Below are positions 1 through 64,000 of a stretch of 64,000 nucleotides of DNA, one piece after another. The notes below the pieces were generated by a model. The model ran no database searches, was not told where the DNA came from, and saw only the letters and a list, made by a program, of their open reading frames with translations. The stretch is from Amphiscolops sp. MND2022 (taxonomy: Eukaryota), in NCBI GenBank assembly GCA_964187785.1, contig OZ076409.1, positions 71,240,001-71,304,000 of the forward strand, written 5' to 3'. Every line of letters begins with the position of its first letter. Position 1 is the stretch's first letter. The position numbers and the translations under genes were made by a program.

Positions 1-83
1 CAACGCCCCATCGTCCGTGGGCATGCCGAGGCATGCCCTTCGACGACGTATGCCAAATGCCCAGTGCCACGCAGTCTTTCCCC
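1..83 (+). repeat. Partial right end (core and tail) of the preceding unit, same type as the end of unit 84-1366
   Basis: Sequence matches 1284-1366 (caacgccccatcgtccgtgggcatgcc...gcagtctttcccc). Confidence 0.9.
19..38. promoter_or_regulatory. Palindromic 20-mer GGGCATGCCGAGGCATGCCC matching the p53-family response element (representative of 36 copies)
   Basis: 19/20 match to RRRCWWGYYY-RRRCWWGYYY with zero spacer. Binding is not demonstrated. Confidence 0.45.
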
Positions 84-1366
84 GCTAGGTGGCCGTGTCT
101 TTTCGACGTGCTTTTGCATTGAGGAGTGGGTAGGGCCCCGCGACGACCTAGAAGAATTGGATGCTCACCGAAACGTGCAGAATTCTACGAGATCTCATAG
201 TTTGAGCCATACGATTTTTCTGAAATTTGGCATGTGGCCTGGAATTGGTGAGTAGGTAAAACGTGTAGAAAGTAATTTTTCCCAAATTCCACTGTGAGAG
301 GAGATATGGGCAAATAACGGACCCAAAAATGGCAAAAATGCACATTTTTCAACTTTGTCAGCCAATATCTCTTTTCCAGGTGCCCGTAGCGTTCCGCACG
401 TGGACATCAATATTGCTCAGCGCTGTTGGAGGAGTGCGTGGACAAATTTTGGTTTAAATCGGACTTAAACTTGACGAGAAATTAACGGTTTTTTGGGCGT
501 TTCCGGGGTAAATTTTTTAACGGTCCAGCTTATCTTTGCCATTTTTTCGAAAATGTACATGCCTAAAGGCCTCCCCCTGGCCGAATTTACTCCCAGCAAA
601 CCCATTTGGCCCTAAATACGGAGTTTCAGCGTTCCAGCATTCCGGGGCGGAAAGTTGTGGGACTTGGAAAAATTTCAAAATTTTTTCAAAAATTTTTTTC
701 CCGTTTTCCGGGCCCCCAATGAAGGGGAACGAGCCCCCAACCAGTATTTTGAGTGAATTCATGTGGAACGCCCATGTTTGGAGGAGAAAAATGCCGTTTA
801 GAACATCTTTTTATCTTAACTTGACATTGACTTATGACGTTTTGAATGTGATGTTAGGATATATGAAGCATGTTAAAAGTTGAAGTTTTGAGTCTTTATC
901 TCATCGGAAAACCATTGAGATACAAGCAGTTTTGCTAAAAACGATTTTCATTGTAGGTTAGCAGAGTATTAGTACACTTTGATGTCATTTGAGTATATTT
1001 TTCTTCTATATAATAACTGTTTTTATGTATTTATTCCAATTTATCTCATCTTTTAACATCAAGCAGTTGAGTACATTTCATCTCCCTTTCGGGGGAGATG
1101 AGAATGTACTCGCTAAAAACCTAATGCTATGGCGCCAATGTTTGAATGGGAAGTTTTCTATGCTTTGAAAAAAGTTATTTTTAATTACTTGATTTTTTAA
1201 AACAATAATTAACATGAAGTACATTACTTGCTCCTACTACTACCACCATACATCTCTAACGTCAACACGCCCCCTGCTTGCATCAACGCCCCATCGTCCG
1301 TGGGCATGCCGAGGCATGCCCTTCGACGACGTATGCCAAATGCCCAGTGCCACGCAGTCTTTCCCC
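84..1366 (+). mobile_element. Short-class unit, subfamily S1 (1283 bp), putative non-autonomous element
   Basis: Bounded by junctions at 84 and 1367. Shares the aaaggcctccccctggcc...catttggccctaaatacggagtttcagcgttc block and the GAGTACATT hairpin with other short units. Left ~400 bp is distinct. Confidence 0.6.
1069..1111 (+). other. Short-class subterminal hairpin GAGTACATTYCATCYCCC-loop-GGGAGATGAGAATGTACTC (representative)
   Basis: Present in all 8 short units (1069, 16185, 17472, 18748, 20019, 21300, 41295, 44545), starting 298-311 bp before the next junction. Confidence 0.88.
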
Positions 1367-2901
1367 GCTAGGTGCGGGGGGGAAACCCCATCCCTTATCT
1401 TGGAGGATTCGGGTAGGGTCCTGAATCCGAGTTCAGTGCCGCCAGCTCTCAGTAGAAATCTGGGCATTTTTTTGCGATCTCGTGATCTAACCATAGGATT
1501 TTAAAGTTGGAGCGGCCCCCACCAGATTTTCCAAAGTTATTCGCCCCCCACCGGGTTCCAGCGTGATTGAAATATTTTGACGGGGTACACGGGCGACCGT
1601 TAGGGGTCATTTTGGGGGTAAAATTTATAAAAGTTCGCATAACTTTTTTCCTGTTGGTTTAAAACTTTAGGACCCTGCTAAAAGTTTCTTGACCATGTTG
1701 CAGGGGCCCCGGAGGTCCAAACCAAATTTTTCTATCTTGAAGCTATCTCCAAGTACCCCCCCGCCCAAACCGTTATTTTTCCGGAAACGCCGGTTTTTGA
1801 CCCGGAAGGAGTCGTCTGAGCGCGGGGTCGTTAGGTGATGTATTGGGGACGGCCTTGAGACGAAGCGGGGGATATATAGTTTGCCGACCCCAGTTTACCC
1901 CCCGCACGGGAAATGACCGTTATATGAGCGGGAAAAATGCCCCCTCCACGTTTTACCGCTATTTCCGGTGTGAAGGAGTGGGAGTAGCGCGTCGGGTGTT
2001 ATATAACAAAAGTAGGTTTAGACAAGGACCTATCGGAAACATGTAGTTTGGGACCCCCTGGTCCAACCCGTTAGCGGAAAATGGGGCTTCCGCCTCCTTT
2101 TTTTACTGCTAAAACCGTAAAATGGGCATTGAGGGGTAAATATCTCGTGAACGCGTGGAGCAATCGTGTCCATCACTACTACAAGGTTTCATACCCATGA
2201 TATGGTGCCTTCAGGGGGGCAAACAGATTTCCGCTATCTATCACCGTTACCGACTTGGCCCCCCAGCCTAACCGCTATGTGACCGGAAATGTCACTTTTT
2301 GAGCCCAAAGGGTCGGTCCCAGCCGGGGAACGTTAGGTTACTTATTGTAGTACTCAATGAGACGAGTTGGGGGATATAGTTTCAGTCACCCCCCGTTACC
2401 CCTTGGGACCGGAAATGACCGTTATGTGGGTAAAATTGCCATTTTTGTCCTATTTGGAGGGCATTTAGATGCGGAAGGAGTGGTAATAGGTGCTTGGACA
2501 CTATATGATGTAAAAGAGGACGTGATGCGAGCATTCGAAATTAACCGTTATGTTGACCCCTAAGTCCCCCTGGTACCGTAAATGACCGGAAATGGTCTAA
2601 TTTTGTGTTTATTGGGTACAAATGTTTGGTATTTTATGAATTAAAGTACATGGAAGGTGTTTCAAAGGCCTCCAGAAGTGAACATCGTCATGAAACCTTG
2701 TGGGGGGTAACGGTATATAACACCGGAAGTCCAAACCGTTGGTCACAGAATAGGTTTTTTGGTTTCAAAATGTCTTTAGGCGTAGTTTTATGGGTTGAAT
2801 CGTCATAATATCAACTATTACGGACATTTTTCGGAAAAAAAATTTTTTCACATTAGTTTCAGAGACCTCCAATGCTTCAGTCAACATAACCGTTACATTT
2901 T

Positions 2902-2945
2902 GATAGCCTTTCAAGTTGGCCTGGCGTCAACTTGGAAGGGCTATC
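2902..2945 (+). other. Long-class subterminal hairpin GATAGCCTTTCAAGTTGGC-loop-GTCAACTTGGAAGGGCTATC (representative)
   Basis: ~19-bp imperfect stem, nearly invariant in long units, starting ~455 bp before the next junction in the units measured. Confidence 0.85.
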
Positions 2946-3244
2946 CTTCTAAAATCGTTAATCAAGAGTGTTTTTGGGTAGGTATATGTTGCATTAGTAC
3001 CAATTATAGCTTCATCAACAGTTTGCCAACGGCAAAAACGATGTCGTGATAATTCCGTTATAAGAATATTAATTAAAAAATTGTTTACAAAGTTGATTTT
3101 TTTCATTTGAAATGTGTCCTAATGCCACCAAATTGAATAAAATAATAAATGGTATTGACTAAAACTAAATAACATTGAAAAAGAAGATCAACATTTTTAT
3201 TAGGTCTCATTATGGAAGCTGAAACCTCACGTTTTAACTTGATT

Positions 3245-3366
3245 AACGTCAACGCCACATACTTTACATCAACGCCCACCGTCTGTGGGCATGCCGAGGC
3301 ATGCCCTTCGACGACGTATACCAAACAACCTCCATATCTACACCCGATTGCGGTAGCGGCTAGGTG
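3245..3366 (+). other. Representative conserved core (36 copies): two TCAACGCC repeats, palindrome, TTCGACGACGTAT, variable tail, GCTAGGTG
   Basis: The only block conserved in sequence between long and short units. Seen directly at every junction. Confidence 0.92.
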
Positions 3367-6300
3367 CGGGGGGGAAACCCCATCCCTTATCTTGGAGGAT
3401 TCGGGTAGGGTCCTGAATCCGAGTTCAGTGCCGCCAGCTCTCAGTAGAAATCTGGGAAATTTTTTGCGATCTCGTGATCTAACCATAGGATTTTAAAGTT
3501 GGAGCGGCCCCCACCAGATTTTCCAAAGTTATTCGCCCCCCACCGGGTTCCAGCGTGATTGAAATATTTTGTCGGGGTACACGGGCGACCGTTAGGGGTC
3601 ATTTTAGGGGTAAAATTCATATTGGGCCACATAACTTTTTTTCTGTTGATTTAAAACTTTAGGACCCTGCTAAAAGTTTCTTGACCATGTTGCAGGGGCC
3701 CCGGAGGTCCAAACCAAATTTTTCTATCTTGAAGCTATCTCCAAGTACCCCCCCGCCCAAACCGTTATTTTTCCGGAAACGCCGGTTTTTGACCCGGAAG
3801 GAGTCGTCTGAGCGCGGGGTCGTTAGGTGATGTTTTGGGGACGGCCTCGAGACGAAGCGGGGGATATATAGTTTGCCGATCCCAGTTTACCCCCCGCACG
3901 GGAAATGACCGTTATATGAGCGGGAAAAATGCCCCCCTCCACGTTTTACCGCTATTTCCGGTGTGAAGGAGTGGGAGTAGCGCGTCGGGTGTTATATAAC
4001 AAAAGTAGGTTTAGACAAGGACCTATCGAAAACATGTAGTTTGGGACCCCCTGGACCAACCCGTTAGCGAGAAATGGGGCTTCCGCCTCCTTTTTTTACT
4101 GCTAAAACCGTAAAATGGGCATTGAGGGGTAAATATCTCGTGAACGCGTGGAGCAATCGTGTCCATCACTACTACAAGGTTTCATACCCATGATATGGTG
4201 CCTTCAGGGGGGCAAACAGATTTCCGCTATCTATCACCGTTACCGACTTGGCCCCCCAGCCTAACCGCTATGTGACCGGAAATGTCACTTTTTGAGCCCA
4301 AAGGGTCGGTCCCAGACGGGGAACGTTAGGTAACTTATTGTAGTACTCAATGAGACGAGTTGGGGGATATAGTTTCAGTCACCCCCCGTTACCCCTTGGG
4401 ACCGGAAATGACCGTTATGTGGGTAAATTTGCAATTTTTATACTTTTTCAAGTGTATTTAGGTGCGGAAGGAGTGGTAATAGGTGCTTGGACACTATATG
4501 AGGTGAGGGAGGACGTGAGGCGAGCATTCGGAAATAACCGTTATGTTGACCCTAAAGTCCCCCTGGTACCGTAAACGACCGGAAATGGTCAAATTTTGTG
4601 TTTTTAGGGTACAAATGATTAGAATTTTATGGAAAAAAGTACCTGGTCGGTGTTTCAACGGCTTGCAGTAGTGAACATAGTCATGAAACCTTGTGGGGGG
4701 TAACGGTATATAGCACCGGAAGTCCAAACCGTTGGAGACAGGATAGGTATTTTGGTTTTAAAATGCCTATAAGCGTACTTTTGTGGGTTGAATCGTTTCA
4801 ATATCGACTAATTTGGATATTTTTTTGACATTGAAGGTTTTTTCAATAGTTTCAGGGACCTCCAATGCTTCAATCAATATAACCGTTACCTTATGATAGC
4901 CTTTCAAGTTGGCCTGGTGTCAACTTGGAAGGGCTATCCTTCGAAAATCGTAATTCAAGTGTGTTTTTGAGTACGTTTTTATTACTTTAATATCAATTAG
5001 AGCCTAATCATTAGTTTGCCAACGACAAAAACTATGACGTGATGATACCGTTAGTAGAAGAATAGTTAACAATTTGTTGACAAAATTGATTTTTTGCATT
5101 TTAAATGTTTCCTAAATGCCAGGAAAACAATTTATCTAATGAATGGTACTGATTGAACCCAAGTATCATTTGAAAAAAGTTAAACATTGTTTTTTCGTTT
5201 CATTATGGAAGCTGAAACCTCACGTTTTAGGTCACTTAACGTCAACGCCACATACTTTACATCAACGTCCGCCGTCTGTGGGCATGCCGAGGCATGCCCT
5301 TCGACGACGTATACCAATTACATATATATCTACACCCACCCGCGGTAGCAGCTAGGTGCGGGGGGGTAACCCCAATAAATATATTGGAGGATTCGGGTAG
5401 GGTCCTGAATCCGATTTTAACTCTAATAGCTATCGATAGGAAATCTTGCAAAAATTTCGGGATCTCGTGATCTAACCATAGGATTTTAAAGTTGGAGCGG
5501 CCCCCACCAGATTTTCCGAAAATTAGCGCCCCCCACCGGGTTCCATACCCCGGGAAATTTTTTTCTGGCCACACGGGCGACCGTTAGGGGGTCATTTTAG
5601 GGGTAAAATTCATATTGGGCCACATAACTTTTTTTCTGTTGATTTAAAACTTTGGAACCCTGCTAAAAGTTTCTTGACCGTGTTGCAGGGGCCCCGAAGG
5701 TCCAAACCAAATTTTTCTATCTTGAAGCTATCTCCAAGTACCCCCCCGCTCAAACCGTTATTTTTCCGGAAACGCAGGTTTTTGACCCGGAAGGAGTCGT
5801 CTGAGCGCGGGGTCGTTAGGTGATGTATTGGGGACGGCCTTGAGACGAAGTGGGGGACAAGTAGTTTGCCAACCTCAATTTACCCCCCGGACGGGAAATG
5901 ACCGTTATATGAGCGTGAAAAATGCCCCCCTCCACGTTTTACCGCTATTTCCGGTGTGAAGGAGTGGGAGTAGCGCGTCGGGTGTTATATAACAAAAGTA
6001 GGTTTAGACAAGGACCTATCGGAAACATGTAGTTTGGGACACACTGGACCAACCCGTTAGCGGGAAATGGGGCTTCCGCCTCCTTTTTTTAGTGCTAAAA
6101 CCGTAAAATGGGCATTGAGGGGTAAATATCTCGTGAACGCGTGGAGCAATCGTGTCCATCACTACTACAAGGTTTCATACCCATGATATGGTGCCTTCAG
6201 GGGGGCAAACAGATTTCCGCTATCTATCACCGTTACCGACTTGGCCCCCCAGCCTAACCGCTATGTGACCGGAAATGTCACTTTTTGAGCCCAAAGGGTC

Positions 6301-9300
6301 GGTCCCAGCCGGGGAACGTTAGGTAACTTATTGTAGTACTCAATGAGACGAGTTGGGGGATATAGTTTTAGTCACCCCCCGTTACCCCTTGGGACCGGAA
6401 ATGACCGTTATGTGGGTAAAATTGCAATTTTTATACTTTTTCAAGTGTATTTAGGTGCGGAAGGAGTGGTAATAGGTGCTTGGACACTATATGAGGTAAG
6501 GGAGGACGTGAGGCGTGCATTCGGAAATAACCGTTATGTTGACCCTAAAGTCCCCCTGGTACCGTAAACGACCGGAAATGGTCAAATTTTGTGTCTATTG
6601 GGTACAAATGTTTTGTATTTTGTAGATAAAAGTATCTATTAGGTGTTTCGACGGTCTACAGTAGTGAACATAGTCATGAAACCTTGTGGGGGGTAACGGT
6701 ATATAGCACCGGAAGTCAAAACGTTGGAGACAGGATAGGTTTTTTGGTTTTAAAATGTCTTTCGGCGTAATTTTTCCGACTCTTGTGGACTATTTTTAAA
6801 AATTAAAGTTTTTCCATATAGTTTCAGAGACTCCGAAACCTCAACCAACATAACCGTTACCTTATGATAGCCTTTCAAGTTGGCCTGGTGTCAACTTGGA
6901 AGCGCTATCCTTCTGAAATCGTTAATCAAGAGTGTTTTTGGGTAGGTATATATTGCATTAGTACCAATTAGAGCTTCATCAACAGTGTATCAACGACAAA
7001 AACTATGCCGTCATGATTCCGTTATTAGAATCATAGTGAGCAAATTGTTGAAAAAATGGTTTTTTCCATACAAAATGTGTCCTAAATGCCAGGCAACCTA
7101 TTTACCTAACAAATGGTATTAATTGGAATGTTTGTAACAGATTTATAAAAGTTCAAATTGATAATTACATTTCATTATGGAAGCTGAAACGTCATATTTT
7201 AGTTTAATTAACGTCAACGCCACACACTTTACATCAACGCACACCGTCTGTGGGCATGCCGAGGCATGCCCTTCGACGACGTATGACAAATCCATATCAA
7301 ACGACGCCCGTACATCCCGGGCTAGGTGCGGGGGGATAACCCCAACAAATATATTGGAGGATTCGGGTAGGGTCCTGAATCCGATTTTAACTCTAATAGC
7401 TATCGATAGGAAATCTTGCAAAAATTTCGGGATCTCGTGATCTAACCATAGGATTTTAAAGTTGGAGCGGCCCCCACCAGATTTTCCGAAAATTAGCGCC
7501 CCCCACCGGGTTCCAGCGTGATTGAAATATTTTGACGGGGTACACGGGCGACCGTTAGGGGTCATTTTGGGGGTAAAATTTATATCCGGTCGCATAACTT
7601 TTTTTCTGTTGATTTAAAACTTTGGAACCCTGCTAAAAGTTTCTTGACCGTGTTGCAGGGGCCCCGAAGGTCCAAACCAAATTTTTCTATCTTGAAGCTA
7701 TCTCCAAGTACCCCCCCGCTCAAACCGTTATTTTTCCGGAAACGCAGGTTTTTGACCCGGAAGGAGTCGTCTGAGCGCGGGGTCGTTAGGTGATGTATTG
7801 GGGACGGCCTTGAGACGAAGTGGGGGACAAGTAGTTTGCCAACCTCAATTTACCCCCCGGACGGGAAATGACCGTTATATGAGCGTGAAAAATGCCCCCC
7901 TCCACGTTTTACCGCTATTTCCGGTGTGAAGGAGTGGGAGTAGCGCGTCGGGTGTTATATAACAAAAGTAGGTTTAGACAAGGACCTATCGGAAACATGT
8001 AGTTTGAGACCCCCTGGACCAACCCGTTAGCGGGAAATGGGGCTTCCGCCTCCTTTTTTTAGTGCTAAAACCGTAAAATGGGCATTGAGGGGTAAATATC
8101 TCGTGAACGCGTGGAGCAATCGTGTCCATCACTACTACAAGGTTTCATACCCATGATATGGTGCCTTCAGGGGGGCAAACAGATTTCCGCTATCTATCAC
8201 CGTTCCCGACTTGGCCCCCCAGCCTAACCGCTATGTGACCGGAAATGTCACTTTTTGAGCCCAAAGGGTCGGTCCCAGCCGGGGAACGTCAGGTAACTTA
8301 TTGTAGTACTCAATGAGACGAGTTGGGGGATATAGTTTCAGTCACCCCCCGTTACCCCTTGGGACCGGAAATGACCGTTATGTGGGTAAAATTGCAATTT
8401 TTATACTTTTTCAAGTGTATTTAGGTGCGGAAGGAGTGGTAATAGGTGCTTGGACACTATATGAGGTAAGGGAGGACGTGAGGCGAGCATTCGGAAATAA
8501 CCGTTATGTTGACCCTAAAGTCCCCCTGGTACCGTAAACGACCGGAAATGGTCAAATTTTGTGTCTATTGGGTACAAATGTTTTGTATTTTGTAGATAAA
8601 AGTATCTATTAGGTGTTTCGACGGTCTACAGTAGTGAACATAGTCATGAAACCTTGTGGGGGGTAACGGTATATAGCACCGGAAGTCAAACCGTTGGAGA
8701 CAAGATAGGTTTTTTGGTTTTAAAATGTCTTTCGGCGTAATTTTTTCGACTCTTGTGGACTATTTTTAAAAATTAAAGTTTTTCCATATAGTTTCAGAGA
8801 CTCCGAAACCTCAACCAACATAACCGTTACCTTATGATAGCCTTTCAAGTTGGCCTGGTGTCAACTTGGAAGCGCTATCCTTCTGAAATCGTTAATCAAG
8901 AGTGTTTTTGGGTAGGTATATATTGCATTAGTACCAATTAGAGCTTCATCAACAGTGTATCAACGACAAAAACTATGCCGTCATGATTCCGTTATTAGAA
9001 TCATAGTGAGCAAATTGTTGAAAAAAATGGTTTTTTCCATACAAAATGTGTCCTAAATGCCAGGAAACCTATTTACCTAACAAATGGTATTAATTGGAAT
9101 GTTTGTAACAGATTTATAAAAGTTCAAATTGAATATTACATTTCATTATGGAAGCTGAAACGTCATATTTTAGTTTAATTAACGTCAACGCCACACACTT
9201 TACATCAACGCACACCGTCTGTGGGCATGCCGAGGCATGCCCTTCGACGACGTATGACAAATCCTTATCAAACGACGCCCGTACATCCCGGGCTAGGTGC

Positions 9301-12300
9301 GGGGGGGTAACCCCAACAAATATATTGGAGGATTCGGGTAGGGTCCTGAATCCGATTTTAACTCTAATAGCTATCGATAGGAAATCTTGCAAAAATTTCG
9401 GGATCTCGTGATCTAACCATAGGATTTTAAAGTTGGAGCGGCCCCCACCAGATTTTCCAAAATTATTCGCCCCCCACCGGGTTCCAGCGTGATTGAAATA
9501 TTTTGTCGGGGTACACGGGCGACCGTTAGGGGTCATTTTGGGGGTAAAATTTATATAATGTCGCATAACTTTTTTCCTGTTGGATTAAAACTTTGGGACC
9601 CTGCTAAAAGTTTCTTGACCGTGTTGCGGGGGCTCCGGAGGTCCAAACCAAATTTTTCTATCTTGAAGCTATCTCCAAGTACCCCCCCGCCCAAACCGTT
9701 ATTTTTCCGGAAACGCAGGTTTTTGAGCCGGAAGGAGTCGTCTGAGCGCGGGGTCGTTAGGTGATGTATTGGGGACGGCTTCGAGACGAAGCGGGGGACG
9801 TGTAGTTTGCCGACCCCAGTTTACCCCCCGGACGGGAAATGACCGTTATTTGAGCGGGAAAAATGTCCCCCTCCACGTTTTACCGCTATTTCCGGTGTGA
9901 AGGAGTGGGAGTAGCGCGTCGGGTGTTATATAACAAAAGTAGGTTTAGACAAGGACCTATCGGAAACATGTAGTTTGGGACCCCCAGGCCCAACCCGTTA
10001 GCGGGAAATGGGGCTTCCGCCTCCTTTTTTTACTGCGAAAACCGTAAAATGGGCACTGAGGGGTAAATATCTCGTGAACCCGTGGAGCAATCGTGTCCAT
10101 CACTACTACAAGGTTTCATACCCATGATATGGTGCCTTCAGGGGGGCAAACAGATTTCCGCTATCTATCACCGTTACCGACTTGGCCCCCCAGCCTAACC
10201 GCTATGTGACCGGAAATGTCACTTTTTGAGCCCAAAGGGTCGGTCCCAGCCGGGGAACGTTAGGTAACTTATTGTAGTACTCAATGAGACGAGTTGGGGG
10301 ACATAGTTTCAGTCACCCCCCGTTACCCCTTGGGACCGGAAATGACCGTTATGTGGGTAAAATTGCAATATATGTACTTTTTAAAGGACTTTTAGACGCG
10401 GAAGGAGTGGTAATAGGTGCTTGGACACTATATGAGGTAAGGGAGGACGTGAGGCGAGCATTCGGAAATAACCGCTATGTTGACCCTAAAGTCCCCCTGG
10501 TACCGTAAACGACCGGAAATGGTCAAATTTTGTGTCTATTGGGTACAAATGTTTAGTATTTTGTAGATAAAAGTATCTATTAGGTGTTTCGACGGCCTGC
10601 AATAGTGAACATAGTCATGAAACCTTGTGGGGGGTAACGGGGTATATAGCACCGGAAGTCCAAACCGTTGGACACAGGATAGGTTTTTGGTTTGAAAATG
10701 TCTTTCGGCGTACTTTTGTCGACTATTATGGACTATTATTAAAAATTAAAGTTTTTCCATATAGTTTCAGAGACTCCGAAATCTCAACCAACATAACCGT
10801 TACACTTTGATAGCCTTTCAAGTTGGCCTGGTGTCAACTTGGAAGCGCTATCCTTCTGAAATCGTTAATCAATAGTGTTTTTGGGTAGGTATATATTGCA
10901 TTAGTACCAATTAGAGCTTCATCAACAGTGTATCAACGACAAAAACTATGCCGTCATGATTCCGTTATTAGAATCATAGTGAGCAAATAGTTGAAAAAAA
11001 TGGTTTTTTCCATACAAAATGTGTCCTAAATGCCAGGAAACCTATTTACCTAACAAATGGTATTAATTGGAATGTATGTAACAGATTTATAAAAGTTCAA
11101 ATTGAATATTACATTTCATTATGGAAGCTGAAACGTTATATTTTAGTTTGATTAACGTCCACGCCACATACTTTACATCAACGCCCACCGTCTGTGGGCA
11201 TGCCGAGGCATGCCCTTCGACGACATATACCAAATACATACCTAACGACGCCCGTACATCCCGGGCTAGGTGCGGGGGGGAAACCCCAACAAAATTTTTG
11301 GAGGATTCGGGTAGGGTCCTGAATCCGAGTTCAGTGCTGCCAGCTTTCGTTAAGAAAATTTGGATAGGATTCGGGATCTCGTGATCTAACCATAGGATTT
11401 TAAAGTTGGAGCGGCCCCCACCAGATTTTCCGAAAATTAGCGCCCCCCACCGGGTTCCATACCCCGGAAAATTTTTTTCTGGCCACACGGGCGACCGTTA
11501 GGGGGTCATTTTAGGGGTAAAATTCATATTGGGCCACATAACTTTTTTTCTGTTGATTTAAAACTTTGGGACCCTGCTAAAAGTTTCTTGGCCGTGTTGC
11601 AGGGGCCCCTGAGGTCCAAACCAAATTTTTCTATCTTGAAGCTATCTCCAAGTACCCCCCCGCCCAAAACGTTATTTTTCCGGAAACGCAGGTTTTTGAC
11701 CCGGAAGGAGTCGTCGGAGCGCGGGGTCGTTAGGTGATGTATTGGGGACGGCTTTGAGACGAAGTGGGGGACATGCAGTTTGCCAACCCCAGTTTACCCC
11801 CTGGACGGGAAATGACCGTTATATGAGCGGGAAAAATGCCCCCCTCCACGTTTTACCGCTATTTCCGGTGTGAAGGAGTGGGAGTAGCGCGTCGGGTGCC
11901 ATATATCAAAAGTAGGTTTAAACAAGGACCTATCGGAAACATGTGGTTTGGGACCCCCTGGACCAACCCGTTAGCGGGAAATGGGACTTCCGCCTCCTTT
12001 TTTTACGGTTAAAAACGTAAAATGGGCATTGAGGGGTAGATATCTCGTGAACGCGTGGAGCAATCGTGTCCATCACTAGTACAAGGTTTCATGCCCATCA
12101 TATGGTGCCTTCAGGGGGGCAAACAGATTTCCGCTATCTATCACCGTTACGGACTTGGCCCCCCAGCCTAACCGTTAAGTGACCGGAAATGTCATATTTT
12201 GAGCCCAAAGGGTCGGTCTCAGCCAGGGAACGTTAGGTAACTTATTGTAGTACTCATTGAGACGAGTTGGGGGACATAGTTTCAGTCACCCCCCGTTACC

Positions 12301-15207
12301 CCTTAGGACCGGAAATGACCGTTATGTGAGTAAAATTGCCATTTTTGTCTTATTTGAAGGGTATTTAGATGCGGAAGGAGTGGTAATAGGTGCTTGGACA
12401 CTAAATGAGGTAAGGGAGGACGTGAGGCGAGCATTCAGACATAACCGTTATGTTGACCCTAAAGTCCCCCTGGTACCGTAAACGACCGGAAATGGTCAAA
12501 TTTTGTGTCTATTGGGTACAAATGTTTGGTATTTTGTAAATAAAAGTATCCATTAGGTGTTTCGACGGTTTGCAGTAGTGAACATAGTCATGAAACCTTG
12601 TGGGGGGTAACGGTATATAGCACCGGAAATCCGAACCGTTGGAGACAGGATAGGTTTTTTGGTTTTAAAATGTCTTTCGGCGTACTTTTGTCGACTATTA
12701 TGGACTATTTTTAAAAATTAAAGTTTTTCCATATAGTTTCAGAGACTCCGAAACCTCAACCAACATAACCGTTACCTTATGATAGCCTTTCAAGTTGGCC
12801 TGGTGTCAACTTGGAAGGGCTATCCTTCAAAAATCGTTAATCAAGTGTGTTTTTGGGTATGTTTTTATCATTTTAGAATCAATTAGAGCTCCAAGAAAAG
12901 TTTGCCAACGACAAAAACTATGTCGTAATGATTCCGTTATTAGAATGATGGTTAACAAAATGTTGATAAAGTTGATTTTTTACATTTCAAATGTGTCCTA
13001 AAAGCCAGAAAACTTCTTTACCAAAAAATGGTATTGATTGAATTGTATATAACAGGTAATAAAAGTTCAAAATTGTTATTACGTTTCATTATGGAAGCTA
13101 AAACTTCAAAATATAGTTTTAAAACGTCAACGCCACAAACTTTTTATCAACGGCCACCGTCCGTGGGCATGCCGAGGCATGCCCTTCGACGACGTATACC
13201 AAACACCGTCCATATCTACACCCACCCGCGGTAGCAGCTAGGTGCGGGGGGGAAACCCCATCCCTTATCTTGGAGGATTCGGGTAGGGTCCTGAATCCGA
13301 GTTCAGTGCCGCCAGCTCTCAGTAGAAATCTGGGAAATTTTTTGCGATCTCGTGATCTAACCATAGGATTTTAAAGTTGGAGCGGCCCCCACCAGATTTT
13401 CCAAAGTTATTCGCCCCCCACCGGGTTCCAGCGTGATTGAAATATTTTGTCGGGGTACACGGGCGACCGTTAGGGGTCATTTTAGGGGTAAAATTTATAT
13501 CCGGTCGCATAACTTTTTTCCTGTTGGTTTAAAACTTTGGGACCCTGCTAAAAGTTTCTTGACCGTGTTGCGGTGGCTCCGGAGGTCCAAACCAAATTTT
13601 TCTATCTTGAAGCTATCTCCAAGTACCCCCCCGCCCAAACCGTTATTTTTCCGGAAACGCCGGTTTTTGACCCGGAAGGAGTCGTCTGAGCGCGGGGTCG
13701 TTAGGTGATGTTTTGGGGACGGCCTCGAGACGAAGCGGGGGATATATAGTTTGCCGACCCCAGTTTACCCCCCGCACGGGAAATGACCGTTATATGAGCG
13801 GGAAAAATGCCCCCCTCCACGTTTTACCGCTATTTCCGGTGTGAAGGAGTGGGAGTAGCGCGTCGGGTGTTATATAACAAAAGTAGGTTTAGACAAGGAC
13901 CTATCGGAAACATGTAGTTTGGGACCCCCTGGACCAACCCGTTAGCGGGAAATGGGGCTTCCGCCTCCTTTTTTTTACTGCTAAAACCGTAAAATGGGCA
14001 TTGAGGGGTAAATATCTCGTGAACGCGTGGAGCAATCGTGTCCATCACTACTACAAGGTTTCATACCCATGATATGGTGCCTTCAGGGGGGCAAACAGAT
14101 TTCCGCTATCTATCACCGTTACCGACTTGGCCCCCCAGCCTAACCGCTATGTGACCGGAATTGTCACTTTTTGAGCCCAAAGGGTCGGTCCCAGCCGGGG
14201 AACGTTAGGTAACTTATTGTAGTACTCAATGAGACGAGTTGGGGGATATAGTTTCAGTCACCCCCCGTTACCCCTTGGGACCGGAAATGACCGTTATGTG
14301 GGTAAAATTGCAATTTTTATACTTTTAAGTGTATTTAGGTGCGGAAGGAGTGGTAATAGGTGCTTGGACACTATATGAGGTAAGGGAGGACGTGAGGCGA
14401 GCATTCGGAAATAACCGTTATATTGACCCTAAAGTCCCCCTGGTACCGTAAACGACCGGAAATGGTCAAATTTTGTGTCTATTGGGTACAAATGTTTAGT
14501 ATTTTGTAGATAAAAGTATCTATTAGGTGTTTCGACGGTCTGCAATAGTGAACATAGTCATGAAACCTTGTGGGGGGTAACGGGGTATATAGCACCGGAA
14601 GTCCAAACCGTTGGACACAGGATAGGTTTTTGGTTTGAAAATGTCTTTCGGCGTACTTTTGTCGACTATTATGGACTATTATTAAAAATTAAAGTTTTTC
14701 CATATAGTTTCAGAGACTCCGAAACCTCAACCAACATAACCGTTACATTTTGATAGCCTTTCAAGTTGGCCTGGTGTCAACTTGGAAGCGCTATCCTTCT
14801 GAAATCGTTAATCAAGAGTGTTTTTGGGTAGGTATATATTGCATTAGTACCAATTAGAGCTTCATCAACAGTGTATCAACGACAAAAACTATGCCGTCAT
14901 GATTCCGTTATTAGAATCATAGTGAGCAAATTGTTGAAAAAAATGGTTTTTTCCATACAAAATGTGTCCTAAATGCCAGGAAACCTATTTACCTAACAAA
15001 TGGTATTAATTGGAATGTATGTAACAGATTTATAAAAGTTCAAATTGAATATTACATTTCATTATGGAAGCTGAAACGTCATATTTTAGTTTAATTAACG
15101 TCAACGCCACACACTTTACATCAACGCACACCGTCTGTGGGCATGCCGAGGCATGCCCTTCGACGACGTATGACAAATCCATATCAAACGACGCCCGTAC
15201 ATCCCGG

Positions 15208-16493
15208 GCTAGGTGGCCGGAAATTTTTTTTTCAGCAAAATCTTTGCCATTGGGGGAGGGGCCCCGGATGGCCAGTAGTACGGGATAGCTTCCTACCAAA
15301 TCCAGGCGGAAAAAACGTGATTTCGGAAACTAGCCGTCAGAATTTGCTCAAATTTTGCATACGGCTTCCTATAACAATCCTAAGAACTAATCCCTACTGG
15401 CATTTTGCCCAAAAAACGCAAAAAGTTGGTCAAAATCTTAGTTTTTTGGTCAAAAAATGGCAATTTTTCGAAAAAATTTTTTTTCAGAGACAATTACTCG
15501 TAACTGGTTCACCCAGCGCAAAAACGCCTAGCTGATTTATTGTTGGGCACTTCATGAGGAGTGCGTATACAAATTTTCGTCCAGATCGGAAAAAAAATGA
15601 CTAAGTATTAGCCGGAATTCGGACGCATTTTTTCGCAAATTTTTGAAAACCTAGTCTATCTCTGCCGTTTTTTGCCCAGATTTTTTTCCAGGTCCTCTCC
15701 TAAAGGCCTCCCCTGGCCGGTTTACTTCCCAGAAAAACCATTTGGCCCTAAATACGGAGTTTCAGCGTTCTAGCATTCCCGGGCGAAAAGATGTGGGACT
15801 TAGAAAAAATTCAAAATTTTTCAAAAAATTTTTTTTTCGTTTTCCGGCCCCCCAATGAAGGGGAACGACCCCCAACGAGGATTTTTGGTGAATTCACGTG
15901 GAAAGGCCTTGTTTTGTGGAGAAAATTGCCGTTTAGAGCGACTTTTTATCTTAACTTGACGTTGACCTCTGTCGTTTTGAATTTGATATTAGTATGTGTT
16001 GAGCATGTGAAAAGTTGATGATTTCAGTTGTTCTCTCGTGTTCAAGCCATTGAGATACAAGCGGTAGTGATCAAAATGTGATTTATCGCAATTTGGTGGT
16101 GCTTTTGGTGTATTTTGATTCTTTTAAATAAAAAGTTGTTCTTTATATATTTGGTGTATTGATTCAAATTAACAAGAAACAGTTGAGTACATTTCATCTC
16201 CCCCCTTGTGGGGGAGATGAGGATGTACCCGCTAAATGACACGCACAATGGCCCAATTTTATTTTTATGCGACGTTCTCTAGGCTTTTGCGCAAGCCCAC
16301 TAATATTTAGACTGGTTTCCTTTTCTTTTACTCCAAAATTTTCCGTACTAACCACCTTACGCACCACCAGCTCAACGTAACATCTCTAACGTCAACGCCA
16401 CACACTCTCACTAACGCCCACCGTCCGTGGGCATGCCGAGGCATGCCCTTCGACGACGTATGCCAAATAGCGCCACAGGGCGCAAACATTCCC
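15208..16493 (+). mobile_element. Short-class unit, subfamily S2 (1286 bp)
   Basis: Starts GCTAGGTGGCCGGAAATT. Divergent left half. Carries the shared central block (~15700-15800) and the GAGTACATT hairpin at 16185. Confidence 0.6.
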
Positions 16494-19400
16494 GCTAGGT
16501 GCCGGGATTTCTATTCGATAAAGTATGTGGCGCGCCTTGGGTAGGGTCCCTTGCGCGCTCTTGGGTATGGTGTTCACCAGCTAGGAAACAGGGGTCGATT
16601 TTTCGGGATCTCCTAAACTAGCCACACGATTTGGCTGAAATTTGGCACACGTACTCCCCTCGGCACGGTGGAGATGATTTCCTACTGACGTTTTTCCCGC
16701 AAAATTTTTTTTGTTGTCCAAAATAACGGTTTTTGGGGTAAAATTTTGAATTTTTTTTAAATTTTATCTTATATCTCGCCATGGGTTTACGCTAGCGCTT
16801 CAAAACCCTGCTAAAGAAAGCTTGCAAACTGTCTCAGGAATGCTGTGTGAAATTTTCAGCTCAATCGGACTCAAACTCGGGGAGATATAGCGTTTTTCCG
16901 GAGCGGGGGGGTTTCATTTTTCTAACGGTCCAGCTTATCTTTGCCATTTTTTCGAAAATGCACTCGCCTAAAGGCCTCCCCTGGCCAGTTTTATTCCCAG
17001 CAAAACCATTTGGCCCTAAATACGGAGTTTCAGCGTTCCAGCATTCCCGGGCGAAAAGTTGTGGGACTTAGAAAAGTTCAAAAATTTTCAAAAAATTTTT
17101 TTTCCGTTTTCCGCCCTCCCCCCCTAGAGGAAAAGACCCCCCAACCAGTAATTTGAGTGAATTCATGTGGAAAGGCCATGTTTAGAGGAGAAAAATGCCG
17201 TTTAGAACGTCTTTTTATCTTGGCTCAACGTTGACTTATGACGTTTTGAAGGTGATGTTTGGAGGTGTAAAGCACGTGAATAGTAAACGTTATGAGTATT
17301 TATCTGATCTGAAAGCCACTGAGATGAATATGGTTTGCTCAAAACGTAATTCATGGCAGTTTGGCAATCAATCAACACCCTTTGTTGTCGTTGGACATAC
17401 TTTTTTGTTGTTATAATAAAAAATTTTGTGTATTTATTCATTTTTTTCTCATCAAATAACTTGAAACAGTTGAGTACATTCCATCCCCCCCTTCCGGGGG
17501 AGATGAGAATGTACTCGCAAAAAGCACCGAACTACGGCCCTTACCTTCCTGAGCTACGCAGTATAAGGATTACATATTGGTTCCGACATTTTCATAGAGT
17601 TAAATCTTGGTAATCTGTCTGGATATGCAGAAAAACCAGCACTTGCTTTTTTATACCACGTTGCTTACAACGACAATTATTTTATATCAACGCCCCCATA
17701 TTTATCAACGCCCCCCGTCCGTGGGCATGCCGAGGCATGCCCTTCGACGACGTATACCAAGATATGTTCGAGCGCGTTAGCCTAGGTGCCGGGATTTTCT
17801 ATTCGACAAGTTTGCGCGCCTTGGGGAGGGTCCCTTTGCGCGCTTTAAGATCCAGGTGTTTCCAACTCCTAAACGGGCATGTGATTTCGACGATCTCCTA
17901 AACTAGCCATACGATTTGGCTGAAATTTGGCACACGTACCCCCCTCGGCACGGTGAAGATGATTTCCTACTGACGTTTTTCCCGCTAAACATTTTTTGTT
18001 GACCAAAATAACGGTTTTTGGGGTAAAATTTTCAACTTTTTTTAAATTTCATCTTATATCTCGCCACGGGTACACGCTAGCGCTTCCAAACCTTGCTGAC
18101 GAAAGTTTGCAAACTGTCTCAGGAATGCTGTGTGAAATTTACAGCTCAATCGGACCTAAACTCGAGGAGATATAGCGTTTTTCCGGAGCGGGGGGGTTTC
18201 ATTTTTCTAACGGTCCAGCTTATCTTTGCCATTTTTTCGAAAATGCACTCGCCTAAAGGCCTCCCCTGGCCGGTTTTATTCCCAGCAAAACCATTTGGCC
18301 CTAAATACGGAGTTTCAGCGTTCCAGCATTCCCGGGCGAAAAGTTGTGGGACTTAGAAAATTTCAAAAATTTTCAAAAATTTTTTTTTCCGTTATTTGGG
18401 CCCCCAAAGTGGGGGAAAAGACCCCCCAACCAGTAAAGCAAGTGAATGCATGTGGAAAGCCCTTAGTTAGATGAGAAAAATGGCGTTTAGAACGTCTTTT
18501 TATCTTGGCTCAACGTTGTCTTATGACGTTTTGAAGGTGACCGTTAGATACGGAAAATTGATGTTTTGAGTCTTTATCCCATCTGAAAGCCACTGAGATA
18601 CAACATGTTTTGCTCAAAACGTATTTCATTGCAGTTTCGCTGTCCATTAACACCCTTTGGTGTCTTTTGACGTATTTTTCTTTTCTATAATAACATTTTT
18701 TCTGTGTATTTATTCATTTGTTTTTCATCAAATAACTTGAAACAGTTGAGTACATTCCATCTCCCTTCCCGGGGGAGATGAGAATGTACTCGCTAAAGGC
18801 CGCGAACTACGGTCTATATCTTCCCCAACACAAAAGAGATTGAAAATTGTTTCATTTTGTGGAAAAAATTCTTCTTTTTGTACACTGTGACTCGACAAAG
18901 TGAACGTTTCTTACCTATTTTGAAACTTCCCTCACCAAAAACCATCTCTAACGTCAGCGCCCCCCTACTTGCATCAACGCCCCCCGTCCGTGGGCATGCC
19001 GAGGCATGCCCTTCGACGACGTATACCAAGATATACCTGGAGCGCGGTAGCAGCTAGGTGCCGGGATTTTCTATTCGACAAGTTTGCGCGCCTTGGGGAG
19101 GGTCCCTTTGCGCGCTTTAAGATCCAGGTGTTTCCAACTCCTAAACGGGCATGTGATTTCGACGATCTCCTAAACTAGCCATACGATTTGGCTGAAATTT
19201 GGCACACGTACCCCCCTCGGCACGGTGAAGATGATTCCCTACTGACGTTTTGCTCGCTAAACATTTTTTGTTGACCAAAATAACGGTTTTTGGGGTAAAT
19301 TTTTGAACTTTTTTTAAATTTCATCTTATATCTCGCCACGGGTACACGCTAGCGCTTCCAAACCTTGCTGACGAAACCTTGCAAACTGTCTCAGGAATGC

Positions 19401-21610
19401 TGTGTGAAATTTTCAGCTCAATCGGACCTAAACTCGGGGAGATATAGCGTTTTTCCGGAGCGGGGGGGTTTCATTTTTCTAACGGTCCAGCTTATCTTTG
19501 CCATTTTTTCGAAAATGCACTCGCCTAAAGGCCTCCCCTGGCCGGTTTTATTCCCAACAAAACCATTTGGCCCTAAATACGGAGTTTCAGCGTTCCAGCA
19601 TTCCCGGGCGAAAAGTTGTGGGACTTAGAAAAGTTCAAAAATTTTCAAAAAAAATTTTTCCGTTATTTGGGCCCTCAAAGTGGGGGAAAAGACCCCACAA
19701 CCAGTAAAGCAAGTGAATGCATGTGGAAAGCCCTTGTTTAGACGAGAAAAATGCCGTTTAGAACGTCTTTTTATCTCAACTTGACATTGACTTTTGTCGT
19801 TTTGAAGGTGACCGTTAGATACGGAAAATTGATGTTTTGAGTATTTATCCCATCTGAAAGCCATTGAGATACAACATGTTTTGCTCAAAACGTGTTTCAT
19901 TGCAGTTTCGCTGTCCATTATCACCCTTTGGTGTCTTTTCACGTAATTTTCGTTTCTATAATAACAATTTTTTTGTGTATTTATTCATTTTTTTCTCATC
20001 AAATAACTTGAAACAGTTGAGTACATTCCATCTCCCTTCCCGGGGGAGATGAGAATGTACTCGCTAAAGGTCAGGAACTACGGTCTATATCTTCCACAAC
20101 ACAAAAGGGATTTCAAATGGTTTCAGTTTGTCGCAGAAAACTTCTTTTTGCCCTCTGTGACTCGACAAAATGAACGTTTCTTACTTACATTGAAACTCAG
20201 CATACCACAACTCATCTCTAACGTCAGCGCCCCCCTACTTGCATCAACGCCCACCGTCCGTGGGCATGCCGAGGCATGCCCTTCGACGACGTATACCAAG
20301 ATATACCTGGAGCGCGGTAGCCGCTAGGTGCCGGGATTTTCTATTCGACAAGTTTGCGCGCCTTGGGGAGGGTCCCTTTGCGCGCTTTAAGATCCAGGTG
20401 TTTCCAACTCCTAAACGGGCATGTGATTTCGACGATCTCCTAAACTAGCCATACGATTTGGCTGAAATTTGGCACACGTACCCCCCTCGGCACGGTGAAG
20501 ATGATTCCCTACTGACGTTTTTTCCGCTAAACATTTTTTGTTGACCAAAATAACGGTTTTTGGGGTAAAATTTTCAACTTTTTTTAAATTTCATCTTATA
20601 TCTCGCCACGGGTTTACGCTAGCGCTTCCAAATCTTGCTGACGAAACCTTGCAAACTGTCTCAGGAATGCGGTGTGAAATTTTCAGCTCAATCGGACTCA
20701 AACTCGGGGAGATATAGCGTTTTTCCGGAGCGGGGGGGTTTCATTTTTCTAACGGTCCAGCTTATCTTTGCCATTTTTTCGAAAATGCACTCGCCTAAAG
20801 GCCTCCCCTTGCCGGTTTTATTCCCAGCAAAACCATTTGGCCCTAAATACGGAGTTTCAGCGTTCCAGCATTCCCGGGCGAAATGTTGTGGGACTTAGAA
20901 TTTTTCAAAAATTTTCAAAAAAATTTTTTTCCGTTATTTGGGCCCCCAAAGTGGGGGAAAAGACCCCCCAACCAGTAAAGCAAGGGAATGCATGTGCAAA
21001 GCCCTTGTTTAGAGGAGAAAAATGCCGTTTAGAACGTCTTTTTATCTTGGCTCAACGTTGACTTATGACGTTTTGAAGGTGGTGTTTGGAGGTGTAAAGC
21101 ACGTGAATAGTAAACATTATGGGTATTTATCTGATCTAAAAGCCATTGAGATGCAATATGGTTTGCTCAAAACGTAATTCATTGCAGTTTGGCAATCAAT
21201 CAACACCCTTTGTTGTCGTTTGACATACTTTTTTGTTGTTATAATAAAAAAATTTGTGTATTTGTTCATTTTTTTCTCATCAAATAGCTTGAAACAGTTG
21301 AGTACATTCCATCCCCCCCTTCCGGGGGAGATGAGAATGTACTCGCAAAAAGCACCGGACTACGGCCCTTACCTTCCCGAGCTACGCAGTATAAGGATTA
21401 CATATTGGTCCCGACATTTTCATAGAGTTAAATCTTGGTAATCTGTCTGGATATGCAGAAAAATCAGCACGTGCCTTTCAATACCAAGTTGCTTACAACG
21501 ACAATTATTTTATATCAACGCCCCCATATTTATCAACGCCCCCCGTCTGTGGGCATGCCGAGGCATGCCCTTCGACGACGTATACCAAGATATACATAAG
21601 CGCGGTAGCC
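16494..21610 (+). repeat. Four short-class units, subfamily S3 (1287, 1272, 1270, 1288 bp)
   Basis: Start (G/C)CTAGGTGCCGGGATTT at 16494, 17781, 19053, 20323. Closely similar to each other, with mosaic left and right halves. Confidence 0.93.
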
Positions 21611-24600
21611 GCTAGGTGCGGGGGGGTAACCCCAACAAATATATTGGAGGATTCGGGTAGGGTCCTGAATCCGATTTTAACTCTAATAGCTATCGATAGG
21701 AAATCTTGCAAAAATTTCGGGATCTCGTAATCTAACCATAGGATTTTAAAGTTGGAGCGGCCCCCACCAGATTTTCCGAAAATTAGCGCCCCCCACCGGG
21801 TTCCAGCGTGATTGAAATATTTTGTCGGGGTACACGGGCGACCGTTAGGGGTCATTTTAGGGGTAAAATTTATAAAAGTTCGCATAACTTTTTTCCTGTT
21901 GGTTTAAAACTTTAGGACCCTGCTAAAAGTTTCTTGACCATGTTGCAGGGGCCCCGGAGGTCCAAACCAAATTTTTCTATCTTGAAGCTATCTCCAAGTA
22001 CCCCCCCGCTCAAACCGTTATTTTTCCGGAAACGCAGGTTTTTGACCCGGAAGGAGTCGTCTGAGCGCGGGGTCGTTAGGTGATGTATTGGGGACGGCCT
22101 TGAGACGAAGTGGGGGACAAGTAGTTTGCCAACCTCAATTTACCCCCCGGACGGGAAATGACCGTTATATGAGCGTGAAAAATGCCCCCCTCCACGTTTT
22201 ACCGCTATTTCCGGTGTGAAGGAGTGGGAGTAGCGCGTCGGGTGTTATATAACAAAAGTAGGTTTAGACAAGGACCTATCGGAAACATGTAGTTTGGGAC
22301 CCCCTGGACCAACCCGTTAGCGGGAAATGGGGCTTCCGCCTCCTTTTTTTAGTGCTAAAACCGTAAAATGGGCATTGAGGGGTAAATATCTCGTGAACGC
22401 GTGGAGCAATCGTGTCCATCACTACTACAAGGTTTCATACCCATGATATGGTGCCTTCAGGGGGGCAAACAGATTTCCGCTATCTATCACCGTTACCGAC
22501 TTGGCCCCCCAGCCTAACCGCTATGTGACCGGAAATGTCACTTTTTGAGCCCAAAGGGTCGGTCTCAGCCAGGGAACGTTAGGTAACTTATTGTAGTACT
22601 CATTGAGACGAGTTGGGGGACATAGTTTCAGTCACCCCCCGTTACCCCTTGGGACCGGAAATGACCGTTATGTGGGTAAAATTGCAATTTTTATACTTTT
22701 TCAAGTGTATTTAGGTGCGGAAGGAGTGGTAATAGGTGCTTGGACACTATATGAGGTAAGGGAGGACGTGAGGCGAGCATTCGGAAATAACCGTTATGTT
22801 GACCCTAAAGTCCCCCTGGTACCGTAAACGACCGGAAATGGTCAAATTTTGTGTCTATTGGGTACAAATGTTTTGTATTTTGTAGATAAAAGTATCTATT
22901 AGGTGTTTCGACGGTCTACAGTAGTGAACATAGTCATGAAACCTTGTGGGGGGTAACGGTATATAGCACCGGAAGTCAAACCGTTGGAGACAGGATAGGT
23001 TTTTTGGTTTTAAAATGTCTTTCGGCGTAATTTTTTCGACTCTTGTGGACTATTTTTAAAAATTAAAGTTTTTCCATATAGTTTCAGAGACTCCGAAACC
23101 TCAACCAACATAACCGTTACCTTATGATAGCCTTTCAAGTTGGCCTGGTGTCAACTTGGAAGCGCTATCCTTCTGAAATCGTTAATCAAGAGTGTTTTTG
23201 GGTAGGTATATATTGCATTAGTACCAATTAGAGCTTCATCAACAGTGTATCAACGACAAAAACTATGCCGTCATGATTCCGTTATTAGAATCATAGTGAG
23301 CAAATTGTTGAAAAAAATGGTTTTTTCCATACAAAATGTGTCCTAAATGCCAGGAAACCTATTTACCTAACAAATGGTATTAATTGGAATGTTTGTAACA
23401 GATTTATAAAAGTTCAAATTGAATATTACATTTCATTATGGAAGCTGAAACGTCATATTTTAGTTTAATTAACGTCAACGCCACACACTTTACATCAACG
23501 CACACCGTCTGTGGGCATGCCGAGGCATGCCCTTCGACGACGTAAGACAAATACTTATCAAACGACGCCCGTACATCCCGGGCTAGGTGCGGGGGGGAAA
23601 CCCCATCCCTTATCTTGGAGGATTCGGGTAGGGTCCTGAATCCGATCTTAGTTCGCCCAGCTCTCAGTAGAAATCTGGGAAATTTTTTGCGATCTCGTGA
23701 TCTAACCATAGGATTTTAAAGTTGGAGCGGCCCCCACCAGATTTTCCAAAGTTATTCGCCCCCCACCGGGTTCCAGCGTGATTGAAATATTTTGACGGGG
23801 TACACGGGCGACCGTTAGGGGTCATTTTGGGGGTAAAATTTATATCCGGTCGCATAACTTTTTTCCTGTTGGATTAAAACTTTGGGACCCTGCTAAAAGT
23901 TTCTTGACCGTGTTGCGGGGGCTCCGGAGGTCCAAACCAAATTTTTCTATCTTGAAGCTATCTCCAAGTACCCCCCCGCCCAAAACGTTATTTTTCCGGA
24001 AACGCAGGTTTTTGACCCGGAAGGAGTCGTCGGAGCGCGGGATCGTTAGGTGATGTATTGGGGACGGCCTTGAGACGAAGTGGGGGACATGCAGTTTGCC
24101 AACCCCAGTTTACCCCCCGGACGGGAAATGACCGTTATATGAGCGGGAAAAATGCCCCCCTCCACGTTTTACCGCTATTTCCGGTGTGAAGGAGTGGGAG
24201 TAGCGCGTCGGGTGCCATATATCAAAAGTAGGTTTAGACAAGGACCTATCGGAAACATGTGGTTTGGGACCCCCTGGACCAACCCGTTAGCGGGAAATGG
24301 GGCTTCCGCCTCCTTTTTTTACTGCTAAAACCGTAAAATGGGCATTGAGGGGTAAATATCTCGTGAACGCGTGGAGCTACGGTGTCCATCACTACTACAA
24401 GGTTTCATACCCATGATATGGTGCCTTCAGGGGGGCAAACAGATTTCCGCTATCTATCACCGTTACCGACTTGGCCCCCCAGCCTAACCGCTATGTGACC
24501 GGAAATGTCACTTTTTGAGCCCAAAGGGTCGGTCCCAGCCGGGGAACGTTAGGTAAATTATTGTAGTACTCAATGAGACGAGTTGGGGGATATAGTTTCA

Positions 24601-27600
24601 GTCACCCCCCGTTACCCCTTGGGACCGGAAATGACCGTTATGTGGGTAAAATTGCAATTTTTATACTTTTTCAAGTGTATTTAGGTGCGGAAGGAGTGGT
24701 AATAGGTGCTTGGACACTATATGAGGTACGGGAGGACGTGAGGCGAGCATTCGGAAATAACCGTTATGTTGACCCTAAAGTCCCCCTGGTACCGTAAACG
24801 ACCGGAAATGGTCAAATTTTGTGTCTATTGGGTACAAATGTTTAGTATTTTGTAGATAAAAGTATCTATTAGGTGTTTCGACGGTCTGCAGTAGTGAACA
24901 TAGTCATGAAACCTTGTGGGGGGTAACGGTATATAGCACCGGAAGTCCAAACCGTTGGTGACAGGATAGGTTTTTTGGTTTTAAAATGTCTTTCGGCGTA
25001 CCTTTGTCGACTATTAAGGACTATTTTTAAAAATTAAAGATTTTCCATATAGTTTCAGAGACCTCGAAACCTCAACCAACATAACCGTTACCTCATGATA
25101 GCCTTTCAAGTTGGCCTGGTGTCAACTTGGAAGGGCTATCCTTCAAAAATCGTCAATCAAGTGTGTTTTTGGGTATGTTTGTATCATTTTGGAATCAATT
25201 AGAGCTTCAAGAAAAGTTTCCCAACAACAAAAACTATGTCGTGAAGATTCCGTTACTAGAATTTTAGTTAGCAAATTGTTGAGAAAATTTTTTTTCCAAA
25301 TTAAATGTGTCCTAAATGCCAGGAAACCTATTTTACTAACAAATGGTATTGATTGGAATGTATGAAACAGATTTATAAAAGTTCAAATTGATTATTAGGT
25401 TTCATTATGGAAGCTGAAACGTAATATTTTAGTTTAATTAACGTCAACGTCACATACTTTACATCAACGCCCACCGTCTGTGGGCATGCCGAGGCATGCC
25501 CTTCGACGACGTATACCAAATACATACCTAACGACGCCCGTACATCCCGGGCTAGGTGCGGGGGGGAAACCCCAACAAATATATTGGAGGATTCGGGTAG
25601 GGTCCTGAATCCGAGTTCAGTGCCGCCAGCTCTCAGTAGAAATCTGGGCATTTTTTTGCGATCTCGTGATCTAACCATAGGATTTTAAAGTTGGAGCGGC
25701 CCCCACCAGATTTTCCAAAGTTATTCGCCCCCCACCGGGTTCCAGCGTGATTGAAATATTTTGACGGGGTACACGGGCGACCGTTAGGGGTCATTTTGGG
25801 GGTAAAATTTATATCCGGTCGCATAACTTTTTTCCTGTTGGATTAAAACTTTGGGACCCTGCTAAAAGTTTCTTGACCGTGTTGCGGGGGCTCCGGAGGT
25901 CCAAACCAAATTTTTCTATCTTGAAGCTATCTCCAAGTACCCCCCCGCCCAAACCGTTATTTTTCCGGAAACGCAGGTTTTTGACCCGGAAGGAGTCGTC
26001 TGAGCGCGGGGTCGTTAGGTGATGTATTGGGGACGGCCTTGAGACGAAGCGGGGGATATATAGTTTGCCGACCCCAGTTTACCCCCCGCACGGGAAATGA
26101 CCGTTATATGAGCGGGAAAAATGCCCCCCTCCACGTTTTACCGCTATTTCCGATGGGAAGGAGTGGGAGTAGCGCGTCGGGTGTCATATATCAAAAATAA
26201 GTTTAGACAAGGACCTATCGGAAACATGTGGTTTGGGACCCCCTGGACCAACCAGTTAGCGGGAAATGGGGCTTCCGCCTCCTTTTTTTACTGCTAAAAC
26301 CGTAAAATGGGCATTGAGGGGTAAATATCTCGTGAACGCGTGGAGCAATCGTGTCCATCACTACTACAAGGTTTCATACCCATGATATGGTGCCTTCAGG
26401 GGGGCAAACAGATTTCCGCTATCTATCACCGTTACCGACTTGGCCCCCCAGCCTAACCGCTATGTGACCGGAAATGTCACTTTTTGAGCCCAAAGGGTCG
26501 GTCCCAGCCGGGGAACGTTAGGTAACTTATTGTAGTACTCAATGAGACGAGTTGGGGGATATAGTTTCAGTCAACCCCCGTTACCCCTTGGGACCGGAAA
26601 TGACCGTTATGTGGGTAAATTTGCAATTTTTATACTCTTTGAAGTGTATTTAGGTGCGGAAGGAGTGGTAATAGGTGCTTGGACACTATATGATGTAATG
26701 GAGGTCGTGAGGAGAGCATTCGGAAATAACCGTTATGTTGACCCCAAAGTCCCCCTGGTACCGTTAACGACCGGAAATGGCCAAATTTTGTGTCTATTGG
26801 GTACAAATGTTTGGTATTTTATAGATAAAAGTACCTGGAAGGTGTTTTAAAGGCCTCCAGAAGTGAACATAGTCATGAAACCTTGTGGGGGGTAACGGTA
26901 TATAGCACCGGAAGTCCAAACCGTTGGTCACAGAATAGGTTTTTTGGTTTCAAAATGTCTTTAGGCATAGTTTTGTGGGTTGAATCGTCATAATATCAAC
27001 TAATACGGACTTTTTTCGGAAATAAAATTTTTTCACATTAGTTTCAGGGACCTCCAATGCTTCAGTCAACATAACCGTTACATTTTGATAGCCTTTCAAG
27101 TTGACCTGGTGTCAACTTGGAAGGGCTATCCTTCTAAAATCGTTAATCAAGAGTGTTTTTGGGTAGGTATATGTTGCATTAGTACCAATTAGAGCTTCAT
27201 CAACAGTTTGCCAACGGCAAAAACGATGTCGTGATAATTCCGTTATAAAAATATTAGTTAACAAATTGTTTTCAAAGTTGATTTTTTCCATTAAAAATGT
27301 GTCCTAATGCCACCAAATTGAATAAAATAATAAATGGTATTGACTAAAACTAAATAACAATGAAAAAGAAGATCAACATTTTTATTAGGTCTCATTATGG
27401 AAGCTGAAACCTCACGTTTTAGTTTAATTAACGTCAACGCCACATACTTTACATCAACGCCCACCGTCTGTGGGCATGCCGAGGCATGCCCTTCGACGAC
27501 GTATACCAAACACCAATATATCTACACCCGATTGCGGTAGCAGCTAGGTGCGGGGGGGAAACCCCAACAAATATATTGGAGGATTCGGGTAGGGTCCTGA

Positions 27601-30600
27601 ATCCGATTTTAACTCTAATAGCTATCGATAGGAAATCTTGCAAAAATTTCGGGATCTCGTGATCTAACCATAGGATTTTAAAGTTGGAGCGGCCCCCACC
27701 AGATTTTCCAAAGTTATTCGCCCCCCACCGGGTTCCAGCGTGATTGAAATATTTTGTCGGGGTACACGGGCGACCGTTAGGGGTCATTTTGGGGGTAAAA
27801 TTTATAAAAGTTCGCATAACTTTTTTCCTGTTGGTTTAAAACTTTAGGACCCTACTAAAAGTTTCTTGACCATGTTGCAGGGGCCCCGGAGGTCCAAACC
27901 AAATTTTTCTATCTTGAAGCTATCTCCAAGTACCCCCCCGCCCAAACCGTTATCTTTCCGGAAACGCCGGTTTTTGACCCGGAAGGAGTCGTCTGAGCGC
28001 GGGGTCGTTAGGTGATGTATTGGGGACGGCCTTGAGACGAAGCGGGGGATATATAGTTTGCCGACCTCAGTTTACCCCCCGCACGGGAAATGACCGTTAT
28101 ATGAGCGGGAAAAATGCCCCCCTCCACGTTTTACCGCTATTTCCGGTGTGAAGGAGTGGGAGTAGCGCGTCGGGTGTTTTATATCAAAAGTAGGTTTAGA
28201 CAAGGATCTATCGGAAACATGTGATTTGGGACCCCCTGGACCAAGCCGTTAGCGGGAAATGGGGCTTCCGCCTCCTTTTTTTACTGCTAAAACCGTAAAA
28301 TGTGCATTGAGGGGTAAATATCTCGTGAACGCGTGGAGCAATCGTGTCCATCACTACTACAAGGTTTCATACCCATGATATGGTGCCTTCAGGGGGGCAA
28401 ACAGATTTCCGCTATCTATCGCCGTTACCGACTTGGCCCCCCAGCCCAACCGCTATGTGACCGGAAATGTCACTTTTTGAGCCCAAAGGGTCGGTCCCAG
28501 CCGGGGAACGTTAGGTAAGTTATTGTAGTACTCAAGGAGACGAGTTGGGGGATATAGTTTCAGTCAACCCCCGTTACCCCTTGGGACCGGAAATGACCGT
28601 TATGTGGGTAAATTTGCATTTTTTATACTTTTTCAAGTGCATTTATGTGCGGAAGCAGTGGTAATAGGTGCTTGGACACTATATGATGTAATGGAGGTCG
28701 TGAGGAGAGCATTCGGGAATAACCGTTATGTTGACCCCAAAATCCCCCTGGTACCGTTAACGACCGGAAATGGCCAAATTTTGTGTCTATTGGGTACAAA
28801 TGTTTGGTATTTTATGGATAAAAGTACCTGGAAGGTGTTTTAAAGGCCTCCAGAAGTGAACATAGTCATGAAACCTTGTGGGGGGTAACGGTATATAGCA
28901 CCGGAAGTCCAAACCGTTGGTCACAGAATAGGTTTTTTGGTTTCAAAATGTCTTTAGGCATAGTTTTGTGGGTTGAATCGTCATAATATCAACTAATACG
29001 GACTTTTTTTCGGAAATAAAATTTTTTCACATTAGTTTCAGGGACCTCCAATGCTTCAGTCAACATAACCGTTACATTTTGATAGCCTTTCAAGTTGACC
29101 TGGTGTCAACTTGGAAGGGCTATCCTTCTAAAATCGTTAATCAAGAGTGTTTTTGGGTAGGTATATGTTGCATTAGTACCAATTAGAGCTTCATCAACAG
29201 TTTGCCAACGGCAAAAACGATGTCGTGATAATTCCGTTATAAAAATATTAGTTAACAAATTGTTTTCAAAGTTGATTTTTTCCATTAAAAATGTGTCCTA
29301 ATGCCACCAAATTGAATAAAATGGTATTGACTAAAACTAAATAACAATGAAAAAGAAGATCAACATTTTTATTAGGTCTCATTATGGAAGCTGAAACCTC
29401 ACGTTTTAGTTTAATTAACGTCAACGCCACATACTTTACATCAACGCCCACCGTCTGTGGGCATGCCGAGGCATGCCCTTCGACGACGTATACCAAACAA
29501 CCTCCATATCTACACCTTCCGCGGTAGCAGCTAGGTGCGGGGGGGAAACCCCATCCCTTATCTTGGAGGATTCGGGATTGAGGAGAGCATTCGGGAATAA
29601 CCGTTATGTTGACCCCAAAGTCCCCCTGGTACCGTTAACGACCGGAAATGGCCAAATTTTGTGTCTATTGGGTACAAATGTTTGGTATTTTATGGATAAA
29701 AGTACCTGGAAGGTGTTTTAAAGGCCTCCAGAAGTGAACATAGTCATGAAACCTTGTGGGGGGTAACGGTATATAGCACCGGAAGTCCAAACCGTTGGTC
29801 ACAGAATAGGTTTTTTGGTTTCAAAATGTCTTTAGGCATAGTTTTGTGGGTTGAATCGTCATAATATCAACTAATACGGACTTTTTTTCGGAAATAAAAT
29901 TTTTTCACATTAGTTTCAGGGACCTCCAATGCTTCAGTCAACATAACCGTTACATTTTGATAGCCTTTCAAGTTGACCTGGTGTCAACTTGGAAGGGCTA
30001 TCCTTCTAAAATCGTTAATCAAGAGTGTTTTTGGGTAGGTATATGTTGCATTAGTACCAATTAGAGCTTCATCAACAGTTTGCCAACGGCAAAAACGATG
30101 TCGTGATAATTCCGTTATAAAAATATTAGTTAACAAATTGTTTTCAAAGTTGATTTTTTCCATTAAAAATGTGTCCTAATGCCACCAAATTGAATAAAAT
30201 GGTATTGACTAAAACTAAATAACAATGAAAAAGAAGATCAACATTTTTATTAGGTCTCATTATGGAAGCTGAAACCTCACGTTTTAGTTTAATTAACGTC
30301 AACGCCACATACTTTACATCAACGCCCACCGTCTGTGGGCATGCCGAGGCATGCCCTTCGACGACGTATACCAAACAACCTCCATATCTACACCTTCCGC
30401 GGTAGCAGCTAGGTGCGGGGGGGAAACCCCATCCCTTATCTTGGAGGATTCGGGTAGGGTCCTGAATCCGAGTTCAGTGCCGCCAGCTCTCAGTAGAAAT
30501 CTGGGCATTTTTTTGCGATCTCGTGATCTAACCATAGGATTTTAAAGTTGGAGCGGCCCCCACCAGATTTTCCAAAGTTATTCGCCCCCCACCGGGTTCC

Positions 30601-33600
30601 AGCGTGATTGAAATATTTTGTCGGGGTACACGGGCGACCGTTAGGGGTCATTTTAGGGGTAAAATTTATATAATGTCGCATAACTTTTTTCCTGTTGGAT
30701 TAAAACTTTGGGACCCTGCTAAAAGTTTCTTGACCGTGTTGCGGTGGCTCCGGAGGTCCAAACCAAATTTTTCTATCTTGAAGCTATCTCCAAGTACCCC
30801 CCCGCCCAAACCGTTATTTTTCCGGAAACGCCGGTTTTTGACCCGGAAGGAGTCGTCTGAGCGCGGGGTCGTTAGGTGATGTTTTGGGGACGGCCTCGAG
30901 ACGAAGCGGGGGATATATAGTTTGCCGACCCCAGTTTACCCCCCGCACGGGAAATGACCGTTATATGAGCGGGAAAAATGCCCCCCTCCACGTTTTACCG
31001 CTATTTCCGGTGTGAAGGAGTGGGAGTAGCGCGTCGGGTGTTATATATCAAAAGTAGGTTTAGACAAGGATCTATCGGAAACATGTGGTTTGGGACCCCC
31101 TGGACCAACCCGTTAGCAGGAAATGGGGCTTCCGCCTCCTTTTTTTACTGCTAAAACCGTAAAATGGGCATTGAGGGGTAAATATCTCGTGAACGCGTGG
31201 AGCAATCGTGTCCATCACTACTACAAGGTTTCATACCCATGATATGGTGCCTTCAGGGGGGCAAACAGATTTCCGCTATCTATCACCGTTACCGACTTGG
31301 CCCCCCAGCCTAACCGCTATGTGACCGGAAATGTCACTTTTTGAGCCCAAAGGGTCGGTCCCAGCCGGGGAACGTTAGGTAACTTATTGTAGTACTCAAT
31401 GAGACGAGTTGGGGGATATAGTTTCAGTCACCCCCCGTTACCCCTTAAGACCGGAAATGACCGTTATGTGAGTAAATTTGCCGTTTTTGTCCTATTTGAA
31501 GGGCATTTAGATGCGGAAGGAGTGGTAATAGGTGCTTGGACACTATATGAGGTAAGGGAGGATATGAGGCGAGCATTCGGAAATAACCGTTATGTTGACC
31601 CCAAAGTCCCCCTGGTACCGTAAACGACCGGAAATGGTCAAATTTTCTGTTTATAGGGTACAAATGTTTGGTATTTTGTAGATAAAAGTATCTATTAGGT
31701 GTTTCAAAGGCCTCCAGAAGTGAACATCGTCATGAAACCTTGTGGGGGGTAACGGTATATAACACCGGAAGTCCAAACCGTTGGTCAAAGAATAGGTTTT
31801 TTGGTTTCAAAATGTCTTTAGGCGTAGTTTTATGGGTTGAATCGTCATAATATCAACTATTACGGACATTTTTCGGAAAAAAAATTTTTTCACATTAGTT
31901 TCAGAGACCTCCAATGCTTCAGTCAACATAACCGTTACATTTTGATAGCCTTTCAAGTTGGCCTGGCGTCAACTTGGAAGGGCTATCCTTCTAAAATCGT
32001 TAATCAAGAGTGTTTTTGGGTAGGTATATGTTGCATTAGTACCAATTAGAGCTTCATCAACAGTTTGCCAACGGCAAAAACGATGTCGTGATAATTCCGT
32101 TATAAGAATATTAATTAAAAAATTGTTTACAAAGTTGATTTTTTTTCATTTAAAATGTGTCCTAATGCCACCAAATTGAATAAAATAATAAATGGTATTG
32201 ACTAAAACTAAATAACATTGAAAAAGAAGATCAACATTTTTATTAGGTCTCATTATGGAAGCTGAAACCTCACGTTTTAACTTGATTAACGTCAACGCCA
32301 CATACTTTACATCAACGCCCACCGTCTGTGGGCATGCCGAGGCATGCCCTTCGACGACGTATACCAAACAACCTCCATATCTACACCCGATTGCGGTAGC
32401 AGCTAGGTGCGGGGGGGAAACCCCAACAAAATTTTTGGAGGATTCGGGTAGGGTCCTGAATCCGAGTTCAGTGCTGCCAGCTTTCGTTAAGAAAATTTGG
32501 ATAGGATTCGGGATCTCGTGATCTAACCATAGGATTTTAAAGTTGGAGCGGCCCCCACCAGATTTTCCGAAAATTAGCGCCCCCCACCGGGTTCCATACC
32601 CCGGAAAATTTTTTTCTGGCCACACGGGCGACCGTTAGGGGGTCATTTTAGGGGTAAAATTCATATTGGGCCACATAACTTTTTTTCTGTTGATTTAAAA
32701 CTTTGGGACCCTGCTAAAAGTTTCTTGACCGTGTTGCAAGGGCTCCGGAGGTCCAAACCAAATTTTTCTAGCTTGAAGCTATCTCCAAGTACCCCCCCGC
32801 CCAAAACGTTATTTTTCCGGAAACGCAGGTTTTTGACCCGGAAGGAGTCGTCTGAGCGCGGGGTCGTTAGGTGATGTATTGGGGACGGCCTTGAGACGAA
32901 GTGGGGGACATGTAGTTTGTCAACCTCAGTTTACCCCCCAGACAGGAAATGACCGTTATATGAGCGGGAAAATTGCCCCCCTCCACGTTTTACCGCTATT
33001 TCCGGTGTGAAGGAGTGGGAGTAGCGCGTCGGGTGTTAAATAAAAAAAGTAGGTTTAGACAAGGACCTATCGGAAACATGTAGTTTGGGACCCCCTGGTC
33101 CAACCCGTTAGCGGGAAATGGGACTTCCGCCTCCTTTTTTTACTGCTAAAACCGTAAAATGGGCATTGAGGGGTAAATATCTCGTGAACGCGTGGAGCAA
33201 TCGTGTCCATCACTACTACAAGGTTTCATACCCATGATATGGTGCCTTCAGGGGGGCAAACAGATTTCCGCTATCTATCACCGTTACCGACTTGGCCCCC
33301 CAGCCTAACCGCTATGTGACCGGAAATGTCCATTTTTGAGCCCAAAGGGTCGGTCCCAGCCGGGGAACGTTAGGTAACTTATTGTAGTACTCAATGAGAC
33401 GAGTTTGGGGATATAGTTTCAGTCACCCCCCGTTACCCCTTGGGACCGGAAATGACCGTTATGTGGGTAAAATTGCAATTTTTATACTTTTTCAAGTGTA
33501 TTTAGGTGCGGAAGGAGTGGTAATAGGTGCTTGGACACTATATGAGGTAAGGGAGGACGTGAGGCGAGCATTCGGAAATAACCGTTATGTTGACCCTAAA

Positions 33601-36600
33601 GTCCCCCTGGTACCGTAAACGACCGGAAATGGTCAAATTTTTTGTCTATTGGTTACAAATGTTTAGTATTTTGTAGATAAAAGTATCTATTAGGTGTTTC
33701 GACGGTCTGCAATAGTGAACATAGTCATGAAACCTTGTGGGGGGTAACGGTATATAGCACCGGAAGTCCAAACCGTTGGAGACAGGATGAGTTTTTTGGT
33801 TTTAAAATGTCTTTCGGTGTTCCTTTGTCGACTATTAAGGACTATTTTTAAAAATTAAAGTTTTTCCATATAGTTTCAGAGACTCCGAAACCTCAACCAA
33901 CATAACCGTTACATTTTGATAGCCTTTCAAGTTGGCCTGGTGTCAACTTGGAAGCGCTATCCTTCTGAAATCGTTAATCAAGAGTGTTTTTGGGTAGGTA
34001 TATATTGCATTAGTACCAATTAGAGCTTCATCAACAGTGTATCAACGACAAAAACTATGCCGTCATGATTCCGTTATTAGAATCATAGTGAGCAAATTGT
34101 TGAAAAAAATGGTTTTTTCCATACAAAATGTGTCCTAAATGCCAGGAAACCTATTTACCTAACAAATGGTATTAATTGGAATGTATGTAACAGATTTATA
34201 AAAGTTCAAATTGAATATTACATTTCATTATGGAAGCTGAAACGTCATATTTTAGTTTAATTAACGTCAACGCCACACACTTTACATCAACGCACACCGT
34301 CTGTGGGCATGCCGAGGCATGCCCTTCGACGACGTATGACAAATCCATATCAAACGACGCCCGTACATCCCGGGCTAGGTGCGGGGGGGAAACCCCAACA
34401 AAATTTTTGGAGGATTCGGGTAGGGTCCTGAATCCGAGTTCAGTGCTGCCAGCTTTCGTTAAGAAAATTTGGATAGGATTCGGGATCTCGTGATCTAACC
34501 ATAGGATTTTAAAGTTGGAGCGGCCCCCACCAGATTTTCCGAAAATTAGCGCCCCCCACCGGGTTCCATACCCCGGAAAATTTTTTTCTGGCCACACGGG
34601 CGACCGTTAGGGGGTCATTTTAGGGGTAAAATTCATATTGGACCACATAACTTTTTTTCTGTTGATTTAAAACTTTGGGACCCTGCTAAAAGTTTCTTGA
34701 CCGTGTTGCAAGGGCTCCGGAGGTCCAAACCAAATTTTTCTAGCTTGAAGCTATCTCCAAGTACCCCCCCGCCCAAAACGTTATTTTTCCGGAAATGCAG
34801 GTTTTTGACCCGGAAGGAGTCGTCTGAGAGCGGGGTCGTTAGGTGATGTATTGGGGACGGCCTTGAGACGAAGCGGGGGACATGTAATTTGCCGACCCCA
34901 GTTTACCCCCCGGACAGGAAATGACCGTTATATGAGCGGGAAAAATGCCCCCCTCTACGTTTTACCGCTATTTCCGGTGTGAAGGAGTGGGAGTAGCGCG
35001 TCGGGTGTTATATAACAAAAGTAGGTTTAGACAAGGACCTATCGGAAACATGTAGTTTGGGACCCCCTGGACCAACCCGTTAGCGGGAAATGGGGCTTCC
35101 GCCTCCTTTTTTTACTGCTAAAACCGTAAAATGGTCATTGAGGGGTAAATATCTCGTGAACGCGTGGAGCAATCGTGTCCATCACTACTACAAGGTTTCA
35201 TACCTATGATATGGTGCCTTCAGGGGGGCAAACAGATTTCCGCTATCTATCGCCGTTACCGACTTGGCCCCCCAGCCTAACCGCTATGTGACCGGAAATG
35301 TCACTTTTTGAGCCCAAAGGGTCGGTCCCAGCCGGGGAACGTTAGGTAACTTATTGTAGTACTCATTGAGACGAGTTGGGGGATATAGTTTCAGTCACCC
35401 CCGTTACCCCTTAGGACCGGAAATGACCGTTATGTGGGTAAATTTGCAATTTTTGAACTTTTTGAAGGGCATTTAGATGCGGAAGGAGTGGTAATAGGTG
35501 CTTGGACACTAAATGAAGGAAGGGAGGACGTGAGGCGAGCATTCGGAAATAACCGTTATGTTGACCCTAAAGTCTCCCTGGTACCGGAAGTGACCGGAAA
35601 TTGTCAAATTTGGTGTTTTTAGGGTACAAATGTTCGGTGTTTTATGGATTAAAGTACAGGTTAGGTGTTTTCACGGTCTGCAGTAGTGAACATAGTCATG
35701 AAAACTTGTGGGGGGTAACGGTATATAGCACCGGAAGTCCAAACCGTTGGAGACAGGATAAGTTTTTTGGTTTTAAAATGTCTTTCGGCCTACTTTTGTT
35801 GACTATTATGGACTATTTTTGGAAAATAAAGTTTTTCCAAATAGTTTCAGAGACTCCGAAACCTCAACCAACATAACCGTTACCTTATGATAGCCTTTCA
35901 AGTTGGCCTGGTGTCAACTTGGAAGGGCTATCCTTCAAAAATCATTAATCAAGTGTGTTTTTGAATTTGTTTGTATTACTTTAGAATCAATTAGAGCTTC
36001 AAGAAAAGATTGCCAACGACAAAAACTATGTCGTTATGATTCCGTTATTGGAATAATAGTTAACAAAATATTGATAAAGTTGATTTTTTACATTTTAAAT
36101 GTGTTCTAAATGCCAGAAAACCTCTTTACCAAACAAACGGAATTGATTGAATTGTATATAGAAGCTAATAAAAGTTCAAATTGAATATTACATTTCATTA
36201 TGCAAGCTGAAACGTCAAATTATAGTTTAATTAACGTCAACGCCACATACTTTACATCAACGCCCACCGTCCGTAGGCATGCCGAGGCATGCCTTTCGAC
36301 GACGTATACCAAATTCCACCCACACAACACCCTCGAGCGCGGTAGCAGCTAGGTGCGGGGGGGAAACCCCAACAAAATTTTTGGAGGATTCGGGTAGGGT
36401 CCTGAATCCGAGTTCAGTGCTGCCAGCTTTCGTTAAGAAAATTTGGATAGGATTCGGGATCTCGTGATCTAACCATAGGATTTTAAAGTTGGAGCGGCCC
36501 CCACCAGATTTTCCGAAAATTAGCGCCCCCCACCGGGTTCCATACCCCGGAAAATTTTTTTCTGGCCACACGGGCGACCGTTAGGGGGTCATTTTAGGGG

Positions 36601-39600
36601 TAAAATTCATATTGGGCCACATAACTTTTTTTCTGTTGATTTAAAACTTTGGGACCCTGCTAAAAGTTTCTTGACCGTGTTGCAGGGGCCCCGGAGGTCC
36701 AAACCAAATTTTTCTATCTTGAAGCTATCTCCAAGTACCCCCCCGCCCAAAACGTTATTTTTCCGGAAACGCAGGTTTTTGACCCGGAAGGAGTCGTCGG
36801 AGCGCGGGGTCGTTAGGTGATGTATTGGGGACGGCCTTGAGACGAAGTGGGGGACATGCAGTTTGCCGACCCCAGTTTACCCCCCGGACGGGAAATGACC
36901 GTTATATGAGCGGGAAAAAAGCCCCCCTCCACGTTTTACCGCTATTTCCGGTGTGAAGGAGTGGGAGTAGCGCGTCGGGTGCCATATATCAAAAGTAGGT
37001 TTAAACAAGGACCTATCGGAAACATGTGGTTTGGGACCCCCTGGACCAACCCGTTAGCAGGAAATGGGGCTTCCGGCCCGTTTTTTTACGGTTAAAAACG
37101 GAAAATGGGCATTGAGGGGTAAATATCTCGTGAACGCGTGGAGCTACGGTGTCCATCACTACTTCAAGGTTTCATACCCATGATATGGTGCCTTCAGGGG
37201 GGCAAACAGATTTCCGCTATCTATCACCGTTACGGACTTGGCCCCCAGCCTAACCGTTAAGTGACCGGAAATGTCATATTTTGAGCCCAAAGGGTCGGTC
37301 TCAGCCAGGGAACGTTAGGTAACTTATTGTAGTACTCATTGAGACGAGTTGGGGGACATAGTTTCAGTCACCCCCCGTTACCCCTTGGGACCGGAAATGA
37401 CCGTTATGTGAGTAAAATTGCAATTTTTGTACTTTTTGAAGGGTATTTAGGTGTGGAAGGAGTGGTAATAGGTGCTTGGACACTATATGAGGTAAGGGAG
37501 GACGTGAGGCGAGCATTCGGACATAACCGTTATGTTGACCCTAAAGTCCCCCTTGTACCGTAAACGACCGGAAATGGTCAAATTTTGTATTTTTAGGGTA
37601 CAAATGTTTGGTATTTTATGGAATAAAGTACATGGAAGGTGTTTCAAAGGCATCCAGAAATGAACATAGTCATGAAACCTTGAGGGGGGTAACGGTATAT
37701 AACACCGGAAGTCCAAGCCGTTGGACACAGTATAGGTTTTTGGGTTTTAAAATGCTTATGAACGTACATTTGTGGGTTGAATTGTTCTAATATTGACTAT
37801 TTTCGATATTTTTTGACATTAAAGGTTTTTCCAATAGTTTCAGGGACCTCCAAAGCTTCAATCAACATAACCTTTACATTATGGTAGCCTTTCAAGTTGG
37901 CCTGGTGTCAACTTGGAAGGGCTATCCTTCACAAATCGTATATCAAGTGTGTTTTTGAGTAGGTTTTTATCACTTTAGTATCAATTAGAGCTTAATCATT
38001 AGTTTGCCAACGACAAAAACCATGTCGTGATGATTCCGTTAGTAGAAGAATAGTTAACAACTTGTTGACAAAGTTGATTTTTTGCATTTAAAATGTTTCC
38101 TAAATGCCAGGAAAACGATTTACGTTATAAATGGTACTGATTGACCCAAATAACAGTTAAAAAAAAGTTAAACATTATTTTTTCGTTTCATTATAGAAGC
38201 TGAAACCTCACGTTTTAACTTAATTAACGTCAACGCCACATACTTTACATCAACGCCCACCGTCCGTAGGCATGCCGAGGCATGCCTTTCGACGACGTAT
38301 ACCAAAATCCAATATATCTACACCCACCCGCGGTAGCAGCTAGGTGCGGGGGGAAACCCCAACAAAATTTTTGGAGGATTCGGGTAGGGTCCTGAATCCG
38401 AGTTCAGTGCTGCCAGCTTTCGTTAAGAAAATTTGGATAGGATTCGGGATCTCGTGATCTAACCATAGGATTTTAAAGTTGGAGCGGCCCCCACCAGATT
38501 TTCCGAAAATTAGCGCCCCCCACCGGGTTCCATACCCCGGAAAATTTTTTTCTGGCCACACGGGCGACCGTTAGGGGGTCATTTTAGGGGTAAAATTCAT
38601 ATTGGGCCACATAACTTTTTTTCTGTTGATTTAAAACTTTGGGACCCTGCTAAAAGTTTCTTGACCGTGTTGCAAGGGCTCCGGAGGTCCAAACCAAATT
38701 TTTCTATCTTGAAGCTATCTCCAAGTACCCCCCGCCCAAAACGTTATTTTTCCGGAAACGCAGGTTTTTGACCCGGAAGGAGTCGTCGGAGCGCGGGGTC
38801 GTTAGGTGATGTATTGGGGACGGCATTGAGACGAAGTGGGGGACATGCAGTTTGCCAACCCCAGTTTACCCCCCGGACGGGAAATGACCGTTATATGAGC
38901 GGCAAAAATGTCCCCCTCCACGTTTTACCGCTATTTCCGGTGTGAAGGAATGGGAGTAGCGCGTCGGGTGCCATATATCAAAAGTAGGTTTAGACAAGGA
39001 TCTATCGGAAACATGTGGTTTGGGACCCCCTAGACCAACCCGTTAGCAGGAAATGGGGCTTCCGGCCCGTTTTTTTACGGTTAAAAACGGAAAATGGGCA
39101 TTGAGGGGTAAATATCTCGTGAACGCGTGGAGCTACGGTGTCCTTCACTACTTCAAGGTTTCATACCCATGATATGGTGCCTTCAGGGGGGCAAACAGAT
39201 TTCCGCTATCTATCACCGTTACGGACTTGGCCCCCCAGCCTAACCGTTAAGTGACCGGAAATGTCATATTTTGAGCCCAAAGGGTCGGTCCCAGCCAGGG
39301 AACGTTAGGTAACTTATTGTAGTACTCATTGAGACGAGTTGGGGGACATAGTTTCAGTCACCCCCCGTTACCCCTTGGGACCGGAAATGACCGTTATGTG
39401 AGTAAATTTGCCATTTTTGTCCTATTTGAAGGGCATTTAGACGCGGAAGGAGTGGTAACAGGTGCTTGGACACTATATGAGGTAAGGGAGGACGTGAGGC
39501 GAGCATTCGGACATAACCGTTATGTTGACCCTAAAGTCCCCCTGGTACCGTAAACGACCGGAAATGGTCAAATTTTGTATTTTTAGGGTACAAATGTTTG

Positions 39601-40325
39601 GTATTTTATGGAATAAAGTACATGGAAGGTGTTTTAAAGGCATCCAGAAATGAACATAGTCATGAAACCTTGAGGGGGGTAACGGTATATAACACCGGAA
39701 GTCCAAGCCGTTGGACACAGTATAGGTTTTTGGGTTTTAAAATGCTTATGAACGTACATTTGTGGGTTGAATTGTTCTAATATTGACTTTTTTCGATATT
39801 TTTTGACATTAAAGGTTTTTCCAATAGTTTCACGGACCTCCAAAGCTTCAATCAACATAACCTTTACATTATGATAGCCTTTCAAGTTGGCCTGGTGTCA
39901 ACTTGGAAGGGCTATCCTTCACAAATCGTATATCAAGTGTGTTTTTGAGTAGGTTTTTATCACTTTAGTATCAATTAGAGCTTAATCATTAGTTTGCCAA
40001 CGACAAAAACCATGTCGTGATGATTCCGTTAGTAGAAGAATAGTTAACAACTTGTTGACAAAGTTGATTTTTTGCATTTAAAATGTTTCCTAAATGCCAG
40101 GAAAACGATTTACGTTATAAATGGTACTGCTTGACCCAAATAACAGTTAAAAAAAGTTAAAAATTATTTTTTCGTTTCATTATAGAAGCTGAAACCTCAC
40201 GTTTTAACTTAATTAACGTCAACGCCACATACTTTACATCAACGCCCACCGTCTGTGGGCATGCCGAGGCATGCCCTTCGACGACGTATACCAAATACAT
40301 ACCTAACGACGCCCGTACATCCCGG
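21611..40325 (+). repeat. Ten long-class units, including one deleted copy
   Basis: Junction spacing 1969-1994 bp, except 878 bp for 29530-30407. Confidence 0.95.
29530..30407 (+). repeat. Internally deleted long-class unit (878 bp)
   Basis: Left end ...ttggaggattcggg (29576) joins through 'at' to tgaggagagcattcggg, which normally lies ~1.1 kb further in. Confidence 0.93.
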
Positions 40326-41597
40326 GCTAGGTGCCCGGATTTCTATTCATTAAAGTATGTTGCGCGTGTGGGTAGGGCCCCGTGGCGCGCTCTTGTGTCC
40401 CTGTTCTAAAATCTGTAATTTCCGGCAGCATTCTGAGCGATTTTCTAAACTATCCATACGATTCGGCTGAAATTTGGCACACGTACTCCCCTCGGCACGG
40501 TGAAGATGATTTGCTACTGACGTTTTTCCCGCAAAATTTTTTTTGTTGTCCAAAATAACGGTTTTTGGGGTAAAATTTTGAACTTTTTTTAAATTTCATC
40601 TTATATCTCGCCACGGGTTTACGCTAGCGCTTCAAAACCCTGCTAAAGAAAGCTTGCAAACTGTCTCAGGAATGCGGTGTGAAATTTTTAGCTCAATCGG
40701 ACTTAAACTCAGGGAGATATAGCGTTTTTCCGGAGCGGGGGGGTTTCATTTTTCTAACGGTCCAGCTTATCTTTGCCATTTTTTCGAAAATGCACTCGCC
40801 TAAAGGCCTCCCCTGGCCGGTTTTATCCCCAGCAAAACCATTTGGCCCTAAATACGGAGTTTCAGCGTTCCGGCATTCCCGGGCGAAAAGTTGTGGGACT
40901 TGGAAAATTTCAAAAATTTTCAAAAAAATTTTTTACCGTTATTTGGGCCCCCAAAGTGGGGGAAAAGACCCCCCAACCAGGAAAGCAAGTGAATGCATGT
41001 GGAAAGCCCTTGTTTAGACGAGAAAAATGGCGTTTAGAACGTTTTTTTATCTAAACTTGACATTGACTTTTGTCGTTTTGAAGGTGACCGTTAGATACAG
41101 AAAATTGATATTTTGAGTATTTATCCCATCTGAAAGCCATTGAGATACAACATGTTTTGCTCAAAACGTGTTTCATTGCAGTTTGGCTGTCCATTAACAC
41201 CCTTTGGTGTCTTTTGACGTAATTTTCTTTTCTATAATAACAATTTTTTTGTGTATTTATTCATTTTTTTCTCATCAAATAACTTGAAACAGTTGAGTAC
41301 ATTCCATCTCCCTTCCCGGGGGAGATGAGAATGTACTCGCTAAAGGTCAGGAAATACGATCTAAATCTTCCACAACACAAAAGGGATTGCAAATTGTTTC
41401 AGTTTGTCGCAGAAAACTTCTTTTTGCACTCTGTGACTCGACAAAGTGAACGTTTCTTACTTACTTTGAATCTCACCTTACCACAACTCATCTCTAACGT
41501 CAGCGCCCCCCTACTTGCATCAACGCCCCCCGTCCGTGGGCATGCCGAGGCATGCCCTTCGACGACGTATAGCAAAATATATTCGAACGCGGTAGCC
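40326..41597 (+). mobile_element. Isolated short-class unit, S3-related (1272 bp)
   Basis: Similar to the units at 16494-21610, with a distinct first ~110 bp. Flanked by long units at exact junctions. Confidence 0.6.
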
Positions 41598-43568
41598 GCT
41601 AGGTGCGGGGGGGTAACCCCAACAAATATATTGGAGGATTCGGGTAGGGTCCTGAATCCGATTTTAACTCTAATAGCTATCGATAGGAAATCGTGCAAAA
41701 ATTTCGGGATCTCGTGATCTAACCATAGGATTTTAAAGTTGGAGCGGCCCCCACCAGATTTTCCAAAGTTATTCGCCCCCCACCGGGTTCCAGCGTGATT
41801 GAAATATTTTGACGGGGTACACGGGCGACCGTTAGGGGTCATTTTGGGGGTAAAATTTATATCCGGTCGCATAACTTTTTTCCTGTTGGATTAAAACTTT
41901 GGGACCCTGCTAAAAGTTTCTTGACCGTGTTGCGGGGGCTCCGGAGGTCCAAACCAAATTTTTCTATCTTGAAGCTATCTCCAAGTACCCCCCCGCCCAA
42001 ACCGTTATTTTTCCGGAAACGCAGGTTTTTGACCCGGAAGGAGTCGTCTGAGCGCGGGGTCGTTAGGTGATGTATTGGGGACGGCCTTGAGACGAAGCGG
42101 GGGATATATAGTTTGCCGACCCCAGTTCACCTCCCGGACGGGAAATGACCGTTATATGAGCGGGAAAAATGCCCCCCTCCACGTTTTACCGCTATTTCCG
42201 GTGTGAAGGAGTGGGAGTAGCGCTTCGGGAGCCATATATCAAAAATAAGTTTAGACAAGGACCTATCGGAAACATGTAGTTTGGGACCCCCTGGACCAAC
42301 CCGTTAGCGGGAAATGGGGCTTCCGCCTCCTTTTTTTACTGCTAAAACCGTAAAATGGGCATTGAGGGGTAAATATCTCGTGAACGCGTGGAGCAATCGT
42401 GTCCATCACTACTACAAGGTTTCATACCCATGATATGGTGCCTTCAGGGGGGCAAACAGATTTCCGCTATCTATCACCGTTACCGACTTGGCCCCCCAGC
42501 CTAACCGCTATGTGACCGGAAATGTCACTTTTTGGGCCCAAAGGGTCGGTCCCAGCCGGGGAACGGTAGGTAACTTATTGTAGTACTCAATGAGACGAGA
42601 TGGGGGACATAGTTTCAGTCACCCCCCGTTACCCCTTGGGACCGGAAATGACCGTTATGAGGGTAAATTTGCATTTTTTATACTCTTTGAAGTGCATTTT
42701 TGTGCGGGAGGAGTGGTAATAGGTGCTTGGACACTATATGAGGTAAGGGAGGACGTGAGGCGAACATTCGGAAATAACCGTTATGTTGACCCTAAAGTAC
42801 CCCTGGTACCGTAAACGACCGGAAATGGTCAAATTTTGCGTCTATTGGGTACAAATGTTTGGTATTTTGTAGATAAAAGTATTATTAGGTGTTTCGACGG
42901 TCTGCAGTAGTGAACGTAGTCATGAAACCTTGTGGGGGGTAACGGTATATAGCACCGGAAGTCCAAACCGTTGGACACAGGATATGTTTTTGGTTTGAAA
43001 AGGTCTTTCGGTGTACTTTTGTCGACTATTATGGACTATGTTTAAAAATTACAGTTTTTCCATATAGTTTCAGAGACTCCGAAACCTCAATCAACATAAC
43101 CGTTACCTTTCGATAGCCTTTCAAGTTGGCCTGGTGTCAACTTGGAAGCGCTATCCTTCTAAAATCGTTATTCAAGAGTGTTTTTGGGTAGGTATATTTT
43201 GCATTAGTACCAATTAGAGCTTCATCAACAGTGTATCAACGACAAAAACTAAGCCGTCATGATTCCGTTATTAGAATAATAGTGAGCTAATTGTTGACAA
43301 AAATAATTTTTTCCATACAAAATGTGTCCTAAATGCCAGGAAACCTATTTACCTAACAAATGGTATTGATTGGAATGTATGTAACAGATTTATAAAAATT
43401 CAAATTGAATATTACGTTTCATTATGGAAGCTGAAACGTCATATTTCAGTTTAATTAACGTCCACGCCACATACTTTACATCAACGCCCACCGTCTGTGG
43501 GCATGCCGAGGCATGCCCTTCGACGACGTATACCAAATACATACCCAAACGACGCCCGTACATCCCGG
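41598..43568 (+). repeat. Single long-class unit (1971 bp) between two short units
   Basis: Typical long-class body between junctions 41598 and 43569. Confidence 0.95.
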
Positions 43569-44847
43569 GCTAGGTGCCGGGATTTCTATTCGATAAAGTA
43601 AGTTGCGCGGTTGGGTAGGGCCCCGTGAGCGCGCCCGTGTCTGTGTTTTTTGAACCTGAATTTGCGGGTGCCAAAATAGACGATTTCCTAAACTATCCAT
43701 ACGATTTTGCTCAAATTTGGCATACGGGTTCCTGAGACAGATATAAGAACTAATTCCTACTGGCGTTTTGCCCGGAAAATTTTTTTTGTTGCGCAAACTT
43801 GAAATTTTTGACAAAAAAATGCGATTTTTTTTGAAAATTTTTTTTTGAGAGGCCATATCTTTTTTCAGGGAGCCCGGAGCGGGACGCGTTAAACTGATTA
43901 TAAACTCTACGGTTCACGGGCTGTACGGGGAACCTATTTTTGTTGGAATCCGACTTGTAGATTTTGAGATATATTATCAAATTTGGGTGTTTTTTTCCAA
44001 TTTTTCGAAAAACCTGGTTTATCTCTGCCGTTTTTTGCCCAGATTTTTTTCTAGACCCTCTCCTAAAGGCCTCCCCTGGCCGGATTACGTCCCAGCAAAA
44101 CCATTTGGCCCTAAATACGAAGTTTCAGCGTTCTAGCATTCTCGGGCGAAAAGTTGTGGGACTTAGAAAAATTTTTTTAAAAACGCAAAATGTGTAAAGT
44201 CAACTTCAGGCCTCCCAAAGTCAAGGAACTTCCACACAACTAGGATTACAAGTGGATGCATGTGGAAAGTGCTTGAATAGACGAGGAAAATGAGCTATTA
44301 CAAAACTCTGTAGCTTAACCTGACGTTGACTTATGACAATTTTAGTGTGAGCTTGCTATGTGAGAAAAAATTTCAAAAATTGAAAATCGAAGCTAAGTCT
44401 CATCCAAAACTCATCGGAATACGTTCAATCCATTCCAAAGCGAGTTACTTCCAGCTATAGACTGCAGCAACACTATTCAAGACCATTGTACCCCTTTATA
44501 TTAGTTTTGACATTGTATTATTCATCCGAGAGCACAAAGCAGTTGAGTACATTCCATCTCCCTTTCGGGGGAGATGAGAATGTACTCGCTAAAGAACAGG
44601 TACTACAGCCAATTTTTGTATTTATGCGAAGCCATTCTATGCTATTGCACATAACAACTATGCTATTGACTTAATTTTGCCTACACTTTGCTATGACATA
44701 TGCTAAACGTTTGGTCCTTACAACAACATACACATGACTAACGTCAACACCACATACTGTTACCAACGCCCACCGTCCGTGGGCATGCCGAGGCATGCCC
44801 TTCGACGACGTATGCCAAATACCTTCCAGCGACGCCCGCGCTCCCCG
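43569..44847 (+). mobile_element. Short-class unit, subfamily S4 (1279 bp), most divergent
   Basis: Retains the left-end hairpin, central block (~44060-44170), GAGTACATT hairpin (44545) and core. Intervening sequence is strongly diverged. Confidence 0.6.
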
Positions 44848-47800
44848 GCTAGGTGCGGGGGGGTAACCCCAACAAAGATATTGGAGGATTCGGGTAGGGT
44901 CCTGAATCCGATCTTAGTACCGTCAGCTATCAGTAGAAAATTTCCCTCAAAAACCGGGATCTCGGGAACTAACCGTAGGATTTGAAAGTTGGAGCGGCCC
45001 CCACCAGATTTTCCCGAATAAATCGCCCCCCACCGGGCTCCATACCCCGGAAAATTTTTTTTTGGCCACACGGGCGACTGTTAGGGGGTCATTTTAGGGG
45101 TAAATTTCATATTGGTCCATATAACTTTTTTTCTGTTGGTTTAAAAGTTTGGGAACCCTACTAAAGGTTTTTCGACCATGTTGCAAGGGCTCCGGAGGTG
45201 CAAACCAAATTTTTCTATCTTGAAGCTATCTCCAAGTACCCCCCCGCTCAAACCGTTATTTTTCCGGAAACGCAGGTTTTTGACCCGGAAGGAGTCGTCT
45301 GAGCGCGGGGTCGTTAGGTGATGTTTTGGGGACGGCCTTGAGACAAAGTGGGGGACATGTAGTTTGCCGACCCCAGTTTACCCCCCGGACGGGAAATGAC
45401 CGTTATATCAGCGGGAAAAATGCCCCCTCCACGTTTTACCGCTATTTCCGGTGTGAAGGAGTGGGAGTAGCTCGTCGGGTGCCATATATCAAAAGTAGGT
45501 TCAGACAAGGACCTATCGGAAACATGTGGTTTGGGACCCCCTGACCCAACCCGTTAGCGGGAAATGGGGCTTCCGCCTCCTTTTTTTACGGTTAAAAACG
45601 GAAAATGGGCATTGAGGGATAAATATCTCGTGAACGCGTGGAGCTACGGTGTCCTTCACTACTACAAGGTTTCATACCCATGATATGGTGCCTTCAGGGG
45701 GGCAAACAGATTTCCGCTATCTATCACCGTTACGGACTTGGCCCCCCAGCCTAACCGCTATGTGACCGGAAATGTCACTTTTTGAGCCCAAAGGGTCGGT
45801 CCCAGCCAGGGAACGTTAGATAACTTATTGTAGTACTCATTGAGACGAGTTGGGGGACATAGTTTCAGTCACCCCCGTTACCCCTTGGGACCGGAAATGA
45901 CCGTTATGTGGGTAAAATTGGGATTTTTGTACTTTTTGAAGGGCAATTAGGTGCGGAAGGAGTGGTAATAGTTGCTTGGACACTATATGATGGAAGGGAG
46001 GACGTGAGGCGAACATTCGGACATAACCGTTATGTTGACCCTAAAGTCCCCCTGGTACCGTAAACGACCGGAAATGGTCAAATTTTGTGTCTATTGGGTA
46101 CAAATGTTTGGTATTTTGTAAATAAAAGTATCTATTAGGTGTTTCGACGGTCTGCAGTAGTGAACATAGTCATGAAACCTTGTCGGGGGGTAACGGTATA
46201 TAGCACCGGAAGTCCAAACCGTTAGAGTCGGGATAGGTTTTTTCGTTTTAAAATGTCTTTCGGCGTACTTTTGTCAACTAATATGGAATATTTTTTAAAA
46301 TAAAGTTTTTCCATATAGTTTCAGAGACTCCCAAACCTCAAACAACATAACCGTTACCTTATGATAGCCTTTCAAGTTGGCCTGGTGTCAACTTGGAAGG
46401 GCTATCGTTCAAAAATCGTTGATCAAGTGTGTTTTTGGGTATGTTTGAATCATTTTAGAATCAATTAGAGCTTCAAGAAAAATTTGCCAACGACAAAAAC
46501 TATGTCGTGATGATTCCGTTATTAGAGTAATAGTTAACAAAATGTTGATAAAGTTGATTTTGTACATTTCAAATGTGTCCTTTATGCCAGAAAACGTTTT
46601 TACCAAACTAATGATATTGATTGAATTGTATATAACAGGTAATAAAAGTTCAAATTGAATATTACGTTTCATTTTGTAAGCTGAAACGTGATATTATAGT
46701 TTAATTAACGTCAACGCCACATACTTTACATCAACGCCCACCGTCTGTGGGCATGCCGAGGCATGCCCTTCGACGACGTATACCAAACACCCTCCATATC
46801 TACACCCTAACCGCGGTAGCAGCTAGGTGCGGGGGGGAAACCCCAACTTTTTTCTTGGAGGAATCGGGTAGGGTCCTGATTCCGAGCTTAGTGCCGCCAG
46901 CTATCGTTAAAAACCCATACCTTTTAAACCCGATCTCGGGAACTAACCACGCCCCTTCTTTAATTTTTTGGCCCCCACTCACTTTTTGAGAGTAGATCGC
47001 CCCCCACTGGGTTCCAAGTTGGGCAAAAATGGAGGTCATGGGTAACGGGGACCGTTAAGGGGTAACTCAGGGGGTAAAATTTATTTTTTGCGTCATATCT
47101 TTTCCCCCCGTGGATTTAGCGCTTCCGGTCAGCAGACAAAACCTCATGTACGTGATAAGGGGCCTCCGTAGGTCCAAACAAAATTTTTCTATCATGCACC
47201 GTTACGGACTTGCCCCCCCGGCCCAACCGTTATTTTGCCGGAAATTGCCTTTTTTGACAGGGAAGGAGTCGTCTGAGCACGGAGTCGTTTGGTAATGTTT
47301 TGTAGTGCATCTGGAGACGTGTTGGGGGACATGTAGTTTGCCGACCCCAGTTTACCCCTCGGACGGGAAATGACCGTTATGTGAGTTTTAAAAATGCCCC
47401 CCTTCAATTTTCCCCGCAATTTCCGGTGTGAAGGAGTGGGAGTAGGGTGTCGGGTGCCATATATCAAAAGTAGGTTTAGACAAGGACCAACCGGAAACAT
47501 GTGGTTTCGGACCCCCTGACCCAACCCGTTAGCCGCTATTAGGGTGATCGCCTCCTTTTTTTGCTGTTAAAACCGGAAAACGGGCATTGAGGGGTAAATA
47601 TCTCGTGAACGCGTGGAGCAATCGTGTCCATCACTACTACAAGGTTTCATACCCATGATATGGTGCCTTCAGGGGGGCAAACAGATTACCGCTATCTATC
47701 ACCGTTACCGACTTGGCCCCCCAGCCTAACCGCTATGTGACCGGAAATTGCACTTTTTGAGCCCAAAGGGTCGATCCTAGCCGGGCAACGATAGGTAACA

Positions 47801-50800
47801 TATTGTAGTACTCATTGAGACGAGTTGGGGGATCTAGTTTCAGTCACCCCCGTTACCCCTTGAGACCGGAAATGACCGTTATGTGAGTAGAATTGCAATT
47901 TTTATACCTTTTGAAGGGCATTTAGAAGCGGAAGGAATGGTAATAGGTGCTTGGACACTATATGATGTAATGGAGGTCGTGAGGAGAGCATTCGGAAGTA
48001 ACCGTTACGTTGACCCCAAAGTCCCCCTGGTACCGTTAACAACCGGAAATGGCCAGATTTTGTGTTTGTAGGGTACAAATGTTTGGTATTTTATGGATAA
48101 AAGTACCTGGAAGGTGTTTTAAAGGCCTCCAGAAGTGAACATAGTCAAGAAACTTTGTGGGGGGTAACGGTATATAGCACCGGAAGTCCAAACCGTTAGT
48201 TACAGAATAGGTTTTTTGGTTTCAAAATGTCTTTAGGCGTAGTTTTGTGGGTGGAATCGTCATAATATCAACTAATACGGACTTTTTTCGGAAATAAAAT
48301 TTTTTCACATTAGTTTCAGGGACCTCCAATGTTTCAGTCAACATAACCGTTACATTTTGATAGCCTTTCAAGTTGGCCTGGTGTCAACTTGGAAGGGCTA
48401 TCCTTCTAAAATCGTTAATCAAGAGTGTTTTTGGGTAGGTATATGTTGCATTAGTACCAATTAGAGCTTCATCAACAGTTTGCCAACGGCAAAAACGATG
48501 TCGTGATAATTCCGTTATAAGAATATTAATTAACAAATTGTTTACAAAGTTGATTTTTTTCATTTAAAATGTGTCCTAATGCCACCAAATTGAATAAAAT
48601 AATAAATGGTATTGACTAAAACTAAATAACATTGAAAAAGAACATCAACATTTTTATTAGGTCTCATTATGGAAGCTGAAACCTCACGTTTTAACTTGAT
48701 TAACGTCAACGCCACATACTTTACATCAACGCCCACCGTCTGTGGGCATGCCGAGGCATGCCCTTCGACGACGTATACCAAACAACCTCCATATCTACAC
48801 CCGATTGCGGTAGCAGCTAGGTGCGGGGGGGTAACCCCAACTTTTTTCTTGGAGGAATCGGGTAGGGTCCTGATTCCGAGTTCAGTGCCGCCAGCTATCG
48901 TTAAAAACCTATACCTTTTAAACCCGATTTCGAGAACTAACCACGCCCCTTCTTTAATTTTTTGGCCCCCACTCACTTTTTGATAGTAGATCGCCCCCCA
49001 CTGGGTTCCAAGTTGGGCAAAAATGGAGGTCATGGGTAACGGGGACCGTTAAGGGGTAACTCAGGGGGTAAAATTTATTTTTTGCGTCATATCTTTTCCC
49101 CCCGTGGATTTAGCGCTTCCGGTCAGCAGACAAAACCTCATGTACGTGATACGGGGCCTCCGTAGGTCCAAACAAAATTTTTCTATCATGCACCGTTACG
49201 GACTTGCCCCCCCGGCCCAACCGTTATTTTGCCGGAAATTGCACTTTTTGACCGGGAAGGAGTCGTCTGAGCACGGAGTCGTTTGGTAATGTTTTGTAGT
49301 GCATCTGGAGACGTGTTGGGGGACATGTAGTTTGCCGGCCCCAGTTTACCCCCCGGACGGGAAATGACCGTTATGTCAGTTTTAAAATTACCCCCTTCAA
49401 TTTTCCCCGTTATTTCCGGTGTGAAGGAGTGGGAGTAGCGCGTCGGGTGCCATATATCAAAAGTAGGTTTAGACAAGGACCAACTGGAAACATGTGGTTT
49501 GGGACCCCCTGACCCAACCCGTTAGCCGTTATAAGGGTGATCGCCTCCTTTTTTTACACTCAAAACCGGAAAACGGGTATTGAGGGGTAAATATCTCGTG
49601 AACGCGTGGAGCAATCGTGTCCATCACTACTACAAGGTTTCATACCCATGATATGGTGCCTTCAGGGGGGCAAACAGATTACCGCTATCTATCACCGTTA
49701 CGGACTTGGCCCCCCAGCCTAACCGCTATGTGACCGGAAATTGCACTTTTTGAGCCCAAAGGGTCGATCCTAGCCGGGCAACGTTAGGTAACTTATTGTA
49801 GTACTCATTGAGACGAGTTGGGGGATCTAGTTTCAGTCACCCCCCGTTACCCCTTAGGACCGGAAATGACCGTTATGTGAGTAGAATTGCAATTTTTATA
49901 CCTTTTGAAGGGCATTTAGGTGCGGAAGGAATGGTAATAGGTGCTTGGACACTATATGATGTAATGGAGGTCGTGAGGAGAGCATTCAGAAGTAACCGTT
50001 ACGTTGACCCCAAAGTCCCCCTGGTACCGTTAACAACCGGAAATGGCCAAATTTTGTGTTTATAGGGTACAAATGTTTGGTATGTTATGGATACAAGTAC
50101 CAGGAAGGTGTTTTAAAGGCCTCCAGAAGTGAACATTGTCATGAAACTTTGTGGGGGGTAACGGTATATAGCTCCGGAAGTCCAAACCGTTAGTTACAGA
50201 ATAGGTTTTTTGGTTTCAAAATGTCTTTAGGCGTAGTTTTGTGGGTTGAATCGTCATAATATCAACTAATACGGACTTTTTTCGGAAATAAAATTTTTTC
50301 ACATTAGTTTCAGGGACCTCCAATGTTTCAGTCAACATAACCGTTACATTTTGATAGCCTTTCAAGTTGGCCTGGTGTCAACTTGGAAGGGCTATCCTTC
50401 TAAAATCGTTAATCAAGAGTGTTTTTGGGTAGGTATATGTTGCTTTAGTACCAATTAGAGCTTCATCAACAGGTTGCCAACGGCAAAAACGATGTCGTGA
50501 TAATTCCGTTATAAGAATATTAATTAACAAATTGTTTCCAAAGTTGATTTTTTCCATTCGAAGTGTGTCCTAATGCCACCAAATTGAATAAAATAATAAA
50601 TGGTATTGACTAAAACTAAATAACATTGAAAAAGAAGCTCAACATTTTTAATAGGTCTCATTATGGAAGCTGAAACCTCACGTTTTAACTTAATTAACGT
50701 CAACGCCACATACTTTACATCAACGCCCACCGTCTGTGGGCATGCCGAGGCATGCCCTTCGACGACGTATACCAATTACATATATATCTACACCCACCCG

Positions 50801-53800
50801 CGGTAGCAGCTAGGTGCGGGGGGGTAACCCCTACAAAGATATTGGAGGATTCGGGTAGGGTCCTGAATCCGATTTTAACTCTAATAGCTATCGATAGGAA
50901 ATCTTGCAAAAATTTCGGGATCTCGTGATCTAACCATAGGATTTTAAAGTTGGAGCGGCCCCCACCAGATTTTCCAAAGTTATTCGCCCCCCACCGGGTT
51001 CCAGCGTGATTGAAATATTTTGACGGGGTACACGGGCGACCGTTAGGGGTCATTTTGGGGGTAAAATTTATATCCGGTCGCATAACTTTTTTCCTGTTGG
51101 TTTAAAACTTTGGGACCCTGCTAAAAGTTTCTTGACCGTGTTGCAGTAGCTCCGGAGGTCCAAACCAAATTTTTCTATCTTGAAGCTATCTCCAAGTACC
51201 CCCCGCCCAAACCGTTATTTTTCCGGAAACGCAGGTTTTTGACCCGGAAGGAGTCGTCTGAGCGCGGGGTCGTTAGGTGATGTATTGGGGACGGCCTTGA
51301 GACGAAGCGGGGGACATGTAGTTTGCCGACCCCTGTTTACCCCCCGGACGGGAAATGACCGTTATTTGAGCGGGAAAAATGCCCCCCTCCACGTTTTACC
51401 GCTATTTCCGGTGTGAAGGAGTAGGCGTAGCGCGTCGGGTGTTATATAACAAAAGTAGGTTTAGACAAGGACCTATCGGAAACATGTAGTTTGGGACCCC
51501 CTGGACCAACCCGTTAGCGGGAAATGGGGCTTCCGCCTCCTTTTTTTACTGCTAAAACCGTAAAATGGGCATTGAGGTGTAAATATCTCGTGAACGCGTG
51601 GAGCTACGGTGTCCATCACTACTACAAGGTTTCATACCCATGATATGGTGCCTTCAGGGGGGCAAACAGATTTCCGCTATCTATCACCGTTACCGACTTG
51701 GCCCCCCAGCCTAACCGCTATGTGACCGGAAATGTCAATTTTTGAGCCCAAAGGGTCGGTCCCAGCCGGGGAACGTTAGGTAACTTATTGTAGTACTCAA
51801 TGAGACGAGTTGGGGGATATAGTTTCAGTCACCCCCCGTTACCCCTTGAGACCGGAAATGACCGTTATGTGGGTAAAATTGCAATTTTTATACTTTTTCA
51901 AGTGTATTTAGGTGCGGAAGGCGTGGTAATAGGTGCTTGGACACTATATGAGGTAAGGGAGGACGTGAGGCGAGCTTTCGGAATTAACCGTTATGCTGAC
52001 CCTAAAGTCCCCCTGGTACCGGAAGTGACCCGTAATGGTCAAATTTTGTGTTTAAAGGGTACAAATGTTTGGTGTTTTATGGATAACAGTGCCTATTAGG
52101 TGTTTCGACGGTCTGCAGTCGTGAACATAGTCATGAAACCTTGTGGGGGGTAACGGTTTATAGCACCGGAAGTCCAAACCGTTGGAGACAGGATAAGTTT
52201 TTTGGTTTTAAAATGTCTTTCGGCCTACTTTTGTCGACTATTATGGACTATTTTTGGAAAATAAAGTTTTTCCAAATAGTTTCAGAGACTCCGAAACCTC
52301 AACCAACATAACCGTTACCTTATGATAGCCTTTCAAGTTGGCCTGGTGTCAACTTGGAAGGGCTATCCTTCAAAAATCAATAATCAAGTGTGTTTTTGAG
52401 TATGTTTGTATTACTTTAGAATCAATTAGAGCTTCAAGAAAAGTTAGCCAACGATAAAACTATGTCGTGATGATTCCGTTATTAGAATAATAGTTAACAA
52501 AATATTAATAAAGTTGATTTTTTACACTTTAAATGTGTTCTAAATGCCAGAAAACTTCTTTACCAAACAAATGGAATTGATTGAATTGTATATAACAGCT
52601 AATAAAACTTCAAATTGAATATTAGGCTTCATTATGGAAGCTGAAATGTCATATTATAGTTTCATTAACGTCAACGCCACATACTTTACATCAACGCCCA
52701 CCGTCTGTGGGCATGCCGAGGCATGCCCTTCGACGACGTATACCAAATTCCTCCAACACAACACCCCCGAGCGCGTTAGCAGCTAGGTGCGGGGGGGTAA
52801 CCCCAACTTTTTTCTTGGAGGAATCGGGTAGGGTCCTGATTCCGAGTTCAGTGCCGCCAGCTATCGTTAAAAACCCATACCTTTTAAACCCGATCTCGGG
52901 AACTAACCACGCCCCTTCTTTAATTTTTTGGCCCCCACTCACTTTTTGAGAGTAGATCGCCCCCCATTGGGTTCGATGTTGGGCAAAAATGGAGGTCATG
53001 GGTAACGGGGACCGTTAAGGGGTAACTCAGGGGGTAAAATTTATTTTTTGCGTCATATCTTTTCCCCCCGTGGATTTAGCGCTTCCGGTCAGCAGACAAA
53101 ACCTCATGTACGTGATACGGGGCCTCCGTAGGTCCAAACAAAATTTTTCTATCATGCACCGTTACGGACTTGCCCCCCCGGCCCAACCGTTATTTTGCCG
53201 GAAATTGCACTTTTTGACCGGGAAGGAGTCGTCTGAGCACGGAGTCGTTTGGTAATGTTTTGTAGTGCATCTGGAGACGTGTTGGGGGACATGTAGTTTG
53301 CCGGCCCCAGTTTACCCCCCGGACGGGAAATGACCGTTATGTGAGTTTTAAAATTACCCCCCTTCAATTTTCCCCGTTATTTCCGGTGTGAAGGAGTGGG
53401 AGTAGCGCGTCGGGTGCCATATATCAAAAGTAGGTTTAGACAAGGACCAACCGGAAACATGTGGTTTGGGACCCCCTGACCCAACCCGTTAGCCGTTATA
53501 AGGGTGATCGCCTCCTTTTTTTACACTCAAAACCGGAAAACGGGTATTGAGGGGTAAATATCTCGTGAACGCGTGGAGCAATCGTGTCCATCACTACTAC
53601 AAGGTTTCATACCCATGATATGGTGCCTTCAGGGGGGCAAACAGATTACCGCTATCTATCACCGTTACGGACTTGGCCCCCCAGCCCAACCGCTATGTGA
53701 CCGGAAATGTCACTTTTTGAGCCCAAAGGGTCGGTCCCAGTCTGGGAACGTTAGGTAACTTATTGTAGTACTCATTGAGACGAGTTGGGGGACATAGTTT

Positions 53801-56800
53801 CAGTCACCCCCCGTTACCCCTTAGGACCGGAAATGACCGTTATGTGAGTGAAATTGCAATTTTTATACTTTTTGAAAGGCATTTAGGTGCAGAAGGAGTG
53901 GTAATAGGTGCTTGGACACTATATAATGATAGGGAGGACGTGAGGCGAGCATTCGAAAAAAACCGTTATGTTGACCCCAAAGTCCCCCAGGTACCGTAAA
54001 TGACCGGAAATGGTCAAATTTTGTGTTTAAAGGGTACAAATGTTTGGTGTTTTATGGATAACAGTACCTATTAGGTGTTTCGACGGTATGCAGTTGTGAA
54101 CATAGTCATGAAACCTTGTGGGGGGTAACGGTATATAGCACCGGAAGTCCAAAACGGTGGAGACAGGATAAGTTTTTTGGTTTTAAAACGTCTTTCGGCC
54201 TACTTTTGTCGACTATTATGGTCTATTTTTGAAAAATAAAATTTTTCCATATAGTTTCAGAGACTCCGAAACCTCAACCAACATAACCGTTACCTTATGA
54301 TAGCCTTTCAAGTTGGCCTGGTGTCAACTTGGAAGGGCTATCCTTCAAAAATCATTAATCAAGTGTGTTTTTGAGTATGTTTGTATTACTTTAGAATCAA
54401 TTAGAGCTTCAAGAAAAGTTTGCCAACGACAAAAACTATGTCGTGATGATTCCGTTATTGTTAACAAAGTTTTAAAAACGTTGATTTTTTACATTTCAAA
54501 TGTGTCCTAAATGCCAGAAAACCTCTTTACCAAACAAATGGTATTGATTGAATTGTATATAACAGCTAATAAAAGTTCAAACTGAATAATACGTTTCATT
54601 TTGGAAGCTGAAACGTCATTTTATAGTTTCATTAACGTCAACGCCACATACTTTACATCAACGCCCAACGTCCGTAGGCATGCCGAGGCATGCCTTTCGA
54701 CGACGTATACCAAATTCCTTTAACACAACACCCCCGAGCGCGGTAGCAGCTAGGTGCGGGGGGGAAACCCCATCCCTTATCTTGGAGGATTCGGGTAGGG
54801 TCCTGAATCCGAGTTCAGTGCCGCCAGCTCTCAGTAGAAATCTGGGAAATTTTTTGCGATCTCGTGATCTAACCATAGGATTTTAAAGTTGGAGCGGCCC
54901 CCACCAGATTTTCCAAAGTTATTCGCCCCCCACCGGGTTCCAGCGTGATTGAAATATTTTGACGGGGTACACGGGCGACCGTTAGGGGTCATTTTGGGGG
55001 TAAAATTTATATCCGGTCGCATAACTTTTTTTCTGTTGATTTAAAACTTTAGGACCCTGCTAAAAGTTTCTTGACCATGTTGCAGGGGCTCCGGAGGTCC
55101 AAACCAAATTTTTCTATCTTGAAGCTATCTCCAAGTACCCCCCCGCCCAAACCGTTATTTTTCCGGAAACGCAGGTTTTTGACCCGGAAGGAGTCGTCTG
55201 AGCGCGGGGTCGTTAGGTGATGTATTGGGGACGGCCTTGAGACGAAGCGGGGGATATATAGTTTGCCGACCCCAGTTTACCCCCCGGACGGGAAATGACC
55301 GTTATTTGAGCGGGAAAAATGCCCCCCTCCACGTTTTTCCGCTATTTCCGGTGTGAAGGAGTGGGAGTAGCGCGTCGGGTATAATATAACAAAAGTAGGT
55401 TTAGACAAGGACCTATCGGAAACATGTAGTTTGAGACCCCCTGGACCAACCCGTTAGCGGGAAATGGGGCTTCCGCTTCCTTTTTTTACTGCTAAAACCG
55501 TAAAATGGGCATTAAGGGGTAAATATCTCGTGAACGCGTGGAGCTACAGTGTCCATCACTACTACAAGGTTTCATACCCATGATATGGTGCCTTCAGGGG
55601 GGCAAACAGATTTCCGCTATCTATCACCGTTACCGACTTGGCCCCCCAGCCTAACCGCTATGTGACCGGAAATGTCACTTTTTGAGCCCAAAGGGTCGGT
55701 CCCAGCCGGGGAACGTTAGGTAACTTATTGTAGTACTCAATGAGACGAGTTGGGGGATATAGTTTCAGTCACCCCCCGTTACCCGTTGGGACCGGAAATG
55801 ACCGTTATGTGGGTAAAATTGCAATTTTTATACTTTTTCAAGTGTATTTAGGTGCGGAAGGAGTGGTAATAGGTGCTTGGACACTATATGAAGGAAGGGA
55901 GGACGTGAGGCGAGCATTCGAAAATAACCGTTATATTGACCCCGAAGTCCCCGTGATACCGGAAGTGACCCGTAATGGTCAAATTTTGTGTTTAAAAGTT
56001 ACAAATGTTTGGTGTTCAATGGATAACAGTACCTATTAGGTGTTTCGACGGTCTGCAGTCGTGAACATAGTCATGAAACCTTGTGGGGGGTAACGGTATA
56101 TAGCACCGGAAGTCCAAACCGTTGGAGACAGGATAAGTTTTTCGGTTTGAAAATGTCTTTCGGCCTACTTTTGTTGACTATTATGGACTATTTTTGAAAA
56201 ATAAATTTTTTCCAAATAGTTTCAGAGACTCCGAAACCTCAACCAACATAACCGTTACCTTATGATAGCCTTTCAAGTTGGCCTGGTGTCAACTTGGAAG
56301 GGCTATCCTTCAAAAGTCATTAATCAAGTTTGTTTTTGAGTATGTTTGTTTTACTTTAGAATCAATTAGAGCTTCAAGAAAATATTGCCAACGATAAAAA
56401 CTATGTCGTGATGATTCCGTTCTTAGAATAATAGTTAAAAAATTTTGATAAAGTTGATTTTTTTACATTTCAAATCTGTCCTAAATGCCAGAAAACCTGT
56501 TTACCAAACAAATGGTATTGATTGAAATGTATAAAACAGCTAATAAAAGTTCAAATTGAATTTTACGTTTCATTATGGAAGCTGAAACGTCATATTATAG
56601 ATTCATTACTGTCAACGCCACATACTTTACATCAACGCCCACCGTCCGTAGGCATGCCGAGGCATGCCTTTCGACGACGTATACCAAATTCCACCCACAC
56701 AACACCCCCGAGCGCGGTAGCAGCTAGGTGCGGGGGGGAAACCCCAACAAAATTTTTGGAGGATTCGGGTAGGGTCCTGAATCCGAGTTCAGTGCTGCCA

Positions 56801-59800
56801 GCTTTCGTTAAGAAAATTTGGATAGGATTCGGGATCTCGTGATCTAACCATAGGATTTTAAAGTTGGAGCGGCCCCCACCAGATTTTCCGAAAATTAGCG
56901 CCCCCCACCGGGTTCCATACCCCGGAAAATTTTTTTCTGGCCACACGGGCGACCGTTAGGGGGTCATTTTAGGGGTAAAATTCATATTGGGCCACATAAC
57001 TTTTTTTCTGTTGATTTAAAACTTTGGGACCCTGCTAAAAGTTTCTTGGCCGTGTTGCAGGGGCCCCGGAGGTCCAAACCAAATTTTTCTATCTTGAAGC
57101 TATCTCCAAGTACCCCCCCCCCCGCCCAAAACGTTATTTTTCCGGAAACGCAGGTTTTTGACCCGGAAGGAGTCGTCGGAGCGCGGGGTCGTTAGGTGAT
57201 GTATTGGGGACGGCCTTGAGACGAAGTGGGGGACATGCAGTTTGCCAACCCCAGTTTACCCCCCGGACGGGAAATGACCGTTATATGAGCGGGAAAAATG
57301 TCCCCCTCCACGTTTTACCGCTATTTCCGGTGTGAAGGAATGGGAGTAGCGCGTCGGGTGCCATATATCAAAAGTAGGTTTAGACAAGGATCTATCGGAA
57401 ACATGTGGTTTGGGACCCCCTAGACCAACCCGTTAGCAGGAAATGGGGCTTCCGGCCCGTTTTTTTACGGTTAAAAACGGAAAATGGGCATTGAGGGGTA
57501 AATATCTCGTGAACGCGTGGAGCTACGGTGTCCTTCACTACTTCAAGGTTTCATACCCATGATATGGTGCCTTCAGGGGGGCAAACAGATTTCCGCTATC
57601 TATCACCGTTACGGACTTGGCCCCCCAGCCTAACCGTTAAGTGACCGGAAATGTCATATTTTGAGCCCAAAGGGTCGGTCCCAGCCAGGGAACGTTAGGT
57701 AACTTATTGTAGTACTCATTGAGACGAGTTGGGGGACATAGTTTCAGTCACCCCCCGTTACCCCTTGGGACCGGAAATGACCGTTATGTGAGTAAATTTG
57801 CCATTTTTGTCCTATTTGAAGGGCATTTAGACGCGGAAGGAGTGGTAACAGGTGCTTGGACACTATATGAGGTAAGGGAGGACGTGAGGCGAGCATTCGG
57901 ACATAACCGTTATGTTGACCCTAAAGTCCCCCTGGTACCGTAAACGACCGGAAATGGTCAAATTTCGTATTTTTAGGGTACAAATGTTTGGTATTTTATG
58001 GAATAAAGTACATGGAAGGTGTTTCAAAGGCATCCAGAAATGAACATAGTCATGAAACCTTGAGGGGGGTAACGGTATATAACACCGGAAGTCCAAGCCG
58101 TTGGACACAGTATAGGTTTTTGGGTTTTAAAATGCTTATGAACGTACATTTGTGGGTTGAATTGTTCTAATATTGACTATTTTCGATATTTTTTGACATT
58201 AAAGGTTTTTCCAATAGTTTCAGGGACCTCCAAAGCTTCAATCAACATAACCTTTACATTATGATAGCCTTTCAAGTTGGCCTGGTGTCAACTTGGAAGG
58301 GCTATCCTTCACAAATCGTATATCAAGTGTGTTTTTGAGTAGGTTTTTATCACTTTAGTATCAAGTAGAGCTTAATCATTAGTTTGCCAACGACAAAAAC
58401 CATGTCGTGATGATTCCGTTAGTAGAAGAATAGTTAACAACTTGTTGACAAAGTTGATTTTTTTGCATTTAAAATGTTTCCTAAATGCCAGGAAAACGAT
58501 TTACGTTATAAATGGTACTGATTGACCCAAATAACAGTTAAAAAAAGTTAAACATTATTTTTTCGTTTCATTATAGAAGCTGAAACCTTACGTTTTAACT
58601 TAATTAACGTCAACGCCACATACTTTACATCAACGCCCACCGTCTGTGGGCATGCCGAGGCATGCCCTTCGACGACGTATACCAAAATCCAATATATCTA
58701 CACCCAATTGCGGTAGCAGCTAGGTGCGGGGGGGTAACCCCAACAAATATATTGGAGGATTCGGGTAGGGTCCTGAATCCGATTTTAACTCTAATAGCTA
58801 TCGATAGGAAATCTTGCAAAAATTTCGGGATCTCGTGATCTAACCATAGGATTTTAAAGTTGGAGCGGCCCCCACCAGATTTTCCGAAAATTAGCGCCCC
58901 CCACCGGGTTCCATACCCCGGAAAATTTTTTTCTGGCCACACGGGCGACCGTTAGGGGTCATTTTAGGGGTAAAATTTATATAATGTCGCATAACTTTTT
59001 TCCTGTTGGATTAAAACTTTAGGACCCTGCTAAAAGTTTCTTGACCATGTTGCAGGGGCCCCGGAGGTCCAAACCAAATTTTTCTATCTTGAAGCTATCT
59101 CCAAGTACCCCCCCGCCCAAACCGTTATTTTTCCGGAAACGCCGGTTTTTGACCCGGAAGGAGTCGTCTGAGCGCGGGATCGTTAGGTGATCTTTTGGGG
59201 ACGGTCTCGATACGAAGCGGGGGATATATAGTTTGCCGACCCCAGTTTACCCCCCGCACGGGAAATGACCGTTATATGAGCGGGAAAAATGCCCCCCTCC
59301 ACGTTTTACCGCTATTTCCGGTGTGAAGGAGTGGGAGTAGCGCGTCGGGTGTTATATAACAAAAGTAGGTTTAGACAAGGACCTATCGGAAACATGTAGT
59401 TTGGGACCCCCTGGTCCAACCCGTTAGCGGGAAATGGGGCTTCCGCCTCCTTTTTTTACTGCTAAAACCGTAAAATGGGCATTGAGGGGTAAATATCTCG
59501 TGAACGCGTGGAGCAATCGTGTCCATCACTACTACAAGGTTTCATACCCATGATATGGTGCCTTCAGAGGGCAAACAGATTTCCGCTATCTATCACCGTT
59601 ACCGACTTGGCCCCCCAGCCTAACCGCTATGTGACCGGAAATGTCACTTTTTGAGCCCAAAGGGTCGGTCCCAGCCGGGGAACGTTAGGTAACTTATTGT
59701 AGTACTCAATGAGACGAGTTGGGGGATATAGTTTCAGTCACCCCCGTTACCCCTTGGGACCGGAAATGACCGTTATGTGGGTAAAATTGCAATTTTTATA

Positions 59801-62675
59801 CTTTTTCAAGTGTATTTAGGTGCGGAAGGCGTGGTAATAGGTGCTTGGACACTATATGATGATAGGGAGGACGTGAGGCGAGCATTCAAAAATAACCGTT
59901 ATGTTGACCCCAAAGTCCCCCTGGTACCGTAAACGACCGGAAATGGTCAAATTTTGCGTTTTTAGGGTACAAATGATTAGAATTTTATGGAAAAAAGTAC
60001 CTGGTCGGTGTTTCAACGGCTTGCAGTAGTGAACATAGTCATGAAACCTTGTGGGGGGTAACGGTATATAGCACCGGAAGTCCAAACCGTTGGAGACAGG
60101 ATAGGTATTTTGGTTTTAAAATGCCTATAAGCGTACTTTTGTGGGTTGAATCGTTTCAATATCGACTAATTTGGATATTTTTTTGACATTGAAGGTTTTT
60201 TCAATAGTTTCAGGGACCTCCAATGCTTCAATCAATATAACCGTTACCTTATGATAGCCTTTCAAGTTGGCCTGGTGTCAACTTGGAAGGGCTATCCTTC
60301 GAAAATCGTAATTCAAGTGTGTTTTTGAGTACGTTTTTATTACTTTAATATCAATTAGAGCCTAATCATTAGTTTGCCAACGACAAAAACTATGACGTGA
60401 TGATACCGTTAGTAGAAGAATAGTTAACAATTTGTTTGATTTTTTTTGCATTTTAAATGTTTCCTAAATGCCAGGAAAACATTTTATCTAATGAATGGTA
60501 CTGGTTGAACCCAAGTATCATTTGAAAAAAAGTTAAACATTGTTTTTTCGTTTCATTATGGAAGCTGAAACCTCACGTTTTAGGTCACTTAACGTCAACG
60601 CCACATACTTTACATCAACGTCCGCCGTCTGTGGGCATGCCGAGGCATGCCCTTCGACGACGTATACCAATTACATATATATCTACACCCACCCGCGGTA
60701 GCAGCTAGGTGCGGGGGGGTAACCCCAACAAATATATTGGAGGATTCGGGTAGGGTCCTGAATCCGATTTTAACTCTAATAGCTATCGATAGGAAATCTT
60801 GCAAAAATTTCGGGATCTCGTGATCTAACCATAGGATTTTAAAGTTGGAGCGGCCCCCACCAGATTTTCCGAAAATTAGCGCCCCCCACCGGGTTCCAGC
60901 GTGATTGAAATATTTTGACGGGGTACACGGGCGACCGTTAGGGGTCGTTTTGGGGGTAAAATTTATATCCGGTCGCATAACTTTTTTTCTGTTGATTTAA
61001 AACTTTGGAACCCTGCTAAAAGTTTCTTGACCGTGTTGCAGGGGCCCCGAAGGTCCAAACCAAATTTTTCTATCTTGAAGCTATCTCCAAGTACCCCCCC
61101 GCTCAAACCGTTATTTTTCCGGAAACGCAGGTTTTTGACCCGGAAGGAGTCGTCTGAGCGCGGGGTCGTTAGGTGATGTATTGGGGACGGCCTTGAGACG
61201 AAGTGGGGGACAAGTAGTTTGCCAAACTCAATTTACCCCCCGGACGGGAAATGACCGTTATATGAGCGTGTAAAATGCCCCCCTCCACGTTTTACCGCTA
61301 TTTCCGGTGTGAAGGAGTGGGAGTAGCGCGTCGGGTGTTATATAACAAAAGTAGGTTTAGACAAGGACCTATCGGAAACATGTAGTTTGGGACCCCCTGG
61401 ACCAACCCGTTAGCGGGAAATGGGGCTTCCGCCTCCTTTTTTTAGTGCTAAAACCGTAAAATGGGCATTGAGGGGTAAATATCTCGTGAACGCGTGGAGC
61501 AATCGTGTCCATCACTACTACAAGGTTTCATACCCATGATATGGTGCCTTCAGGGGGGCAAACAGATTTCCGCTATCTATCACCGTTACCGACTTGGCCC
61601 CCCAGCCTAACCGCTATGTGACCGGAAATGTCACTTTTTGAGCCCAAAGGGTCGGTCCCAGCCGGGGAACGTCAGGTAACTTATTGTAGTACTCAATGAG
61701 ACGAGTTGGGGGATATAGTTTCAGTCACCCCCCGTTACACCTTGGGACCGGAAATGACCGTTATGTGGGTAAAATTGCAATTTTTATACTTTTTCAAGTG
61801 TATTTAGGTGCGGAAGGAGTGGTAATAGGTGCTTGGACACTATATGAGGTAAGGGAGGACGTGAGGCGAGCATTCAGAAATAACCGTTATGTTGACCCTA
61901 AAGTCCCCCTGGTACCGTAAACGACCGGAAATGGTCAAATTTTGTGTCTATTGGGTACAAATGTTTTGTATTTTGTAGATAAAAGTATCTATTAGGTGTT
62001 TCGACGGTCTACAGTAGTGAACATAGTCATGAAACCTTGTGGGGGGTAACGGTATATAGCACCGGAAGTCAAACCGTTGGAGACAGCTTAGGTTTTTTGG
62101 TTTTAAAATGTCTTTCGGCGTAATTTTTTCGACTCTTGTGGACTATTTTTAAAAATTAAAGTTTTTCCATATAGTTTCAGAGACTCCGAAACCTCAACCA
62201 ACATAACCGTTACCTTATGATAGCCTTTCAAGTTGGCCTGGTGTCAACTTGGAAGCGCTATCCTTCTGAAATCGTTAATCAAGAGTGTTTTTGGGTAGGT
62301 ATATATTGCATTAGTACCAATTAGAGCTTCATCAACAGTGTATCAACGACAAAAACTATGCCGTCATGATTCCGTTATTAGAATCATAGTGAGCAAATTG
62401 TTGAAAAAAATGGTTTTTTCCATACAAAATGTGTCCTAAATGCCAGGAAACCTATTTACCTAACAAATGGTATTAATTGGAATGTTTGTAACAGATTTAT
62501 AAAAGTTCAAATTGAATATTACATTTCATTATGGAAGCTGAAACGTCATATTTTAGTTTAATTAACGTCAACGCCACACACTTTACATCAACGCCCACCG
62601 TCTGTGGGCATGCCGAGGCATGCCCTTCGACGACGTATACCAAATACATACCCAAACGACGCCCGTACATTCCGG
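44848..62675 (+). repeat. Nine long-class units (1967-1996 bp), three with a divergent left arm (46822, 48816, 52782)
   Basis: Junction spacing. The divergent arm starts ...aaccccaacttttttcttggaggaatcggg. Confidence 0.95.
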
Positions 62676-64000
62676 GCTAGGTGGATGTTATTTTATAATA
62701 ATTAAAGTGTTTTTTCCGGAGTTTGTGGCTTTGGAAAAAACAGAAGTCGAGAAATTTGGCACTCCAGGCTGATCCTGTCTAGTCCAAAATATACTATCAA
62801 AAATGACCCATTTTTCTCCGATCTCGAAACCCAACCGTAGGATTTGGCTGAAAATTTGCATGTGGCTCCAAGTCAATGAGTGATGAAAAAGTGTAGAAGT
62901 GACTTTTCCTGGGAAAATTGTTTTTGTTGCACTTTTTGCGCAATTTTTGGCCGATTGTTGCGTTTTTTATGTCACTTTCGACTTTTCAGGCAAAAAACTC
63001 ATGGATGCTTTGATCCTAGCGCATCAAGTGTTACGACCAAAAAGTTACAACATGTTCTTTTACGTATGCTGAGAAAATTTGGTCGCAATCGTATTACCCC
63101 CCACTGAGATAGAGGGGAACTTCCGGTGGATTTTAGCACCCTGAAAACGAGGACCTCCTCAATTTCAGCAGGAAGCGGTAGTTTTAGCGTTCTCATACCC
63201 TGCTGACGTTTTGTTGGGCATATTGAGTTAGTCATGATATCATGTGTTCAGTTCACCCCCATCACCCCCTGGACCGGAAATGAACTTTTTGTGCACTATC
63301 ATACCGGAAGTCTCCAATTTCAACGTTAAGCAGTCCTTGTACGAGCAACTACCAGGACATCAAAATTGAAGTACCACCTAAAGTCAATGCAGTGACTACG
63401 TGTTGTCCAGTCATAGGTTCCGCAATGACCGGAAATGGGGTCAAATCCCCCTTTTTTGTTGCTTTTTAACAATTTGACTAGTGTTTGGTCCACATTCAAG
63501 TCACATAATTCAATTGAACCAGTGTGAGCATAAACTGTATGTTCACTGCGTAGACGTAACTGACACTGACAGGTACCGGAAGTAACCCCCCCATAACCGG
63601 AAGTTGTCATTTTTGACCGGAAATGGTCCAAAATGTAGCGTAAAATCAGTTTTTCACTGCTTTTTGAAGTCAATTTAATTCATTTTCAATATTGGCGAGC
63701 TTGTATTCAGGTTCGTTTTTGTTACCCGTGCACTTTGCAACAAATATACATCTGTAAAGTTTTCTCCATAATATCTTCGGATAGAGAAATAACGTGTTTT
63801 CGGGACTTTTTTCAAAAATATTACACTATATCTGTCATTTTTACCCAAAGTTTTTCAACAGTACAACCACAGTGGTTAGTCTCTGCCCAAATGTATGCCT
63901 AACAAAACTATTTGGCCCATTGACCTCAGTTTGAGCGTTCCAGCTTTGCGTGGTCATAAGCTAAGGGACTTGAAAAATTTTCAAACTTTTTCAAAAAAAC
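62676..64000 (+). mobile_element. Third unit type, truncated by the window edge
   Basis: Starts GCTAGGTGGATG. Has gatctcgaaacccaaccgtaggatttggctgaaaattt (~62820), many ACCGGAART motifs, and a diverged copy of the short-class central block at ~63905-64000. Confidence 0.6.

Follow-up and report, generated by a model that had tools for sequence, protein, structure and literature searches.

According to the available parts of several accounts, elements of the HUH and Crypton kinds usually carry palindromes at their termini along with short terminal direct repeats (PMC3212892, PMC9977147, PMC10288648, PMC4067079, PMC5876387), and the text available on Helitron circles describes precise head-to-tail junctions and reports tandem arrays (PMC5876387). 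Binding sites for p53 in transposons are known mostly as passengers that were later used by vertebrate genes. The zebrafish element EnSpm-N6_DR likewise combines a consensus p53 site with a multicopy, non-autonomous element, and the accessible part of that study also names p53 sites in L1, Alu, and LTR sequences (PMC3485254). These sites are dispersed and, as far as that text goes, tested in cells, whereas those described here are an invariant end part within a dense mixed array and their binding is predicted. Mobile elements with p53 sites are known as such; what is new is the placement of the site in the frozen end signal of a mixed array that is shuffled at its junctions. A literature search returned no account that describes this family or places a p53 site in an element end of this kind, though Repbase, Dfam, or supplements may catalogue the family. 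Searches of the literature for exact 18-19-base motifs gave no match, those combining p53, transposon, invertebrate, and tandem array found nothing, and those combining Helitron and p53 brought irrelevant matches only.

The DNA analyzed here, a stretch of 64 kb that we refer to as the window, is over its whole length a one-directional array of non-coding units (at least 64 kb) in the order BAAAAAAABBBBBAAAAaAAAAABABAAAAAAAAAC (Table 1). The units differ from each other by 1-40%, which rules out an assembly artefact. Beyond the end region, blastn produced no alignment between the bodies of types A and B, while a module common to the first 140 bases of A, B, and C indicates that the bodies are old relatives. 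The window contains 50 open reading frames of at least 100 codons (stop to stop), of which the longest has 163, i.e., no long one. No Rfam family reached its gathering score in the 64 kb and no tRNA or rRNA gene was found in the window; in the first 3.5 kb, Rfam gave weak matches to bacterial sRNAs alone (E 0.8-10), and a search of the window for short tandem repeats brought up nothing relevant. The observed/expected ratio of CpG is 0.97 with no sign of CpG hypermutation, which would speak against a vertebrate or plant repeat under heavy methylation and rules out that the p53-like site described below was born from CpG decay. Unit 18, which is 99.9% identical to unit 17 over 834 bases and shares its initial 42 bases with unit 19, is a local tandem duplication (878 bp) that spans a junction and broke inside the left-end hairpin H1. 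As a side observation, this break may mark H1 as a break or template-switch point.

Outside the window, a single relative (L018, 1172 bases) was found among 13 metagenome matches and is ca. 70% identical to type B. It carries the rarer A...T variant of the palindrome described below, shares a 51-base identity with the A...T cores of the window, and reads CGAG instead of CTAG before the GTG at its junction. It diverges no more than the B units of the window do among themselves, and it may therefore come from the same species. Matches to flank-only patterns, i.e., seven viral loci and 12 of the 13 metagenome loci, were dismissed as chance. Other viral scans gave no match for three patterns and six and eight unrelated loci for two others, one GTDB scan had no match and another five chance 19-mers, and blastn of bases 1-3400 against phages and plasmids found no match. 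A search of sequencing runs retrieved one run with a small share (0.18), in which 14 contigs of low depth partly cover bases 1-3400, and there were no RNA runs among the sequencing-run matches listed.

Table 1. Features of the array with their positions in the window. A slash within CTAG/GTG marks the unit boundary.
Feature	Position	Strand	Remarks
36-bp frozen block, CGTCYGT-palindrome-TTCGACGAC	12..47	+	no variation at 33/36 positions (37 copies); stem can be lengthened by the outer CGTC/GACG
20-bp double palindrome, two GGCATGCC at 10-bp period	19..38	+	predicted logKd -7.45; first of 36
Unit junction CTAG/GTG	85..91	+	first of 36
Type B unit	89..1371	+	one of 8; 1270-1288 bp; mean pairwise identity 72%
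Long internal hairpin of type B	1069..1111	+	ca. 265 bases before unit end; 8/8 B units and L018
Type A unit	1372..3363	+	one of 26; 1967-1996 bp; mean pairwise identity 89%; degenerate internal repeat, peak at ca. 500 bases
Left-end hairpin H1 around GGG(T/G)AGGG(T/C/G)CC	1405..1428	+	37-40 bases after junction
Left-end module common to A, B, C, and L018	1476..1510	+	from alignment of 11 unit starts
Long internal hairpin of type A	2902..2945	+	ca. 460 bases before unit end
Two short direct repeats, TCAACG-type	3243..3276	+	18-20 bases apart; just upstream of frozen block
Short unit 18	29535..30412	+	3' part of unit 17 and first 42 bases of unit 19
A...T variant copies, AGGCATGCCGAGGCATGCCT	36275, 38268, 54676, 56650		
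A...T variant core	38268..38287	+	body 99.6% identical to a unit with G...C core
Type C unit, cut by window end	62681..64000	+	without H1; B-like module resumes after ca. 1200 bases

An earlier note on this DNA had claimed a near-perfect p53-family response element in each unit, and this claim is borne out. Scanning the 64-kb window for two RRRCWWGYYY half-sites with one mismatch yields 36 matches, the first at 19-38, with exactly one palindrome in each of the 36 units. They comprise 32 copies of GGGCATGCCGAGGCATGCCC (the G...C variant) and four copies of the A...T variant, and every copy matches the p53 consensus at 19 of 20 positions with a spacer of 0 (0-13 in the definition of a p53-family element), the sole mismatch being a G at position 10. 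Shuffled versions of the window contained a mean of 0.13 and a maximum of one match (100 shuffles), a comparison that is too favorable, given that a single ancestor gave rise to all 36 copies. The weight-matrix scan that the note had named as a check points the same way: by the human p53 matrix of Veprintsev and Fersht (PMC2275157, in the part available), which may not be that of the host, the predicted logKd is -7.45 for the G...C and -7.35 for the A...T variant. Both are tighter than the p21 site (-7.11; the same source gives -7.46 for p53R2, as far as its text is available), and the runner-up anywhere in the window scores -6.44. The palindrome is identical to the tightest human p53 sequence at 18 of 20 positions, and human p53 would probably bind it in vitro.

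How much of this likeness follows from palindromy was assessed by comparison with artificial sequences. Given a perfect 9-bp hairpin, a 19/20 match to the p53 consensus arises in ca. 1 in 2,700-3,900 cases (44-70% GC), and a logKd of -7.35 or lower is found in ca. 1 in 20,000 random perfect 9-bp hairpins (400,000 draws each at 50% and 70% GC). Among doubled self-complementary 8-mers with a 10-bp period, 55 of 16,384 (1 in 300) reach -7.35, and the palindrome indeed has a four-quarter-site symmetry for which a plain hairpin has no need. The p53 likeness exceeds mere palindromy, yet is far less remote if a short palindrome was doubled. Sites with a logKd of -7.32 to -7.61 are also present in six unrelated GC-rich viral contigs, and the motif alone therefore proves nothing. 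Separately, palindromes matching the p53 consensus at 20/20 positions were seen at 3001-3020 of four GC-rich viral contigs unrelated to the array (L021, L024, L025, and L026) and taken as chance.

The palindrome lies at the center of a 36-bp block that is frozen across 37 copies, i.e., the 36 in the window and L018 as an outside relative. Invariant positions make up 18/20 of the palindrome and 15/16 of the flanks of the block, but 2/10 just upstream and 4/9 just downstream. The CATG cores are fixed and the two varying positions (1 and 20) are p53-neutral in these 37 copies, of which one relative only comes from outside. However, of the 10 positions that are neutral for p53 (transition cost of at most 0.05 log units), eight never vary in the 37 copies, and position 10 always has its non-consensus G, even though the human matrix predicts better p53 binding with C or T. 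Positions 1 and 20 change jointly (32 G-C, five A-T, and no intermediates), and the single-change forms, none of which is present among the 37 copies, would score -7.40 and be better for p53 than the double change. This joint change fits pairing or symmetric repair but probably goes back to one event; in the fold of 15 cores, one of the 12 pairs shows a two-sided change. Since one A...T core sits on a body almost identical to that of a unit with a G...C core (Table 1), the core moved as a short block, and conversion helps to freeze the block. Part of its invariance therefore need not be selection, and conversion by itself could freeze it.

The other hairpins of the units behave differently. 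H1 is found in 34 of the 36 units and in L018 (917-938) with a conserved G-rich top and stems that are lineage-specific yet still paired, and three of its six consensus pairs show two-sided changes (nine variants). Other hairpins thus alter their sequence and still pair, whereas the sequence of the block stays unchanged, and this contrast suggests a protein that reads the block in a base-specific manner. Stem mismatches outside the palindrome, read on the + strand, are G-T in 25 and A-C in two cases among distinct variants, an excess which hints at the + strand as the folded strand, with counts that are not independent. The earlier note had gone on to suggest that the array is a p53-family binding platform. 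What stands of this idea is the strong predicted site with its four-quarter-site symmetry, while p53 as the keeper of the site does not agree with the fixed neutral positions, G10, and flanks. The alternatives that the note itself had mentioned, i.e., a hairpin structure or recognition by a protein of the element itself, are a better fit to the conservation pattern.

The second conspicuous feature is the junction. The heptamer CTAGGTG occurs 36 times on the + strand and never on the - strand, each time 43-58 bases after the palindrome and without helical phasing of this distance; CTAG ends all 35 complete units, and GTG starts all 36. For the 21 pairs of neighboring A units, r2 across the junction is 0.056 vs. 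a permutation null of 0.050 +/- 0.018 (p 0.31), while it is 0.192 across the palindrome (a value reached by none of 300 permutations) and 0.29 over a comparable downstream span. This persistence of linkage across the palindrome rules out crossover at its center in the manner of a serine recombinase. At the eight switches of body type, the segment before CTAG follows the upstream body: it is of A type in 4/4 switches from A to B or C and of no A type in 3/4 switches from B to A, with the remaining one ambiguous. Linkage and switches therefore indicate that exchange is focused on the 7-base junction, although the shared 36-bp block is longer, offers more homology, and would be favored by ordinary homologous recombination. 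Linkage is also close to null across the conserved middle of type A, and ordinary recombination therefore acts too. Neighboring units are slightly more alike than expected by chance (0.905 vs. 0.889, p 0.019), and type B units are clustered (p 0.029). The second zone of lost linkage covers bases ca. 800-1150 of type A (window ca. 2170-2520 in unit 2), which is its best-conserved part, with left and right halves that recombine freely.

We give a probability of about 0.5 to the reading that the palindrome is the center of a cis-signal at the right end of a mobile cassette that has no genes, targets itself, and is joined by a helper enzyme at existing junctions. A helper element elsewhere would supply the strand-transfer enzyme that cuts and joins at CTAG/GTG. 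Our first choice would be a rolling-circle HUH enzyme, i.e., a Helitron-like transposase acting on the + strand, because of the CTAG end, the + strand hairpins, the precise head-to-tail junctions of Helitron circles, and the reported tandem arrays. HUH enzymes such as plasmid relaxases can recombine two copies of their nick site. A Crypton-like tyrosine recombinase with (CT)AGGTG as shared core would come second because of the short terminal direct repeats and the likeness to a CACCG end and CAYCG target. In either case, new or excised copies would enter existing junctions and give rise to a mixed array. The machinery or one of its cofactors would read the block base by base, recognizing in it a doubled symmetric site and occasionally a hairpin, and short conversion tracts would homogenize it further.

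The layout of the array, i.e., units of 1.3-2 kb in a single orientation and near-random order, supports this cassette reading, and we infer the mobility of the units from linkage alone. The 64-kb window yielded neither a helper nor a gene for a transposase, and empty sites and dispersed copies were likewise not found. Counting against the cassette reading, the p53 score is hard to ascribe to chance at the rates given above for random hairpins and for doubled palindromes. If the reading holds, p53-family binding may well not be what mainly keeps the palindrome, at odds that we would call even.

Among known elements, canonical Helitrons (PMC5876387, PMC4067079, PMC12001565, as far as their text is available) are alike in their asymmetric ends, CTAG 3' end, subterminal palindrome, lack of terminal inverted repeats (TIRs), and head-to-tail junctions. 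However, they begin with 5' TC and target the site between A and T, whereas all 36 units here start with GTG and have no such target. The Helitron 3' end CTRR is matched by the CTAG of all 35 complete units but not by the CGAG of L018, and the Helitron palindrome of 16-20 nt is described as lying ca. 11 bases before the 3' end, much closer than the palindrome here. The GTG start, the palindrome's distance from the end, and the CGAG of L018 count against a Helitron-type end. In contrast to Helitron tandem arrays as described in the available text, neighbors in this array are not identical copies. Partial resemblance is seen to Xenopus Helitron arrays of 2-7 copies (PMC12001565, part available) and to Paramecium Helitrons in telomeric repeats (PMC13085455, part available). 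Elements of the Helentron, HINE, and DINE-1 kind (PMC4067079, PMC7492417, in the parts available) are alike in having hairpins near both ends and degenerate internal repeats, and the palindromic motif of mite HINEs at 38-60 bases from the 3' end is similarly placed. Yet their 11-15 bp subterminal inverted repeats have no equivalent here, where the longest exact inverted match between the first 30 and last 120 bases is at most seven bases in all 35 units, and the junction CTAG/GTG differs from their TT target and T-rich termini. Type A shows a degenerate internal duplication at ca. 500 bases (3 x 167) with repeated CCGGAA(A/G) motifs (window 1757-2590), and 166-bp repeats are reported in accessible text on Helitron2-type elements (PMC12001565, PMC7492417), which would be a likeness in length.

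Cryptons (PMC3212892, PMC9977147, parts available) are likewise free of TIRs and have a short direct repeat at both ends that serves as recombination core, e.g., CryptonF-1_cRei, which ends in CACCG and targets CAYCG according to the available text (PMC9977147), while the core here is CACCT on the - strand. AGGTG is found at every junction including that of L018, as a Crypton-like terminal direct repeat of 4-6 bp that is indistinguishable from a plain head-to-tail join in a tandem array. Pairing around the junction is short and inconsistent, and Crypton-like inverted arms of 11-13 bp around a core of 6-8 bp are loosely present. The window differs from Cryptons in that no recombinase gene was seen in it, and the available parts of the two Crypton papers (PMC3212892, PMC9977147) make no mention of long mixed self-targeted arrays. 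Replitrons (PMC10288648, part available) are alike in short terminal direct repeats and a right-end hairpin, though the array has no fuzzy ends or variable duplications, and KolobokP multimers (PMC9587614, part available) share a terminal part as well, which is a terminal repeat of 450-660 bp compared to ca. 100 shared bases here. The units work like a self-targeting Helitron- or Crypton-type cassette but are assigned to neither. Even without p53, a mixed array with exchange at one 7-base junction and with ends unlike those of Helitrons and Helentrons would represent an element type whose enzyme merits finding.

The reading of the palindrome as an end signal is compatible with p53 binding, and in an animal host such binding may occur whatever selection keeps the site. 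It is possible, though we hold it only tentatively, that a selected p53-family response element is embedded in the end signal and that a host p53/p63-like protein binds up to 36 or more sites of the array. The element could then rely on this binding to tie helper transcription, or its own mobilization, to DNA damage or the germline; alternatively, the host could exploit it to silence the array. The predicted logKd of both variants in relation to the p21 and p53R2 sites would fit this idea, as would the zero spacer, the CATG in both halves, the 10-bp period, and a consensus that is kept in both variants and in L018. A junction distance without helical phasing is what an activator site may show, functional p53 elements are described for a zebrafish non-autonomous DNA transposon in the available part of PMC3485254, and p53-family genes go back to placozoans and choanoflagellates (PMC8901663, part available). 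On the other hand, the invariant positions are not those that p53 binding would single out, G10 is fixed despite being a sub-optimal base, the human p53 matrix used for scoring may not be the host's, and equal scores (-7.32 to -7.61) occur in the six viral contigs.

We are more doubtful about a combined version in which the units would be undescribed gene-less cassettes that insert into their own junctions with a near-optimal, selected p53-family site in the end signal, so that a genome-guardian protein of the host licenses or blocks strand transfer or transcription of the next unit and the array forms a dense binding platform. If true, the element would depend on, or be policed through, a p53-family protein at a step of its movement, and the array would allow a compact test of the long-standing view that p53-family proteins originally served to protect the germline from mobile DNA.

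Unlikely in our view is a complex satellite, i.e., divergent monomers with a protein-binding box at the junction that are shaped by illegitimate or unequal recombination, have a heterochromatic or centromeric role, and are not currently mobile. Such a satellite would be consistent with tandem units that are non-coding over at least 64 kb, with the recombination seen in the middle of type A where it is conserved, with the local duplication, and with short conversion tracts, and the available text of PMC3694981 describes satellites of nematodes whose monomers have conserved boxes where they join. However, exchange concentrates at the 7-bp junction and not at the 36-bp box with more homology, the units have asymmetric ends and covarying hairpins at fixed places, and the box is unlike the CENP-B box (judged by eye against its consensus).

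Less likely still, even when considered together, are two readings based on transcription. In one, the unit tail with its CRE-like motif, TCAACG repeats, and p53-like site would be a promoter that starts transcripts from the junction, and the downstream unit would be copied via RNA and inserted at the junction behind a promoter as in HeT-A arrays; in the other, the units would be repeats resembling polymerase I spacer promoters. The RNA route agrees with the G-T hairpins of the + strand and with boxes that are conserved but differ in their distance to a fixed point behind them, but there is no poly(A) or repeat tail and no 5' truncation in 36 units, and the window has no Rfam family at gathering score, tRNA, or rRNA gene. 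A spliced-leader or snRNA array was ruled out because the stretch preceding AG/GT is the variable part, and an LTR/TRIM array because there is no TG...CA and no primer site was seen.

Some smaller motifs of the units are worth recording. A CRE-like motif, TAACGTCA, lies ca. 40 bases before the palindrome in most units (window 3244-3251 and equivalents) and is absent from cores 11 and 14 and from L018. Inside type B, a 19-bp motif is invariant (window 602-620 and equivalents), and it is also found in L018 (138-156) and loosely in type C. Finally, the H1 loop (T/G)AGGGT resembles the (T/G)AGGT of the junction, and both are permutations of common telomere repeats.

Follow-up and report, generated by a model that had tools for sequence, protein, structure and literature searches.

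The interior of a non-autonomous transposon is commonly regarded as filler free of constraint. Penelope-like and retrozyme-like elements form head-to-tail arrays, and organellar minicircles combine uniform size and heterogeneous sequence with one conserved region. Rolling-circle elements are described, in the available parts of the accounts, as orientation-specific, as using hairpins and as forming tandem insertions (PMC10288648; PMC5148889). Replitrons are recorded from algae, plants and protists, and their RG target is not general within the group, again according to the available part of the source (PMC10288648). The sites of tyrosine recombinases typically consist of a 6-8-bp core with flanking inverted arms of 11-13 bp (PMC3212892, available part), and satellite DNAs with supra-nucleosomal monomers of up to 5 kb are common (10.64898/2026.09.17.752431, available part).

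The window analysed here, a stretch of DNA of 64,000 bp, is a single head-to-tail array of non-coding units. Our best overall reading, to which we give a probability of roughly one-half, is that the units are self-targeting, non-autonomous elements that are exchanged at their junctions and whose nucleosome-positioning interiors are kept in helical register.

Organization of the array

The array fills the window (1..64000, + strand), with 36 junctions and one orientation throughout, and consists of two related size classes of gene-less units, an 878-bp derivative and a third type that is cut by the window end. With unit boundaries set at CTAG|GTG, 5 nt to the right of those in the earlier note, there are 35 complete units: 8 short, 26 long and the one of 878 bp. 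Their order is one short, seven long, five short, four long, the 878-bp unit, five long, then short, long, short and nine long, followed by the cut-off third type. On the + strand, U01 (short, lineage S1, 1283 bp; 89..1371) is followed by the seven long units U02-U08 (1970-1992 bp; 1372..15212), by U09 (short, lineage S2, 1286 bp; 15213..16498) and by four short units of lineage S3, U10-U13 (1287, 1272, 1270 and 1288 bp; 16499..21615). The four long units U14-U17 (21616..29534) precede U18 (878 bp; 29535..30412), and five more long units, U19-U23 (30413..40330), lead to U24 (short, lineage S3, 1272 bp; 40331..41602), U25 (long, 1971 bp; 41603..43573) and U26 (short, lineage S4, 1279 bp; 43574..44852). 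The nine long units U27-U35 (44853..62680) and the third type, U36 (62681..64000), complete the window. The earlier note's count left out U18 and the cut-off U36 (>1320 bp). U18 is a deletion derivative of a long unit that lacks about positions 43-1151, with its left break in the 5' hairpin loop, and what remains is 99.1% identical to the adjoining U17.

The window contains 20 stop-to-stop frames of 120-163 aa, and the 12 that were scanned against Pfam gave no match. Tandem Repeats Finder, with periods up to 500, returned only one trivial 21-bp doublet; no CpG decay is seen (observed/expected 0.97-1.03), and seven units tested have no inverted or direct terminal repeats in common. Word searches of the open-access literature returned no recognised description of the family, which may already be catalogued in Repbase or Dfam. 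A single sequencing run, X1, contains 15% of the window's words, and no RNA run is among those listed as sharing them; a comparison of X1 with positions 89-3363 yielded 14 contigs containing pieces of both families, three of them at 99% identity or more, and these gave no information on target sites.

The third type, U36, has a short-type 5' segment and the short-type conserved block, with about 700 extra bases between them that carry long-type motifs. Its length would project to 1974-2007 bp, within the long class despite the different body. The anatomy of the window's short and long units recurs in a separate metagenome record, L001, in which a short-type unit is joined to a long-type unit at a junction reading AG|GTG; the unit end there is CGAG rather than CTRR. 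L001 was the one match of the 3' motif among metagenome contigs.

Hairpins and conserved blocks

All families have in common a 3' block of about 85 bp, exemplified at 1257..1341 (+), in which two short direct repeats are followed by a 20-bp palindrome (1302-1321, +). Between the palindrome and the unit end lie 43-58 nt, in which any stems are weak and variable. The outer pair of the palindrome has changed in a compensatory manner, from G-C to A-T, in 4 of the 36 copies and in L001. Near the other end of the unit lies a 5' hairpin (example at 1405..1428, +) whose G-rich loop is conserved and whose stem covaries, four of its nine pairs having changed on both sides. The short family also has a conserved block (562..670, +), 89-95% identical across lineages and present in U36 and L001, and an internal hairpin with a one-base 3' bulge located 260-276 nt from the unit end (1069..1111, +). 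The long-family internal hairpin (2902..2945, +; 416 nt from the unit end as measured in U35) differs from it in sequence and has the same stem-bulge-stem shape. The + strand folds better in nine of ten hairpin windows, and the hairpins keep conserved G-T(U) pairs.

Exchange of units at the junction

The sequence CTAG|GTG is exact at 36 of 36 junctions, on the + strand only and with no variable bases; an example of this exchange point lies at 1368..1374 (+). The heptamer occurs 36 times in the window, always at a junction, where about four occurrences would be expected by chance. The tail that follows the palindrome tracks the body upstream (Mantel rho 0.56, P=0.0005) and the head tracks the body downstream (rho 0.76, P=0.0005). 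Across the junction the links are weak (rho 0.10-0.18), and tail to head alone reaches P=0.02. The closest relatives are often far apart, as with U05 and U35 (99.1%), U22 and U33 (98.5%), and U02 and U19 (97.4%). Discrete units are thus almost certainly exchanged at the junction. A new unit would land exactly at a resident CTAG|GTG and regenerate the same site, and such precise landing could shuffle different families head to tail. The units are also mosaics of one another, and adjacent units resemble one another slightly more than chance would give (P=0.018; for runs of short and long units, P=0.011), arguing that ordinary recombination and local duplication contribute as well.

Unit lengths and kinship

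The starting point was a claim in the earlier note that unit lengths are fixed in spite of strong divergence. The lengths themselves proved exact, at 1283, 1286, 1287, 1272, 1270, 1288, 1272 and 1279 bp for the eight short units and 1967-1996 bp for the 26 intact long units. The short units had been called barely alignable, which holds for their 5' third only: among four lineage representatives the mean identity is 57% over columns 1-153 and 51% over columns 154-463, segments that measure 134-139 and 298-308 in these four. Overall, the short lineages align at 70-77% (66-72% under stiffer gap costs) and have common blocks of 89-95% identity. The eight short units constitute four homologous lineages, with five of the eight in one subfamily (85.5-94.5%), and the 26 long units are a single family of 80-99% identity. 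There are consequently few independent lengths, and to treat them as independent despite divergence was an overstatement. The long lengths are bimodal, with 15 units at 1967-1974 and 11 at 1985-1996, because of one 20-bp indel, a segment (2791..2810, +) present in 11 of the 26 and absent from 15.

Spacing and helical register

Constraint is evident in the spacing inside the unit. U28, U29 and U31 are deeply diverged over their 5' 500 bp and yet keep the same register as other long units; in this stretch, at 56-74% identity, there are just three 1-bp indels per 500 columns. Between U05 and U28 the first 500 columns contain three one-base indels per 170 differences (P=0.011), and an aligner-free lag scan found register 0 or +1 in each of 13 windows. 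A single clade takes part in every deep long-unit pair, and these pairs are not independent. Young copies have 13 indels per 159 private substitutions, compared with 25 per 675 shared alleles (Fisher P=0.034). Nine of these 13 indels affect one base only and may include assembly errors, and for indels of at least 2 bp the deficit reaches P=0.076 only. The five well-anchored larger indels measure about 10, 11, 11, 20 and 20 bp, and a post hoc test (n=5) for helical multiples gave P 0.001-0.003. The AT-rich segment that precedes the 3' palindrome (227-245 nt), the tails and the -23 step of U26 all lie off the 10-bp ladder and had no part in this test. Offsets among short lineages step by about 10-11 bp, those of U09 against U11 running 0, -10, -20, -30 and back to -10. 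It is highly probable that a spacing constraint exists inside the units. Active lineages may have been selected to hold motif spacing in helical register, such that deep-branch indels are scarce and, statistically, the larger ones would persist chiefly when they span one or two helical turns.

The long units also have a coherent AA/TT period of 10.4 bp that stays in phase over about 1.5 kb. All five long units tested beat every one of 500 run-preserving shuffles (for U36, P=0.004), and the best coherent period is 10.38-10.42 in 24 of the 26. In short units the period is weak and inconsistent: one of five passed the shuffle test, and a second analysis put four of five at P<0.05, but with periods from 10.0 to 10.6. 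Recurrent motifs of long units are not phased at 10.4 (p 0.12-0.87), and a motif lattice at 10.4 bp was not significant in two long units (in U36, p ~0.006, post hoc). A long unit contains an internal duplication in which about 311-640 matches 813-1140 at an offset of 502 (1682..2511, +), with weaker self-matches at lags of 126, 147, 166-178 and 668-669. Such degenerate sub-repeats were seen only in long units and U36, and the step of about 700 bp from short to long may amount to about four nucleosome-sized modules.

The spacing constraint, the AA/TT period and the helical-turn indels fit the nucleosome-phasing explanation put forward in the earlier note, and we consider the chance that rotational positioning of nucleosomes causes the constraint to be slightly better than even. 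In this array the non-coding interior holds its register through 30-45% sequence change, and most of the surviving indels are helical-turn steps, suggesting that such elements spread in part by virtue of their chromatin geometry. The lengths are narrow because each class is one line of descent and, probably, because motif spacing has been selected in active lineages.

One alternative involves no selection on length at all. Two families by descent would have retained their lengths passively, given a low indel-to-substitution ratio that could come from substitution-prone element replication or from gene conversion that removes indel loops, and the 10.4-bp period would be inherited from an ancestral module. 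There are just four short lineages and one long family, mosaicism among units is extensive, and the 1.1-kb deletion in U18 persists in the array. Net indel length, which the earlier note proposed to compare with a neutral model, also agrees with this explanation: sign randomisation found compensation at P<0.05 in 0 of 20 pairs, and a neutral simulation with the array's own recent indel spectrum gave P=0.026-0.105, a marginal value, for the spread of short-lineage total length. We nonetheless regard it as unlikely, since the register is kept to within one base over 500 columns at 56-74% identity, since young copies do gain indels, including ones of 4, 6 and 7 bp, and since the larger shared indels lie near helical multiples.

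Selection on total length, as put forward in the earlier note, is somewhat less likely still. Each circle would have to wrap an integral number of nucleosomes (7 and 11) or match the size of a helper particle in the manner of virus satellites. The offsets of short lineages widen to 30-33 bp in mid-unit and have shrunk to 7-14 bp by the unit end, segment permutation on the lengths gave P=0.008-0.067, and under an assumed heavy-tailed indel law the spread of short lengths is small (P 0.001-0.005). U36, a short-type body with about 700 bp added, would join the long class, but this length is projected rather than observed; U09 and U26 have common ancestry, so the compensation may be a single event. 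The proposed match to 7 and 11 times about 180 bp is uninformative, because 51% of random length pairs fit equally well. No helper, capsid gene or circle was seen in the analysis of the 64-kb window, and the conserved 3' motif had no match in viral contigs. The evidence for selection on whole-unit length (P 0.01-0.1) is marginal. The earlier conclusion that length is under constraint therefore stands for spacing inside the unit, and lengths appear to stay fixed mainly through internal spacing in helical register, not demonstrably through package fit.

Proposed mobilization of the units

We regard it as an even bet that the units are moved by a putative HUH-type mobiliser. A transposase of this single-strand, rolling-circle kind, acting in trans, would read the terminal hairpins, and movement would pass through a single-strand or circular step. 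The window showed no transposase, solo copy, empty site or autonomous partner.

Among other mechanisms, tyrosine-recombinase cassettes, Crypton-like or integron-like, would be excised as circles and reintegrated at a 7-bp crossover core. Precision and orientation are both explained by one asymmetric 7-bp site that recurs unchanged at every junction, and Cryptons have terminal direct repeats of 4-6 bp and are proposed, in the available part of the source, to move as circles (PMC3212892). The 11-13-bp inverted arms are absent, however: no dyad arms surround the junction, which folds no better (-4.06 kcal/mol) than random tail-head combinations (-4.04 kcal/mol), and covarying hairpins with a strand bias suggest a single-stranded step. 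Such cassettes are improbable here. It is a little more doubtful that the array represents an unnamed class of gene-less mobile replicons of eukaryotes, in which chromatinised circles of about 1.28- and 1.98-kb classes integrate like cassettes at their own junction only, with whole-unit length and helical register both selected. If that were true, two independent bodies, that of the long family and that of the U36 type, would have converged on 1.98 kb, and the three hairpins would serve as origin, terminator and second-strand or packaging signals for the mobiliser. Non-autonomous retroelements that move through RNA, of a Penelope-like or retrozyme-like kind and with hairpins serving as RNA signals, are very unlikely; the conserved G-T(U) pairs, the + strand folding bias and the head-to-tail arrangement are as expected of them, but each of the 36 units starts at the exact position, none is 5'-truncated or A-tailed, and no Rfam family, ribozymes included, reached the gathering threshold in the window (the only match in 1-3500, at E=0.81, is regarded as chance). 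An assembly artefact, in which minicircles of uniform size were chained by the assembler through a common region, is scarcely credible in spite of the resemblance to organellar minicircles in size, heterogeneity and conserved region, because a chimera would switch inside the common 85-bp block and tie tails to the downstream unit, whereas each tail goes with the unit upstream of it and the switch has just 7 bp in common, and because the independent L001 has the same short-to-long join.

Comparison with known systems

As junction-exchanged, self-targeting elements, the units are best read as Helitron- or Replitron-like, yet their ends match neither Helitron group. They resemble the HLE1 Helitrons, as these are described in the available parts of the sources (PMC11417382; PMC4067079; PMC5148889), in being non-coding, in lacking a target-site duplication between units, in having a subterminal 3' palindrome and in their same-orientation tandem arrangement. 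The 3' CTRR of HLE1 is matched by CTAG at 36 of 36 junctions, but not by the CGAG of L001. All 36 array units start with GTG rather than with the 5' TC of HLE1, the HLE1 palindrome of 16-20 nt lies about 11 nt from the 3' end and that of the array much farther in, and HLE1 inserts between A and T without duplication, whereas the array junction is AG|GT. Also unlike HLE1, the array has additional hairpins, conserved near the 5' end and internally, and it mixes several families with spacing-constrained interiors. The telomere-associated Helitrons of Paramecium (PMC13085455, available part) gave no match to array units.

Helentrons and HINEs (HLE2), such as Cg_HINE of the Pacific oyster, have central repeats of 140-180 bp (PMC7492417; PMC4067079, available parts). 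The array likewise has a hairpin near each end and degenerate, nucleosome-sized sub-repeats (lags 147-178, 502 and 669). The 11-15-bp subterminal inverted repeats of HINEs have no counterpart common to the seven array units tested, and no T run that would correspond to their TT or T-rich target occurs at any junction. The array also differs in having no microsatellite and in central modules that are old and of constant number rather than variable tandem arrays.

With Replitrons, so far as the available part of the source describes them (PMC10288648), the array has in common orientation specificity, with AG (RG) preceding 36 of 36 units and L001 too, and a hairpin near the right end; the heptamer might be taken for a short direct repeat common to neighbours, comparable to the Replitron terminal direct repeat. 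Unlike Replitrons, the array has neither fuzzy ends nor variable duplications, and no Rep gene was seen in the window. Cryptons have short terminal direct repeats and a proposed circular excision and integration, as the array might (PMC3212892, available part), and neighbours in KolobokP multimers have an end in common, as array units do (PMC9587614, available part). The 7-bp core of the array lacks the inverted arms of the former, the long terminal direct repeats with TIRs of the latter are missing, and no recombinase or transposase was seen in the window. The array has none of the 5' truncations, A-tails or boundary ribozyme of non-LTR and Penelope-like elements. The exact, self-regenerating junction, together with ends unlike those of either Helitron group, points to a putative mobiliser.

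Nucleosome-sized satellite DNAs, as the available part of the source presents them, resemble the array in wrapping-compatible length, in internal period and in recombination between units (10.64898/2026.09.17.752431). On an informal look the array has no clear higher-order repeat of the satellite kind, and unlike these satellites it swaps unlike families at a 7-bp site and has covarying hairpins. Through a junction of this kind, a mobile element could turn into a satellite with kilobase-sized units.

The array and the kinship of its units

The window is a single array in which a 20-bp palindrome occurs 36 times, followed each time by the heptamer CTAGGTG. This heptamer is found 36 times in all, every time on the + strand and at palindrome-linked sites only, while about 4 copies would be expected by chance. 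When unit boundaries are set by cutting at CTAG|GTG, the array resolves into 35 complete units (8 short, 26 long and one of 878 bp), followed by one truncated by the window end. The short units measure 1283, 1286, 1287, 1272, 1270, 1288, 1272 and 1279 bp and the 26 long units 1967-1996 bp, reproducing exactly the lengths in the earlier note. The units showed no sign of a gene or of known RNA families, and their CpG observed/expected ratio of 0.97-1.03 indicates no depletion, which fits an unmethylated repeat. The 878-bp unit, U18 (29535-30412), carries a 1.1-kb deletion starting exactly at the conserved 5' hairpin loop, and its kept portion is 99.1% identical to its upstream neighbor, U17; where the deletion begins there could be a site of nicking or stalling.

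The independent lengths are fewer than the raw unit count suggests. A single subfamily comprises five of the eight short units (85.5-94.5% identity). The four short lineages align at 70-77% (66-72% under stiffer gap costs), coming near the alignment limit in the 5' third only (57% and 51% identity), where the poorly alignable segments still agree in length (134-139 and 298-308). All 26 long units belong to a single family (80-99% identity), and the two sub-peaks of this class result from a single 20-bp indel, absent from 15 of them. Short and long units are related; they have in common a 3' block of about 85 bp and a remote similarity across the first ~150 bp. The long units are also mosaic, being composed of pieces of one another. 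Units U28, U29 and U31 (46827-50813 and 52787-54753) are recombinants that carry a deeply diverged 5' allele on differing 3' halves; identity between U02 and U28 climbs along the unit from 63-69% to 100%, and that between U31 and U29 drops from 100% to 74%.

Constraint on internal register

The constrained property is the register of the unit interior. In the first 500 columns of the alignment of two long units, U05 and U28, there are 170 differing sites and three 1-bp indels, at an identity of 56-74% per 100 columns, and all 13 windows of an aligner-free lag scan gave an offset of 0 or +1. Among their private changes, young copies have 13 indels per 159 substitutions; indels are rarer among shared alleles (25 per 675, P=0.034) and in the deep 5' allele (3 per 170 differences, P=0.011). 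When indels of at least 2 bp alone are counted, the young-versus-shared contrast weakens to P=0.076; some of the single-base events may be errors of assembly.

The data support the helical turn as a finer length quantum. Offsets between short lineages, taken where one lag in a window was clearly the best, shift in steps of about 10-11 bp (0, -10, -20, -30, then -10 for U09 versus U11), and the five well-anchored shared indels of at least 5 bp measure about 10, 11, 11, 20 and 20 bp. A post hoc test of these five for helical steps gave P values of 0.001-0.003 under power-law lengths, with the exclusion of the pre-palindrome segment (227-245 nt, poorly alignable), the tails and a -23 step in the short unit U26, all of which are off the ladder. 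An AA/TT period of 10.4 bp, a mark of nucleosomal or bent DNA, exceeded all 500 shuffles (which preserve A/T tract lengths) in each of the five long units tested, was significant in U36, the truncated unit (P=0.004), and passed in one of five short units. Of the 26 long units, which are related and hence not independent, 24 have their best coherent period at 10.38-10.42; in the short units it varies from 10.0 to 10.6. The GGAA motifs of U36 keep a 10.4-bp phase (post hoc p about 0.006). The AA/TT signal would equally arise from intrinsic curvature or from proteins spaced in an array. The nucleosome idea of the earlier note gains partial support, from register and helical-turn spacing; its speculative match of the two sizes to about 7 and 11 times 180 bp is empty, since 51% of random length pairs fit equally.

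Evidence for selection on total length is marginal. Sign randomisation for net indel compensation gave P<0.05 in none of 20 pairs (minimum 0.068). Segment permutation among short lineages gave P values of 0.008, 0.031 and 0.067, varying with the representatives chosen, and neutral simulation gave 0.026-0.105 when based on recent indels of the array itself, against 0.001-0.005 when a heavy-tailed spectrum was assumed. The third unit type, U36 (62681-64000), starts like a short unit and carries the short-type conserved block; some 700 extra bases of long-type modules lie between these body ends. The window ends before this unit does, and its projected length of 1974-2007 bp would place it in the long class, a hint in favor of the proposed length constraint. 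It seems unlikely that U36, along with further independent families, has converged as a circle on these two sizes. In a separate metagenome record, L001 (1-1172), a short-type unit adjoins a long-type one, with CGAG|GTG as the junction; its hairpins are those of the window units, and its conserved block lies 747 nt from the unit end, versus 752-780 in the window.

Exchange at the junction

Units have been exchanged precisely at one site and in a single orientation. The variable tail, from the palindrome to CTAG, tracks the upstream body (rho 0.56, P=0.0005) and the unit head tracks the downstream body (rho 0.76, P=0.0005); correlations across the 7-bp junction are 0.10-0.18, and tail-head alone reaches P=0.02. 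Homologous exchange or mis-assembly within the shared 85-bp block predicts tails tied to the downstream unit, but the tails follow the upstream body. The closest relatives often lie tens of kilobases apart (U05 and U35, 99.1%). Neighboring units resemble each other slightly more than chance would predict (90.5% vs 88.9%, P=0.018), and the short units are clustered in array order (P=0.011), and therefore some local duplication has also occurred.

Hairpins and repeated motifs

The 3' palindrome is present in every unit (for example at 1302-1321), with a compensatory outer-pair change in 4 of the 36 copies. The 20-bp palindrome resembles a spacer-less p53-family response element as well; the central mismatch, invariant in all 36 copies, suits a hairpin loop better. 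Just upstream (1257-1300 and equivalents) lies a pair of short direct repeats at a spacing of about 22 bp, which may be likened to replication-origin iterons. In the 5' hairpin (11 aligned heads), four of nine pairs show double-sided change, and 83% of cells pair, compared to at most 57% in slid controls, a contrast that is not a probability because the sequences are related. The 5' hairpin of U36 differs from that of the other units. Short and long units both have an internal stem-bulge-stem hairpin, of unlike sequence. Nine of the 10 hairpin windows, which had been chosen on the + strand, folded better on that strand.

Long units contain an internal duplication at offset 502, with weaker self-matches at lags of 126, 147, 166-178 and 668-669. 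They also carry (e.g. at 1372-2900) five copies of ACCGGAART and 7-11 copies of ACCGTTA per unit, resembling ETS-type and MYB/OVO-type binding sites, respectively; these repeated motifs could possibly form a germline promoter array.

A possible mechanism and comparison with known systems

The array thus consists of discrete non-coding units with covarying hairpins and interiors kept in register. Most likely, a trans-acting single-strand (HUH-type) transposase copies the unit by way of a circle or a single strand, and the copy would then be joined at the junction of a resident unit. Copies in helical register would stay mobile, most simply because of rotational nucleosome positioning, and the short unit could have become the long one by gaining about four nucleosome-sized modules. 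Rolling-circle elements in general insert in a specific orientation, have hairpins and form tandem copies (PMC10288648 and PMC5148889).

A Crypton-type site requires inverted arms, according to PMC3212892, and these are missing around the junction. A word search of open-access literature found no published description recognisable as this unit family, which may already be catalogued in a repeat database. KolobokP multimers (PMC9587614) and large satellites (10.64898/2026.09.17.752431) bear a more distant likeness. The units fall outside both Helitron groups as defined in PMC11417382 and PMC4067079: they lack a 5' TC, an A|T or TT target and subterminal inverted repeats, and their palindrome is too distant from the 3' end. 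Their modular interior is similar to that of the oyster HINE elements, with central repeats of 140-180 bp (PMC7492417). Like Replitron-1 (PMC10288648), they follow RG in a single orientation, but no Rep was seen. The array units act like a non-autonomous rolling-circle element.

Follow-up and report, generated by a model that had tools for sequence, protein, structure and literature searches.

Organization of the array

The 64-kb stretch of DNA analysed here, to which we refer as the window, contains repeat units that follow each other in one direction and meet at a seven-base junction, CTAGGTG, which occurs 36 times on the plus strand and 0 times on the minus strand. Units were cut after CTAG (CTAG/GTG); this is a convention, and the true cut may fall elsewhere within the seven letters. 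Cut in this way, the array comprises 26 long units (L) of 1967-1996 bp and 8 short ones of 1270-1288 bp (for example 89-1371, 15213-16498 and 43574-44852), besides one deleted long unit of 878 bp and a last unit (T), starting at 62681, that is clipped by the window end. The short units are one S1, one S2, four S3 and two S4. The body of the L class is unrelated to that of the short class and the junction is common to both. The features are collected in Table 1.

Table 1. Position of the array and of the features identified in the window
Feature	Position	Strand	Remarks
Head-to-tail array	1..64000	+	36 junctions; continues past both window edges
Junction CTAG/GTG (example)	1368..1374	+	invariant, 36/36 junctions
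L-type left hairpin	1405..1428	+	9-bp stem, one G.T pair
Conserved hairpin core (inner 3 bp and loop)	1411..1422	+	in all types except the last unit
Left hairpin, double compensatory change	46860..46883, 48854..48877, 52820..52843	+	
S1 left end	122..145	+	core retained, most of outer stem gone
S2 left hairpin	15246..15272	+	outer stem GCCAT/ATGGC
S3 left hairpin	16530..16558	+	GCGCGC outer stem, internal loop
S3 hairpin variants	17814..17843, 40362..40390, 43605..43634		
Last-unit hairpin	62708..62742	+	15 bp, 3 G.T pairs, loop centre +45, sequence-unrelated
Right-end hairpin (example)	1302..1321	+	36 copies, 44-59 nt before junction
Internal bulged hairpin, short units	1069..1111	+	8/8 and L001; about 300 nt before right end
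Internal bulged hairpin, long units	2902..2945	+	about 440 nt before right end
L right subterminal 14-mer	3253..3266	+	exact reverse complement of 16519-16532, ATIR-like
S3a left subterminal 14-mer	16519..16532	+	overlaps 5' arm of left hairpin; partial in S4 and last unit
Deleted long unit	29535..30412	+	deletion starts after 29576, first base of hairpin loop

The more distant short types are homologous, with 59-67% identity. Each pair of them shows 65-119 gap columns, yet their lengths differ by at most 18 bp (p 0.03, 5 types; the test was prompted by the data and gives a lead only). The two size classes recur along the array, and the last unit, extrapolated beyond the window edge, would also reach about 2 kb; some constraint on size may be at work.

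The longest ORF in the window has 159 aa, and no transposase ORF and no tRNA were found there. An Rfam search of positions 1-22000 and 40000-64000 (46 kb) gave one weak snoRNA match, far below threshold.

Other observations concern the bodies of the units. The deletion in the 878-bp unit removed 1.1 kb, with a short similar stretch close to both breakpoints. The last unit has internal segments in common with both S and L units. An island of about 100 bp is nearly invariant in the short types (about 580-670 and equivalents) and is without counterpart in L; it is recognisable in the last unit (63900-64000) and in L001 (135-215), a related locus described below. The L units hold an old internal duplication, 1757-1941 and 2259-2440, with a spacing of 502-503 bp and about 70% identity. 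Some motifs of the unit bodies are, we assume, similar to those of insect Helitron-type non-autonomous elements.

Left-end hairpin

The earlier note had described at the left end of the long units a hairpin GGATTCGGG-TAGGGT-CCTGAATCC, which we find at 1405-1428, together with a compensated form in a divergent part of the array, found at 46860, 48854 and 52820, and the stem letters of S2, S3 and S4, which are as that note gave them. It had also placed the loop A 46-49 bases from the junction, a distance counted from the C of CTAG. If the G of GTG is taken as the starting point, the A in the loop of GGG(T/G)AGGG lies at +44 in 28 units, +42 in 3, +45 in 2 and +43 in 1, a range of four positions; the rule holds in 34 of the 36 units, the exceptions being the last unit and the deleted one that starts at 29535. 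The last unit does carry an unrelated hairpin at the same offset, the most stable in its 1320 visible bases, but it is merely clipped by the window edge and is not a terminal unit as had been supposed. The foot of the left hairpin stands at +28 to +34.

A pattern made of the junction plus the core gave 33 matches in the window and 0 in 100 shuffles. When 36-nt hairpins were ranked by stability over the first 280 nt, the best one was centred, by its loop, at +44 to +47 in every one of the 10 types but S1. Windows that equal the left hairpin in stability occupy 0.1-3.9% of the unit in eight of nine types, whereas in S1 they occupy 38%. A covariance model trained on nine left ends found 34 places in the window and one in L001, all on the plus strand and at the same offset, the training rows among them matching by construction; it gave no match elsewhere up to E 5, and the last unit was not found by it. 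The comparison of the first 100 nt with shuffled sequence, which the earlier note had suggested, went against the hairpin: nine of ten types folded no better than the shuffles (z -1.0 to +1.7) and the last unit alone folded better (z -3.07). With 50-nt windows z was -1.0 to -3.9, and +0.95 in S1. The case for the left hairpin rests on position and covariation and not on stability, and on these grounds a left hairpin at a near-constant distance from the junction is confirmed as a real feature.

When the 12-nt core was kept fixed and the arms were shuffled, p was 0.001-0.022 in six of nine types, 0.06-0.08 in the two S4 types and 0.91 in S1. Combined over six lineages (S1, L, S2, S3a, S4b and L001) the arm shuffles gave p 7e-7, a value in which S3 and S4 are not independent since they are related. 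Of the 720 permutations in which left and right arms can be combined, the cognate pairing ranks third. In the 26 L copies 2 of 24 hairpin columns are variable, compared with 22 of 46 flanking ones (p 0.001), and these two columns form a single compensated pair; the hairpin is nearly invariant within the most variable end of L. A single consensus structure over all types catches 6 pairs only, because the stem registers differ among types. When the L register was imposed, 75% of the cells paired, which was equalled by 8 of 500 shuffles, and every slid control was lower.

The earlier proposal that structure and spacing, not sequence, are recognised at the left end is supported as regards structure and also, mainly owing to the last unit, as regards spacing. 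Its denial of a role for sequence was overstated, because the core is kept in every other intact unit, S1 is nearly stemless and the 100-nt folds were negative. In the alignment of nine types, eight positions of the core are the same in all nine, and the left end of S1 has the core with almost no stem (-2.2 kcal/mol). There is one exception each way, S1 having the core without the stem and the last unit the stem without the core. These sequences fit a core that is displayed on a stem of free sequence, and we infer from them that some factor may recognise the left hairpin. G.T pairs occur in 8 of 10 left hairpins when read on the plus strand and in 0 of 10 on the minus strand, a bias to which the richness of the left ends in G may contribute; neither the right hairpin nor the internal one of the S units has a clear strand bias in this respect.

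As for the spacing, nine types have their next left landmark at +103-109, a position which, given its greater distance, is about as constant as that of the hairpin, so these nine types cannot tell a ruler from slow indel change, and low indel rates could lie behind their constant offset. The one case that separates the two is the last unit, in which that landmark has moved to +140, a shift of more than 30 nt, and the hairpin is still at +45. The right-end hairpin, by contrast, is placed more loosely.

Right-end, internal and subterminal features

The outer pair of the right-end hairpin is G-C in 32 copies and A-T in 4, and a compensated pair is present in L001 as well. The sequence of this hairpin can also be read as two abutting p53-type half-sites (36 matches when one free position is allowed). 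In many units two direct, iteron-like copies of TCAACGCC stand about 20 bp apart before it (3248-3275 and copies). The internal hairpins have 18-19 bp and are without common sequence between S and L, a second case in which structure is kept and sequence replaced. All three hairpins (left, right and internal) occur in every complete unit, the left one being weak in S1.

The ATIR-like complement between the L right end and the S3a left end is 14 of 14 bases, which was equalled by 8 of 2000 shuffles. A complement of similar geometry in L001 has 14 of 16 bases (0 of 2000 shuffles), and since the windows for this test were picked after L001 had been seen, both values are leads only. In the window types the longest such match within one unit is of 3-6 nt only; none was found at the L left ends, and the matches are between types and not inside a unit.

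Reassortment at the junction

Linkage, measured as the correlation between the distance matrices of adjacent column blocks, is r 0.00 (p 0.45) over the 21 L-L junctions, comparing the last 51 with the next 57 columns. For adjacent blocks inside the units the values are 0.79 (left end) and 0.19-0.60 (right end). As linkage is zero across the junction, the units must have been joined one by one at CTAG/GTG, and its decay over about 1 kb inside the units indicates that homologous exchange occurs too. The closest kin are often distant in the array: units 5 and 35 differ by 0.9%, and units 22 and 33 by 1.5%. The units have been reassorted singly, in one orientation, at CTAG/GTG.

Some block duplication also takes place, to judge from the similarity of neighbours and from shared junction pairs. 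Neighbouring units are slightly more similar than random ones (0.095 compared with 0.111; p 0.02). There were 21 junction pairs with like upstream sides, and in 5 of them the downstream sides were alike too (1.9 expected), compared with 56 of 57 at a control boundary inside the unit.

Where two types meet, the spacer that precedes CTAG is matched in 7 of 9 cases by another unit of the type lying upstream, and is unique in 2 of 9. All four switches from L to another type (15209, 40327, 43570 and 62677) follow one class of L right end, ending CCGGGCTAG, which accounts for 10 of the 27 L right ends (p 0.012, in a test that was also prompted by the data). This hints at an extended target preference behind the L right-end class found at switches. 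Stems spanning the junction average -5.3 kcal/mol against a background of -1.4 kcal/mol; junction-spanning pairing as a rule for the choice of partner was rejected, as the stems are not partner-specific (p 0.38).

Related sequences

A metagenome scan found one related locus, L001, which has a short-type right end and the junction CGAG/GTG; its left end is new and carries the core at +43, within a stem GGCGC/GCGCC. Run X1 (0.11 of sampled words) gave 21 records on 11200-23700, one of which spans the junction at 16498 and shows 5 gaps and 12 differences.

In viral contigs the right-hairpin pattern gave 0 matches and a shortened version of it 5, without further similarity, and the patterns for the internal hairpin and the conserved island gave 0 matches. 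One right-hairpin match in prokaryote genomes was discarded, being a terminator-like hairpin between genes with 24 matching bases only. One short unit, compared with plasmids and phages, had no match, which together with the absence of genes from 64 kb of repeats suggests a eukaryotic host. A scan with the junction-plus-core pattern gave three matches, in none of which was BLAST similarity found; the matches in the viral and prokaryote collections were all put down to chance. In one of the three, in the record L010 (201-257, minus strand), CTAG/GTG is followed by the core in a 5-bp stem at +48; we judged this to be chance, because the TAG is the stop codon of a phage gene, the site is single in the record and there is no right hairpin. 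It serves as a warning that look-alikes of the junction plus hairpin do arise. The right-hairpin sequence was absent from the literature searched, and that search, which did not take in Repbase, Dfam or most subscription papers, found no description of such a mixed array; the comparison is with text, and terminal alignments in figures or supplements may contain similar ends.

Possible origin of the array

We suggest, with a probability of roughly 0.55, that the units are non-autonomous elements moved as single-stranded DNA by a postulated HUH-type, Helitron2-like transposase encoded elsewhere. Such an enzyme, acting in trans, would bind the GGG(T/G)AGGG core, held up by any stem, and would nick the plus strand at the junction, about 30 nt upstream of the stem foot. 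The unit would then be peeled or copied, passage of the right hairpin would lead to termination at the next junction site, and the circle would insert at another junction, regenerating the site and adding to the mixed array. The left hairpin would be the left-end signal for the transposase.

The single orientation at 36 of 36 junctions, the zero linkage across the junction, the near-identical units at distant places and the spacers that agree with the upstream type at 7 of 9 mixed junctions support this reading. The covariation of the stems is consistent with it, as are the retention of core, offset and pairing with a new stem in L001, the plus-strand bias of the G.T pairs and the ATIR-like complements (14/14; 14/16 in L001). 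By analogy, the CTAG right end as in Helitrons and the hairpins at two ends as in Helitron2, as far as the available text of PMC3627910 describes them, point in the same direction, and so does the resemblance to IS608, for which the accessible part of PMC3201880 reports subterminal palindromes that are strand-specific and stand at a defined distance from the cleavage site. Against this reading weigh the presence of S1 in the array though stemless, the ATIR-like matches lying between types, and the block duplication seen in the likeness of neighbours and in 5 junction pairs instead of 1.9; the ends, moreover, appear to match no described HUH group, and L001 has CGAG and not CTRR. No transposase, autonomous or dispersed copy, or empty site was seen in the window.

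A 7-bp invariant core at which linkage is lost would also suit integron- or Crypton-like cassettes, where a tyrosine (or serine) recombinase would cut out circular units and put them back by a crossover inside CTAGGTG, by means of folded single strands or subterminal sites, and the long bulged internal hairpins of all complete unit types, as well as a target duplication that is not visible, agree with such cassettes. The core is, however, without flanking inverted binding arms, the hairpins lie 28-59 nt away from the crossover and do not contain it, the junction-spanning stems lack partner specificity (p 0.38), near-identical units at distant places require copying and not excision alone, and no recombinase ORF was seen in the window (longest ORF, 159 aa), all of which makes this explanation unlikely. 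The homology of the unit types (59-67% identity between the distant short ones), the other landmarks and total length held almost as tightly as the hairpin, and the slight likeness of neighbours would be natural in an ordinary satellite that grows by unequal crossing-over and has inherited hairpin and offset from one ancestor, with no present function. Unequal crossing-over nevertheless keeps linkage across a 7-bp junction, where the observed linkage is zero, and L units differ most at the very end in which their hairpin hardly varies; an ordinary satellite is disfavoured and seems to us very doubtful.

It is quite unlikely that the core is simply a double-stranded protein-binding site, with spacing and sequence read instead of structure and with stems that are incidental or secondary. 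The core invariant in 9 of 9 aligned types, its retention with the offset in stemless S1 and the shuffle-like folding of the first 100 nt in 9 of 10 types are in its favour, but four lineages or more have rebuilt the outer stem from unrelated letters, the stems covary, and a strong hairpin without the core occupies this place in the last unit. A signal at the RNA level is the most improbable of the explanations considered. It would make the junction an AG/GT splice-type site, of a spliced-leader-like gene or of recursively spliced GT...AG introns, and the hairpin an RNA stem-loop. Every unit does start with GT and end with AG, the plus-strand G.T pairs are compatible with RNA, a junction-spanning stem is possible at 37 of 37 junctions folded (several of them weak), and one L variant has before the stem a U-run which we take to be Sm-like. 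This U-run nevertheless varies freely among near-identical L copies, few parts vary as much as the candidate leader exon, L001 carries GAG and not YAG, the 46 kb scanned held no credible Rfam match, and the reassortment at the DNA level would be left unexplained.

Several more specific candidates were rejected. Arrays of spliced-leader RNA genes are defined by a conserved leader exon and an Sm site, and both segments vary among near-identical L copies. A group II intron was discarded because the GTGCG start occurs in L only and there was no Rfam match. Cut-and-paste elements of the DDE (MITE) type were set aside as no end-to-end inverted repeat was found among the five longest pairs in each of seven units or on inspection of the ends. 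Readings as kinetoplast-type minicircle blocks, as RSS-like or as piggyBac-like sequences were dropped since the matching features are lacking.

A more tentative possibility, rather improbable as it stands, is that the array represents a novel eukaryotic single-strand cassette system, with units of about 1.28 and 1.98 kb, three hairpins, a 7-bp site, a hairpin ruler and pairing-guided self-targeting. If so, the left hairpin would be the ruler that places the cut, an IS608-like logic in a eukaryote, the insertion site would be chosen in part by base pairing between the incoming left and the resident right end, and long mixed arrays would be built by repeated self-targeted insertion.

Comparison with known systems

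The ends of the units fail the defining end features of Helitron1, Helitron2 and IS608. According to the available text of the papers cited, HLE1 elements start with 5' TC (PMC11417382) and have a hairpin 10-12 nt from the 3' end (PMC5148889), whereas 36 of 36 units begin with GTG (or TG), the distance of the right hairpin from the end is 44-59 nt, and there is an extra hairpin at the left end. As regards the CTRR end of Helitron1, the junctions read CTAG in 36 of 36 cases in the window and CGAG in L001, the exact end depending on the cut. Like Helitron1, the units have a hairpin followed by a CTAG right end, and left ends that are more diverse than the right ones. Head-to-tail Helitrons and small tandem arrays have already been published (PMC12001565, PMC5148889 and PMC2267711, as far as their accessible text goes), including two maize Helitrons of different sequence arranged head-to-tail (PMC2267711).

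The likeness to Helitron2/Helentron elements (HLE2, HINE, DINE-1) lies in the non-coding nature of the units, a hairpin at both ends, compensated terminal stems, no visible target duplication, and an inverted-repeat element that overlaps the 5' arm of the left hairpin and has its partner shortly before the right one (in L001, and in S3a with L). In the portions of PMC3627910 and PMC4067079 available to us, Helitron2 is described as having a 5' ATIR and hairpin 0-4 nt from the 5' T, a 3' ATIR 20-60 nt from the end and insertion at TT or T(T/C). The hairpin foot is here at +28 to +34, the junction is CTAG/GTG and not TT, and the ATIR-like elements are displaced inward, to about +20 to +45 and -85 to -100. 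Moreover no ATIR within the unit, which in Helitron2 measures 8-18 nt, was found for L, S1, S2 and S3b. Long mixed arrays reassorted at a single junction were not found for Helitron2 in the parts of the literature that the search reached.

IS608, of the IS200/IS605 family, shares with the array strand-specific imperfect hairpins inside the ends (the right hairpin here being without strand bias), insertion 3' of a tetranucleotide and an abutted right-left junction. The distances differ, being 27-33 nt (left foot) and 44-59 nt (right) here against 19 and 10 in IS608, which is moreover a bacterial system, and no TnpA was seen, the window being without a long ORF. For CTAG the guide rule of IS608, with pairing at the fourth position, predicts AGNC, which stands in 0 of 10 left ends and, with wobble, in 1 of 10. 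The guide tetranucleotide of IS608, as set out in the available text of PMC3201880, lies at the hairpin foot and pairs with the cleavage site.

Replitrons resemble the units in being HUH-type eukaryotic elements with orientation-specific insertion 3' of a short target and a variable right end, but they are known from plants, algae and protists and a hairpin has been noted at their right end only. They have short direct terminal repeats (PMC10288648, accessible text), and a repeat of this type is not separable here, as a tandem junction repeat looks like a target site. The comparison with known elements also drew on the available part of PMC13085455.

Since terminal hairpins are expected in rolling-circle elements, the hairpin alone is unsurprising. 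What is unusual is the setting, in which units that may be no more than 59-67% alike and a long class of unrelated body are reassorted at one common junction, and the fact that the distance of the left hairpin is fixed while its stem is swapped. A stem without core, a core without stem, a double compensation and a deletion through the loop form a natural mutational series, which offers a means to ask what a eukaryotic HUH transposase reads at the left end. If the HUH reading is true, the array would show clearly that a satellite-like array can expand through site-specific insertion and not through unequal crossing-over.

What the first reader, a model, noticed from the sequence alone, without database searches (positions are those of the whole stretch)
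62676..64000. Terminal third-type unit predicts a ~2.0 kb length reached with different sequence
Seen: this unit does not align with the long class, yet at ~63909 it has tatttggccc...gagcgttccagc...gggacttgaaaaattttc, a diverged copy of the short-class central block. In unit S1 that block starts at 603, which is 764 bp before the next junction. Inference: the next junction should fall near 64670, giving ~1997 bp. That would be the long size built from a short-type right half plus ~715 extra bp.
Basis: partly seen in the sequence, partly recalled or inferred. Interest (0 to 1): 0.7.

Follow-up and report, generated by a model that had tools for sequence, protein, structure and literature searches.

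The report
Third mini-transposon type in shuffled array
The last repeat in this window is a third family of small, non-coding, hairpin-ended jumping elements that sit head to tail in a long mixed array, and it looks like the short family with about 700 extra bases in its middle, but its full length cannot be read here.

Summary
The window is a head-to-tail array of non-coding units: 26 long (1967-1996 bp), 8 short (1270-1288), one 878-bp duplicate, and the terminal unit U36 (62681 onward). All junctions read CTAG|GTG.

U36 is not a short-type right half joined to foreign sequence. It is short-type on both sides (62819-63126 and 63783-64000). Between them lie about four degenerate ~170-bp modules, partly related to long-class modules. 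Its head differs in sequence but keeps the two-hairpin layout of long-class heads.

Nine short-type right arms, one from an independent metagenome contig (L005), put the next junction at 64654-64690 (1974-2010 bp). I could not test this: no genome or reads were available. The match to 2.0 kb is suggestive only (crude chance 4-7%, post hoc).

The stronger result concerns the array. Sequence linkage is strong within units and drops to zero at the junction, so units are reshuffled there. The most likely reading is non-autonomous rolling-circle-type elements joined at their own end junction. They fail the defining end tests for Helitron1 and Helitron2, and no enzyme gene was found.

The parts
1..64000 (+). 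Head-to-tail array of non-coding units: 36 junctions, 35 complete units (26 long, 8 short, one 878-bp duplicate) and the terminal unit U36. It runs off the left edge of the window.
   Evidence: no ORF reaches 160 aa; no tRNA or tmRNA gene
62607..62624 (+). Conserved core hairpin (two GGCATGCC palindromes) of the preceding long unit U35. In all units it ends 44-59 nt before the junction.
   Evidence: 36 copies; the flanking pair is G-C in 31 and A-T in 5 of 36 sequences, never mismatched
62661..62677 (+). Small terminal hairpin of the U35 tail, directly before TAG
62676..62683 (+). Junction GCTAG|GTG. The working boundary is 62680|62681; the true break could lie anywhere inside the shared motif.
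   Evidence: C-x-A-G-G-T-G in 37 of 37 junctions including L005; linkage break
62688..62701 (+). U36 head hairpin A (5-bp stem), in the same register as the GGGG/CCCC hairpin of long-class and L005 heads
62708..62742 (+). U36 head hairpin B (15-bp stem with G-T pairs), in the same register as the long-class hairpin with the TAGGGT loop, but unrelated in sequence
   Evidence: z -4.87, 0 of 200 shuffles; no short-class head profile hit
62819..63126 (+). Short-type modules 1 and 2
   Evidence: module 1: 40.5 bits; module 2: 9.9 and 7.6 bits; each 0 of 100 shuffles; alignment
63129..63782 (+). Internal extra segment of about four degenerate ~170-bp modules. Three carry ACCGGAAAT (63273, 63428, 63616), a motif family also found in long units and absent from the two short units checked.
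63783..64000 (+). Short-type module-2 end and central block (ATTTGGCCC at 63910, GGGACTTG at 63965), cut by the window edge

Best explanation
U36 is a third, deeply diverged family of the same non-autonomous mobile element that builds this array. Each unit has a two-hairpin or one-hairpin head after GTG, a body of degenerate ~170-bp modules, a conserved core hairpin, a short variable tail and CTAG. U36 differs from the short family by four internal modules plus ~30 bp of head, so it is probably ~1.97-2.01 kb long; the length steps come from module number. SHOWN: the anatomy, homology on both sides of the insert, covarying hairpins, and reshuffling of units at the junction rather than in the longer conserved core. 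INFERRED: an enzyme encoded elsewhere, most likely a rolling-circle HUH (Helitron-like) transposase, copies units as circles closed at CTAG|GTG. Because every junction in the array recreates that sequence, it cuts and rejoins there, so circles of any family enter in register. Ordinary recombination between unit bodies then makes the internal mosaics and occasional local duplications.
For: Both flanks of the insert match the short-class profile, and the same module-2 end is matched twice ~680-715 bp apart. The head has the long-class hairpin register with unrelated sequence. Linkage among 21 long-long pairs: neighbouring 170-column windows within a unit rho 0.18-0.78 (10 of 11 with p<0.05), across the junction -0.08. 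Mutual information p=0.0002 for all 4 within-unit neighbour pairs and p=0.39 for tail versus next head. In 7 of 8 class switches the tail belongs to the upstream class. Divergence does not track array distance (rho -0.006; U05 and U35 are 99% identical 30 units apart). There are compensatory changes in the core and head hairpins, and the + strand folds better in 18 of 21 distinct heads. All 35 complete units end in CTAG with a subterminal hairpin. The palindromic core lies 44-59 nt from the end, like the 38-60 bp of HINE subTIRs (PMC4067079). Helitron circles with precise end-to-end junctions are cleaved there and serve as donors (PMC5876387). An independent contig, L005, shows a short-type arm joined to a long-type head at the same kind of junction.
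Against: No transposase or recombinase gene was found in the window, so the enzyme is a guess. Units start GTG, not TC; no 11-18-nt terminal inverted repeat was found in 10 units tested (longest 8 nt); L005 ends CGAG. Adjacent long units are slightly more alike than random (p 0.014) and short units cluster (runs p 0.011), so local duplication or multimer insertion also acts. The U26 tail is closer to long-class tails. Modules 2 and 6 of U36 give no z>=3 match to single short units in a global comparison; only the profile supports them. The end of U36 was not seen.
Confidence: 0.5

Rival explanations
1. Same units, but moved by a tyrosine recombinase (Crypton-like). Circles carrying one copy of a short crossover core (AGGTG or GCTAGGTG) recombine with the same core at an existing junction, and cassettes of several families stack up as in an integron or att array.
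For: One copy of a 5-8-bp motif per junction, found nowhere else in the window, and the linkage break sits there. Cryptons lack TIRs, have 4-6-bp terminal direct repeats and are proposed to move as circles (PMC3212892); some CryptonV families are target-specific (PMC8869645).
Against: By eye, no conserved 11-13-bp inverted arms flank the motif; flanking columns vary. Strand-biased hairpins with G-T pairs fit single-stranded substrates. PMC3212892 found no terminal repeats in animal Cryptons. No recombinase gene was found.
Confidence: 0.2
2. An ordinary large satellite that descends from dead elements and now evolves only by unequal crossing-over and gene conversion; U36 is an old stray monomer or simply the element at the array's edge.
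For: Long units are internal mosaics (first versus last window rho -0.02), neighbours are slightly more alike than random, short units cluster, and U18 is a 99.9% local duplication. Helitron-derived arrays with monomers up to 1,996 nt are known (PMC12001565).
Against: Crossing-over at random positions, or in the near-identical core of about 50 bp, would keep each tail linked to the next head. The data show the reverse. Three families of background-level overall identity share precise junctions.
Confidence: 0.15
3. Unit length is actively constrained to two size classes (~1.28 and ~1.98 kb), for example by packaging of circles or by chromatin spacing, and U36 reached the long class independently.
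For: Predicted 1974-2010 bp against 1967-1996; crude chance 4-7%. Long units have their own three-module duplication (modules 2-3 versus 5-6, z 10-15) that U36 lacks, so the routes to 2 kb differ. Short units that are only 66-75% identical stay within 1270-1288 bp, with weak compensation (p 0.036-0.048).
Against: One extrapolated, post hoc data point. Module-sized steps make coincidences likelier. No compensation in long units (p 0.25). A shared ancestral module count is not excluded. No conserved viral-type origin nonanucleotide: one match per strand in 64 kb.
Confidence: 0.2
4. The units are tandem small-RNA genes (spliced-leader-like: AG|GT, hairpin, U-rich gap, hairpin) or GT...AG intron-like elements.
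For: Every junction reads AG|GT; long-class heads have a hairpin-gap-hairpin layout; 6 of 36 heads carry an Sm-like RAT4-6GR motif (motif recalled).
Against: 30 of 36 heads, U36 among them, lack the motif. Sequence before and after the AG|GT is unlinked. Heads are less conserved than the upstream core. No Rfam family reached its threshold in 58000-64000 (best E 0.2). L005 has GAG, a poor 3' splice site.
Confidence: 0.04

Closest known systems
Helitron-derived tandem arrays, e.g. Xenopus laevis Heli1Xen1/Heli2Xen (PMC12001565, passages) and the tandem or directly adjacent Helitrons noted for bat, silkworm and maize (PMC4067079 and PMC5876387, passages)
   Same: Non-coding units up to ~2 kb, head to tail; ~166-170-bp internal repeats; hairpin and CTAG at the 3' end.
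   Different: The Xenopus arrays have 2-7 monomers. Here at least 36 units of three families are interleaved and reshuffled at the junction, and the 5' end is GTG.
HINE / DINE-1 non-autonomous Helentrons (HLE2) (PMC4067079, PMC11417382, PMC5148889; passages)
   Same: Palindromic motif 38-60 bp from the 3' end (44-59 here), a small palindrome near the end, hairpins at both ends, central repeats.
   Different: No matching subTIR at the 5' end, and no T-run ends or TT target at the junction.
Crypton tyrosine-recombinase DNA transposons (PMC3212892, passages)
   Same: No TIRs; one short shared motif at each boundary; circle model.
   Different: No recombinase and no inverted binding arms seen; the passages read describe no tandem mixed arrays.
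KolobokP multimers (PMC9587614, passages)
   Same: Tandem multimers, with a proposed circle that targets its own repeat.
   Different: KolobokP has 450-660-bp terminal direct repeats, TIRs and TSDs; here the shared stretch is ~120 bp and class switches occur at the short junction motif.

Membership tests
HLE1 (canonical Helitron) | 3' end CTRR preceded by a short hairpin | tested here: met
   35 of 35 complete units end CTAG; small tail hairpins in most of the 11 tails folded, at variable distance. L005 ends CGAG. The end of U36 was not seen.
HLE1 (canonical Helitron) | 5' end TC | tested here: not met
   36 of 36 units start GTG after CTAG
HLE1 (canonical Helitron) | Insertion between A and T without TSD | not testable with these tools
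   No flanks or empty sites; no genome held
HLE1 (canonical Helitron) | Autonomous Rep-helicase partner with the same ends | not testable with these tools
   None in the window; no genome to search
HLE2 (Helitron2/Helentron, HINE) | Asymmetric terminal inverted repeats of 11-18 nt | tested here: not met
   Longest head-versus-tail reverse-complement match was 5-8 nt in 10 units tested, either orientation
HLE2 (Helitron2/Helentron, HINE) | Hairpins at both ends; palindromic motif 38-60 bp from the 3' end | tested here: met
   core ends 44-59 nt before the junction. Short-class heads fold weakly (z -1.3 to +0.9).
HLE2 (Helitron2/Helentron, HINE) | T-rich termini and TT insertion site | tested here: not met
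   Junction is C-x-AG|GTG in 37 of 37; outer flanks not available
Crypton | 4-6-bp terminal direct repeat, no TIR | tested here: inconclusive
   One shared motif per junction fits, but it cannot be told from fixed element ends without an empty site
Crypton | Tyrosine-recombinase partner | not testable with these tools
   No Pfam family in 12 reading frames tested; no genome
Replitron | Short terminal direct repeats, right-end hairpin, Y1 Rep partner (PMC10288648, passages) | tested here: inconclusive
   Hairpin present; direct repeat not separable from the junction; no partner found
KolobokP | 450-660-bp terminal direct repeats, TIRs, TTAA-type TSD | tested here: not met
   Long and short classes share only the last ~120 bp and a weak piece of the head; no TIR

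The most novel reading that the evidence does not exclude
A eukaryotic cassette-like array: a trans-acting enzyme inserts circular, non-coding units of at least three sequence families precisely at a self-regenerating CTAG|GTG junction, recognises their heads by hairpin shape rather than sequence, and favours two unit sizes (~1.28 and ~2.0 kb) that different families reach by different module arrangements. The same architecture occurs in a second, diverged source (L005).
Probability: 0.15. Interest if true: 0.75.

Novelty: new variant of a known kind. Interest (0 to 1): 0.42.

Why it matters
The third unit alone is a modest result: one more family in a transposon-derived array. It is useful because it shows which features the mobilising enzyme appears to need: GTG after CTAG and a hairpin-shaped head are kept while the head sequence is not. 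The array is the more interesting object. Tandem Helitron arrays are usually explained by rolling-circle run-on or unequal crossing-over. Here the statistics point to repeated joining of different families at one short junction. If confirmed, this would be a self-targeting DNA transposon system that builds satellite-scale arrays, and finding its enzyme would give a site-specific integrator with a short target. A real two-class size rule would be more surprising still, but the evidence for it is thin.

Tried and rejected
Reading beyond the window: no genome is held; the run search listed none ('none was listed', not evidence of absence), so no reads could be laid; the record behind L005 is not held for further search.

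Pattern scans: the core was not found in viral contigs or prokaryote genomes and the short-class block was not found in viral contigs. The short-class long hairpin gave 1 viral hit, L008, with no further similarity. The metagenome scan gave 7 loci: 1 is a true homologue (L005) and 6 are chance hairpins with no other similarity. No BLASTN match in phages.

Coding and RNA genes: no Pfam family in 12 frames (6 from U36, 3 from U35, 3 junction-spanning); nothing in Rfam for 58000-64000; no tRNA; no hammerhead core or poly(A)/poly(T) run of 12 or more, which argues against Penelope, retrozyme and LINE/SINE arrays.

Tandem Repeats Finder does not see the ~170-bp modules in 60000-64000, and autocorrelation gives only weak peaks near 170 and 500 bp. 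The iterative module profile was seeded with a U36 module and can reinforce itself, so module counts are approximate.

The idea that L005's upstream unit is of the U36 type is weak: they share a 10-11-bp gap and group at 64% bootstrap, but are only 57% identical. Simple colinearity of U36 with the long class is not supported. A resemblance of short motifs to kinetoplast minicircle blocks (recalled, no call) was dropped because order and strand did not fit.

Look-ups of earlier findings by place and sequence returned nothing.

Full report
WHAT IS THERE. The 64-kb window is one head-to-tail array. The 18-bp core GGCATGCCGAGGCATGCC occurs 36 times, always on the + strand, each followed by CTAGGTG. 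Cutting at CTAG|GTG gives 35 complete units: 26 long (L, 1967-1996 bp, 80-99% identical), 8 short (S, 1270-1288 bp, 66-94%), one 878-bp unit (U18) and the terminal unit U36 (62681-64000). No ORF reaches 160 aa. Twelve frames tested hit no Pfam family, Rfam found nothing in 58000-64000, and there is no tRNA gene. The core or block patterns were absent from the prokaryote and viral collections. A eukaryotic nuclear origin is my inference; the host is unknown. CpG is not depleted (o/e 0.97).

THE OBSERVATION. The motifs and the arithmetic are correct. The block match is not chance (E 1e-16; 46 bits, 0 of 100 shuffles).

ANATOMY OF U36. A profile of the 8 S units matches U36 twice: profile 99-404 to U36 132-448 (E 1e-16) and profile 381-595 to U36 1103-1317 (E 3e-14). 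Module by module, S1 scores 40.5 bits, S2 9.9, and the S2 end is found at both 387-446 and 1103-1128; each beats 100 of 100 shuffles (alignments). U36 is therefore an S-type element with an internal extra segment at about 63129-63782.

That segment holds about four degenerate modules, with anchors spaced 155-188 bp. Three carry ACCGGAAAT, a motif seen in the 4 L units checked and in neither of the 2 S units checked. One module is 71% identical over 90 bp to L unit U28 (E 5e-8). U36 is not colinear with L: L has its own duplication (modules 2-3 versus 5-6, z 10-15) that U36 lacks. Against this reading, U36 modules 2 and 6 show no z>=3 match to single S units in a global comparison, and the modules are too decayed for Tandem Repeats Finder.

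The head of U36 has no S-profile hit and lacks the TAGGGT-type loop found in 34 of 35 other window heads and in L005. It still folds into a small hairpin at 8-21 and a long one at 28-62, the register of L and L005 heads (z -4.87, 0 of 200 shuffles). This supports U36 being a true unit that starts at the junction.

THE PREDICTION. From the block to the unit end is 749-780 bp in 8 of 8 S units and 744 bp in L005. L005 is an independent 1172-bp metagenome contig, the 1 true homologue among 7 hits. Its arm is 63-68% identical to the S arms, and it joins an L-like head at CGAG|GTG. These arms put the next junction at 64654-64690 and the unit at 1974-2010 bp. I rate an intact end in that range at about 60-65%; U36 lies outside the S group (55-61% identity over the block region), so its arm may differ. 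It could not be checked.

Whether landing in the L range means anything is open. A crude null (S length plus 1 to 6-10 modules) gives 3.9-6.6%. Segment-length compensation has p 0.036 for 8 S units, 0.048 for 5 of them, and 0.25 for 26 L units.

HOW THE ARRAY IS BUILT. Among the 26 L units divergence does not grow with distance (rho -0.006), and closest relatives are often 10-31 units apart. For the 21 L-L neighbours, adjacent windows within a unit are linked (rho 0.18-0.78, 10 of 11 significant). Across the junction the value is -0.08, and tail versus next head is 0.00. A haplotype test agrees: p=0.0002 for 4 of 4 within-unit neighbour pairs, p=0.39 across the junction, and p=0.32 with all 35 junctions. 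At 7 of 8 class switches the tail belongs to the upstream class; U26 is the exception. Switching therefore happens at the short junction motif, not in the much longer conserved core where homologous recombination would act.

Results that point the other way: neighbours are slightly more alike than random (p 0.014), S units cluster (p 0.011), L bodies are mosaics, and U18 is a near-perfect local duplication. Ordinary recombination acts as well.

The hairpins look functional. The pair flanking the core is G-C in 31 and A-T in 5 of 36 sequences, with no mismatch, and 3 L heads carry a double compensatory change. These may each be a single event. The + strand folds better in 18 of 21 distinct heads.

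MECHANISM. Shown: precise junctions, junction-specific reshuffling, conserved hairpins, modular bodies. Inferred: circles closed at CTAG|GTG are cut and rejoined at the identical junctions in the array by an enzyme encoded elsewhere. I favour an HUH rolling-circle transposase (0.5) because of the hairpin-CTAG end, the strand-biased hairpins and the ~170-bp central repeats. Helraiser circles with precise junctions are cleaved there and act as donors (PMC5876387, passages). A tyrosine recombinase is the main rival (0.2).

COMPARISON WITH WHAT IS KNOWN. It works most like non-autonomous Helitron-like elements but is not filed as one. HLE1 needs 5' TC, and HLE2 needs short TIRs and T|T sites (PMC11417382, passages; PMC5148889, passages); these tests failed. 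The 3' layout resembles HINEs (PMC4067079, passages). Precedents for arrays: Xenopus, 2-7 monomers of 121-1,996 nt and 166-bp minisatellites (PMC12001565, passages); Hydractinia subtelomeric repeats with a 372-bp unit and locally related copies (PMC11934779, first two of six parts); KolobokP multimers (PMC9587614, passages). Also read as passages: PMC3212892, PMC8869645, PMC10288648, PMC13085455, PMC13404089. The plant centromeric Helitron paper was seen only as a citation in these.

The core sequence is in no paper of the held library. Ten searches showed no description of a multi-family array reshuffled at one junction. I read only listings for most hits, opened no supplements, and could not search Repbase, Dfam or subscription journals, so the family may already be catalogued.

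VERDICT. The unit is a third family of a transposon-derived array, and its length remains a prediction. Novelty: new variant of a known kind. Interest 0.42, mostly for the junction-specific shuffling of several families.

Noticed in passing
window 28701-30454 (U17/U18): An 876-bp stretch spanning a junction is repeated in tandem at 99.9% identity, creating the odd 878-bp unit U18. It is either a very recent local duplication or an assembly artefact.
   Followed up: partly
window 16499-21615 (U10-U13): U13 has the 5' part of U11/U12 and the 3' part of U10: a recombinant within the short class.
   Followed up: no
window 61013-61828 and equivalent in other long units: Long units carry an old internal duplication (unit positions 305-618 versus 807-1120, 62% identical, period ~502 bp, three modules).
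   Followed up: partly
short units ~300-316 bp before the junction (e.g. window ~1065-1115); long units ~460 bp before (e.g. window ~62220-62265): Each class has its own long, strong internal hairpin of unrelated sequence; the short-class one is conserved with changes in L005 551-610. Its role is unexplained.
   Followed up: partly
L005 884-1172: The unit after the junction in L005 has a long-type head, then module 1 that also matches the short-class profile, then long-type sequence again, which links the two classes by ancestry.
   Followed up: partly
window 1-88: The tail at the left edge is the same as U01's own tail, so the unit before the window is probably another U01-type short unit.
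   Followed up: no
window 7143-7595, 9114-9566, 32146-32625, 41399-41872, 48560-49033 (- strand): Five ORFs of 150-159 aa cross junctions on the minus strand; the 4 tested have no Pfam match and are probably chance frames.
   Followed up: partly
window 63816: One match to a recalled ssDNA-virus origin nonanucleotide pattern lies in U36; it is not among the unit's strongest hairpins and is not repeated in other units, so it is treated as chance.
   Followed up: partly
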